Shown here piece after piece: positions 1 through 64,000 of a stretch of 64,000 bases of DNA. Below the pieces are notes generated by a model that had not been told where the DNA came from, made no database searches, and saw only the letters and a list, made by a program, of their open reading frames with translations. Every line of letters begins with the position of its first letter. The stretch's first letter is position 1. Origin of the DNA: Euglena gracilis (lineage: Eukaryota); NCBI GenBank assembly GCA_039621445.1, contig CP154954.1, positions 41,347,572 through 41,411,571 on the forward strand, given 5' to 3'. The position numbers and the translations under genes were made by a program.

Positions 1-1303
1 TTGTGGATGCAGAAAGCGGGGGGGGGGGACCAGACCCTCTCCTCTGCCTTCCCTCAAGAGCCAACCCCAAATTCTCACCCAGAACGTTTGCTGGGAAATC
101 TCAAACCCAATGCCGCTATTGGGCGCTGAAGGTGCCTTTTTTTGTTTGCAACAAACCAATTCTCTTCTTTTTCTGACACCAAACTCAAAAAAAAAGGCCC
201 GATTGTTGCAAAAAAAATTAAAAAACACCAGACAAAAACTCAACCCTCCAAGGAGTGCCCAGCCAAGGCTTCCAACCCGCCCTCTGTGGGTTTGCCCTCC
301 CCAGAGGGATGGCACACCCCAGTCTCCAGGGAATCCCTTGAGCGTCCCCCCCACCGGAGGGGGTCAGCTCAAGAAATTCCCTGCCCCAGGCCCATGGGCA
401 CCGGGCGCCAGCCCCGGGCTTGAGCTTGGGCTTTGGCTGGCGCCAAGGATCGTAAAAAAACAACAACAAAGAAGAATAAAATTGACCCAGTAATATTTCA
501 TACAAACACATGCATGTGCACATCTTGGTACATACAACATATTATCCGGATAAAATGGCAGGAAACAAGAATGACGCAATGACTGAGGGAAAACTGAATT
601 AAAAATTCCAAGTTTGGGAAAATTGATGATTCATCAATCTGCAGGTGGCGAGGGACTGATAACAAGTTAAAGCCCCCCCCCTGCCCCAACTCCTCTCAGC
701 ACCCCCCAATTGGCAACCCTGGGCCTTCCCTTCCCAATCATTGAACATCCAAAATGAGATTGCTCCGTTTGAAACGAAACTTTGAAAATCTGGCCTGGCC
801 AAACAAAGATGGGGCGCAATCTCATGTTGTGTGAACATGCACCACCAATGCACATAGACACCATTTACCATCCTTGGGCATCAATTGATGGCGATGTCCT
901 CTGTTCACCGCAGCTTGGTCTTCAACTTCCTCCACGCCCGGCGCAGGGCGTTTGGTCGTGTGCAGGGCGCAGCACTGGGGCTGTGCGGCACAGGGGGGGG
1001 GGGCATTGAGAAGGATACCCCATCCCAAAGGTAACCACGCCTGTCTGATTTCAGGACATACTCCCACCAAACAATCAATTTAACTGGAAAAAATAACAAC
1101 AGACTGTTCCAAAAAAGAACAGAAAATTCATTTTTTTTTGCGTTTCTTCCCCCCCCAAAACTCTTATTTAATGCATTTTATGCCGTTTTTGTGCATATTG
1201 CAAAATCGCATTTTGGAGATTTGTTCAACAAATTGGCAAAAAGAGGCCAAAAGAAGCACAAAACACCAGGGAAGGGTTTTTTCTGGGTTTCAGGGGTTCC
1301 CAG

Positions 1304-1532
1304 CAGGGGTTTTTTTTTAAGACCAGGGGGTGGGAGCCCCCCCCGGGGGAGATCCGGGGGACCAATCAATTTCCCCAAAGAATGACCAAAAATTGTGAAA
1401 ATGCAAAAAACAGCACCTTGTTCAAAAATTTCCGGCGCCTTCGGCGTCGAAAAGTGCATCCCACCACCCCCTGGGGGGACCCCCCCAGGGGGAGGGGGGG
1501 CTCGGCGTTCAAGACTAAAAAAAAAACCTTTG
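1304..1532. mobile_element. hAT-type MITE, family A (degenerate)
   Basis: CAGGGGTTTTTTTTTAAGAC...GACTAAAAAAAAAACCTTTG; flanks GTTCCCAG / GTCCCCAG. Confidence 0.6.
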
Positions 1533-1628
1533 TCCCCAGACCCCCCTGCTCAAAACTAACGCTCACTTCCTGCCATGAGGGTCCTGGTTGGTCACACCTT
1601 CCCCTGGGGGAGACCGGGGGGGGGGGGG

Positions 1629-1758
1629 CAGGATTTGATAAGGATTTGATAAGGACAGGCGGGGGGGTGGTCCGGACCCCCCTGCAGGCCAGGAGGGGGG
1701 GGGGGTGGGGGGACAACCCCCAACCTAAACCATGTTCGCCCTCCTTATATCAAACCTG
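1629..1758. mobile_element. hAT-type MITE, family D (short, internally deleted copy)
   Basis: CAGGATTTGATAAGG...CCTTATATCAAACCTG; G8 flanks; homologous to 7466-7876. Confidence 0.65.
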
Positions 1759-2113
1759 GGGGGGGGGTGCTTGGGGGGGGACCGACGTTTGGGTAATTTT
1801 GGGTCCAAAAAAAAAACTCGCACCAAAAACAAAAGCAAATCTGGCAGGACACCGGCGGCCCCGGGGAGGAGGTTCGTCCCCCCCCACCCCGGACAACGAA
1901 ACTTTAAAAAAAAAAACGTCTGAATTCACGAACCCTGGGCACTGAACCCTGGCTGGACTGGCTCCTGCGCCGCAGCATCGGCCGGCGGCGCAGCGGGCTC
2001 CGGCGGCGGCGCTCCAGGCTGCGCCGGCGGTTGCGGCGGTGCGGCGGCAAGCCATTGCCTTTGATGCTTTGATGGGAGGGACGGGGTGGCCTGGGTGTCT
2101 CATCCCCCCAGCT

Positions 2114-5100
2114 TCAGCTGAACACAAACCCTGAGTTCCTTCGAGGGGGTCCACGCTGAAGGAGGGTTGGCCTGGCTGTTCTGCCGGGAAGTGCAGGAAA
2201 GGGGGTTGAGGGGTGGGGGGTTAGGCAACGGTTTGCACGGCAGGGGGGTTGCCGAGCCCGAGGGCTTCGCGAAACCAGGCGATCATGCCAGGCGGTGGGG
2301 GCGGTTGCCGGTCCCGCCAGCACTGGAGGGGCCGTGGCACAGGGCCATGCACTGCGCAAAAAAGCATTGGAGGGGCTGTTTTGATGAAGGGGCGGGGACT
2401 GACAGCAGGCTTCCTGTTGAATAATGTTACTGAAAGGCGGCGTCGGAGGTGGACAAGGCTGATGTGTCACCCATCTGGGCATTAAGGCTTAAGCCAGTCA
2501 CACAATATGTATTCGGAGCGCGACCCCATAAAATCATTCGTTCATCGCCTTGCCAAACAGTTTTTTGCGGGAGGTGCCTGGCACCAAAAAGCCTGCCAAA
2601 AAATTACATGCTCCACCCACCTCCTGAAGGTTTTTTTTTGGGGTCCATGTGCCCCTGGTGGTGTCAGGTAGTTTGGAATGGCTGGGAAACCACAAGAACA
2701 ATTTGGGAGGAGGGAGGGTCACGGCACCCTGCCCCCCCCCCCAAAGAAGGGGCAAAAGAAGGAAGAAAAGAAGGAAATAAGAAAGGAAGCCTGGGTGCAG
2801 GACTAGGGCGTGTAGGCCCAGGTCCCCCAGGCCGCCGGCCGCGATGGCGATGAGTGGGCCACCCGCACGCCGTAGGAGGCGGCGTTGTGCCGCCACGCCT
2901 GGTCCCACTGGGGGGGGGGAGGGGAGGGGAGGGGGAGGGAAGGGGCCACGCTCAGGCTTCGTTTTTACCAAACCCCAAGGGCGGTGCCTTGTGTGCTGTG
3001 GAGGGTGCCTGCCCACAGCAGGCACCCTGGGGGGGGGTTCGGCCCCTGGTCCTGGTGCTCTGACAACCATCCCAGCCATTTTTTCCCTTTGTCATTAAGG
3101 GACTATGGCCATTTTTTCAGGTTCCTCTCGACACCGGATGTGCCTCTCCGTTGTTCTCTCGTTTTTTAGCCCTGCCACAACTCCCCCAAAAACTTGACCC
3201 ACACCCCACCCCGGTGGGGTGTGAATCCTCCAAACCCCCCCCCCCCTCACCAACCTGCCCCAACAACACCCACCCTGAGGGGGGGGGGCCCGGGGGGCGG
3301 TGCGGTTCTGTTTTATGCAGGACTTTTGCTAAGGGACCGGGGGGGGGGGTGGGGGGTTTGCGCGTGTTGTATACGGGTGGATAGGTTAGGTACTGGTAGC
3401 CAATCGGCTTGACGACACTGGAAAATGGGACTAGCCAGTCACCCCCCTCCCCTCCCCGGGTGGGAGGGTTTGGTCCCCCCCCACGGACTGGAAAAAAATT
3501 TTACTCAGCGCTGTGCGCCGGAGGAAAAAAAATGAGGGATTTTTTTTTTTTTTTTTTTTTTATTTTTTTTAACCGGTTTTGGGCATGATTTTGTTTCCAA
3601 AAAATCCAAAACAATGGCCCAAAAAAAAACGGGCACCATTTTTGCGAAATTTTTGGCCCCGCCCCCTGTCTCCCCCTCCCCTCTTTTTCCCCCTCCCCTT
3701 CGTCTTTGTTTCAAAAAAAAAAAAAAAAAAAAAAAGAGTTCCAAATTCCCAAAAAAATGGTCCAAAAACGGGCATTGGCCATTTTTGGGGCCCAAAAAAA
3801 TTCCACCAGAGCCCTGGCTAGAAATCCCTAGCCAAATTTGGACTAGCTGGTTCCAATCCCCCCCCCCCCCAGGGGGGTACTGCACCCCTTCAAGCAGAAG
3901 CCTGGCTCGTAGCCTGCCCACCCAAATTTGACCCCCTCAGGTTGGAGTCAAAAAATTACCCTCCCCCCCCAACCTGCCCACAGCACCCACCGGGGTGAGG
4001 GGGGGGTACTGCAGGTCAAGCACAAGTGCGACTTTCCTCAAAAAGAAGTCTGGCCACGCTGTCAAATGAAAAGCAAAAATCAAAACACATTTTCCAGCCC
4101 TCCAGGGGGGGCCAGTGGGGGTGGGGATTTCTGAGGCAGGGCGTGGCCCACCGTAGCCGTTGCCTTCGACGAGGGGGCGGAGGCGGGCAGCGGTAGCGTG
4201 GACGAGGGCGGCGGCGGCTAGCGGCGGGGGGCCCCTTGTGAGGGGGGAACGATGCAGCCTTTCCATTTCATTTCATTTAAACAGATGCTGAGAGTCTCGG
4301 AAACTGTGAGAAAATGAACTGAGGGGTGGAACTTCCCCCCCCCCCCTCCGTTTCCACTCTCATCTGGGTCCGAAAAATTGAATGTTCCCTTGAAAACTGA
4401 CAATCAATCACTCAAGTGCAGGTGACCCCCCCAGGAAGGAATACATCAAACAAAACCAAATGAAAATTTGGCTGCCGCTGAGACATACCCCAGGGAAACT
4501 GATGGACAGACAGCGTAAACTTAAATGGACAGGTGCAAAACAGCGCCAAATCTGAATCATGTCCAAAGGGGGGGGCAAGTGGGAATGCCAACGAGATGGG
4601 GTGAGGGCAGGATGCGATATGAAGGCAGGTGGGGGGACGACACCCCCCAGGTGTCATCCCAGGTGGAGAGAAAGACCCCCAAGGACCCCTGCCCCATGAA
4701 AGCAATGGATCAGGTGAGTGGCTTCGGGGGTGGACCCCGGCACCTCCCCCACCCGAGTGGGTCCGGGGGGACGACCCCCCCCCCGTTCTATCGAACTCTG
4801 GTTGAGAGACAGTTTGACCAACCCACAGAGACACCCCGATCGCGCTGCATGGGTAGCGGCGGGGCACCCACAGCAGCCGTGGGCGGAGGTAATCCACCCA
4901 CAGCCAGCCGTAGGTGCCAGCCACCACTGCCCACGCCAACGCATTGGCCAGGTGGCTGTCGATGGGCGAGATCTGCGACAGGGGCGCGCCGTTCCTCGGT
5001 GGACACTTCTGGCCAGGGGTTTTTTTAAAGACCTGGGGGGGGTTCCCAGGGAATCCACTCACTTTTCCCAAAAATGGCCAAAAATCGCAAAAATGCTGAA

Positions 5101-5902
5101 AACAGCACCTTTTCAAAAATTGGGGGCAGGGGTTTTATTAAGACCGGGGGGGCGGGGGTCCCCCCACCCACCCACCCCCCGGGGGGGGGGGGGGGGCGGG
5201 GGGGGGGGGTCCCGGGGGACCCACAAAAAATGGCCAAAAAATCGCGAAAAGTGCTAAAAATAGCATCTTTTCGGCGCCGCAGGCGCCGAAAAGCATATCC
5301 CACCCCCCTCTGGGGGGACCCCCGGGGGGGGGGCTCGGCCGGAACCCCCCCCCCCCCTCCTCCCCCCCCCCCCAGGGGTCCACGACTAAAAAAAAACCCC
5401 TGGTTGGGGGCTTCGCCGGACCCACCCACCTATCCTCCGGGGGTCCAAGACTGAAAAAAAACCCCTGCTTCTGGCCAAACCCCCAAAATGGGTCTGTTAG
5501 GGATCTGCAACAACCTGTCAGGGAGGAAAATCACTGCAGAGAAGATTTGCCGCTTTGCACTGAGAAATACGTTTGGGTGTTCACCAACCAGGGTTGGGGG
5601 GGTTCTGTTGTGAAAAAATCCTCATCACCCAGTTCGGGGGGTGCTTTCCAAAAAGGAAATCTGCCTGGCCACCCAGCGCCGCCCTGCGCATCGAGCTGGC
5701 GGCGCCGATGGCGGTGAGGAGGGGCACCAGCCACCAGCAGCAGCCACGGAACTGTGAGACGGGGGGGAAGGGGAATGCAAGAGCACGTTGGGATAATGCC
5801 GGAAAGAAGGGAAGAGTTCATTGTTTTAAAGAGGGAGGGGGGCACCCACCCCCCAAAAAGAAAGGAAGAGGAGGTCCGGGGGGGGGCCGTGCGTTTATGG
5901 GC

Positions 5903-5946
<44 letters not shown>

Positions 5947-8900
5947 CTAATAAAAATAATAATGATAGTCGTCGTCATCATCATAATCACCCCCCCCCCT
6001 GATTTTCACAAAAGCGTTCAAGTCGGCAAAAATTGGCAAAATGGCAGAAAATTTGAACATAAAAATTTGGCTTTGGAGCCAGGGTTCTTTTTTTTTGAGA
6101 CTGGGGGGGAGGGGGTCGGCATCCACCCACCCACCCCTTGGGGCGCCCCTCCCCCGGGGGTCCCGGGTTTGCCCGAAAATGGCAAAAATGCTGAAAATTG
6201 CACCTTTTCGGTGCCTTTGGCGCTGAAAAAGATATGCCCACCAGCACCTGCACCCACCAACCCCCCCCCCCCGCCCCTGGGGGGAGGGGATCCAAGGGAC
6301 CCACCCACCCTACCCCCCCGGGGGGGGAGGGGGGGCCAAGACAAAAAAAACCCCTGAGTGGAGCTTCCATGACAGGATACCGCCCAAACAACGGATTTCC
6401 CTCCAATATGTTTTTTGTTGACTCAAGCAAAGAACTGCTTTCTCTGATCCGTGCGGGAAGTGCCAGGCTGGCTGGAAACATGATAAATACCCAAAAAAAC
6501 ATTTGGCACCAATTTGCGTTTGCACCACCACGACTCCCAGCTGGAAGAAAGGTGCTGGCTTCCACCTATTGGCACTTTCCACTTGGAGCACATGGGATGG
6601 GGGCACATTGAGGAGGCATCACACACCGTGCGGGTCGGTGGCCTGTAGTGGCGGGTGGCGTTCTGGGCGGCTTCGCGGGCGGCCACAGCTGGTGCCCACT
6701 GTGAAGGGAAAGGGGATGTAAGCTTCAAAATCAGAATCGTTGGCAGGTGCAGATGCATCTGGAGAAGAATGTTTCCCCAAACCCCAAAGAATGCCCAAGG
6801 TTCAAGTGAGGATTTTCTTGGGACCGCAGCAGAATTGGAAAAGGGATTTTGAATTACGCGTAAATTGGACACCAGATGAATGAAACTTGCAAAAATATTA
6901 CACCTGGCGGGGTTTTTTTTTTAAGACCGGGGGAGGGGGGGCCCCCCCCACCCACCCCCCCCCCAGGGGGGGGCCCGGGGGGGGGGGGGGCCGGGGGACC
7001 CACACAAAAAATGGCCGAAAAATTGCGAAAAGTGCTAAAAATAGAATTTTTTCGGCGCCTGGGGCGCTGAGAAGTATATCCCACCACCCTCCGGGGGGAC
7101 CCCCCCCCCCGGGGGGGGGGGGGGGGGTGGGCCAGACCCACCCACCCTACCCCCCCCCCCGGGGTCCACGACTAAAAAAACCCCTGACCTGGCTCCCAAA
7201 GTTTTTTCACGCCTGGCAAAATATTTGCCTCAACGTGTCAGAATTTTTCCCCACAGCCAAAGCCCCCCCCAAATCGGGGCATTTAAGGGCATTTTTTTGA
7301 AAAAATTTTGGTGTTTCGCACCAGGTCCCCTTGGGTGGTCAAAAATCTTCGGCACTTGTCGGGAGGGGCAGCAGACTCACCAAACCCCCCCGCCCCAAAC
7401 TTAAAAAATCTCTGGTCAGCATCCACTCACTCCCAGGGTTGCAGGTGGGCACTTTGGGGGTAAATCAGGGTTCGATATAAGGACAGGTGGGGGGGGGTGG
7501 TCCGGACCCCCCCCCCCTGCGGGCCAGGAGGGGGCGGGGGGGGGGGGGGGGGGGGGGACACCCCCCCCCACCTAAACAGGTGCGCGGTCAGGGTGGCCGA
7601 AAATTTTTGACCCCCCAAAACGACCAAAAGTGCCATTTTGGGCACTTTTTGGGCAAAAATGTGCCAAAAATGCAAAAAACTTTCGGCGCGAAGCGCCGGA
7701 GGAAAAAATTGACCCTTTTTGGGGGGGTCAATTTTTGCCCCCGAGGGTCGGTCCGGACCCCCCTTGCAGGTGGGGGGGGGTGGTCCGGACCCCCCCCTGC
7801 GGGCCAGGAGGGGGGGGGGTGGGGGGGGACACCCCCCCCACCTAAACCATGTACGCCCTCCTTATATCGAACCCTGGGGTAAATATGGAAGCCTATAAAT
7901 TTTTCGTCCCTTTGCGAAAGCAAGGGAGCAAGCACGCGTCATTTCTGGCAACTCATGGCCACCCCCCCCCCCCCGCATGGTGAGGGGCACAGCCACCCCC
8001 CCCCCCATGCACCAACCTCACCCCATTGAAAGACAAAATGAACACACCGGTGCATAGAGGCACCATGGGCACAATGGCACCATGGTGCCATTCACATCCG
8101 TCTCCTTCAGTCCAAAGCGATGGTGGTGTGGCCACGCGCTTAATTTCTCATTTTATTTTTTAATTTTCTCAATTTCTTTTACGTTTGAAGACTTCAGACG
8201 CGCCCGGCATCAAACTTCATTTCATAATTTCCTGTGTTAATGAAGCCCTCAATGTTTTTCACAACGTGTTTCCAATTAAAAGAAAAACTTTTTTTTAAAA
8301 AAATAGGGATGGACCAGGGGCTGCTGGGCCCCAACCCAGAAAACCCCACAGCTGCAGGGCTTGGGTTCTTCCCAGGTCAAAAGAACCCAAACTGTAGAGT
8401 GGTGTGCAACACAGGCTGGGGGGATGAATGAGCTTGGGGTGGAGATAACCGGGGGGGGGCGTGGGGGGCCTGGGCAACGGTGATTCACAGCCGACCCATT
8501 AGTTGGATTCCATTGAACAAAGCAAATAAGCGCGTGGGTGGCAGCGGGCGCAGAGGGTGGGGTCGGCCACCGCGTGCAGCGCCTGGAGGCGCTTCGCGGT
8601 GGCCTCCTCCGCCGTCTCCACGATCCACCAATACTCGCCGGCAGGCTGAGTATTGGTGGAAGGCTGCGATGAAGAGTTTCTTTTTTTTTTTAACTCAAAG
8701 AGGGTCTCAAACAGGGACAGCAACAGAGGTGTCCCCTGAAGCTTTTATGGATTCGGAAGGCACCCAAGGTGGAAAAACTCCACCATATGAAACCCCTCAC
8801 GCTCACCATTGTTCATCGTCTTCGACCCTTTCTTCAAACCCCCAAAGTTGTGTCAAATCAAACAACACCCGGCCTGCTCGAGGAGCTGGCGGATGCCGCG

Positions 8901-11900
8901 GTAGGGGGCGATGACGGGGTTGAAGAGCCGCTCAATCCAGGTGGGGGCAGGGTGCAGCTGGCGGTGCCCCCAGGCCCCATTGGAGCGGAGGGGGTTGGGG
9001 TTCAGACTGGGGGGGGGGATGGCACAAAGCACCAGGCTGAAAACGTTGCCCTCCCCCAGAATCGGCCGAAAGAGTTACTTTGGGCACTTTTGGGGCAAAA
9101 CTTGTCAAAAAAAAGTCCAAAATTGCCTAAAGAAACCCACAGAAGTGGAAAATTTTGACTTTTGGGTTCTTGGTCAGGACCCCCCACCAGGGTTTGGTAT
9201 AAGGACAGGTGGGGATGGGGTGGTCTGGATCCCCCCCTGCGGGCCAGGAGGGGATGGGGGGGGACACCCCCCCACCTTAACAGTGGCGCGGTCTGGGTCA
9301 CCGAAAAACTTTGACCCCCCCAAAACGACCAAAAGTGCCATTTTGGGCACTTTTTGGGCAAAGTGTTGCCAAAAAATGCAAAAAATTTTCGGCGCGAAGT
9401 GCCATAGGAAAAAATTGACCTTTTTGGGGGGGTCCCGGGTTCCCCCCCAGCGTTGGTCCGGACCCCCCTGGCACGTGGGGGGGGGGGGGTCCAGACCCCC
9501 GTGCGGGCCGGGGGGACACCCCCCACCTAAACCATATACGCCCTCCTTATATCAAACCCTGCCCCCCCCCCTACCACACCACCTCAACAAAAACCGAAGG
9601 GCGTCCCATTTCTCCTGGGTACCATGCTTGTGCTTACCGACCGGGGGGGGGGGGGTGGGTGCTATAGGGTGCTTGCCCCTAGCAGGCACACCGGGGGGAT
9701 AGGGGTCCGGGCCGGACCCAGAAAATTTTCATTGAAAATGGCCTTTTTTGGGCCCCCGGCGCCTTTGGCGCCAGGATCGGAGGGGGGTGCCTGCTAGGGG
9801 CAGGCACCCCCCAAAACCCTACCCCCCCCCCCCCGAGGGAGGGGTCGGATTGGGTGCTATGGGGTGCCTGCCCCTAGCACCCACCCCACCCCCCGTGGGG
9901 TAGGCACCCGACTAAGCACAAGCCTGCTGGGGACCCTGGATGAGGTAAAAATCCCATTGAAAAGGTTTCAAACCCCCTTTTCATAATTTTATACGCTTTT
10001 GAGAAAAAATCAGGGGTTTGGGGCTCAAATTCTATCAAAGAAAAAACTCCTCCAAACCCCATTTTTTGTTTCAATTTGGACCATTTTATTTGTTCTCGCA
10101 CCAGAAAAATTTTACTCTTCCTCCCCCCTGAGTTTCATTTCCTCGAAGATTCTGGAGATGGGTCACAAAGTCTGTTGCCCATAAATAGCCACCATCCGCT
10201 CGGATCATACATCTCTTTAAGGACCCCGGGGGGGGGGGGTACTGGGCTAGGGCTAGAAATTTGGGCTGGCTAGAAATTTGGGCTGGCTAGCCCCCCCCCG
10301 GGGGGGGGGCTAGGCCCCGGCTGGACCCGAACCGGGGCGAGCTGGACTGAAATCGGAAAAATGCCCAAAAATGACCTGCAGAACACAGCTTTGAAAAAAT
10401 GATGCATCTGAAACCCCCCAAAAATGCCCCAAACGCCCCCCAAACCCCATTTTTGGCCACTTTTGAACACAATTTTTCAAAAAATTTCGGCGCAAAGCGC
10501 CGAAAAATTTTGTGCTGGACCCCCCAAAAAAGGGGCTGGCTAGCTGGGCTAGCAGCACCCCCCCCCCGGGGGGGTGCTGCTGCGGCTGGGCTGGGCCCAA
10601 ATCGGGGCTGGCTGCAGCCGCCCCCCCCCGGGGGGGGGTCGCAAAACCTTAGAGAGATGTATGGCTCGGATCATCAGCTCAGGGCTCAAAGGCATCATTG
10701 TCCACTGACCCTGTCCCTTGCACATCACCCTGGCCACTCAGGCCAACTGAACAACTGCTTTTTGAGCATATTTTCTCCACTTTCCAGAATTCTGAAATCC
10801 CCTTCGGCCATTTCCGGAGGACCTGGGGGGGGCAAAGCCAAAAAAAACACCCCAATGGGGTCTGTGTGCCGGACCCGCTCCTGCTGCGCGGCGTCGTCGT
10901 CCGCTTGCTGGAGGCGCTTGGCGGTGACGACGTTGGCGGCACGCGGGGTCTGTGGAAGGACAAAAGGGAACAAAGCATAAACGTGGCATAGACGCCACAT
11001 TTATGGGGGGGAGGTAGCGTGGGTGGGTCCGGCCGAGCCCCCCCGGGGGGATATGTTTTTCGGTGCCAATTTTTTTTGAAAAGGTGCTATTTTTTGAGCA
11101 TTTTTTCGCGATTTTGGGGGATAACTGAGTGGTTCCCCCAGAGTCCCCCCGGGGGCCTTGCATAAACCCACCCAAATGACTTGGCGGGGCTTCCTCCTGG
11201 CAGTGGCCGAATAACTTGGCGGGGGGGGGGAGGGGCAAATAAAATGGTTCCAATGACTTAGCACCCCCTTTTTAAGGCAAAGTTCCTTCACGATGCTGAA
11301 AAAAACCCAAAAACCAAAAATTATAAATTAAAAAATTAAACATTCCAAACTCAACAAAATCTTTAAAAACAACACCCAACACAAAAAAAACAATAAAAAA
11401 CCAAAACAACCACCACCCTCACAAAACACCCCAAACCACCCACACCCAAATCCCCCCTTCCCCCCCCCCCCCTTCCCCCCCCCCCCCCCCCCCCCTCCCC
11501 CCCCCTTCCCCCCCCCCTCCCCACCCCCCCCTCCCCCCCCCCCCTCCCCCCCCCCCCCCCCCCCCCTTCCCTTTTACCCCCACCCACCCCCCACCCCAAC
11601 CAACCCCCCGCTCTCCCCCCCCCACCCCCCCCCCTACCCCCCACCCCCACCCCCCCAAAAAAAGTCAAAGTGTGCTTCAACGCTGCTGAAAAGGTGCCCG
11701 AAATAACCTGGCAAGGGGGGAAGGGCCAAAAGTTGTTTCCAAAAAAAACCTGGCACCCCACCCCCCGCCATATGGCTGGGGGGGGGGGGTTTATGCCGGA
11801 AAACAGTTTTGAGCAGTTTTTGGGTTGGGGGCCTCGCTGAAACAGCACACCAAGCGAGAAAAGAAATGGGGAACCTGGGACTGCCCCACCCAGCCAGGCA

Positions 11901-14900
11901 CCCCCCCCACCAGGGGAGATTTTTTCACTTTACATAAAAATGCGCTTTTTAATAAAAAAAATGCAAAAAAATGGTCAAAAAAAAGACAAAATTTTTGGTT
12001 TTGGGGGGAAATCGAGGGCAAGAAAGAAGCTTTCATGATCAAAAAAAATTCCAGTGAATCCAAAAGAACACCAGGGGAAAAAACCAGGGCTCTCAGGGCT
12101 CATGAACAGACTCCACAACCCCCCAAATTGGCAAATTTAAACAAAATTTGTCAAAAAATGGCATTTCTTGATGATGGTTGCATGCTTGTGCTTACCAACC
12201 GGGGGGGGGGGGGGGGGGGGGGGTGGGGTGCTATAAGGTGCCTGCCCCTAGCAGGCACACCCCGGGGGGTGGGGCCCAGGGGGGGACCCAGAAATTTTTC
12301 ATTGCTTGGGGCAGGCACCCCCCCAAAACCCTACCCCCCCCCCTCTGGGGGGGTCAGATCGGGTGCTATGGGGTCAGGCTTTTCCTTCAGGACCCCGGGG
12401 GGGGGTACTGGCTGCCAATTGGCTAGACACTGGAAAAAGTGGACTAGCCAGACCCCTCCCCCGCGGGGGGGGGGGGGAGGGGGGGGGGGGGGGGGGCCGG
12501 GGCATGCTTTTGTGCTTACCAACCGGGGGGGGGGGGGGAGGGGGGTGCTATAGGGTGCCTGCCCCTAGCAGGCACCCCCCCCCCCGGGGGGGATAGGGGT
12601 CCGGGCCGGACCCAGAAAATTTTCATTGAAAATGGCCTTTTCCGGGCCCCTGGCGCCAGGGTCGGAGGGGGGTGCCTGCTAGGGGCAGGCACCCCCCAAA
12701 ACCCTACCCCCCCGCCGAGGGAGGGGTCGGATCGGGTGCTATGGGGTGCCTGCCCCTAGCACCCACCCCCCCCCCCCCCCAGGGGTAGGCACCCGACTAA
12801 GCGCAAGCCTGGTGCGGGGGCCCCCCGAACTGAAAAAAAATTTTCCTCCGGCGCAGCGTCGGAGGAAAAATGAGTTTTTTAACAGGTTTTGGGCTGATTT
12901 TGTTCCAAAAATTCCCAATAATGGCCAAAAACGGGCATTTTTGGCCATTTGGGGGGGTCCCAAAAAAATTTTGGCGCTTCGCGCCGGTCACTGGAAAAAA
13001 TTTTCACTAGCTAGCCCTGCTAGCAGACCCCCCCCCCCCGGGGCCCACTAGCCAAATTTGGACCAGCTGCAGTCCAGCCCCCTCCCCCGGGGGGTACTGC
13101 AATCCCTTAAGCAAAAGCCTGTATGGGGTGCCTGCCCCTAGCACGCACCCCCCCCCCCCGTGGGGTAGGCACCTGACTGAGCACAAGCCTGGATGGTTGA
13201 CGCCAGATATCAGTTTTTGTGTGTGTGTGGCCGAAAAAGTCGTCCCCAATGTCCTTCATTTTTCTTTCTGGAGGAAAAAGCCAAAATTTGGTTGGTTGGC
13301 CTGAGAGGGAGATTTATAAATGGGGGGGGGGGTAAAAGTGGGAGTGGGAGTGGGAGTTAAAAGCAGTGGACCATTTTCCGCCATGCGCAAAACCTCCAAT
13401 CAACAACCATTTTGGCAGTTTTCAGCAAAAAATTGTCGAACATCGTCAAAAGCTTTTGAATGATGGGTTTTTTAGGACCTGGTCCAGACCTGCCGACCCC
13501 CTGGGGGGCCAGGAGACCCACCAACCGTTGGGCTAATTTTGGGGACCCAAAATTTTTCGGCGTGCCAAAAAATGGAGAAAAATGTCTCCTTTCGGGCTTC
13601 CCACTCGGACCAACCACCCAAAATCCAGCTAAAATGGGCCGAATGAAAATATCTATATATAATATCTATGTAAACCCCCCAAATATACCCCCCCCCCCAA
13701 ATACAAACCCCCCCCAAATATAAAACCCCCCCTGAGGACCTTGAAATCCCGCCCAAATATAAAACCCCCCCTCCGGCGCGAAGCGCCGGAAGGAAATTTT
13801 TTCGACAATTCTCTCCAGAAATTGTGATTTTTTGGCAGATTTGGGAACACTTTTTACCAAAAACATGTCAAAATTGCTCCTTCGCCCGAAAAATGAAGTT
13901 TTTGGACCCCCAAGGGTGGGCGTATTTGTGATTTTGGACCAAAAAAATGACTACCGGAGCCCGCCGGGAAGTTGATTTTTCCGACCAAATATAAACCCCC
14001 CCAAATATAAAACCCCCCCTCGGGGTCTTGAAAGTTCCGCCCAAATATAAAACCGGGGGGTTTTATATTTGGGGGGGGGTTATAAAACTCGGACCACCCA
14101 CCCATACCACCACACCACCCAAAATCCAGCTAAAATGGGCCGAATGAAAATATTTTCCAGATAAAAAAAAACGAGCGCAAAGCACCAGAAAATTTTTTGA
14201 GGGACTTCACAAAATGAAATTGTATTTTCAGGCAACTTTTTTTTTCACCAAAAGACGATAAAAACAGAAATTTGCCAGCGCAAAGTGCCGGGAAAAATTT
14301 TTGGGTCCCTGGACCACCCTTCGGCCCTCGGCAGTGATCTTGACGATAACGAAACCAGGGGGAAAACAGAAACCAGGGGGTTCAGACTGCTTTGAATTTT
14401 CAACCAAATGCACAAAACAGATTGCAAAAGCAAAAGCGCAACACAAGAGGCAAACCTGGCGGGCGAGGAGGAGGACAACGGCGGCAGCAATGGTGGCCAC
14501 GGCCCGCGCTGCCCAGCTGCGGAGGGTGGGGCGCGGAGGCTGTGGGGCTGGTCGGCGGTGCTGGAGGCGTTCCGCTGGAGCTGTGGGGGCGGTGACGGTG
14601 AGCTGCGGGCTGGGGTGGACGCTGTCGGCGGTGATGTTGGCGATGATGGCGGCGCAGGGGGTGGCGTTGGTGGGCTGGAAACGGACGGGGATAAAGCTGC
14701 TTGGAATCAGAGGTTTGAGGACCCGGAGGGTCTGGACCATATCATTGCTTGTCGACCCGAGGGGGGGGGTCATTCTCCACTTTCAAAAAACTAGTCAGTC
14801 ACTTTCAAAAAACTAGTCAGTCACTTCTTAAAAACCAGTCACCCTTCCTACCCCCCGCACGGGGAGGGGGGTCGGTTGCTTTGGCCACTCACCTGAAAAG

Positions 14901-17900
14901 GCCCCTCCAGCCACTGGGCCAAAAAAAATGGCCAAAAAAACAAAGGATTTTTGGTCAAAAATCCAAAAAAATTTGTGCATGTATATGGGGGCCGTGTACC
15001 CCCTCATCCCCCCAGGGGTTTCTTTTTAAGACCGAGGGGGGAGGGGGACACTTTTCCCCTGAAAAGGCCAAAAAATCACGAAAAATGCATGTTCAAAAAA
15101 AAAGCACATCCCTCCCCCCTCTGGGCGCCCCCCCCGGGGGGGGCTCAGCCGGACCCACCCACCCTTCTCCACCCCCTGAAGGTCCAAAACTAAAAAAAAC
15201 CCCTGGTCCCCCCCCCGCGTCCTGAACCGCCCCACTACTGTACTGTCCATGCTTGTGCTTACCAACCGGGGGGGGGGGGAGGGGGTGGGTGGGTGCTATA
15301 GGGTGCCTGCCCCTAGCAGGCACACCCCCCCGGGGGGGGGGAATGGGGTCCGGGCCGGACCCAGAAAATTTTCATTGAAAATGGCCTTTTCCGGGCCCCC
15401 GGCGCCTTCGGAGGGGGGTGCCTGCTAGGGGCAGGCACCCCCAAAACCCTACCCCCCCCCCAGGGGGGTCGGATCGGGTGCTATGGGGTGCCTGCCCCTA
15501 GCACCCCCCCCCGTGGGGTAGGCACCCGACTAAGCACAAGCCTGGTACTGTCATTTCACTTTTGCTCAATAAAAAAAACCCTTACATTCGACAATGGAAA
15601 AATATCCATGCCAGTCGAAGTTTCAAAGGGCAACTGTGCAGCCAAATGCAAAATTTTCCGAACGGAGGCAAATACTTTGGGGATAAAATGCAAACATTTT
15701 TGAGATAAAATGCAAACAAATTGGTGGGGGAAGTGCAAAAATACATGGTCTGAAATGCGAAAAATTCAGTTGTTGTCTTCCAAAAAAACAAAAACTGACA
15801 CCGCTTAAAGCAGCCTCAGGAGGGGGCAGTGGAAGTGGAAAAGTAGCGGGGGGTGCGGAAGGCCATTCGAGGCTCACTGAGGGGCTCTGGCAGGGGCTCA
15901 TCGAAAGGCTCTGGCTCGGGCTCGTCGAGGGGCTCTGGCTCGGGCTCGTCGAGGGGCTCTGGCTCGGGCTTGTCGAGGGGCTCTGGCTCGGGCTCGTCGA
16001 GGGGCTCTGGCTCGGGCTTGTCGAGGGGCTCTGGCTCGGGCTCGTCGAGGGGCTCTCGCTCGGGCTCGTCGAGGGGCTCTGGCTCGGGCTCGAGGGGCTC
16101 TGGCTCGGGCTCGTCGAGGAGCTCTGGCTCGGGCTCGTCGAGGGGTTCTGGCTCGGGTTCATTGAGGGGCTCTGGTTCAGGCTCATCAAGGGGCTCTGGT
16201 TCGGGCTCATCAAGGGGCTCTGGCTCAGCTTCGGCCTCATCGAGGGACGGTGGCTCAGCCTCATCAAGGGGCTGTGGCTTGGCCTCGTCGAGGGCCTGGG
16301 GCTCCGGCTCAGCAAGAGACTCTAACTCCTGCTCCTGGAGGGACTCTGGCTCGGGCTGGGTCTCATCGAGGCGCTTGGTTTCGGCCTCGTCGAGGGGCTC
16401 TGGCTTGGTCTCGACAAGGGGCTGGACCTCCAGAATCGGAGGCTCTGGCTCCGGCTCGTCGAGGTGCTCAGGGTCCAGGAGGGCTGCAAGGGGCTGCGGG
16501 GCTGAGGCCAGGGGGACTGGGGGGGCCGGGAGGGCCAGGGGGACGGGGGGGGCCGGGAGGGGGGAGGGCTGAGGGGGCCGAAGGGCAGGGGGGGGCGGGA
16601 GGGGGAAGGGAGGGGGGGGCGGGAGGGCCGGAAGGGCTGAGGGGCCGGGAGGGCCAGGCGGGCTGAGGGGGCGGGAGGCTGAGGCTGAGGGGGCCGGGAG
16701 GGAAGGGCGGGCGGGGGGGGCCGGGAGGGCGCCGGGGGGGGGGGGAGGGAGGGGTGAGGGAGGGCAGGAGGGCTGAGGGGGCCGGGGCTGAGGGGCCGGG
16801 AGGGGAAGGCTGAGGGGGAGGGAGGGCCGGGAAGGGCTGAGGGGGCCGGGGGGGCCAGGCCGGCTGAGGGGGCCGGGAGGGCCGGCCAGGCTGAGGGGGC
16901 CGGGAGGGCCAGGGGGGGGGGGGGGCCGGGAGGGCCGGCCGGGCTGAGGGGGGAGGGAGGAAGGCTGAGGGGGCCGGAGGGCCGGCCAGGCTGGGGGGGC
17001 CGGGAGGGCCAGGCGGGCGGGGGGGGGGAGGGGGCCGGGAGGGGGGGGCCAGGGGCTGAGGGGGCCGGGAGGGCCAGGCGGGCTGAGGGGGCGGGAGGGC
17101 CGGCCAGGCTGAGGGGGCGGCCAGGCTGAGGGGGAGGGGGGGCCAGGGAGGCTGAGGGGGCCGGGAGGGGGCCGGGAGGGGGGGGCCGGGAGGGCCGGCC
17201 GGGCTGAGGGGGCCGGAGGGACGGCGGGCTGGGGGGCCGGGAGGGCCAGGCGGGCTGAGGGGGCCGGGAGGGAAAGGAGGGCTGAGGGGGCCGGAGGGGC
17301 CGGGCTGGGGGGGGGGGAGGGCCAGGAGGGCTGAGGGGGCCGGGAGGAGGGAGGGAAGGGGAGGAGGGGCCGGGAGGGCCAGCGGGCGGGAGGGGCCGGG
17401 GGAGGAGGCCGGCCGGGGGGGGGCCGGGAGGGGCCAGGGGGCTGGGGGCCGGCCAGGCTGAGGGGGCCGGCAGGCGGGGGGGGGGGGGGCCAGGGAGGGA
17501 GGGGGGGGGAGGGCAGGCCGGGGGGGGGGCCGGGAGGGCCAGGCGGGCTGAGGGGGCGGGAGGGGGCCGGGGCGGGGGGGCCGGGAGGGCCAGGCGGGCT
17601 GAGGGGGCCGGGAGGGGCCGGCCAGGCTGAGGGGGCCGGCCAGGCTGAGGGGGCTGGGGGGGCCAGGGAGGCTGAGGGGCCGGGAGGGCCGGGGGGGGGG
17701 CCGGGAGGGCCGGCCGGGCTGAGGGGGCAGGAGGGCCGGCGGGCTGGGGGGGCCGGGAGGGCCAGGCGGGCTGGGGGGGCCGGGAGGGCCAGGCGGGCTG
17801 AGGGGGCCGGGAGGGCCGGCCGGGCTGAGGGGGCCGGGAGGGCCGGCCGGGCTGGGGGGGCCGGGAGGGCCGGCCGGGGTGGGGGGGCCGGGCGGGCCGG

Positions 17901-20186
17901 CCGGGCTGAGGGGGCCGGGAGGGCCGGCCGGGCTGAGGGGGCCGGGAGGGCCGGCCGGGCTGGGGGGGCCGGGAGGGCCAGGCGGGCTGAGGGGGCCGGC
18001 CGGGCTGGGGGGGCCGGCAGGGGGGGCCATGGGGCCGGAAGGGCCGGCAGGGGCCGCTGTGGGGCTGGTGGGGCTGGGAGGGCCAGCTGTGGGACGTGGA
18101 TAAGGCTGCTTCATGCAAACATGCTTTTGCTTACTGACCGGGGGGAGGGGGGTGGGTGGGTGCTATAGGGTGCGGGGTGCCTGCCCCTGGCAGGCACACC
18201 CCCCAGGGGGGGGTAAACCCCCCCAAAATAAGACCGGGGGTCCATTTCATGGGTCGGTTGCTGGAGAGCCCGAGGGGGGGGGTCTTGTTCATGGGCAGGG
18301 TCCATTTTATGGATTTTTGCTGGAAATTTTTTCGACACCCCAAAATGTCCAAAAATGCCCCTCCAAATACCAATTTTCGAAAAACTTGGCACTCGCGCCA
18401 GACAAATAGGAGAAAATATGGTGAATTGTGTGAAAACAGTCCCAAAATGGCAGATTTGCCCCCCCAAATGTCCCATTTTTCAAAAATCCAGCGCTTCGCA
18501 CCGGCAGGGGGGGTCTTATTTATGGGGGGGTCCATTTCATGGATTTTTGCTCGGACTGACCGGGGGGGGGGGTGGTCTTATTTTGGGGGGTCTATTTTAT
18601 TGGGGGGGGGAATTACCATGCCCCCCCCCCTTAGTTAGTCACCCCCCCCTATTAGTCACCCTTGGGCCCCAGGCAAAAAAAATTTTTTCGAAGGGAAATA
18701 TTTTTCTTTAAAAAACGCCGAATTTGGCCATCGGATTTTTTTTGATGGTTGCCATCCATGAAAAGTGCCCTGGAATGCCCAAAAACAACCTTGAAACCCC
18801 CAAGAATTGGGGCAGGGGGGGCAAAATTTGGGTCTAAATTGACCCCCCCCCCCCCCGGGTTAGCCCCCCCCCTTTTATTAGCCACCCTTGGCAAAATTCC
18901 CCTCCCAAGGGGTGAATTAATTGGGGGGGGGGGGCACGGAATTTTGGGGGGGGTTAGGGGTCCGGGGGGATTTTTCATTGAAAAAATGGCCTTGTCCGGA
19001 CCCGCGGCGCCTTCGGAACCAGGGTCGGAGGGGGTTCCTGCTATGGGCAGGCACCCCCAAAACCCTGCCCCCCTGGGGGGGGGGGCGGATCGGGTGCTGT
19101 GGGGTGGGCACCCGACAAAGCACAAGCCTGCATGCAAATGTTGCCTTCAGAAAGACCCCCTCTGATTTGGCAGGGCCTGGGACCCCTGAAAGAAGCAGTT
19201 CTTTTGGTTTAAAAAAAGACAACAAAAAAACTTGGGGGGGGGGGCATGGCTTTGGCTGCCAGAAAGGTGGTCAAATGCATGGTGTTGGTTGGGACCATGA
19301 TGACAACAAACATGCACACCACACGGTTCGATTTCTGGCTCATTTGCAAAAAAAAGATAACCTGAATTGTGGATATTGTCTGAGAGCTCGTGGTTGTGTG
19401 GAATTACTGAGGCAGCCCTGGGCGGGGCAGGGGAGAAGGGCGAAGGGGAGAGGGGGGGAGAGCGGAGGGGAGGGTGAATTTTGGAGGGGGTGGGGGAAGG
19501 AGGGATTGCTGCCACCATGCAATCGCTCCACAAGTCGGACAGAACTCATTAGAATGGCAAAAACCGGCATCCTGGCGAGGAATGTGTGCAAAATACACCC
19601 GGTTTTTATCACCAAAAGTGTGCCCAAATCGCCCTTGGTGGTTGTGTCATGGATGCGCACATCATGGACATTTTCTCTGGTGGAGGTCTTTACAATTTGC
19701 ATTGATTTACATCACAATCTGTGAGATCCACCCAGGAGCAATGTGTGGCTTGGGGCCGGCGGTCACGGGAGTGGGAGGGCGGGGAAAGGGCGGCGCCCGC
19801 CGGTGATCACCAGGTGAGGGGATGCACCGGGGGGGCGAGCGGGGGGAGGGCGAATTTTGGAGGGGGGAGGAGGGTGGCTGCCGGCATGTGCAATTGCTTC
19901 CCAAAGTAAGACAGAAACTCATTAAAATGAGGAATGGAAATATCAGGTACACAATACAACACACCAGGTTCACAATGGTACACCCAGGTTTTATCGCCAG
20001 AAAGTGTACCCAAATCCCTTGGTGGTTTTGTCATGGATTGCTCACAATATGGATATTTTCCTGGTGGAGGTCTTCCAGTGAGAGATCCAACCCCAGGAGC
20101 AATTGTATGGCTTGGCGGTCACCAGGTGATCAGCCAGGCACTGGAGCACTGGGGCGCTGGGGGGACTGTGCCACTTGTACCGGTAG
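2114..20186 (-). CDS. Multi-exon gene for an unknown Pro/Glu-repeat protein with hydrophobic (probable transmembrane) segments; 5' end, one junction and the stop not fully resolved
   Basis: Hand-spliced exons 20123-20186, 15878-18086, 14456-14674, 10868-10949, 8880-8965, 8571-8636, 6627-6698, 5671-5751, 4851-4942, 4152-4249, 2797-2907 and <=2400. From 14674 downward they join in frame through GT-AG or CAG/CTG-stem introns: ...[182 protein letters not shown]... Third codon positions are GC-rich. Confidence 0.75.
2797..2907 (-). CDS. Exon [37 protein letters not shown]
   Basis: C-rich tract plus CAG acceptor; followed by |ACC-CAGGCTTCCT, which pairs perfectly (10 bp) with AGGAAGCCTG at 2406-2415. 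Confidence 0.72.
3318..3904. mobile_element. hAT-type MITE, family C (older copy)
   Basis: CAGGACTTTTGCTAAGGG...CCCTTCAAGCAGAAGCCTG; interior homologous to 12375-13121 and 21101-21722; TSD decayed. Confidence 0.6.
4152..4249 (-). CDS. Exon [32 protein letters not shown]
   Basis: GCTG-CATCG| 3' end, GTGGGC donor, GC3 bias. Confidence 0.72.
4851..4942 (-). CDS. Exon [31 protein letters not shown] (probable TM helix)
   Basis: CCTG-GCCAAT| (6-nt spacing) and |ATG-CAGC junctions keep the frame. Confidence 0.75.
5014..5467. mobile_element. hAT-type MITE, family A, with a nested family A copy at 5127-5402
   Basis: CAGGGGTTTTTTT...AAAAAAACCCCTG; perfect 8-bp TSD CTTCTGGC; inner copy TSD ATTGGGGG/GTTGGGGG. 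Confidence 0.9.
5671..5751 (-). CDS. Exon [27 protein letters not shown]
   Basis: CTCACAG acceptor; followed by |GGC-CAGG nonconventional start. Confidence 0.78.
5903..5946. repeat. (AAT)n microsatellite
   Basis: Direct reading. Confidence 0.95.
6080..6356. mobile_element. hAT-type MITE, family A
   Basis: CAGGGTTCTTT...AAAACCCCTG; TSD TTTGGAGC/AGTGGAGC. Confidence 0.8.
6627..6698 (-). CDS. Exon [24 protein letters not shown]
   Basis: TTCACAG acceptor, GTGTGT donor, 72 nt, phase 0. Confidence 0.8.
6908..7186. mobile_element. hAT-type MITE, family A
   Basis: GGGGTTTTTTTTTTAAGAC...GACTAAAAAAACCCCTG; ACCTGGC on both flanks. Confidence 0.8.
7466..7876. mobile_element. hAT-type MITE, family D (young)
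   Basis: Perfect 18-bp TIR CAGGGTTCGATATAAGGA / TCCTTATATCGAACCCTG; perfect TSD GGGTAAAT. Confidence 0.93.
8571..8636 (-). CDS. Exon [22 protein letters not shown]
   Basis: GCCTG-CCGGC| nonconventional 3' end and a GTGGCC donor. Confidence 0.78.
8880..8965 (-). CDS. Exon (H)[28 protein letters not shown]
   Basis: Nonconventional junctions on both sides (CTG-GGGGC| and |GAG-CAGGC); frame continuous. Confidence 0.8.
9188..9561. mobile_element. hAT-type MITE, family D
   Basis: CAGGGTTTGGTATAAGGA...[37 protein letters not shown]. Confidence 0.85.
9623..9926. mobile_element. hAT-type MITE, family B
   Basis: CATGCTTGTGCTTA...TAAGCACAAGCCTG; TSD CTGGGTAC/CTGGGGAC. Confidence 0.88.
10206..10663. 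mobile_element. hAT-type MITE with CAT...ATG ends
   Basis: TIR CATACATCTCTTTAAGG / CCTTAGAGAGATGTATG; perfect TSD GCTCGGAT. Confidence 0.9.
10868..10949 (-). CDS. Exon [27 protein letters not shown]
   Basis: CCACAG acceptor; followed by the nonconventional intron start ACA-CAGACCCCATT. Confidence 0.8.
12181..13191. mobile_element. Triple-nested MITEs: family B containing family C (12375-13121) containing family B (12503-12811)
   Basis: TSDs GATGGTTG (perfect), TATGGGGT (perfect) and GGCCGGGG/GTGCGGGG. Confidence 0.9.
13653..14087. mobile_element. MITE of a different class (GTAA(A)CCCCCCAAATATA-type ends); relative at 56484-56580
   Basis: Inverted ends TAAACCCCCCAAATATA / TATATTTGGGGGGGGTTA with internal AAATATAAAACCCCCC repeats; the CTGAGGACCTTGAAATCCCG segment has a close match at ~56514. 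Confidence 0.65.
14456..14674 (-). CDS. Exon with hydrophobic segment ([17 protein letters not shown]...[16 protein letters not shown])
   Basis: TTCCAG acceptor, GTTTGC donor, GC3-rich codons, in frame with the next exon. The phase of the join to the upstream repeat exon is unresolved. Confidence 0.75.
15013..15205. mobile_element. hAT-type MITE, family A
   Basis: CAGGGGTTTCTTTTTAAGAC...ACTAAAAAAAACCCCTG; TCCCCC-type flanks. Confidence 0.75.
15248..15544. mobile_element. hAT-type MITE, family B (intact, 297 bp)
   Basis: CATGCTTGTGCTTA...TAAGCACAAGCCTG; perfect TSD GTACTGTC. Confidence 0.92.
15878..18086 (-). CDS. Large repeat exon: (ALPAPSARP)n followed by (EPEPEPLD)n
   Basis: CAG acceptor ending at 18087 and a GTGAG donor starting at 15877. 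In the EPEPEPLD frame, most repeat variants are synonymous (GAT/GAC, GAA/GAG, CTT/CTC). This frame is absent from the ORF track, apparently for lack of a start codon. The middle G-run part appears to carry frameshift errors. Confidence 0.7.
18120..19130. mobile_element. hAT-type MITE, family B, expanded by nested insertions
   Basis: CATGCTTTTGCTTA...AAAGCACAAGCCTG; perfect TSD CATGCAAA. Confidence 0.88.
19451..20125. repeat. Diverged tandem duplication, ~380-bp period
   Basis: GAATTTTGGAGGGG, ACTCATTA, CCCTTGGTGGTT, CTGGTGGAGGTCTT and CCAGGAGCAAT recur in order at ~19470-19765 and ~19850-20125. Confidence 0.75.
20123..20186 (-). CDS. Probable upstream exon of the minus-strand gene ([21 protein letters not shown])
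   Basis: Polypyrimidine tract plus CAG acceptor and a GTGACC donor; the phase-0 end fits the next exon (LALPAPP...). Confidence 0.5.
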
Positions 20187-20322
20187 CTGTGAACAGAGAG
20201 GAGGAAGGGGAAATCCCACAACGCGCGCCTCCCGGCACTCCTCGCACCATGAAATACCCAAATTGGGGGTGAAATGAAAATGGCCAAGAAATTCCGAATT
20301 TGCCAATTAATGCAGCCTCCTC

Positions 20323-20475
20323 CAGGCTTTTGCTTACCAACCAGGGGGGGGGGGGGGGGGTGGGCTAGGGGGTGCTACAGTGCCTGCCCCCAGGCAGGCA
20401 CACCCCTCGTCGTCGCTGTTGCCCCTAGCCCCCCCCCCCCCCGTGGGTGGGTTTCCGACTCTAAGCAAAAGTCTG
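20323..20475. mobile_element. Short family B-related MITE
   Basis: CAGGCTTTTGCTTA...TAAGCAAAAGTCTG; TSD decayed. Confidence 0.7.
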
Positions 20476-21100
20476 GCCCTTCAACGACCTTGAAAGGAGA
20501 GAAGAATTTGATGGCACTGAATTGATGTGGTGACCAACACTTAAACTTTTGACGCAAAAAAAGACCTACCTATTTTCAGCCATTTTTGGTCCGTTTTGAT
20601 GCCATTTTCTGCCATTTTGCCCTTTTTGCCCCCACGGACAATGATGGGGGGCAGATTGGTTCCTTGGGCCAGCCTCGGCCCACATGGCCAATCTGGGGAC
20701 CAATCTGGATTCATTTTTTTGAACCAAAATGCCAAATGTGGGAGTGGAAAAAAAAATTTCCTGGGGCAGAATGCCAATTTGGGGGAAAATGCAAACAACG
20801 GCCATTTTGGCAATTTGGCCTCCCACCCCCGGGCTTGGTCGCCAATTGCCCCCCCCCCCGCGCAATAGCTCACTGTCACAGCACTTTTTTTATGAGGACT
20901 TCCCAAAAAAGTGCTACAAAATCGCCGTTTTTGGGACGTTTTCAAAATCACTTTTTGGCAAATGTGCTTAAAATTGACCATTTTTTTGCGAACATCCAGA
21001 AAAAGTTGCTAAAAAAGACCCCTTTTGGGTTGCCCGAGGTCCGGGTATGGGAACAGCTCGGGGGGCACCAGGTCCCCCCCCCCCCGAGCTGATCCCCACC

Positions 21101-21722
21101 CAGGCTTCTTCTTACGGACCCCTGGGGGGGGTACTGGCTGCCCAATCGACTTTGGAAAAAATGGACTAGTAGAGGGGTGGGGGTAGAGGGGGTCGGGGGG
21201 GTCCCCCAACTGGAAAAAAAAATTCCTCCGGCGCTGCGCGCCGAGAGGAGGAAATGAGGTTTTTAAAGGTTTTTGGCTGATTTTGTTTCAAAAATTCCCA
21301 AATATGGCCAAAAACAGGCATTTTTGGCCGTTTATGGGGGTCCCAAAGAAATTTGGTACTTGTTCGCTAAGGAGCCGCCACCCCAAATTTTTCTAAGTCG
21401 GAATTTTTAGGGTTATTGAAGGAGTAGGGTTAGGTGCGCACATGGCCATTTTGCGCTACATGGCCATGTTGCGCAACATGGCCATTGTGGCGCAACATGG
21501 CCATTGTAGCGCAAAATGGCCATGTGCGCACCTAACCCTACTCCTTCAATAACCCTAAAAATTCCGACTTAGAAAAATTTGGGGTGCGGGTGGGAACGAG
21601 GTCTCCTTAGCGGAACAAGTACCGTTTTTTGTGGGGGGGGGCAAAGAAATTTCGCCGGTCACTGAAAAAAAAAAATTCCACGAGCTAGAAGGGGGTACTG
21701 CAATCTCTTAAGCAGAAGCCTG
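21101..21722. mobile_element. hAT-type MITE, family C, carrying a foldback insertion
   Basis: CAGGCTTCTTCTTA...TAAGCAGAAGCCTG; flanks ATCCCCACC / ATCCCCCAC. Confidence 0.8.
21355..21623. mobile_element. Foldback/palindromic element (~270 bp); degenerate relative at ~22772-22944
   Basis: ~80-bp perfect inverted arms (CACCCCAAATTTTTCTAAGTCGG...GCGCTACA) plus outer GGTACTTGTTC/GAACAAGTACC. Confidence 0.85.
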
Positions 21723-22219
21723 ATCCCCCACGTGCTGTTCCCAGTGGGCATAAAGGGTCCCGGGAACGGGAACAGGGGGGCCCTCACCCCCGCCCCTATT
21801 TGGCTGATGGCCAGGCTCCTTTGGATCGTTGACCTTTGGGGTACCTTCACCGAAGCCCCGTGGCCAATTCCTCCCCGACCCCCCCCCATTGGCCAATGGA
21901 CGTCCTTTGGGACCCCCAATTAGCCAGTTGGGGGGGCAATTGGGGGGGTGAGGGTAATTGGCAGGTACAAACAAAAACCTCCAAAAAGCGTCGTTTTTTG
22001 AACTTCGCCGGATGAGAAAAAGTCATGAACAATCCAACTGTGCACAAAAAAAATCAACCATTTTTGCGGTGGGTGAAAAATTAGGGTCCTCACGCCCCCC
22101 CCTTTTGGCTAATTCGCCAACAAAGTCGCAACTCGACCACCACCCAACCCTAACCTGACCTGCCCTGACCTGGCCCAACCCTGGTCCTCCCCTGCCAACT
22201 GGTTCGGCGGTTATTGGGG

Positions 22220-22483
22220 CTGTTAGTCGATCCACGGCCAAACCCCCCCACGACTCGATCCACACCCTTTCTTCCCCTATGCTTTGATGACGTCAAATAT
22301 GCAGCTGATTTGGACCTTATGACGTCATCCCTGGGTCACACACTCAAGTATGACGTCATACGGTCATCATTTTGCTTGTGTATGACGTCACATGGTCAAA
22401 TTATGACGTCACACATCCTGTTTTGCACTGAAAGTGGTCATTCCTATTGAATAGGGTTGAATAGGGTGTGGATCGACTAACAG
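22220..22483. mobile_element. MITE-like element with a 16-bp TIR and five TGACGTCA palindromes
   Basis: CTGTTAGTCGATCCAC / GTGGATCGACTAACAG; no TSD seen. Confidence 0.6.
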
Positions 22484-23807
22484 ACTTGATGCACTGCCGT
22501 GGTTTTGGAGATCGACTAACAGACAAGTACCGTTCCTTCAAGAGAGTTTTGGGGGGTGTGAAGGTCGAGGACGGAACAAGAACCCCAGTATTTTGTGTTG
22601 TTTGAGGCGGAGGGGGGGAGGGGGACAACCCCCCCCCCCGGTGTGAGGAGGCTGTGGGCCGACTAAGCGAATAAGTTCACATTCAAACACTTCACCCAAC
22701 TTGACACCATTATTTGCACAGAAAACAGCCCGAATTGAGGCCTGGGTGGTGGCGGAGGGGGGGGTTTCTGGGTCTCCTTCGTCAAAAGACCGCCACCGAA
22801 ATTTTTCTGTGTCGGATTTTATTGAAGGAGTAGGGTCAGGTGTGCAAATGGTTAGGTCGCGCAAAATGGCCATGGCCATTTGCGCACCTAACCCTACTCC
22901 TTCAATAACCCTAAAAATTGTGGCGGTCGTATAATGGAGGAGACGTTTTCTGGCCCTAATACACAGATATTCTTCGTTTGTAAAGGACTTGCATGCAATC
23001 CTTGTCAATCAGTGGTGACCCTGGGGGGGTCCTCCAAACATTGAGTGGAAAATGCCAAGTTTACACACCAAATTTGGCATTTTCCACTCAATGCTTGGAG
23101 GGATGCCCTCCCAGGGTCCAGGGGGGTGCCAGGACTTGGCGGGTACCCCGAAAACAGGGGGGGAAAAGCCAAAATCCAGCCGGGATGGCATTTCTTTTCA
23201 GCTTTTCTTTTGTGGTGATGAAAACGAACCAAAAATGCAATTTTGGCCTTTTCTGAGCCACTGGGCACCAGCACGGCTTCCCAAACTACTCCAGACTTTG
23301 TCCACCGAAAGGTCAGCTGGGTTTTTTTTGAAGCAGCATGATTTCTGAAAAGCGCAAAAACTACCATCAACTGTGCACCCGATGCAGCTCACAGAACGTT
23401 TGGAACTGGGCGAAGTGCAGGTTTCCGCTCAACCGTTTGCTGATTGCCACTGAGCCATTCGACACCTCACTTCACGACCACCTTTGCTGCATTGCCACTG
23501 ATTTCTCCACACTGCCACTGCCTGCACTGCACTGCTGGGCCAAGTGCAACTGTCGTCAAGTGAACAAGTCCACTTTATGCTTCCCTCTGTCACTCAAAAC
23601 TTCCAGTGGCCGCCAAAGTCACTGCGGTCTTTGACAAATCCTCATATAAAACAAACCATGAACAATGAATTGCAAGGGGGATTTCCTCGGCCTTGACTCA
23701 CTTCAGGACAATTGCAAGCCCTGGCAGTGAAATGCAAGCAGTGGCAGTGGAAGTTGGCTGTGCAGTGCAATGAAGGCATTCTTGCCGTCAAGTGAGGCAA
23801 GTCCCAT

Positions 23808-24092
23808 GTGCACCTCATCAAACAAGCCAATGGTGAAACTGGTGGTCTGCTGCTGAAACCCAATCACCAAAGTGCAAGTGCCATGATGCAACTGGCAGCT
23901 GGCAGCAGAGTCAACCGCCATTGACTCTCTGACAGCAGTGCAGTGCAGTGCAGTGCAGTGCACCTCTTCAATCAAGCAAATGGCGAAACTTCTGAGGTCT
24001 GCTGCTGAAACAGAATCGCCAAGTGCCAAATGATGCAAATGATCCAATTGTCAGCTGTCAGCAGAGTCAACTGCCGTTGACTCTCTGACAGC
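23808..24092. repeat. Diverged tandem duplication (~150 bp) separated by (CAGTG)n
   Basis: GTGCACCTC...GGTCTGCTGCTGAAAC...GCAGAGTCAAC...TTGACTCTCTGACAGC occurs twice. Confidence 0.8.
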
Positions 24093-24449
24093 TCAATCGA
24101 GACGTTTTTTGGGAAACCTGCATTCAACCTTCAGTGGCCAAACGTTCCATGATCTGGAGCCCAATGCAGGATGACCAGGAACCTGGATTTATGACGAGGT
24201 TTAAGAAGAACAAGCATCATAAAACCTTACAGCGGGAGAAAATTTTCGTGTTGATCACAAAGCATGTGGAAAATGAACTCGGAAAAACAGGCGAACTTCT
24301 GCATCAGTGCACACCAGCAGTGATCCCGAAATCCACAGCAAACCAATAATGATAACTGTTTTTGAATTCATTGCTTGAATTCTGTTCGCGCAGGCAAACG
24401 TGGGGAGCCAGGGCAGCCAGGGCAGCAAGACAAGGGATTCCCCCCCCCC

Positions 24450-26755
24450 CCCCGGTCAGCCGACCTCCTCGCCACGGCATGCCGAACCATACCAACGAAT
24501 TTCTTGCGAAATTCCTTGCGAAATTCCAGCTTCACGAGGGTGGACCCCCCTGGGGAACTGACCCCCTCGGCACGGCAAAATGGGCACCCCCCCTCCTGGT
24601 GGCCGGGGGTCCTCGTCAGACGTCAGGCGCGGCGAACCTCCCTCGACGACAAAAAGAACCACCTACCTACTACCGACTGGTCGGCCGACAAGTCGGCTGA
24701 CCAATTGGTGGGGGGTGGGGGGTCGTGGGTAGTCGGCCGACTTGTCGGCCGACTCTCCACTCTAATGTACTAACGGGTCAAAAACCGCCGACTCTTAAGC
24801 CCCCCTGGAAAATTTTTTGTCCAAATCATCTCAACACCAATCAAAACCCTCCCAAATGGCTCCAAAACCCCCCAATCAGGGGGTGAATATGCAAAAAATT
24901 GGGGGAAATATCCATTTTGGGCCACTTTTGGCAAAAGAACACCTCTCCCCATTGGATTTTCAATAAAGCAAAATTTGCACAAAAAGGACTTATCCCTCCA
25001 ACTATATTGCTAAAATAGAAGGGATTTTGTTATTTGAGGGGGGGGGTGCGGGGGGAGCCAAAAAACGACTTAGCCCCCGAGTACGTTGCCAACATAGAAG
25101 GAGAGAGCCACAAAAACGACTTTGCCCCCGAGTGTGTTGCCAACGCAGAAGGGATTTTGTTATTTGAGGCTCGGATGGGGGTGAGGGGGAGTTTTCTGCC
25201 TCTCGTGATGCAGAATGCTTGCATTTCTAATGGATTTTCATGTAATCCCTGTTTCATCATTGGTTTTTTTACCCCTCCAGATCCCCATCAAGGGCCCACC
25301 GACCTCCACCGACCAAAGATTTCCATCTGGGGGTGTTTATTTGGGGGGTGATTTGGGCCGGCCACAGACCATTTTTATGACCACCGATTAGCCACCGATT
25401 GGTTTGCATCTCCACTGCCAACCCCCACTCAAAAATCGGCCAAAAACTGGCCGATTTTCGGCTCGGGTGGGGGTGGATGGGGGGAGTTTTCTGCCTCTCG
25501 TGATGCAGAATGCTTGCATTTCTAAAGGATTTTCATGTAATCCCTGTTTCATCATTGGTTTTTTACCCCTCCGGACCCCCATCAAGGGCCCACCGACCCC
25601 CACCCCAAAGATTTCCGTCTGGGGGTGTTTAACGTGACCCCCCCCCCCGGAGCGTTTTGACCCCCCTGGCGACAATTAGGGTGGGGGTGACAATGAGGGG
25701 GGGTTACTCAATTCATAGTGGGCACACCTGTTTTTTTTTACGTTGTTTTTTTTTGTTTTTTTTTATTTCTAACAATGTTTTTTTAAAAAAAAACAAAAAA
25801 AACGCCCACTAGCTTTCTCAAAGCCAAATTTTCGACCCCCCCCTTATTTGACCCCCCCTTTATTTGAGCATTTGGGGGGTCCTCAAGCCCCTGGGTGTGC
25901 TCAAATAAGGGGAGGGGGGGGTGGTAAGTGTCTTACCCCTAAATAACGTGACCCCCCCTATTTGTCACCCCCCCCTAATAGTCGCCCCCCCCCATTGGGG
26001 GGGGCGACAATTAGGGGGGGGTTACCCATGGACCCATGTACATGTGGGGTAAATTGAGTCATAGTGGGCATTTTTTTTGTTTTTTTTTAAAAAAAACAAA
26101 ACAACGTGTTTTTTTTAAAAAAAACACTAAAAAAAACAAAAGGGACATTTCATTGAGAAAACTCGTTATGAAACACCCAAACCATACTTTGAATCCTACT
26201 CAGTTCAAAAAAGTGCCAAAAATGGTCGAAAACATCCAAAAAAGCAGAAAAAATGCAATTTTATTACTTTTTCCATTTTTTTATGGGAGATAGTTTTTGA
26301 CAAGACTGACCCAGAAGTTGCAAAAATGACCGAAAATACGCATTCAAAAATTTTTCTTTGCAAAACCTAGGACAAAAAAATTTTGTCGCCTTCGGTGCCT
26401 GGAAAAAAAATTTTCCCCAGACCCAAATGCTCAATTAAGGGGGGGGGTCAAATAAAGGGGAGGGGGGGTGGTATTTGGACCCATCCGGACCATTTCCGAG
26501 TGATTTGGGCACGGACCATTTTTATGACCACCGACTAGCCACAGACTAGTTTGCATTGGATTTTCTTCAGGGGGAGGGGGCTTAAAAGTCGGCGGTTTGG
26601 ACCAGTTAGCACATTAGAGTTGGTAGTCGGCCGACCAGTCGGCCGACTGCCCACTTGGTCGGCCGACTAGGCCTGGTCGGTAACCAGTCGGAGAGGGGGT
26701 GGGGGGGGGGGTAGTTGGGTAGTCGGCCGACTTGTCGGCTGACCACCCCCTCCCA
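24450..26755. mobile_element. Large nested element with long inverted arms rich in GTCGGCCGAC
   Basis: 24670-24815 is the reverse complement of ~26562-26745 (CTCTAATGT(A/G)CTAAC...AACCGCCGACT(C/T)TTAAGCCCCC). Confidence 0.65.
25169..25631. repeat. Direct duplication of a ~170-bp unit (period ~292 bp)
   Basis: GAGTTTTCTGCCTCTCGTGATGCAGAATGCTTGCATTTCTAA...TCTGGGGGTGTTTA at ~25190-25340 and ~25484-25631. Confidence 0.85.
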
Positions 26756-27552
26756 GCCTACCGTTTGGCACCGCTGCACAAGGCCTCCCGTTCTTTGGAC
26801 AAATAAGGTGTTCACCAACTCTACGTGTGCAACATGGTACAATCAACGTTTGAATTTTTCATCGGCTGCCAAAGATGCTCCAACCTTCAACAAAGCAAAC
26901 AAACAAAGCCCCAACCTTCGGCCAAAGGACACTCCCAGCATCAATCTCCGACCACTGATCTCCAATGTCACGCCACTTTGCATTTCATCAAATTCCGGCG
27001 ATCGCGAGGGAATTTCTGGCTGTGTCAATTGTGCAAGTATAAAATCACCCCTCGATCGAAAGCTCTTTGCATCAGACGACTGGCGATCACCACCAATTTC
27101 AGCCACGTCGCCTGGAGCTCTTATTTTCTGTCACTGGGGAACCCCCCCAAGGCCCTCAAGTCGTTGATTCGAAGAGGAAAAACGTTTCTGTAGGGTTTAT
27201 GCAGCATCTTAAACCAAAAATCACTGAAAATTGCGACAAATTTCGACTCAGATTCTGGCCGATCCAACCAGCGCGAGCGTCTCTCGGGCTGCGTGCAACG
27301 TTAGGGTACCAAGTTACCCCTCGATCGAAAGCTCTTTCAAGCTCTTTCTCTTTTCAACAGACGACCAGCGGTGCTCAGATCTTTCCACGCTGCACGGTAC
27401 TCTATTTCCAAATCTGGGCCAATTTTCACCAAATTTGGATATCCACCCTAGTGGTCCCCAGCAACGCCGTTCCAGCCTCATGCATCCTCCGCCCCCAGGG
27501 GAGGAGGTCCAACGGAATTCCCCCCCCGCAACTGCCAAATATTTTTTTTGGT

Positions 27553-27692
27553 AGTTTCAATCACCTTGTCCAAAAGTTTCAATTACCTTGTCCAAAAGCT
27601 TCAAATAACTTTGTCCAAAAGTTTTAATTTCTTTGTCCAGAAGTTTCAACAATTTTGTCCAAAAGTTTCAATTATTTGTCCGAAAGTTTCAA
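27553..27692. repeat. ~21-22-bp minisatellite (TTGTCCAAAAGTTTCAA core); second patch at ~31242-31330
   Basis: About six tandem imperfect units read directly. Confidence 0.8.
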
Positions 27693-30600
27693 CATCTCTG
27701 GGTCCCGGCTGTAAAACGCCGGTTTAAGAAAAGGGGTGGTGGACAACGGGTTCACGGCAGAACCGGTGTCCGCCACCCCTTTTCTGATATATTGGAGGTA
27801 TTTGAAGCGGATTGGTCCAAAAAGTCCGAAATTTGACCCAGGCCAAAAAACCTCCAAGATTGCCAAAAAAAATGACCAGAAAATGGTTTTCCATGTCCAT
27901 GTGTTAAGCCGGCGTTTGAGACGCCGGGCTCAGGACAGAACCCGCGTCCCTGGAGACAAGGCACAGGGGGGGGAGGGGGGGTCCGAGGGGGGGGGGTTGG
28001 AAGCTGTACAGGGGGGGGGAGGGGGGGTCCCCAGAAAATCACAACTGTACTGCCTACCCCCGAGACAGTTGCGACATTTTTCGTCCAATTGAGGTTGGCA
28101 ATGATGGATTTTGCGAAATTCAGATTCATTTTGCAAAACATTTGTGTCTTGTAAAAAGAGTGGTAGCCAGTATTTTCACTTTAAACACTTAACGTGACCC
28201 CCCCTTATTTGTCCCCCCCCCCTAATTGGCCAGAGCCCAGGTGGCCAATTAGGGGGGGGGGGGTCTCATTTCAAGGCTTATTCGGGTGTTTTTCGGGGGT
28301 TCGCGATTATGAAGGACGGGGTCCAGATGGCCAATTGGGGGGGGGGGGTTAGGGGTAACCCTCCCCCTAATTGTCCCCCCCCCCCCTAATTGGCCAGAAG
28401 GGGGGTCCGGGCCGCCCGGAGGGCGGCCAAATAGGGGGGGAGGGGTTGGTAGTAGAAACGCAGGAAGCAGCTTCAATCACTCCCCCTTGGCACACCATGC
28501 GGAATTGAGCCAGGGTTGACGTTTTTTTGTTTTTCAACAAAAAAACGAGTGTATGAGTCGGGGGGGGGGGTCGCGGGGGGAACGTGGAAGTTTTGACGGG
28601 TCTCACGTGACAAGTGTGACCTCTCATACAACGTCACATGGGACCTATTTTTAGAACTTTTGGGTCCAAAAATAGCTCCAATTAGGAATTTGTCACACAT
28701 TTTAGGCATTTTTGATTCCTAATTTGGGTGCAAATTCCTAATTAGGTGCCCTTTTTTGGCTCCTACTGGGATTCGGAAACCCTCCATGTGTGGGTCGCGG
28801 GGGGGTCGCGGGGGGGTCGCGGGGGGGGTCGCGGGGGATACACCCCCAACAAAAAAATATGTTTTTTTTCCAAAAAAAAACACACAAAAACATGTTTTCT
28901 TTTTTAGAAAAAGCAAAATTTGACCCTTTTCCTTGCGAAATGCCCATTTTTTGAGGAAAAGGTTTTAAGGTTATTTTTTTGGTCATCAAAAGTGACGTAT
29001 TTTTAGTTTTTCCGGCACCTTTAATGGACTACGAAGCTGCAGAGATGAAAAAAAAGTAAAAAAAAAGTTTAAAAAATTCCCCCAAACCCCCATGAGGTTT
29101 TTTTTGTTTTTTTTAAAAAAAACATATTTTTTCTTAGGGGGTACTCCCCCCCTTCCCCCCCCCCCCCCCCAGTTACACCCCCGTGACCCCCCCGTGACCT
29201 GAGAATCGATCCTTCGCCATTCTTTTTTTTCAGCATTTTTTTTAAAAAAAAACAATGAACTTTCATGCATCCTTCTCCGCCCAATGCGCCTTCACACCCA
29301 AAAATTGGGGGTCAGGGAGGAAATATGACACTTTGCAGGTAGCCGGGAGGCAACATCCATGACGTGGCATCGCGATAAAATTGGTCATTTTTTGAAAAGG
29401 TAATTTTGTTAGGATTTTCTTGACCAACACGTTTTTGGGATGAAGTTTGGGCCTTTTTTGACAAAATTCCGTTTTGGGTGGGGAAATGCACCAGTTTTTG
29501 GCACTTCTTTCAGGGGAAAAGATTTTTGGCCCCCGCCCCGTGACCCCCCCCATGACCCCCCCGCGACCCGCACCACCCCCTTGAAAAACGGCTTGTTTTT
29601 TTGTTTCAAAAAAACAAGCCGTTTTTTTAAAAAAAATTTCATCTGTCTCGGGGGGGGTTGGAAGTGGGGGGGAGGGGGGGGTCCCGGGAGGGGGGGGGTT
29701 GGAACTGTACAGGGGGGGGGAGGGGGGGGTCCCAAGGTTTGACCAACTGTGCTGCCTTGTCCCCCCCCCCACGGGCTTCCGGACGCCGGTTCTGTCCTAA
29801 AGCCCGGCGTTAGGAACGCCGGCTTTGTCCAAAGCCCGGCATCCGATTTTCATTCCTAAAAATGTCACCAAAAGTGCCCAAAAGTGGCCCTAAGGTGCTG
29901 GTATGAGTGTTTCAACCATCAAGGACAATGAATTTTGCCATCTGAGCAGGCTGGGAGGGACATGCGGATTTTGTTTGTCCACCAGCTGGGATTTCTGAGT
30001 CATGGCCAGCCCCCCCCCCCCCCCAGGACCAAGGAGCGTTCTGGGGGGTGGAACTGGCCATGGGGTCGTCACCAGAGGGTGGAGGGGTCCCCCGGGGCTT
30101 CCTCCGCTCCGCAGTTTTTTCAAATGAAGGAAAAAGTGGCACATTTCTTCAAGGAAATGCTTACTTTGACTTCGAACAAGAGCAAACTTGAGCGGTTTTG
30201 TTCTTGATGAGATTTTTGTTTGGTTCCCCTGAATCTGCCCGCGTTTTCAGGGTTGCCTACATTTGGATTTTGACCTTGTACCGGCGGTTGTTTAATGTGA
30301 CCCCCCACCCCCAAATCTCTGACACCAGCCGTGCATGGGACAAGTAAGGTTGGACGATTAATCTTAATCGACGGCACCGAACAATTAATGCCGATTAATC
30401 GGGGGGTGGCGAAGGCCCGCCTGTGCAATTTTGGGAGGGGGTTGCTTTGCAGTGCCGATTTGGCCAACGTTGCAATTGCAATTTTCAGCCTTGGTGTTTC
30501 AGAAGCTTGTTTTGAGCACAATTTTTCTCACCAGAGTCTCCTGCATAGCGACTTGCGCGCTAAGCTGGATGACTCTTCCATCCGTGGTCTGATGTCTGTG

Positions 30601-32101
30601 CGTATGAATCTATCCCGTTTGTTTCCGAACAGGTCTCCCCCAAAAGAAAGCAACACACAGTGACATTTCTGCGAGACAGAGCCTCCAAAATGATCACTCC
30701 CAAGTGTTTTCCTGCCCTGCTTTCTCAATGGTTTCCTTGGGAAGACCGATTATTTCGATTAATCACCCCCTGGCAGAATCAAGGGGTGGCGAACGATTAA
30801 TCAAAAGAATCGATTAATCGAAACAACCTTAGGACAAGGTCGACAAGATCGGGGGGGGGGGTCAACAAATTTCTTTTGGCAGACCCTGGCCCAGAATTTT
30901 GGCCGGGCGGGAGGGGGGACAAGATCGGGGGGGGGGGGTGAGGGTCCAAACTCACCATTGCTTGTCCCGTTTGCAAATGTAAAATTGATGGGTTCTGAGA
31001 GGGCATTGGTTTTTCCCCCTTTGTCGGCGGTTGCTTGTTAGAAGTGCGGTTATTTTTTTTTAAAAATTTGGAGAAGGAATGGTGTGATTGTCGTCAAAAT
31101 TGGACAGTATGAATTGTTTCTTCTGATGAACCAAACTGACCAAGCGTCAAACAAAGCGAAGCGTGAAGGCGTGGGGTTACACTTTGAACGCAATACAAGA
31201 TTTGAGGACTGCCTCAATTCATGTGCTTATTATTTTTTTCTAAGTTTCAATTACCATGTCCAAAAGTTTAATAACTTTGTCCAAAAGTTTCAGTAGTTTT
31301 GTCCAAAAGTTTCAATAATTTGTCCAATTTGGTCCAAATAGTGTCAATAACCCTGTCCACTCACTGTAGGCGCCGGGTTCATGACAGAACCGGCTTCCCC
31401 AACCTTCGGTCAAAGGACACTCCCAGGACCCCCCTGGCGACAATGGGGGGGGTTACTCAATTTATCCTGGGTCCATGGGTAACCCCCCCTAAATTGTCGC
31501 CCCCCAAGGGGGGGGGACTATAAGGGGGGGTGACAAAGAGGGGGGTCACGTTTTGTGCTTCGATATAGGTGCAGATATAAACATAGATGTAAATATAGAC
31601 ATGGATATAGACATAGACATAGATATACGGCCAATTAGGGGGGGGGGGGTTAGGGGTACCCCTCCTAATTGTCCCCCACCCCTAATTGGCCAGAAGGGAG
31701 GTCCGGGCCGCCCAGAGGGCGGCCAAATAGAGGGAGGGTCACGTTGGGGGTGTCTCCCCCGCGTCCCCCCCGCGTCCCCCCCCCCCCCGCGTCCCCCCCG
31801 CGTCCCACTTTGGACCCAAAATTTTGTTCTCGAGACAGCCAAATTCAGGAGGCTGATTCCTAATTTCAGGCAAATTTGAGGTTGGTGATTCCTAATTTGG
31901 TGTGGGTGATTCCTAATTTGGGGTGGGTTAGTCCTAATTTGTTGTGGTAGGATTCTAATTTGGCTAAATGTTTCTCGCGGCAAATTCCTAATTTCGCTGT
32001 CCCAAAAATGGCGTCTCCCCCGCGCCCCCCCCCGCGTCCCCCCCCGAGTCCCCCCCGCGTCCCAGACACCCCCGTTAGATAGATAGATAGGAGGCTAGGC
32101 A

Positions 32102-32569
32102 TAAGGTTGTGCCAATTAATCGTTTCGGGCTGGCGAACGATTAACCGCGATTAATCGGGGTGTCTCGGACGATTAACGATTAATTGGTCCCTTCCAATTT
32201 TTGATGATGAAATCTGTCTAAGAAATTCTAATATCGAACCTAGACCATTTCTTTGTGTGCCCGGTGACGAATTTTTGTTTCATTCTCTGTCGACATGGCA
32301 GAACAAAGCTTATTAGGAACTGCTATATCTAAATCAGAATCGCGCGATGTTTCACGGGCACGTTCGCTGACCACTTTTAACAACCGTTTTCATGGTGTAC
32401 TAGCAAGTAGTGTGCTATTTGACTGACTACCCCACGAATTTTTGTTGATTTCAACAAAAATTGTGCCTATTGTGGTTTACATCCACAATGAACGATTAAT
32501 CACCATGGGCCGAACGATTCGATTAATCGGCGATGACGAACGATTAATCGATTAATCGAAACAGCCCTA
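32102..32569. mobile_element. hAT-type MITE with TA(A/G)GG...CCCTA ends and CGATTAATCG subterminal repeats; relative at ~30345-30832
   Basis: TAAGGTTGTGCCAATTAATCG / CGATTAATCGAAACAGCCCTA; CTAGGCA on both flanks. Confidence 0.75.
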
Positions 32570-33233
32570 CTAGGCACAGTGGGGGGGGGGCTGGGGGGCG
32601 AGCGGCCGCGCGGGGGGGGGGGGGGGGGGGGGGGGGGTCCGAGGGCAGCCGCGCGGGCGGAACGCACCCTAGAATTCATGATTTTCGGGTCCAAAAAGTG
32701 GTCATTTTTGCCATTTTGGGCCATTTTTGACCAAAAAAGTGCTTTTTTGGCCGCGCGCAGAGTGCGCGGCCCCCAAATTTGCCATTTTGTGTTCGAAAAT
32801 GATCATTTTTGGTCATTTTTGGGCCTCAAAAAATCGCGATTTTTCACCGAAAATTTTTTTCTTGGCTATGCACAGTGGGGGGTGGGGGGGTCCGGGGGGG
32901 GGTGTATCGGGGGGGCGGGCGGGCGGCCGCGCGGGCGGCCGCGCAGGGGGGGGGAGGGGGGGTCCCGGACCCCCCCCCCCGAGCGGTGCGCCTAGCCTCC
33001 ATAGATAGATAGATAGATGGATGGATGGATGGATAGACAGATAGACAGATAGGTGGATAGGTAGAAGGGTAGATGGTTAGATGGATAGATAGATAGATAG
33101 TCAGACAAGGCAAAATTCCTTTATGATGCTGAAAAAAGGGCCCAAATAACCTGGCAGGGGGGGGAGGGCCAAAAGTTGGTTTAATTTTTGGATTGCCTTA
33201 TGCTTCCTCACCCTTCAGCCATTTTCCAGCCGG

Positions 33234-33596
<363 letters not shown>

Positions 33597-33674
33597 ACGT
33601 GACCCCCCCTGTTTGTCACCCCCCCCAATAGTCCACAATTAGGGGGGGGTTACCCCCCACAATTAGGGGGGGGG

Positions 33675-35564
33675 GGTTTGAATAGTGCTGAGCTCTTTAT
33701 AAGCGCACACCCACCCCTTCATTGACCCCTCCATACATACCGGCCCACTCCATGGAGCTCTTTTGCCTGAAATCCATGTGATTTGTGCCAGAAACAGGGC
33801 GCCGGTGGGTCGAAAAACACTCATTTTCGGCTCGAAAACAGTTTTTCCGGGTCCGGGAGGCCCAAAAACATTGTTTTGGTCCAAAAAAAATGTTTCGATT
33901 TTTTTCGACTTTTTTGACCGGGTTTGACTCAAAGTCAATGGGTCGGCGGCCCAAAACGGGGCGCTAGCGGGCCGAAAACCGCTCGTTTCTGGCTCAAAAA
34001 CAGTTTTTCCGGGTCTGGGAGGCCAAAAAACATCGTTTCGGGCAAAATTTTTTTTTCGATTTTTCGACTTTTTTTTGACCCGGTTTGGACCCAAAGTCAA
34101 TGTGACGGCGGTCCAAAACGGGGCGCCGGCGGGTCGAAAAACGCTCGTTTTCGGCTGGAAAACAGTTTTTCTGGGTCCGGGAGGCCAAAAAACATCGTTT
34201 CGGGCAAAAAAAATTTTTCGGTTTTTTTCGAGTCAATGAGTCGGCGGCCCAAAACGGGGCGCTGGCGGGTCGAAAAACGCTCATTTTCGGCTCAAAAACA
34301 GTTTTTCTGGGTCCGGGAGGCCAATAAACATCGTTTCGGGCAATTTTTTTTCGATTTTTTTTCGACTTTTTTGGCCAAAAATGGCCAAGTGGAACAGAGG
34401 GAAAAGTGTACAAAATGGCTTGAAACGGCCCAAATTGGCCAAAAAACGCCCGTATCTCGGGCTGGGCAGGGAGTTGCGGGGAAACCAAAATCCCAGTAGA
34501 TAGAGCGTTCCAAGGGCTTCAATTTAGGTCTGTGGACCTTTCCTTTGATTTTGCATCATTTTCGAGAAATTTTGAAAACATTGATTTTTTGACCCCCCAC
34601 CCCCCGAAAACGGCAAAGTCGGACAATGGGAAAAGTGTGCAAAACGGTCATCCGGGTCGAAAACGGCCGTATCTCGGGCTAGGGGGGAGTTGCGGGGGAA
34701 ATCAAAATACTGGTAGATGGGGCGTTCCAAGGGCTTCAAATTAGGTCTCCGGACATTTCCTTTGATTTGGCTTCATTTTGGAGATATTTTGAAAATTGAC
34801 ATTTTTTGGCCGAAATGGCAGAGTCCAAAGGGGGGGGAGGCTTATCCAGGGGGGGGGCGGGCCGATCCTACCCAGTTTGGGCCCCTTCGCGCGTGAATAA
34901 CTCGGGTCTGGCGGGGAGTTGGGGGTCAAACCCAGGTGATTCGGAAACTAGAAATCCAGTCGCATCTGAAAAAAAATTCCGGGAACTGGGCCGGGGTCAT
35001 GGTGATAATCCGCGGTTTTCACGGTCTACCCAGAGGGGGGGGGGGCGGGGGAAGGGGGGGGGCGGGTCCGACCCCCCACTTCATAGCTGGCACTTCGTTT
35101 AAAACGAAGTCAAAAAAAACAGGTTTTTTAAAAAAAAACATGTTTTTTTTAAAAAAAACAAAAAAAACGCCATTGAGGGTCCAGGGCAAAAAAAAATTTT
35201 GCCTTTAATTTTAGCTTTTTTGCCCATCCTCGGTCAGAGAAAGACACCAAATTTGGGATGTTTCAAGTTGAAACATCCCAAAATGGCAGAAAAATGCCCT
35301 ATTTTGACCATTCTTGCTGAAGACAACCAAAAGTATTGGTTTTCAAGTCATTTGAGCTAAGATTGGTTCACCCTTGCGATCAAAGGCAAAATTTGGACCA
35401 TCATTTTCCCCTTTGTTTTTTTTTGCCGTTTTTTTTGCCCGTTTTTTTTAATAAAAAACAAAAAAAACGTTTTTTTTAAAAAAAACAAAAAAAACGCCAG
35501 CTATGCCCCACTTTTCCCTGGTGGTGAGCTTCGCTATTACTCTAAAGAGATAAGAGCTCAGCGA
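33675..35564 (-). mobile_element. Non-autonomous Helitron2-like element, copy 1 (~3.5 satellite units; 3' tip missing)
   Basis: 5'-TCGCTGAGCTCTT with hairpin on the minus strand; subterminal AAGAGCTCAGC; collinear with copy 3. Confidence 0.65.
35082..35505. mobile_element. hAT-type MITE (CATAG ends) inserted in Helitron-like copy 1
   Basis: TIR CATAGCTGGC / GCCAGCTATG; perfect TSD CCCCACTT. Confidence 0.9.
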
Positions 35565-36779
35565 CCAGGGTGTGACGTAGAGCTGAGCTCTTTGGGAGAC
35601 CACCCCAGCCCGGCCCGGCGGCCCGGCCCCCAGCGGCCCGGCGGCCCGGCCCGGCCGGCGGCCCGGCTGGCGGGTCGAAAAACGCTCATTTTCGGCTCAA
35701 AAACAGGTTTTACGGGTCCTGGAGGCCAAAAAACATTGTTCTGGGCAAAAAATTTTTTTTCGATTTTTTCGACTTTTTTGGCCCGGTTTTGACCCAAAGT
35801 CAATGTTGGTGGCCCAAAACGGGGCGGTGGAGGGTCGAAAAACGCTCATTTTTGGGTCGAAAACACTTTTTTCGGGTCCGGGAGGTCACAAAGCATGGTT
35901 TTGGGCAAAAAATTTTTTTTCGATTTTTTTCGACTTTTTGACCCAAAAATGGCCAAGTCCGGCCAGGGGGGGGGGCGGGTCGGAAAATTTTTTTTCGCCC
36001 AAAAACACTTTTTTTGATGTTCTGAAGTGAAAAAAAGTGTTTTTGAGCGAAAAAAATTTTTCAAAATTTTGGGTCCCCACCTGCCACCCGACCCTCCTCG
36101 CCCAGGACCCCAGCAGGAGTCCCCGAATACCCAAAACTGGCCCAAAATCGCACAACCAGACCCCGGGAACCCCATAAAACGGTCAACACCCCCCCCTAAA
36201 CCTAATGATTGACCCCCTGGTTTGGGTCCCAACTCCCCGTCTAGCCCGACATATGGCCAATTTACGGTTTCGGGCCCCGAATGGGCCCGAAATGGCCAAA
36301 ACTGGCCAAACTGGCCCAAAACCCCAAAACGGGCGTATCTCGGGCAAGGAGTTGGCCCAAACCGCGCATACCGATCGATCGGGCGTCCCAAAGTTGTGGA
36401 ATGACGTCCTCTTTACTTTTTTTCAACTCCGCAGCGTTTTCGAGGTATTTTGAAATTTTCGATTTTTTGACCCCAAAATCACCCTGCAATTTTCCCGGAA
36501 AAAAAACGGTAGACAACTTTTTTGCTCGGGCCATATCTCCGGACTGGCGGGGAGTTGCGGGTAACCGAAAGGCTCTGGAGAAACTAGGGATCCTCCCCTA
36601 ACCTATAGGCTATTCACTTTGAGGGCCCGGAAATCCACACATCGATAATCCTCGGGTGCCCGGACCTACCCAGGGGGGCGGGGGGGCGGGGGGGGGGGCG
36701 GGGGGGCGGGGGGGTCCGACCCCCCCGTCGCCGGGGTGGTAAGCTTCGCTCTTACTCTAAAGAGATAAGAGCTCAGCGA
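35565..36779 (-). mobile_element. Non-autonomous Helitron2-like element, copy 2 (~2 satellite units; diverged subfamily)
   Basis: On the minus strand it begins TCGCTGAGCTCTT and ends AAGAGCTCAGC-TCTACGTCACACC-CTGG. Confidence 0.65.
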
Positions 36780-39700
36780 CCAGGTTTTGAATAGTGCTGA
36801 GCTCTTAATAAGCGCGCACCCACCCCTTCATTGACCCCTCCATACATACTGGCACACCACATGGAGCTCTGTTGACTGAAATTCATGTGTTTGTGCCAGA
36901 AACATGGCGCTGGCGGGTCGAAAAACGCTCGTTTTCGGCTCAAAACCAGTTTTTCCGGGTCCGGGAGGCCCAAAAACATCGTTTCGGGCAAAAAAAATTT
37001 TTTTGATTTTTTTCGACTTTTTTGACCCGGTTTTGACCCAAAGTCAATGGGTCGGCGGCCCAAAACGGGGCGCTGGCGGGTCGAAAAACGCTCGTTTTCG
37101 GCTCAAAAACAGTTTTTCTGGGTCCGGGAGGCCCAAAAACATCGTTTCGGGCAAAAAATTTTTTTTTGATTTTTTTCGACTTTTTTGACCCGGTTTTGAC
37201 CCAAAGTCAATGGGTCGGCGGCCCAAAACGGGGCGCTGGCAGGTCGAAAAACGCTCGTTTTCGGCTCAAAAACAGTTTTTCTGGGTCCGGGAGGCCAAAA
37301 ACATCGTTTCGGGCAAAAAAAATTTTTGCGATTTTTTTTGGACTTTTTTGACCCGGTTTTGACCCAAAGTCAATGGGTCGGCGGCCCAAAACGGGGCGCT
37401 GGCGGGTCGAAAAACGCTCGTTTTCGGCTCAAAAACAGTTTTTCCGGGTCCGGGAGGCCAAAAAACATCGTTTCGGGCAAAAAAAATTTTTTTCGATTTT
37501 TTTCGACTTTTTGACCCGGTTTTGACCCAAAGTCAATGGGGCGGCGGCCCAAAACGGGGCGCTGGCGGGTCGAAAAACGCTCGTTTTCGGCTCAAAAACA
37601 GTTTTTCCGGGTCCGGGAGGCCAAAAAAACATCGTTTCGGGCAAAAAATTTTTTTTCGATTTTTTTCGACTTTTTTGACCCGGTTTTGACCCAAAGTCAA
37701 TGGGTCGGCGGCCCAAAACGGGGCGCTGGCGGGTCGAAAAACGCTCGTTTTCGGCTCAAAAACTGTTTTTCCGGGTCCGGGAGGCCAAAAAACATCGTTT
37801 CGGGCAAAAAAATTTTTCGATTTTTTTCGACTTTTTTGACCCGGTTTTGACCCAAAGTCAATGGGTCGGCGGCCCAAAACGGGGCGCTGGCGGGTCGAAA
37901 AACGCTCGTTTTCGGCTCAAAAACAGTTTTTCCGGGTCCGGGAGGCCAAAAAACATCGTTTCGGGCAAAAAAAATTTTTTTTTGATTTTTTTTGACTTTT
38001 TTGACCCGGTTTTGACCCCAAGTCAATTGGTTTGCGGGCCAAACCTGGGCGCTGGCGGGTGGAAAAAAAAATCGCTCGTTTTCGGCTCAAAAACAGTTTT
38101 TCCGGGTCCGGGAGGCCAAAAAACATCGTTTCGGGCAAAAAAAATTTTTTCGATTTTTTTCGACTTTTTTGACCCGGTTTTGACCCAAAGTCAATGGGTC
38201 GGCGGCCCAAAACGGGGCGCTGGCGGGTCGAAAAACGCTCGTTTTCGGCTCAAAAACAGTTTTTCCGGGTCCGGGAGGCCAAAAAACATCGTTTCGAGCA
38301 AAAAAAAATTTTTCGATTTTTTTCGACTTTTTTGACCCGGTTTTGACCCAAAGTCAATGGGTCGGCGGCCCAAAACGGGGCGCTGGCGGGTCGAAAAACG
38401 CTCGTTTTCGGCTCAAAAACAGTTTTTCTGGGTCCGGGAGGCCAAAAAACATCGTTTCGGGCAAAAAAAAATTTTTCGATTTTTTTCGACTTTTTTGACC
38501 CGGTTTTGACCCAAAGTCAATGGGTCGGCGGCCCAAAACGGGGCGCTGGCGGGTCGAAAAACGCTCGTTTTCGGCTCAAAAACAGGTTTTCCGGGTCCGG
38601 GAGGCCAAAAAGCATCGTTTCGGGCAAAAAAAAATTTTTTTTTGCTTTTTTTCGACTTTTTTGACCCGGTTTTGACCCGAAGTCAATGGGTTGGCGGCCC
38701 AAAACGGGGCGCTGGTGGGTCGAAAAACGCTCGATTTCGGCGAAAAACAAGTTTTTCCGGGTCCAGGAGACCTAAAAACATCGTTTCGGGCAAAAAAAAA
38801 TTTTTTCGATTTTTTTCGACTTTTTTGACCCGGTTTTGACCCAAAGTCAATGGGTCGGCGGCCCAAAACGGGGCGCTGGCGGGTCGAAAAACGCTCGTTT
38901 TCGGCTCAAAAACAGTTTTTCCGGGTCCGGGAGGCCAAAAAACATCGTTTCGGGCAAAAAATTTTTTTTGATTTTTTTCGACTTTTTTACCCGGTTTTTA
39001 CCCAAAGTCAATGGGTCGGCGGCCCAAAACGGGGCGGTGGCGGGGCGAAAATCGCTGTTTTTCTGCTCAAAAAAAGGTTTTTCGGGGTCGGGGAGCCAAA
39101 AAGCAACCTTTCGGGGAAAAAAAATTTTTTTTTGATTTTTTTCGACTTTTTTGACCCGGTTTTGACCCGAAGTCAATGGGTCGGCGGCCCAAAACGGGGC
39201 GGCTGGCGGGTCGACGCTCGTTTTCGGCTAAAAAACAGTTTTTCCGGGTCCGGGAGGCCAAAAAACATCGTTTCGGGAAAAAAAAATTTTTTTTGTTTTT
39301 TTCGACTTTTTTGACCCGGTTTTGACCCAAAGTCAATGGGTCGGCGGCCCAAAACGGGGCGCTGGCGGGTCGAAAAACGCTCGTTTTCGGCTCAAAAACA
39401 GTTTTTCCGGGTCCGGGAGGCCAAAAAACATCGTTTCGGGCAAAAAAAAAATTTTTTTTTGATTTTTTTCGACTTTTTTGACCCGGTTTTGACCCAAAGT
39501 CAATGGGTCGGCGGCCCAAAACGGGGCGCTGGCGGGTCGAAAAACGCTCGTTTTCGGCTCAAAAACAGTTTTTCCGGGTCCGGGAGGCCAAAAAACATCG
39601 TTTCGGGCAAAAAAATTTTTTTGATTTTTTTCGACTTTTTTGACCCGGTTTTGACCCAAAGTCAATGGGTCGGCGGCCCAAAACGGGGCGCTGGCGGGTC

Positions 39701-42700
39701 GAAAAACGCTCGTTTTCGGCTCAAAAACAGTTTTTCCGGGTCCGGGAGGCCAAAAAACATCGTTTCGGGCAAAAAAATTTTTTTGATTTTTTTCGACTTT
39801 TTTGACCCGGTTTTGACCCAAAGTCAATGGGTCGGCGGCCCAAAACGGGGCGCTGGCGGGTCGAAAAACGCTCGTTTTCGGCTCAAAAACAGTTTTTCCG
39901 GGTCCGGGAGGCCCAAAAACATCGTTTCGGGCAAAAAAATTTTTTTGATTTTTTTCGACTTTTTTGACCCGGTTTTGACCCAAAGTCAATGGGTCGGCGG
40001 CCCAAAACGGGGCGCTGGCGGGTCGAAAAACGCTCGTTTTCGGCTCAAAAACAGTTTTTCCGGGTCCGGGAGGCCAAAAAACATCGTTTCGGGCAAAAAA
40101 ATTTTTTTTGATTTTTTTCGACTTTTTTGACCCGGTTTTGACCCAAAGTCAATGGGTCGGCGGCCCAAAACGGGGCGCTGGCGGGTCGAAAAAAAGCTCG
40201 TTTTCGGCTCAAAAACAGTTTTTCCGGGTCCGGGAGGCCAAAAAACATCGTTTCGGGCAAAAAAAATTTTTTTTGATTTTTTTCGACTTTTTTGACCCGG
40301 TTTTGACCCAAAGTCAATGGGTCGGCGGCCCAAAACGGGGCGCTGGCGGGTCGAAAAACGCTCGTTTTCGGCTCAAAAACAGTTTTCCTGGGTCCGGGAG
40401 GCCAAAAAACATCGTTTCGGGCAAAAAAAATTTTTTTTGATTTTTTTCGACTTTTTTGACCCGGTTTTGACCCAAAGTCAATGGGTCGGCGGCCCAAAAC
40501 GGGGCGCTGGCGGGTCGAAAAACGCTCGTTTTCGGCTCAAAAACAGTTTTTCCGGGTCCGGGAGGCCCAAAAAACATCGTTTCGGGCAAAAAAATTTTTT
40601 TGATTTTTTTCGACTTTTTTGACCCGGTTTTGACCCAAAGTCAATGGGTCGGCGGCCCAAAACGGGGCGCTGGCGGGTCGAAAAACGCTCGTTTTCGGCT
40701 CAAAAACAGTTTTTCCGGGTCCGGGAGGCCAAAAAACATCGTTTCGGGCAAAAAAAAATTTTTTCGATTTTTTTCGACTTTTTTGACCCGGTTTTGACCC
40801 AAAGTCAATGGGTCGGCGGCCCAAAACGGGGCGCTGGCGGGTCGAAAAACGCTCGTTTTCGGCTCAAAAACAGTTTTTCCGGGTCCGGGAGGCCAAAAAA
40901 CATCGTTTGGGGCAAAAAAAATTTTTTTGATTTTTTTCGACTTTTTTGACCCGGTTTTGACCCAAAGTCAATGGGTCGGCGGCCCAAAACGGGGCGCTGG
41001 CGGGTCGAAAAACGCTCGTTTTCGGCTCAAAAACAGTTTTTCCGGGTCCGGGAGGCCAAAAAACATCGTTTCGGGCAAAAAAAATTTTTTTGATTTTTTT
41101 CGACTTTTTTGACCCGGTTTTGACCCAAAGTCAATGGGTCGGCGGCCCAAAACGGGGCGCTGGCGGGTCGAAAAACGCTCGTTTTCGGCTCAAAAACAGT
41201 TTTTCCGGGTCCGGGAGGCCAAAAAACATCGTTTCGGGCAAAAAAATTTTTTTGATTTTTTTCGACTTTTTTGACCCGGTTTTGACCCAAAGTCAATGGG
41301 TCGGCGGCCCAAAACGGGGCGCTGGCGGGTCGAAAAACGCTCGTTTTCGGCTCAAAAACAGTTTTTCCGGGTCCGGGAGGCCAAAAACATCGTTTCGGGC
41401 AAAAAAAATTTTTTCGATTTTTTTCGACTTTTTTGACGCGGTTTTGACCCAAAGTCAATGGGTCGGCGGGCCAAAACGGGGCCGCGGCGGGTCGAAAAAC
41501 GCTCGTTTTCGGCTCAAAAACAGTTTTTCCGGGTCCGGGAGGCCCAAAAACATCGTTTCGGGCAAAAAATTTTTTGATTTTTTTCGACTTTTTTGACCCG
41601 GTTTTGACCCAAAGTCAATGGGTCGGCGGCCCAAACGGGGCGCAGGTGGGGTCGAAAAACGCTCGTTTTCGGCTCAAAAAACAGTTTTTCCGGGTCCGTG
41701 AGGCCAAAAAACATCGTTTCGGGCAAAGAAAATTTTTTTTGATTTTTTTCGACTTTTTGACCCGGTTTTGACCCAAAGTCAATGGGTCGGCGGCCCAAAA
41801 CGGGGCGCTGGCGGGTCGAAAAACGCTCGTTTTCGGCTACAAAACAATTTTTCGGGTCCGGGAGGCCAAAAAACATCGTTTCGGGCAAAAAATTTTTTGA
41901 TTTTTTTCGACTTTTTTGACCCGGTTTTGACCCAAAGTCAATGGGTCGGCGGCCCAAAACGGGGCGCTGGCGGGTCGAAAAACGCTCGTTTTCGGCTCAA
42001 AAACAGTTTTTCCGGGTCCGGGAGGCCAAAAAAACATCGTTTCGGGCAAAAAAATTTTTTCGATTTTTTTCGACTTTTTCGACCCGGTTTTGACCCAAAG
42101 TCAATGGGTCGGCGGCCCAAAACGGGGCGCTGGCGGGTCGAAAAACGCTCGTTTTCGGCTCAAAAACAGTTTTTCCGGGTCCGGGAGGCCAAAAAACATC
42201 GTTTCGGGCAAAAAAATTTTTTTGATTTTTTTCGACTTTTTGACCCGGTTTTGACCCAAAGTCAATGGGTCGGCGGCCCAAAACGGGGCGCTGGCGGGTC
42301 GAAAAACGCTCGTTTTCGGCTCAAAAACAGTTTTTCCGGGTCCGGGAGGCCAAAAAACATCGTTTCGGGCAAAAAAATTTTTTTGATTTTTTTCGACTTT
42401 TTTGACCCGGTTTTGACCCAAAGTCAATGGGTCGGCGGCCCAAAACGGGGCGCTGGCGGGTCGAAAAACGCTCGTTTTCGGCTCAAAAACAGTTTTTCCG
42501 GGTCCGGGAGGCCAAAAAACATCGTTTCGGGCAAAATTTTTTTTGATTTTTTTCGACTTTTTTGACCCGGTTTTGACCCAAAGTCAATGGGTCGGCGGCC
42601 CAAAACGGGGCGCTGGCGGGTCGAAAAACGCTCGTTTTCGGCTCAAAAACAGTTTTTCCGGGTCCGGGAGGCCAAAAAACATCGTTTCGGGCAAAAAATT

Positions 42701-45700
42701 TTTTCGATTTTTTTCGACTTTTTTGACCCGGTTTTGACCCAAAGTCAATGGGTCGGCGGCCCAAAACGGGGCGCTGGCGGGTCGAAAAACGCTCGTTTTC
42801 GGCTCAAAAACAGTTTTTCCGGGTCCGGGAGGCCAAAAAACATCGTTTCGGGCAAAAAAAAATTTTTTTTTTTGCTTTTTTTCGACTTTTTCGACGCGTT
42901 TTTGACCCAAAATCAATGGGTCGGCGGCCCAAAACGGGGCGCTGGCGGGTCGAAAAACGCTCGTTTTCGGCTCAAAAACAGTTTTTCCGGGTCCGGGAGG
43001 CCAAAAAACATCGTTTCGGGCAAAAAAAAATTTTTTGATTTTTTTCGACTTTTTTGACCCGGTTTTGACCCAAAGTCAATGGGTCGGCGGCCCAAAACGG
43101 GGCGCTGGCGGGTCGAAAAACGCTCGTTTTCGGCTCAAAAACAGTTTTTCCGGGTCCGGGAGGCCAAAAAACATCGTTTCGGGCAAAAAAATTTTTTTTG
43201 ATTTTTTTCGACTTTTTTGACCCGGTTTTGACCCAAAGTCAATGGGTCGGCGGCCCAAAACGGGGCGCTGGCGGGTCGAAAAACGCTCGTTTTCGGCTCA
43301 AAAACAGTTTTTCCGGGTCCGGGAGGCCAAAAAACATCGTTTCGGGCAAAAAATTTTTTTGATTTTTTTCGACTTTTTTGACCCGGTTTTGACCCAAAGT
43401 CAATGGGTCGGCGGCCCAAAACGGGGCGCTGGCGGGTCGAAAAACGCTCGTTTTCGGCTCAAAAACAGTTTTTCCGGGTCCGGGAGGCCAAAAAAACATC
43501 GTTTCGGGCAAAAAAAATTTTTTTTTTTTTTTTCGACTTTTTTGACCCGGTTTTGACCCAAAGTCAATGGGTCGGCGGCCCAAAACGGGGCGCTGGCGGG
43601 TCGAAAAACGCTCGTTTTCGGCTCAAAAACAGTTTTTCCGGGTCCGGGAGGCCAAAAAACATCGTTTCGGGCAAAAAAAAATTTTTTTCGATTTTTTTCG
43701 ACTTTTTTGACCCGGTTTTGACCCAAAGTCAATGGGTCGGCGGCCCAAAACGGGGCGCTGGGCGGGTCGAAAAACGCTCGTTTTCGGCTCAAAAACAGTT
43801 TTTCCGGGTCCGGGAGGCCAAAAAACATCGTTTCGGGCAAAAAAATTTTTTTTCGATTTTTTTCGACTTTTTTGACCCGGTTTTGACCCAAAGTCAATGG
43901 GTCGGCGGCCCAAAACGGGGCGCTGGCGGGTCGAAAAACGCTCGTTTTCGGCTCAAAAACAGTTTTTCCGGGTCCGGGAGGCCAAAAAACATCGTTTCGG
44001 GCAAAAAAAATTTTTTTTTGATTTTTTTCGACTTTTTTGACCCGGTTTTGACCCAAAGTCAATGGGTCGGCGGCCCAAAACGGGGCGCTGGCGGGTCGAA
44101 AAACGCTCGTTTTCGGCTCAAAAACAGTTTTTCCGGGTCCGGGAGGCCAAAAAACATCGTTTCGGGCAACAAAAAACAAACAAAAAACAATGTTTTTTCG
44201 ATTTTTTTCGACTTTTTTGACCCGGTTTTGACCCAAAGTCAATGGGTCGGCGGCCCAAAACGGGGCGCTGGCGGGTCGAAAAACGCTCGTTTTCGGCTCA
44301 AAAACAGTTTTTCCGGGTCCGGGAGGCCAAAAAAACATCGTTTCGGGCAAAAAATTTTTTTTGATTTTTTTCGACTTTTTTGACCCGGTTTTGACCCAAA
44401 GTCAATGGGTCGGCGGCCCAAAACGGGGCGCTGGCGGGTCGAAAAACGCTCGTTTTCGGCTCAAAAACAGTTTTTCCGGGTCCGGGAGGCCAAAAAACAT
44501 CGTTTCGGGCAAAAAAAAATTTTTTCGATTTTTTTCGACTTTTTTGACCCGGTTTTGACCCAAAGTCAATGGGTCGGCGGCCCAAAACGGGGCGCTGGCG
44601 GGTCGAAAAACGCTCGTTTTCGGCTCAAAAACAGTTTTTCCGGGTCCGGGAGGCCAAAAAACATCGTTTCGGGCAAAAAATTTTTTTCGATTTTTTTCGA
44701 CTTTTTTGACCCGGTTTTGACCCAAAGTCAATGGGTCGGCGGCCCAAAACGGGGCGCTGGCGGGTCGAAAAACGCTCGTTTTCGGCTCAAAAACAGTTTT
44801 TCCGGGGTCCGGGAGGCCAAAAAAACATCGTTTCGGAAAAAAAATTTTTTTTCGATTTTTTTTCGACTTTTTTGACCCGGTTTTGACCCAAAGTCAATGG
44901 GTCGGCGGCCCAAAACGGGGCGCTGGCGGGTCGAAAAACGCTCGTTTTCGGCTCAAAAACAGTTTTTCCGGGTCCGGGAGGCCAAAAACATCGTTTCGGG
45001 CAAAAAATTTTTTTTTGATTTTTTTCGACTTTTTTGACCCGGTTTTGACCCAAAGTCAATGGGTCGGCGGCCCAAAACGGGGCGCTGGCGGGTCGAAAAA
45101 CGCTCGTTTTCGGCTCAAAAACAGTTTTTCCGGGTCCGGGAGGCCAAAAAACATCGTTTCGGGCAAAAAATTTTTTTTGATTTTTTTCGACTTTTTTGAC
45201 CCGGTTTTGACCCAAAGTCAATGGGTCGGCGGCCCAAAACGGGGCGCTGGCGGGTCGAAAAACGCTCGTTTTCGGCTCAAAAACAGTTTTTCCGGGTCCG
45301 GGAGGCCAAAAAACATCGTTTCGGGCAAAAAAAATTTTTGATTTTTTTCGACTTTTTTGACCCGGTTTTGACCCAAAGTCAATGGGTCGGCGGCCCAAAA
45401 CGGGGCGCTGGCGGGTCGAAAAACGCTCGTTTTCGGCTCAAAAACAGTTTTTCCGGGTCCGGGAGGCCAAAAAACATCGTTTCGGGCAAAAAAATTTTTT
45501 TTGATTTTTTTCGACTTTTTTGACCCGGTTTTGACCCAAAGTCAATGGGTCGGCGGCCCAAAACGGGGCGCTGGCGGGTCGAAAAACGCTCGTTTTCGGC
45601 TCAAAAACAGTTTTTCCGGGTCCGGGAGGCCAAAAAACATCGTTTCGGGCAAAAATTTTTTTTGATTTTTTTCGACTTTTTTGACCCGGTTTTGACCCAA

Positions 45701-48700
45701 AGTCAATGGGTCGGCGGCCCAAAACGGGGCGCTGGCGGGTCGAAAAACGCTCGTTTTCGGCTCAAAAACAGTTTTTCCGGGTCCGGGAGGCCCAAAAACA
45801 TCGTTTCGGGCAAAAAATTTTTTTGATTTTTTTCGACTTTTTTGACCCGGTTTTGACCCAAAGTCAATGGGTCGGCGGCCCAAAACGGGGCGCTGGCGGG
45901 TCGAAAAACGCTCGTTTTCGGCTCAAAAACAGTTTTTCCGGGTCCGGGAGGCCCAAAAAACATCGTTTCGGGCAAAAAAAAATTTGATTTTTTTCGACTT
46001 TTTTGACCCGGTTTTGACCCAAAGTCAATGGGTCGGCGGCCCAAAACGGGGCGCTGGCGGGTCGAAAAACGCTCGTTTTCGGCTCAAAAACAGGTTTCCG
46101 GGTCCGGGAGGCCAAAAAAACATCGTTTCGGGCAAAAAATTTTTTTTGATTTTTTTCGACTTTTTTGACCCGGTTTTGACCCAAAGTCAATGGGTCGGCG
46201 GCCCAAAACGGGGCGCTGGCGGGTCGAAAAACGCTCGTTTTCGGCTCAAAAACAGTTTTTCCGGGTCCGGGAGGCCCAAAAAACATCGTTTCGGGCAAAA
46301 ATTTTTTTTTGATTTTTTTCGACTTTTTTGACCCGGTTTTGACCCAAAGTCAATGGGTCGGCGGCCCAAAACGGGGCGCTGGCGGGTCGAAAAACGCTCG
46401 TTTTCGGCTCAAAAACAGTTTTTCCGGGTCCGGGAGGCCAAAAAACATCGTTTCGGGCAAAAAAAATTTTTGATTTTTTTCGACTTTTTTGACCCGGTTT
46501 TGACCCAAAGTCAATGGGTCGGCGGCCCAAAACGGGGCGCTGGCGGGTCGAAAAACGCTCGTTTTTGGCTCAAAAACAAGTTTTCCGGGTCCGGGAGGCC
46601 AAAAAACATCGTTTCGGGCAAAAAATATTTGATTTTTTTCGACTTTTTTGACCCGGTTTTGACCCAAAGTCAATGGGTCGGCGGCCCAAAACGGGGCGCT
46701 GGCGGGTCGAAAAACGCTCGTTTTCGGCTCAAAAACAGTTTTTCCGGGTCCGGGAGGCCAAAAAACATCGTTTCGGGCAAAAAATTTTTTTGATTTTTTT
46801 CGACTTTTTGACCCGGTTTTGACCCAAAGTCAATGGGTCGGCGGCCCAAAACGGGGCGCTGGCGGGTCGAAAAACGCTCGTTTTCGGCTCAAAAACAGTT
46901 TTTCCGGGTCCGGGAGGCCAAAAACATCGTTTCGGGCAAAAAAATTTTTTTTGATTTTTTTCGACTTTTTGACCCGGTTTTGACCCAAAGTCAATGGGTC
47001 GGCGGCCCAAAACGGGGCGCTGGCGGGTCGAAAAACGCTCGTTTTCGGCTCAAAAACAGTTTTTCCGGGTCCGGGAGGCCAAAAAACATCGTTTCCGATT
47101 TTTTTTTTTTTTTTTAGACTTTTTTGACCCGGTTTTGACCCAAAGTCAATGGGTCGGCGGCCCAAAACGGGGCGCTGGCGGGTCGAAAAACGCTCGTTTT
47201 CGGCTCAAAAACAGTTTTTCCGGGTCCGGGAGGCCAAAAAACATCGTTTCGGGCAAAAAAAATTTTTTGATTTTTTTCGACTTTTTTGACCCGGTTTTGA
47301 CCCAAAGTCAATGGGTCGGCGGCCCAAAACGGGGCGCTGGCGGGTCGAAAAACGCTCGTTTTCGGCTCAAAAACAGTTTTTCCGGGTCCGGGAGGCCCAA
47401 AAACATCGTTTCGGGCAAAAATTTTTTTGATTTTTTTCGACTTTTTGACCCGGTTTTGACCCAAAGTCAATGGGTCGGCGGCCCAAAACGGGGCGCTGGC
47501 GGGTCGAAAAACGCTCGTTTTCGGCTCAAAAACAGGTTTTCCGGGTCCGGGAGGCCAAAAACATCGTTTCGGGCAAAAAAAATTTTTTTGATTTTTTTCG
47601 ACTTTTTTGACCCGGTTTTGACCCAAAGTCAATGGGTCGGCGGCCCAAAACGGGGCGCTGGCGGGTCGAAAAACGCTCGTTTTCGGCTCAAAAACAGTTT
47701 TTCCGGGTCCGGGAGGCCAAAAAACATCGTTTCGGGCAAAAAAAAATTTTTTTTGATTTTTTTCAACTTTTTTGACTCGATTTTAACCACAAGTCAATGG
47801 GTCGGCGGCCCAAAACGGGGCGCTGGCGGGTCGAAAAACACTCATTTTCGGCTCAAAAAACAGTTTTTCCGGGTCCGGGAGGCCAAAAAAACATCGTTTC
47901 GGGCAAAAAAAATTTTTTTTGATTTTTTTCGACTTTTTTGACCCGGTTTTGACCCAAAGTCAATGGGTCGGCGGCCCAAAACGGGGCGCTGGCGGGTCGA
48001 AAAACGCTCGTTTTCGGCTCAAAAACAGTTTTTCCGGGTCCGGGAGGCCAAAAACCATCGTTTCGGGCAAAAAAAATTTGATTTTTTTCGACTTTTTTGA
48101 CCCGGTTTTGACCCAAAGTCAATGGGTCGGCGGCCCAAAACGGGGCGCTGGCGGGTCGAAAAACGCTCGTTTTCGGCTCAAAAACAGTTTTTCCGGGTCC
48201 GGGAGGCCAAAAAACATCGTTTCGGGCAAAAAAAAATTTTTTTGATTTTTTTCGACTTTTTTGACCCGGTTTTGACCCAAAGTCAATGGGTCGGCGGCCC
48301 AAAACGGGGCGCCGGCGGGTCGAAAAACGCTCGTTTTCGGCTCAAAAAACCGGTTTTTCCGGGTCCGGGAGGCCAAAAAACATCGTTTCGGGCAAAAAAA
48401 ATTTGATTTTTTTCGACTTTTTTGACCCGGTTTTGACCCAAAGTCAATGGGTCGGCGGCCCAAAACGGGGCGCTGGCGGGTCGAAAAACGCTCGTTTTCG
48501 GCTCAAAAACAGTTTTTCCGGGTCCGGGAGGCCCAAAAACATCGTTTCGGGCAAAAAAAATTTTGATTTTTTCGACGACCCAACCCAAAAGTCAATGGCC
48601 CCAAACTTGGCGGGTCGAAAAACGCTCGTTTTCGGCTCAAAAAAAGTTGTTATGGGGCCGGGAGGCGCAAAAACATCACAAAAAAAAATTTTTTGATCTT

Positions 48701-51700
48701 TTTGACGGTTTTGAAAAGTCAATGGGAAAAAAACTTCAAAAAATCGTTTTCGCTCAAAAACAGTTTTTCATCCCAAAAAAAAAAAAAAATTTTCGTTTTC
48801 AAAAATAAAAATTTTTTTTTCTCGACCAAAGTCAATGGGTCCCAAAACGCTGCCCAAAAAAACGTTTTCCTCAAAAAAATCCCTCAAAAAAAAATTTCGA
48901 TTTTTTCGACTTTTGACCTCCCAAAATCGAAAAATTGGTTTGGTCCAAAAATTTCGGCCCAAAAAAAAACGCTCAAAAAAAAAACAGTTTCCTCCGGGCC
49001 CCAAAAAATCGTTTCGGGCAAAAAATTTTTTTTTTTTTTTGACCCGACCCAAAAATCGGCGGCCCAAAACGGGGCTGGTGGGTCAAAAAATTCTTTTCGG
49101 CTCAAAAACAGGGTCCGGGAGGCCAAAAACGCTCCAAAAAAAAATTTTCGACTTTTTTCCCGGTTTGACCTCTTCCCCTTCGGGCCCGTCAAAAAAAAAC
49201 CTTTTGACCAAAACTCAAAAACTTTTCGACCCCAAAAACGCTCCCAAAACTTCGGCAAAACTCGTTTTCGGCTCCCAGTTTTTCCTCCCCAACATCGTTT
49301 CAAAAAACTTTTTTTGATTTTTCGACTTTTTGACCCGGTTTTGACCCAAAGTCAATGGGTCGGCGGCCCAAAACGGGGCGCTGGCGGGTCGAAAAACGCT
49401 CGTTTTCGGCTCAAAAACAGTTTTTCCGGGTCCGGGAGGCCAAAAAACATCGTTTCGGGCAAAAAAATTTTTTTTTGATTTTTTTCGACTTTTTTGACCC
49501 GGTTTTGACCCAAAGTCAATGGGTCGGCGGCCCAAAACGGGGCACTTGGCGGGTCGAAAAACGCTCGTTTTCGGCTCAAAAACAGTTTTCCGGGTCCGGG
49601 AGGCCAAACAAAAAACATCGTTTCGGGCAAAAAAAATTTTTTTGATTTTTTTCGACTTTTTTGACCCGGTTTTGACCCAAAGTCAATGGGTCGGCGGCCC
49701 AAAACGGGGCGCTGGCGGGTAAAAAACGCTCATTTTCGGCTCAAAAACAGTTTTTCCGGGTCCGGGAGGCCAAAAAACATCGTTTCGGGCAAAAAAATTT
49801 TTTTTTGATTTTTTTCGACTTTTTTGACCCGGTTTTGACCCAAAGTCAATGGGTCGGCGGCCCAAAACGGGGCGCTGGCGGGTCGAAAAACGCTCGTTTT
49901 CGGCTCAAAAACAGTTTTTCCGGGTCCGGGAGGCCAAAAAACATCGTTTCGGGCAAAAAAATTTTTTTTGATTTTTTTCGACTTTTTTGACCCGGTTTTG
50001 ACCCAAAGTCAATGGGTCGGCGGCCCAAAACGGGGCGCGCTGGCGGGTCGAAAAACGCTCGTTTTCGGCTCAAAAACAGTTTTTCCGGGTCCGGGAGGCC
50101 AAAAAACATCGTTTCGGGCAAAAAAATTTTTTTGATTTTTTTCGACTTTTTGACCCGGTTTTGACCCAAAGTCAATGGGTCGGCGGCCCAAAACGGGGCG
50201 CTGGCGGGTCGAAAAACGCTCGTTTTCGGCTCAAAAACAGTTTTTCCGGGTCCGGGAGGCCAAAAAACATCGTTTCGGGAAAAAAATTTTTTTTTGATTT
50301 TTTTCGACTTTTTTGACCCGGTTTTGACCCAAAGTCAATGGGTCGGCGGCCCAAAACGGGGCGCTGGCGGGTCGAAAAACGCTCGTTTTCGGCTCAAAAA
50401 CAGTTTTTCCGGGTCCGGGAGGCCAAAAAAACTTGGTTTGGGGAAAAAAATTTTTTTGATTTTTTTCGACTTTTTTGACCCGGTTTTGACCCAAAGTCAA
50501 TGGGTCGGCGGCCCAAAACGGGGCGCTGGCGGGTCGAAAAACGCTCGTTTTCGGCTCAAAAACAGTTTTTTCCGTCTCCCGATGCCCAAAAACATCTTTT
50601 CGGGCAAAATTTTTTTTTTGATTTTTTTCGACTTTTTTTACCCGGTTTTGACCCAAAATCAATTGGTTCGCCGCCCAAAACCGGGCGCTTGCCGGTCCAA
50701 AAAACGCTCGTTTTCGGCTCAAAAACAGTTTTTCCGGGTCCGGGAAGCCAAAAAAACATCGTTTCGGGCAAAAAAATTTTTTTTTGATTTTTTTCGACTT
50801 TTTTGACCCGGTTTTGACCCAAAGTCAATGGGTCGGCGGCCCAAAACGGGGCGCTGGCGGGTCGAAAAACGCTCGTTTTCGGCTCAAAAACAGTTTTTCC
50901 GGGTCCGGGAGGCCAAAAAACATCGTTTCGGCAAAAAAAAATTTTTTTTGATTTTTTTCGACTTTTTTGACCCGGTTTTGACCCAAAGTCAATGGGTCGG
51001 CGGCCCAAAACGGGGCGCTGGCGGGTCGAAAAACGCTCGTTTTCGGCTCAAAAAACAGTTTTTCCGGGTCCGGGAGGCCAAAAAACATCGTTTCGGGCAA
51101 AAAAAATTTTTTTTGATTTTTTTCGACTTTTTTGACCCGGTTTTGACCCAAAGTCAATGGGTCGGCGGCCCAAAACGGGGCGCTGGCGGGTCGAAAAACG
51201 CTCGTTTTCGGCTCAAAAACAGTTTTTCCGGGTCCGGGAGGCCAAAAAACATCGTTTCGGGCAAAAAAAAATTTTTTGATTTTTTTCGACTTTTTGACCC
51301 GGTTTTGACCCAAAGTCAATGGGTCGGCGGCCCAAAACGGGGCGCTGGCGGGTCGAAAAACGCTCGTTTTCGGCTCAAAAACAGTTTTTCCGGGTCCGGG
51401 AGGCCAAAAAACATCGTTTCGGGCAAAAAAATTTTTTTGATTTTTTTCGACTTTTTTGACCCGGTTTTGACCCAAAGTCAATGGGTCGGCGGCCCAAAAC
51501 GGGGCGCTGGCGGGTCGAAAAACGCTCGTTTTCGGCTCAAAAACAGTTTTTCCGGGTCCGGGAGGCCAAAAAGCAATCTTTCGAGCAAAAAAAATTTTTT
51601 GAAATTTTTTCGACTTTTTTGACCCGGTTTTGACCCAAAGTCAATGGGTCGGCGGCCCAAAACGGGGCGCTGGCGGGTCGAAAAACGCTCGTTTTCGGCT

Positions 51701-54700
51701 CAAAAACAGTTTTTCCGGGTCCGGGAGGCCAAAAAACATCGTTTCGGGCAAAAAAATTTTTTTTGATTTTTTTCGACTTTTTTGACCCGGTTTTGACCCA
51801 AAGTCAATGGGTCGGCGGCCCAAAACGGGGCGCTGGCGGGTCGCGCTCTTTTTCTGCTCAAAAACAGTTTTTCCTTGTCCGGGAGGCCAAAAAATATCGT
51901 TTCGGGCAAAAAAAATTTTTTCGATTTTTTTCGACTTTTTTGACCCGGTTTTGACCCAAAGTCAATGGGTCGGCGGCCCAAAACGGGGCGCTGGCGGTCG
52001 AAAAACGCTCGTTTTCGGCTCAAAAACAGTTTTTCCGGGTCCGGGAGGCCAAAAAAACATCGTTTCGGGCAAAAAAAAATTTTTTTTGATTTTTTTCGAC
52101 TTTTTTGACCCGGTTTTGACCCAAAGTCAATGGGTCGGCGGCCCAAAACGGGGCGCTGGCGGGTCGAAAAACGCTCGTTTTCGGCTCAAAAACAGTTTTT
52201 CCGGGTCCGGGAGGCCAAAAAAACATCGTTTCGGGCAAAAATTTTTTTTTGATTTTTTCGACTTTTTTGACCCGGTTTTGACCCAAAGTCAATGGGTCGG
52301 CGGCCCAAAACGGGGCGCTGGCGGGTCGAAAAACGCTCGTTTTGGGATCAAAAACAGGTTTTCCAGGTCCGGGAGGCCAAAAACATCGTTTCGGGCAAAA
52401 AAAATTTTTTTTGATTTTTTTCGACTTTTTTGACCCGGTTTTGACCCAAAGTCAATGGGTCGGCGGCCCAAAACGGGGCGCTGGCGGGTCGAAAAACGCT
52501 CGTTTTCGGCTCAAAAACAGTTTTTCCGGGTCCGGGAGGCCAAAAAACATCGTTTCGGGCAAAAAAATTTTTTTTGATTTTTTTCGACTTTTTTGACCCG
52601 GTTTTGACCCAAAGTCAATGGGTCGGCGGCCCAAAACGGGGCGCTGGCGGGTCGAAAAACGCTCGTTTTCCGAAAAAGAACAGTTTTTCCGGGGCCGGGA
52701 GGCCCAAAAACATCGTTTTGGGCAAAAAAAAATTTTTTGATTTTTTTTCGACTTTTTTGACCCGGTTTTGACCCAAAGTCAATGGGTCGGCGGCCCAAAA
52801 CGGGGCGCTGGCGGGTCGAAAAACGCTCGTTTTCGGCTCAAAAACAGTTTTTCCGGGTCCGGGAGGCCAAAAAACATCGTTTCGGGCAAAAAAAATTTTT
52901 TTTGATTTTTTTCGACTTTTTGACCCGGTTTTGACCCAAAGTCAATGGGTCGGCGGCCCAAAACGGGGCGCTGGCGGGTCGAAAAACGCTCGTTTTCGGC
53001 TCAAAAACAGTTTTTCCGGGTCCGGGAGGCCCAAAAACATCGTTTTGGGCAAAAAAAAAATTTTTTTTGATTTTTTTCGACTTTTTTGACCCGGTTTTGA
53101 TCGAAAGTCAATGGGTCGCGGCCCAAAAGGAGGCGCTGGCAGGTCGAAAAACGCTCGTTTTCGGCTCAAAAACAGTTTTTCCGGGTCCGGGAGGCCAAAA
53201 AACATCGTTTCGGGCAAAAAAAATTTTTTTTGATTTTTTTCGACTTTTTTGACCCGGTTTTGACCCAAAGTCAATGGGTCGGCGGCCCAAAACGGGGCGC
53301 TGGCGGGTCGAAAAACGCTCGTTTTCGGCTCAAAAACAGTTTTTCCGGGTCCGGGAGGCCAAAAAACATCGTTTCGGGCAAAAGATTTTTTTCGACTTTT
53401 TGACCCGGTTTTGACCCAAAGTCAATGGGTCGGCGGCCCAAAACGGGGCGCTGGCGGGTCGAAAAACGCTCGTTTTCGGCTCAAAAACAGTTTTTCCGGG
53501 TCCGGGAGGCCAAAAAACATCGTTTCGGGCAAAAAAAAATTTTTTTGATTTTTTTCGACTTTTTTGACCCGGTTTTGACCCAAAGTCAATGGGTCGGCGG
53601 CCCAAAACGGGGCGCTGGCGGGTCGAAAAACGCTCGTTTTCGGCTCAAAAAAAACTTTTTCCGGTCCGGGGGGGCCAAAAAACATCGTTTCGGGCAAAAA
53701 AATTTTTTTTGATTTTTTTCGACTTTTTTGACCCGGTTTTGACCCAAAGTCAATGGGTCGGCGGCCCAAAACGGGGCGCTGGCGGGTCGAAAAACGCTCG
53801 TTTTCGGCTCAAAAAACAGTTTTTCCGGGTCCGGGAGGCCAAAAAACATCGTTTCGGGCAAAAAAATTTTTTTGATTTTTTTCGACTTTTTTGACCCGGT
53901 TTTGACCCAAAGTCAATGGGTCGGCGGCCCAAAACGGGGCGCTGGCGGGTCGAAAAACGCTCGTTTTCGGCTCAAAAACAGTTTTTCCGGGTCCGGGAGG
54001 CCAAAAAACATCGTTTCGGGCAAAAATTTTTTTTGATTTTTTTTGGCATTTCGACCCGGTTTTGACCCAAAGTCAATGGGTCGGCGGCCCAAAACGGGGC
54101 GCTGGCGGGTCGAAAAACGCTCGTTTTCGGCTCAAAAAACAGTTTTTCCGGGTCCGGGAGGCCAAAAAACATCGTTTCGGGCAAAAAAATTTTTTTTGAT
54201 TTTTTTCGACTTTTTCTACCCGGTTTTGACCCAAAGTCAATGGGTCGGGAAAAAAAAAAAAGGGGCGAAGGGCGTCGAAAACGGGGCGCTGGCTGGCTGG
54301 TCGAAAAAAAAAAACAACGCTCGTTTTCGGCTCAAAAAACAGTTTTTCCGGGTCCGGGAGGCCAAAAAACATCGTTTCGGGCAAAAAAAATTTTTTTGAT
54401 TTTTTTCGACTTTTTTGACCCGGTTTTGACCCAAAGTCAATGGGTCGGCGGCCCAAAACGGGGCGCTGGCGGGTCAAAAAACGCTCGTTTTCGGCTCAAA
54501 AACAGTTTTTCCGGGTCCGGGAGGCCAAAAAACATCGTTTCGGGCAAAAAAAATTTTTTTTTGATTTTTTTCGACTTTTTTGACCCGGTTTTGACCCAAA
54601 GTCAATGGGTCGGCGGCCCAAAACGGGGCGCTGGCGGGTCGAAAAACGCTCGTTTTCGGCTCAAAAACAGTTTTTCCGGGTCCGGGAGGCCAAAAAACAT

Positions 54701-56483
54701 CGTTTCGGGCAAAAAAAATTTTTTCGATTTTTTTCGACTTTTTTGACCCGGTTTTGACCCAAAGTCAATGGGTCGGCTACCCAAAACGGGGAGATCGACG
54801 GTCTAAAACCGCTCGTTTTCGGCTCAAAAACAGTTTTTCTGGGTCCGGGAGGCCAAAAAACATCGTTTCGGGCAAAAAAAATTTTTTTTTGATTTTTTTC
54901 GACTTTTTTGACCCGGTTTTGACCCAAAGTCAATGGGTCGGCGGCCCAAAACGGGGCGCTGGCGGGTCGAAAAACGCTCGTTTTCGGCTCAAACTTTTTT
55001 TTTTTTTCCTTTTTTCCGGGTCCGGGGGAGGCCAAAAAACATCGTTTCGGGCAAAAAAAAATTTTTTGATTTTTTTCGACTTTTTTGACCCGGTTTTGAC
55101 CCAAAGTCAATGGGTCGGCGGCCCAAAACGGGGCGCTGGCGGGTCGAAAAACGCTCGTTTTCGGCTCAAAAACAGTTTTTCCGGGTCCGGGAGGCCAAAA
55201 AACATCGTTTCGGGCAAAAAAATATTTTTTGATTTTTTTCGACTTTTTTGACCCGGTTTTGACCCAAAGTCAATGGGTCGGCGGCCCAAAACGGGGCGCT
55301 GGCGGGTCGAAAAACGCTCGTTTTCGGCTCAAAAACAGTTTTTCCGGGTCCGGGAGGCCAAAAAACATCGTTTCGGGCAAAAAAATTTTTTTTGATTTTT
55401 TTCGACTTTTTTGACCCGGTTTTGACCCAAAATCAATGGGTCGGCGGCCCAAAACGGGGCGCTGGCGGGTCGAAAAACGCTCGTTTTCGGCTCAAAAACA
55501 GTTTTTCCGGGTCCGGGAGGCCAAAAAACATCGTTTCGGGCAAAAAATTTTTTTTTGATTTTTTTCGACTTTTTCGACCCGGTTTTGACCCAAAATCAAT
55601 GGGTCGGCGGCCCAAAACGGGGCGCTGGCGGGTCGAAAATCGCTCGTTTTCGGCTCAAAAACAGTTTTTCCGGGTCCGGGAGGCCAAAAAACATCGTTTC
55701 GGGCAAAAAAAATTTTTTCGATTTTTTTCGACTTTTTTGGCCGAAAACGGCTAAGTCGAACAGAGGGAAAAGTGTCCAAAATGGCCTGAAATGGCCAAAT
55801 TGGCCAAAAAAACGCCTGTATCTCGGGCTGGGCGGGGAGTTGCGGGGAAACCAAAATCCCAGTAGATAGAGCGTTCCAAGGGCTTCAATTTAGGTCTCTG
55901 GACATTTCCTTTGATTTTGCACCATTTTCGAGAAATTTTGAAAACATCCATTTTTTGACCCCCCACCCCCCGAAAACGGCTAAGTCGAACAGAGGGAAAA
56001 GTGTACAAAACGGCCAGCTGCGCCGAAAACGGCCGTATCTCGGGCCAGGCGGGGAGTTGGGGGGAAATCAAAATACCGGTGGATGGGGCGTTCCAAGGGC
56101 TTCAAATTAGGTCTCCGGACATTTCCTTTGATTTGGCTTCATTTTGGAGATATTTTGAAAATTGACATTTTTTGGCAGTCCAAGGGGGGGGGGGCTCATC
56201 CAGGGGGGGCGGGTAAATCCTACCGAGTTTGGACCCCTTCGCGCGTGAATAACTCGGGCCTGGCGGGGAGTTGGGGGTCAAACCCAGGTGATTCGGAAAC
56301 TAGGAATCCAGTCGCTCGCGACTGAAAAAAAAAATTCCGGGAACCGGGCCGGGATCATGGTGATAATCCGTCGGTTCTCCTGGTGGCCCCGACCCGGGGG
56401 GGGGGGAGGGGGGGGGGCGAGGGGGGGGGATTTCGACGGTGGTAAGCTTCGCTCTTACCCATAAAGGGATAAGAGCTCAGCGA
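36780..56483 (-). mobile_element. Non-autonomous Helitron2-like element, copy 3, containing the ~19 kb satellite array
   Basis: On the minus strand A|TCGCTGAGCTCTT...AAGAGCTCAGC-ACTATTCAAAAC-CTGG; both arms (36780-36905, 55740-56483) are homologous to copy 1. Confidence 0.7.
36906..55740. repeat. Satellite array, ~163-bp monomer, roughly 115 copies
   Basis: Consensus GGCGCTGGCGGGTCGAAAAACGCTCGTTTTCGGCTCAAAAACAGTTTTTCCGGGTCCGGGAGGCCAAAAAACATCGTTTCGGGCAAAAAAATTTTTTTGATTTTTTTCGACTTTTTTGACCCGGTTTTGACCCAAAGTCAATGGGTCGGCGGCCCAAAACGG; variation is mostly in homopolymer length; copy number is length divided by 163. Confidence 0.97.
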
Positions 56484-56813
56484 TAAAGCCCCCCCCATAA
56501 CATAAAGCCCCCCCTGAGGGTCTTGAAATCCCGTCCAAATATGAAGCCGGGGGGGGGCTTTATGTTTGGGGGGTTACATATATCACACATATATACACAC
56601 CCACATAAACATGTTTTCATATATGCATATGGCCCATAAAATGCTTGAGTGAATCCATATACCGAATCCGAACCCTCTTTGAACCAGTCGGGCTCCGTGT
56701 GATTGCTCTTGCTGTCAACTTCATTGCCATTTTTCCAGACTCTTTCAGCATTATTTTGGCAGCCGCGGCGGTGGTGGGCAGCATCGTCATCGTTATCAAA
56801 ATGGGAATGTGAA

Positions 56814-57020
56814 TAACAACAGCAGCAGCAACAGCAGCAGCAGCAACAACAACAACAACAACAACAAAGACTGCCTGTTTCCGAATCTATACACATGCAT
56901 GCATCATAAAACCCGCACATCCATCCATCCATCCATCCATCCATCCATCCATCCATCCATCCATCCATCCATCCATCCATCCATCCATCCATCCATCCAT
57001 CCATCCATCCATCCATCCAT
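56814..57020. repeat. (CAG/CAA)n at 56814-56867 and (ATCC)n at 56919-57020
   Basis: Direct reading. Confidence 0.95.
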
Positions 57021-57413
57021 TGTGTTTTTGCCCTGTCATTTGAACAACTCTTTTTTTGGTTTTCTCATTTCTGCGTGAATATGCCTTGCGCGACGGTTTG
57101 GTTCTTTCGTCCTCATGTTTTGGATGAGCTCTGGCGCCCGAACAAAATCAACGGCCGTCAACACCTGGCATCGTTCACCAGGGGGGGGGAACTTGATAAC
57201 CGCATTTTTTCCATAATTTCTGCAATTCTCACATTTTTATGTTCACATGTGATCCACCCCAACGCTTCCGTTGGCTGATCCTCCGGGAGAACACTTGTGC
57301 CAGCTCTGGCAGGCGGCTCTGAATCGCCCCCCTCAGGCCCTCCTATGTTGGGCCAGGCCCCTGCACGCGCAAACATGGTGTAGCCCAGCCCCCGACCCCC
57401 GCCCCACCGGGAC

Positions 57414-62732
<5,319 letters not shown>

Positions 62733-62896
62733 GTGTGTGGCTGTCTGCCGGCCACGCCATTGCACTTTGCTTTGCGCCTCAGTGAGCCTCTCCACAACAC
62801 GGTGGGCTTTTTTTTTTTGCGTTTTTGCGTCTCAACGTAGTTTCCCCCTTTTTAGCAGCCTTCTTTTTTAAGAGCGCTGGGGGAAGGGGGGTCCAC

Positions 62897-63379
62897 CAGG
62901 GAATTTCTTAAGCCGGAGGGTACCCTACCCCCGGGGGGGGGTCCAGCCAGCCAGCAGCTCAAATCCAGCCAGCAGCCCAAATTTGGGCTGGGAGCCCCCC
63001 CCCCCGGGGGTCAAGTGAAATAAAGTCGGGTCCAGCCCAGCCAGAGGCCGGGCCAGCCGGCCGAAGGCCGGCTGGCCAATTGGGCTACCCAGCTCACCTG
63101 TCACTTCATTTTTCCCCTCATCGCAGCTTCCTCCATCACGGCCCCCCAGCCTTGACCTAGCTCCACCCATCAAAATGTCGAAAATGGCCAAAATGTGTTA
63201 GAAAATTTTGTTTTTCGTCGACCCAGCCCAGCCCAACCCCCTCCAGCCCCGGACCCCCCCCTCCCCCCCACCCCCCGGGGTGGGGGGGGGTCCAGCCAGC
63301 AGCTCAAATCCAGCCAGCAGCCTTTTTGCCAGCCGGAGGCTGGACCCCCCCCCCCGGGGGTTCCTTAAGAAATTCCCTG
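62897..63379. mobile_element. hAT-type MITE (young)
   Basis: Perfect 16-bp TIR CAGGGAATTTCTTAAG / CTTAAGAAATTCCCTG; perfect TSD GGGTCCAC. Confidence 0.93.
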
Positions 63380-63717
63380 GGGTCCACACTGGGCGGTGCT
63401 AATTGCCCAAAATTATTTTCATTTTTTTGTGTGTTTGGGTTACGCGGGCTTCCGTCTACGATACAACACCGTTTTGGGGGTGATCCTTTTGCAGGTGATG
63501 TTGACAAAATTTTAGGTCATTTTGGGTTTGGTTCAGCATTTTGACAAAAACGGTGCATTTGAAAATTTATGGCCGTTTTGGGGGGCTTTGGGAAACACCC
63601 CCCCCCCCCTGGAAAGTGGAACCCCTTGAGAATTCGAAATTCAAAAAAAAACAGCTGGAGAACACCTGGCCTCCAGACCAGACATTCATTTAGGGTGGTA
63701 CACCAAGGTTGTCATTT

Positions 63718-63841
63718 CGTGGTTCACTGTAGACACCAAAAAAAATTTTGTGATTCACCTGTGGACACCAAAAAAATTTTTGTGGTTCACCTGTGGACAC
63801 CAAGAAATATTTGTGGTTCATATGTGGACACCAAATATTTG
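63718..63841. repeat. ~30-bp tandem repeat, four copies (GTGGTTCACCTGTGGACACCAAAAAAATTTT)
   Basis: Direct reading. Confidence 0.85.
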
Positions 63842-64000
63842 GGTCAAAAAATCGATTTTTATAAAATTTCTCGAAAGTGCTGGGGAGTCAAAGGAAACCT
63901 CCGTCGACCTGAGTTGAAGCCCCTTTGAAGCTCTATCTAACGGTATTTTGATTTCCCCGCAACTCCCCGCCCAGCCCGAGTTACGGCCATTTTTTCGGCC
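63841..64000 (+). mobile_element. Inverted, diverged fragment of the Helitron2-like element arm (truncated by the window)
   Basis: Its reverse complement matches CTCGGGCTGGGCGGGGAGTTGCGGGGAAA...TAGATAGAGC...GGCTTCAA...TTTCGAGAAATTTT...TTTTTGACCC at ~55820-55962. Confidence 0.75.

Follow-up and report, generated by a model that had tools for sequence, protein, structure and literature searches.

The 64,000-nt window analyzed here (Euglena gracilis, GenBank assembly GCA_039621445.1, contig CP154954.1, positions 41,347,572 to 41,411,571 of the forward strand) holds a head-to-tail row of three units that are probably non-autonomous Helitron-like (rolling-circle) elements, belonging to two subfamilies of one very abundant family and showing a HINE/DINE-1-type build. 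The units, together with an unrelated element nested in one of them, lie at the following positions of the window.

36780-56483, minus strand: copy 3, 19,704 nt, with head, 163-bp array and 3' tail.
35565-36779, minus strand: copy 2, 1,215 nt, of a subfamily other than that of copies 1 and 3.
33675-35564, minus strand: copy 1, 1,890 nt, sharing the subfamily of copy 3.
35082-35505, minus strand: unrelated MITE of 424 bp lying within copy 1; its ends are CATAGCTGGC...GCCAGCTATG.

Copies 3 and 1 are 87-89% identical in head and tail, while copy 2 has a 45-nt 5' module in common with them and differs in its interior and tail. As originally predicted, the minus-strand units meet in exact CTGG/TC fusions, located at 36780/36779 (copy 3/copy 2) and 35565/35564 (copy 2/copy 1). 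Because these head-to-tail joints are exact, a rolling-circle element fits the row, and the same kind of joint is on record for Helitrons as joined ends or tandem copies (PMC5148889). A single concatemer was also considered as the origin of the row and is ruled out because the units fall in different subfamilies. Comparison of the flanks of the three-unit composite (...GGGGCTTTA and CCCCCCCCCCTAATTG...) revealed no direct repeat, in line with the predicted lack of a target site duplication (TSD), whereas the nested MITE is flanked by a perfect 8-bp target duplication, AAGTGGGG. Pieces related to this MITE were found at 25729-26136 and 29097-29136, and the 41 kb around the row are rich in repeats and poor in genes. 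Since the three copies form one locus, they provide one independent flank pair, in which the 3' end of copy 1 is incomplete. The base outside the outer 5' end (56484) is A, the 3' flank of the row is C, and the internal joints read G/T. Insertion between A and T had been proposed for these elements; the single A at the outer 5' flank agrees with this proposal, but the C at the 3' flank and the G-rich 5' flanks of sequencing contigs described below do not.

All three copies start, on the minus strand, with TC followed by the 11-mer GCTGAGCTCTT (at 56483, 36779, and 35564), and this 11-mer recurs as an inverted copy, AAGAGCTCAGC, matching at 11 of 11 positions near each 3' end. The terminal features are listed here.

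56471-56481, minus strand: 5' asymmetric inverted repeat GCTGAGCTCTT of copy 3, 2 nt inside the 5' TC.
56446-56481, minus strand: 5' hairpin of copy 3, stems of 3 + 7 + 3 bp, inner CCC/GGG; -9.7 kcal/mol, z -2.76.
36780-36905, minus strand: 3' tail of copy 3, with AAGAGCTCAGC at 36796-36806 and CTGG at 36780-36783.
36767-36777, minus strand: 5' inverted repeat of copy 2.
36743-36777, minus strand: 5' hairpin of copy 2, 5' repeat included; 60-nt end at -16.3 kcal/mol, z -4.46.
35582-35592, minus strand: 3' repeat of copy 2, with CTGG at 35565-35568.
35552-35562, minus strand: 5' repeat of copy 1.
33687-33697, minus strand: 3' repeat of copy 1, without a terminal TGG.

At one mismatch or less, the 11-mer has six matches in the window against 0.26 expected; all six are the ends described here, and none of 100 shuffles reached that number. 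Copy 2 retains the repeat although the rest of its tail is unlike that of copy 3. The 3' repeat stands 16-17 nt from the 3' end in these two copies, with AAGAGCTCAGC followed by 12 nt and CTGG in copy 3 and by 13 nt and CTGG in copy 2, exactly as predicted. Copy 1 departs from the prediction, as its 3' end follows copy 3 to ...ACTATTCAAA(A)CC and then enters a run of 11 C instead of TGG. Because this run stands where TGG would be expected, the 3' end of copy 1 is either damaged or definable only to about 3 nt, and CTGG is present at two of the three ends.

The predicted 5' hairpin, which is nested in the 11-nt repeat, was recovered in copies 3 and 2, and none of 200 shuffles folded as well as the 5' end of copy 2. 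In copy 1, however, the fold is not better than shuffles (z -1.06) and the stem carries a G>T change. One compensatory stem change distinguishes the copies, with CTC/GAG in copies 2 and 1 versus CCC/GGG in copy 3. At the 3' ends, shuffle-tested folds of the three copies were insignificant (z -0.19, +0.27, and -1.14), and the 16-17 nt after the 3' repeat contain no palindrome. A 5-bp stem (AGAGC-TCA-GCTCT) that overlaps the 3' repeat and stops 14 nt short of the 3' end makes a convincing 3' hairpin in copy 2 only, its counterparts in copies 3 and 1 being imperfect.

The interior of the units is made up of simple-sequence blocks and tandem repeats.

56396-56429, minus strand: C-rich homopolymer block of copy 3, just after the 5' hairpin module.
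36673-36714 and about 35030-35062: equivalent C-rich blocks of copy 2 and copy 1, respectively.
55741-56174, minus strand: pair of ~215-bp internal units with 81.6% mutual identity, in the copy 3 head.
36906-55739, minus strand: 163-bp tandem array of copy 3, ~115 units.
48565-49301, minus strand: degraded, deletion-rich stretch within the array, ~0.74 kb.
35666-35960, minus strand: ~1.8 monomers of copy 2 (BLAST).
35611-35667, minus strand: GC-rich microsatellite of copy 2.
33792-34372, minus strand: ~3.5 monomers of copy 1 (TRF).

These counts agree with the ~115, ~2, and ~3.5 repeats announced for copies 3, 2, and 1. At a period of 163, TRF reported 71.6 copies with 95% matches in 36906-48564 and 39.2 copies with 89% matches in 49302-55739. 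Most copy 3 monomers (n=101) are 0.94-1.0 identical to their own consensus, and the array lacks higher-order periodicity, as the mean pairwise identity is 0.942-0.946 at each of the lags 1-40. Five 163-nt chunks of the degraded stretch have identities of 0.65-0.78 and 27-47 deleted positions each, compared to 0.91-0.98 and 0-5 for the 11 chunks on either side. This stretch may be poorly polished assembly, which makes the array length of ~19 kb insecure. The phase of the array relative to head and tail is identical at both borders in all three copies, and expansion within an element is therefore its simplest reading. The number of central repeats would change by unequal exchange or slippage, with a recent expansion to ~115 homogeneous units in copy 3. 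The original prediction saw in this locus the birth of a satellite, a claim that exceeds the data: both the element arms and the 163-bp family are present in the organism in huge numbers already.

Contigs of three public sequencing runs of the same organism were placed on 33600-36950 at a likeness of at least 80%. Matching contig records numbered 509,703 of 45,288,885, 357,230 of 26,531,592, and 102,233 of 8,963,259, showing that the family is very abundant. The 5' boundary is also common to other genomic copies: among the best 24 of 8,797 loose ends, the best-supported one in each of the three runs is 36781, at most 2 nt from the proposed 5' end, with 336, 313, and 267 contigs showing it. Sequence past this point agrees poorly among contigs (0.41-0.46), which indicates many different contexts beyond it. 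No 3' boundary was present among the same best 24 loose ends. Because contig 5' flanks are G-rich directly against TC, with a G run rather than A as the commonest flank, the actual 5' terminus may be farther upstream, or the element may target G runs. Many contig copies also carry a homopolymer (C on the plus strand) after the hairpin end.

We compared this anatomy with that described for known Helitron groups. In Helitron2 elements, as defined by Bao and Jurka (2013), asymmetric terminal inverted repeats (ATIRs) measure 8-15 bp; the 5' one folds into a hairpin and lies 0-2 bp from the terminus, and a further hairpin follows the 3' ATIR (PMC3627910). The broader Helitron2/HLE2 group, HINE included, has a 5' repeat of 8-18 nt at 0-4 nt from the end that pairs with nearby downstream bases into a hairpin, and our units show both features. 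Their 3' repeat is subterminal in all three copies but, at 16-17 nt in copies 3 and 2, nearer to the end than the roughly 20-60 nt described, and none of the three copies has a stem-loop or palindrome between this repeat and the 3' end. Like Helitron2 (PMC3627910) and the Fusarium FoHeli elements (PMC5148889), as these accounts describe them, the units combine a hairpin-forming 5' ATIR 0-2 nt from the end, a subterminal 3' ATIR, a T at the 5' end, and joined ends or tandem copies; some FoHeli groups are likewise described without a 3' hairpin, and the 3' ATIR of Helitron2 is placed 20-30 nt from the end, versus 16-17 nt here. Helitron2 membership rests ultimately on RepHel phylogeny, and this comparison concerns the non-coding ends.

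Among the closest known systems are the HINE/DINE-1 elements, for which Thomas et al. (2014) report central repeats, a nested inverted repeat (IR), and subterminal inverted repeats (subTIRs) placed 2-4 nt from the 5' end (PMC4067079). Also close are the oyster Cg_HINE/pearl elements, which combine a subTIR of 11-12 bp, an IR of 7-12 bp, and a microsatellite with central repeats of ~165 bp that number 3.6 monomers on average (PMC7492417). Common to these elements and ours are an 11-13 nt subTIR 2-4 nt from the 5' end with a nested IR or 5' hairpin, a simple-sequence block next to it, central repeats of ~160-180 bp that usually number 2-5 and are also found as long satellite arrays, a short 3' flank with the other subTIR, a very high copy number, and no TSD. 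A simple block stands in the left flank of all three copies, the C-rich sequence standing where HINE left flanks have their microsatellite, and the central repeats vary in number within non-coding units. Unlike HINE/DINE-1, however, the units lack a palindrome after the 3' subTIR, end in CTGG, and have a C homopolymer as simple block; the 3' subTIR is 16-17 nt from the end versus 38-60 nt in mite HINE families, the flanks are neither T-rich nor TT, and the host is a GC-rich eukaryote. Germline Helitrons of Paramecium, as presented in PMC13085455, are similar in being ORF-less, consisting mostly of satellite between terminal sequences, and residing in a unicellular host, but differ in their CCAA termini, separate RepHel clade, and chromosome-end location.

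The Helitron2/Helentron typing of the original prediction thus holds for the terminal anatomy and the central repeats, but canonical hallmarks are mixed in and a 3' hairpin is lacking. Moreover, part of the hallmark set on which it drew belongs elsewhere: TC...CTRR ends and insertion between A and T are described for canonical Helitrons, whereas Helitron2/Helentron elements are said to insert between T and T or T and C and to carry a hairpin past the 3' repeat; neither insertion site is seen at this locus.

The route from transposon to satellite DNA is already known in flies and oysters. Dias et al. (2015) reportedly described the emergence of a satellite from DINE-TR1, and Xiong et al. (2016) are said to have reported tandem arrays and rolling-circle amplification of canonical Helitrons, with truncated copies having many 5' ends and one 3' end. 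The Euglena units resemble these systems in their head-to-tail order, TC...CTRR ends, and internal repeats that form satellite arrays. Unlike in the canonical arrays, both ends are present on every unit and different subfamilies are involved.

A Pfam search with seven ORFs from the elements and the array gave no real match, indicating no coding capacity, and a RepHel partner with the same ends was not found in metagenome, prokaryote-genome, or viral contigs or by protein search. We propose that RepHel supplied in trans would nick at the 5' TC and peel the strand in the 5'-to-3' direction. The exposed 3' copy of the 11-nt repeat would then pair with the 5' copy, opening the 5' hairpin, and this pairing would set termination 16-17 nt onward, at C-CTGG. 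The strand would be joined CTGG/TC and integrated without target duplication. Successive insertions at one point, directly upstream of the 5' T of a resident copy, most likely produced the row, in which case the youngest copy of the stack would be the upstream one.

Three other explanations were weighed against this Helitron-like reading. An unlikely one is that the row is a macrosatellite and not currently a transposon, a tandem or segmental repeat built by recombination in which AAGAGCTCAGC-N18/19-GCTGAGCTCTT palindromes act as recombination-prone joints and the 19-kb block is one locus of an old genome-wide satellite. The presence of all three units at a single locus with repeat-rich, gene-poor surroundings is consistent with this idea, as are the extreme abundance of all parts, monomers most of all, and the strong folding of the copy 2/copy 3 junction palindrome (36740-36830; -18.1 kcal/mol, z -4.08). 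However, simple duplication does not predict heterologous units with exact shared ends, such as copy 2 with its different interior and tail. In addition, hundreds of contigs diverge into unlike sequence at the 5' end, and the outermost ends hold half-sites exactly at the expected element termini.

It is quite unlikely that the units belong to another or undescribed mobile class, for example a foldback or TIR-type element with the 11-nt repeats as its borders, or a plus-strand retroposed element with the hairpin as its 3' stem-loop, with a convergent likeness to Helitrons. The 12-17 nt past the 3' repeat are conserved between copies and so belong to the element, and the dinucleotides flanking the 11-nt repeats (TC/TC, TC/AC, and TC/AC) form no consistent duplication. 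The homopolymer seen after the hairpin end in contigs can be read as a tail, but none of the three copies has one, and neither of the two plus-strand starts is truncated, both being exact. Searches for tRNAs and Rfam families returned nothing at the gathering score and weak hairpin-type matches only. Inverted repeats and a terminal stem-loop are admittedly not specific to Helitrons, and the collections scanned yielded no RepHel.

The least probable alternative is a canonical, Helitron1-type (HLE1) non-autonomous Helitron, in which each insertion after A recreates A/T at its own 5' junction, allowing stacking, and the 11-nt repeat is a lineage peculiarity: TC at three of three starts, CTGG (CTRR) at two of three ends, the outer A, the copy 2 hairpin resembling canonical 3' ends, the homogeneous array in copy 3, and the signs of aging most evident in copy 1, the most downstream unit (nested MITE, stem mutation, missing TGG), would suit it. 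Canonical elements, however, are described with a single hairpin 10-12 nt before the 3' end and without terminal inverted repeats or a 5' hairpin, both of which are found here. In addition, the folds at the 3' ends are no better than those of shuffles, the base on the 3' side is C rather than T, and contigs most often show a G run at the 5' flank.

Returning to the Helitron-like reading, a more specific version of it is speculative and on balance unlikely. The units may represent a hybrid-ended lineage, with TC...CTGG after A combined with a Helitron2-type repeat and 5' hairpin and without a 3' hairpin, whose preferred targets would be the precise 5' border of copies already in place or positions beside G runs. 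Its subfamilies would stack head-to-tail with the youngest upstream, and such stacking, combined with growth of the internal repeats, could be the genome's main route to its dominant complex satellite.

Expansion of internal Helitron/Helentron arrays into satellites already features in reviews (PMC12628747), and what the locus would add to this known mechanism is a new host together with a variant of the terminal structure. The units probably belong to a known kind of Helitron-derived element, as a new member. If confirmed genome-wide, they would present a transposon-borne repeat in both its short and its expanded form at one locus, as well as the precise stacking of unlike family members, and both points would inform the question of how elements of the Helitron type seed satellites and spread them outside animals and plants.

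The segment 33675-56483 consists, on its minus strand, of three head-to-tail units, read in the order copy 3, copy 2 and copy 1, each carrying an array of a 163-bp tandem repeat (the monomer) between a head that precedes it and a tail that follows it. The units, the array blocks and a nested element are as follows.

36780-56483, minus strand: copy 3, 19,704 nt
35565-36779, minus strand: copy 2, 1,215 nt
33675-35564, minus strand: copy 1, 1,890 nt
36906-48564: TRF block of the copy 3 array, 71.6 copies, 95% matches
49302-55739: TRF block of the copy 3 array, 39.2 copies, 89% matches
35082-35505: 424-bp MITE, unrelated to the units and nested in copy 1, with ends CATAGCTGGC...GCCAGCTATG; its target site is duplicated perfectly over 8 bp (AAGTGGGG)

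Every one of the three units opens with TC followed by the 11-mer GCTGAGCTCTT and carries its reverse complement, AAGAGCTCAGC, near the 3′ end. When up to one mismatch was allowed, the 11-mer had six matches across the 64-kb window (0.26 expected), a count reached by none of 100 shuffles, and all six were the unit ends described here; allowing up to two mismatches revealed no further convincing site in the window. In copies 3 and 2, AAGAGCTCAGC is followed by 12 and 13 nt, respectively, and then by CTGG, which is directly joined to the TC of the next unit at 36780/36779 and 35565/35564. An A precedes the outermost 5′ TC (56483), and no direct repeat was found around the three-unit composite. 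The original prediction, which had described these unit starts, the inverted 11-mer, the exact CTGG-TC joints, the outer A and the lack of a target site duplication (TSD), was borne out in every particular. Copy 1 tracks copy 3 as far as ...ACTATTCAAA(A)CC, where an 11-nt C run replaces the expected TGG, and its 3′ end is therefore incomplete. The composite is flanked, at a short distance, by long tetranucleotide microsatellites: (AGAT) x 90 at 33236-33596 and (CATC) x 26 at 56918-57020.

Copies 3 and 1 belong to one subfamily, with heads 87-89% identical over 734-1,323 nt and tails 89% identical over 169 nt. Copy 2 has the first 45 nt in common with the others (95.6% identity to copy 1) and also has about 1.8 monomers, a C-rich block and a stretch of head with weak similarity (67%). 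It shares the 3′ repeat and ends in C-CTGG as well, while its remaining interior and tail are unlike those of copies 3 and 1. Conservation of the 11-nt repeat and of the outermost ends thus contrasts with the adjoining sequence, which is not conserved. The MITE nested in copy 1 contains internal A/T-run inverted repeats and has relatives at 25729-26136 and 29097-29136; 8-bp target duplications are typical of hAT-type elements. A long A/T-run hairpin in copy 2 (35977-36066) gave several sub-threshold, miRNA-precursor-like Rfam matches, the best scoring 35.6 bits where the gathering score is 111, which we take as generic hairpin matches. Near the end of the window, 63714-64000 on the plus strand holds, in the opposite orientation, a partial copy of the 215-bp head unit (161 nt at 82%) that runs off the window. 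A 32-bp tandem repeat (63714-63835) comes before it, and there is no 11-nt end repeat close by.

In copies 3 and 2, the single-stranded 5′ end folds into a 3 + 7 + 3 bp hairpin (z -2.76 and -4.46, respectively) that takes in part of the 11-nt repeat, and the inner stem, CCC/GGG in copy 3 versus CTC/GAG in copies 2 and 1, displays one compensatory change. In copy 1, whose 5′ end carries a G>T stem mutation, the fold is unremarkable relative to shuffles (z -1.06). The 3′ ends of the three units fold no better than shuffles (z -0.19, +0.27 and -1.14); a 5-bp stem, AGAGC-TCA-GCTCT, occurs at the 3′ end of copy 2 only and overlaps the 11-nt repeat.

The phase of the array relative to head and tail, at both its start and its stop, is the same in all three copies. 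We compared 105 excised monomers, 101 of them from copy 3, most of which are 0.94-1.0 identical to their own consensus; in copies 1 and 2, full monomers reach identities of 0.865-0.915 with this copy 3 consensus. Mean pairwise identity stays at 0.942-0.946 at each lag from 1 to 40, indicating that the array has no higher-order structure. The greater homogeneity of the copy 3 array, compared with that of the elements among themselves (88%), suggests that it was recently expanded or homogenised. Between the two TRF blocks lies a degraded, deletion-rich stretch with abrupt edges (48565-49301), in which five 163-nt chunks (48508-49322) show identities of 0.65-0.78 with 27-47 deleted positions each, versus 0.91-0.98 and 0-5 deleted positions for 11 neighbouring chunks. 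Here the assembly was likely patched or insufficiently polished, so that the 19-kb array length is provisional until long-read confirmation. The idea that the monomer arose out of the tail or the 215-bp head units was rejected, since local alignment scores of 17-18 did not surpass those of shuffles (means 14.6-16.1, maxima 24-27).

Read in order, each unit comprises a subterminal inverted repeat set 2 nt in from the 5′ end, a nested short inverted repeat, a simple-sequence block, a low and variable number of central repeats of about 165 bp, and a short 3′ flank carrying the other inverted repeat, in a family that is very abundant and shows no TSD. The same anatomy is described for the non-autonomous Helentrons HINE and DINE-1 (PMC4067079), for Cg_HINE (PMC7492417) and for Helitron2 (PMC3627910); joined ends and tandem copies are also known for such elements (PMC5148889). 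We therefore read the units as HINE-like, and they are probably non-autonomous Helitron-like elements of this kind. Readings as a TIR transposon or as a SINE were considered and judged weak. The units differ from Helitron2 and HINE in having no stem-loop after the 3′ repeat, which here lies 16-17 nt from the end, whereas the CTGG 3′ end and the A as single 5′ host base resemble canonical Helitrons. The model in which the asymmetric terminal inverted repeats pair at termination is a suggestion by Bao and Jurka (PMC3627910). The original prediction had merged the hallmarks of two Helitron groups, and the units do show a mix of both. Unlike in Helitron2 and Helentrons, insertion between T and T or between T and C is not seen at the one independent locus available here.

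Parts of 33600-37000 are contained in 20 public runs from 15 studies, 19 of which share one organism label. When contigs of four runs were aligned to 33600-36950 (match threshold at least 80%), 509,703 of 45,288,885, 357,230 of 26,531,592 and 102,233 of 8,963,259 records matched in the three same-organism runs, indicating that the family is extremely abundant. The fourth run (X20; different organism label, share 0.22) had 4,791 of 8,291,173 records aligned, mostly less than 95% alike, and no conclusion was drawn from it. Contig depth figures are summed per-contig values and did not serve as copy numbers, and positions 35056-35167, which had no contig cover, were left out of the interpretation.

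Boundary evidence came from the best-supported entries, 24 among 8,797 loose ends and 15 among 2,957 joints, none of them informative on the 3′ boundary. The best-supported loose end in each of the three runs was 36781, 2 nt past the proposed 5′ TC (336, 313 and 267 contigs), beyond which agreement was poor (0.41-0.46) and the sequence C-rich on the plus strand, that is, G-rich upstream of TC. These data support a family-wide 5′ boundary at TC or at most 2 nt from it. The commonest 5′ neighbour in the contigs being a G run, the predicted insertion between A and T, for which the window offers a single host A on the 5′ side of one independent locus, is not supported. Several of these 15 joints link a copy 2-type tail directly to monomers (e.g., 35618 to 34272 in 4, 11 and 2 contigs), which places this second type of tail at further sites in the genome. 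Paralogous repeats yielded no usable empty site, the flanks being short motif-plus-homopolymer repeats. G and C runs of at least 7 nt are extremely frequent outside 33675-56483: these roughly 41 kb contain 170 G and 122 C runs, where base composition predicts about 5 and 3. Many stand at fixed positions in other repeat families, such as TTGTGCTTACCAACC+G(n) at 9643, 12201, 12525, 15268 and 20344, others form C-run/G-run palindromes, and contigs of independent sequencing runs likewise have such homopolymers adjacent to the element.

The existence of two subfamilies, with about 12% difference even within one, means that the units cannot be one recent concatemer. In the simplest account, the row would have been built by repeated insertion at one point, directly upstream of the 5′ T of the resident copy: given insertion after A and a T as its first base, an element would remake the A-T dinucleotide at its own 5′ junction each time, and the youngest copy would be left upstream. 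The visible damage sits in copy 1 (nested MITE, stem mutation, missing TGG) and the homogeneous array in copy 3, a distribution consistent with such an order. Across the joints, the 3′ repeat of one unit pairs with the 5′ repeat of the next (36740-36830, -18.1 kcal/mol, z -4.08; z -1.11 at the other joint); that the joints are instead recombination-prone palindromes within a macrosatellite appears unlikely, and we favour repeated insertion.

The units have no coding capacity. Pfam searches of seven element or array ORFs gave a single sub-threshold chance match (Pilosulin, 19 bits where the cut-off is 25), and Rfam at gathering score and the tRNA search gave no family and no tRNA. Used as exact patterns, the 5′ end and a monomer core had no match in viral, metagenome or prokaryote genome contigs, and a protein search with the ORF crossing the copy 3 tail and joint, aimed at the 3′ flanks of other copies, gave no candidate. 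No Pfam family was found in 13 ORFs outside the elements. Among the frames without a Pfam match, a long one at 15623-18118 (minus strand) crosses GC-rich tandem repeats of 9, 24 and 27 bp and encodes proline-rich repeats of the (PPQPGRPSR)n and (SPSQSPST)n types; it may specify a repetitive protein of wall or matrix type or be merely a repeat array; another, at 60986-61630 (plus strand), ends in ...ILRCGG...VTHVIVHD..., which by eye we take to resemble a BRCT-type motif.

Our literature search for a Helitron-borne satellite of 163 bp gave one unrelated grasshopper paper, and another on algal genomes rich in G/C homopolymers had nothing relevant among the entries listed. In a 2025 review, internal arrays of Helitron or Helentron elements growing into satellites are a common example (PMC12628747), and ORF-less Helitrons laden with satellites are known in a ciliate (PMC13085455); this kind of system is therefore already known. 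Set against the cited families by their descriptions, whose terminal-sequence tables may contain closer matches, what is new here is probably another family member with an unusual mix of terminal features.
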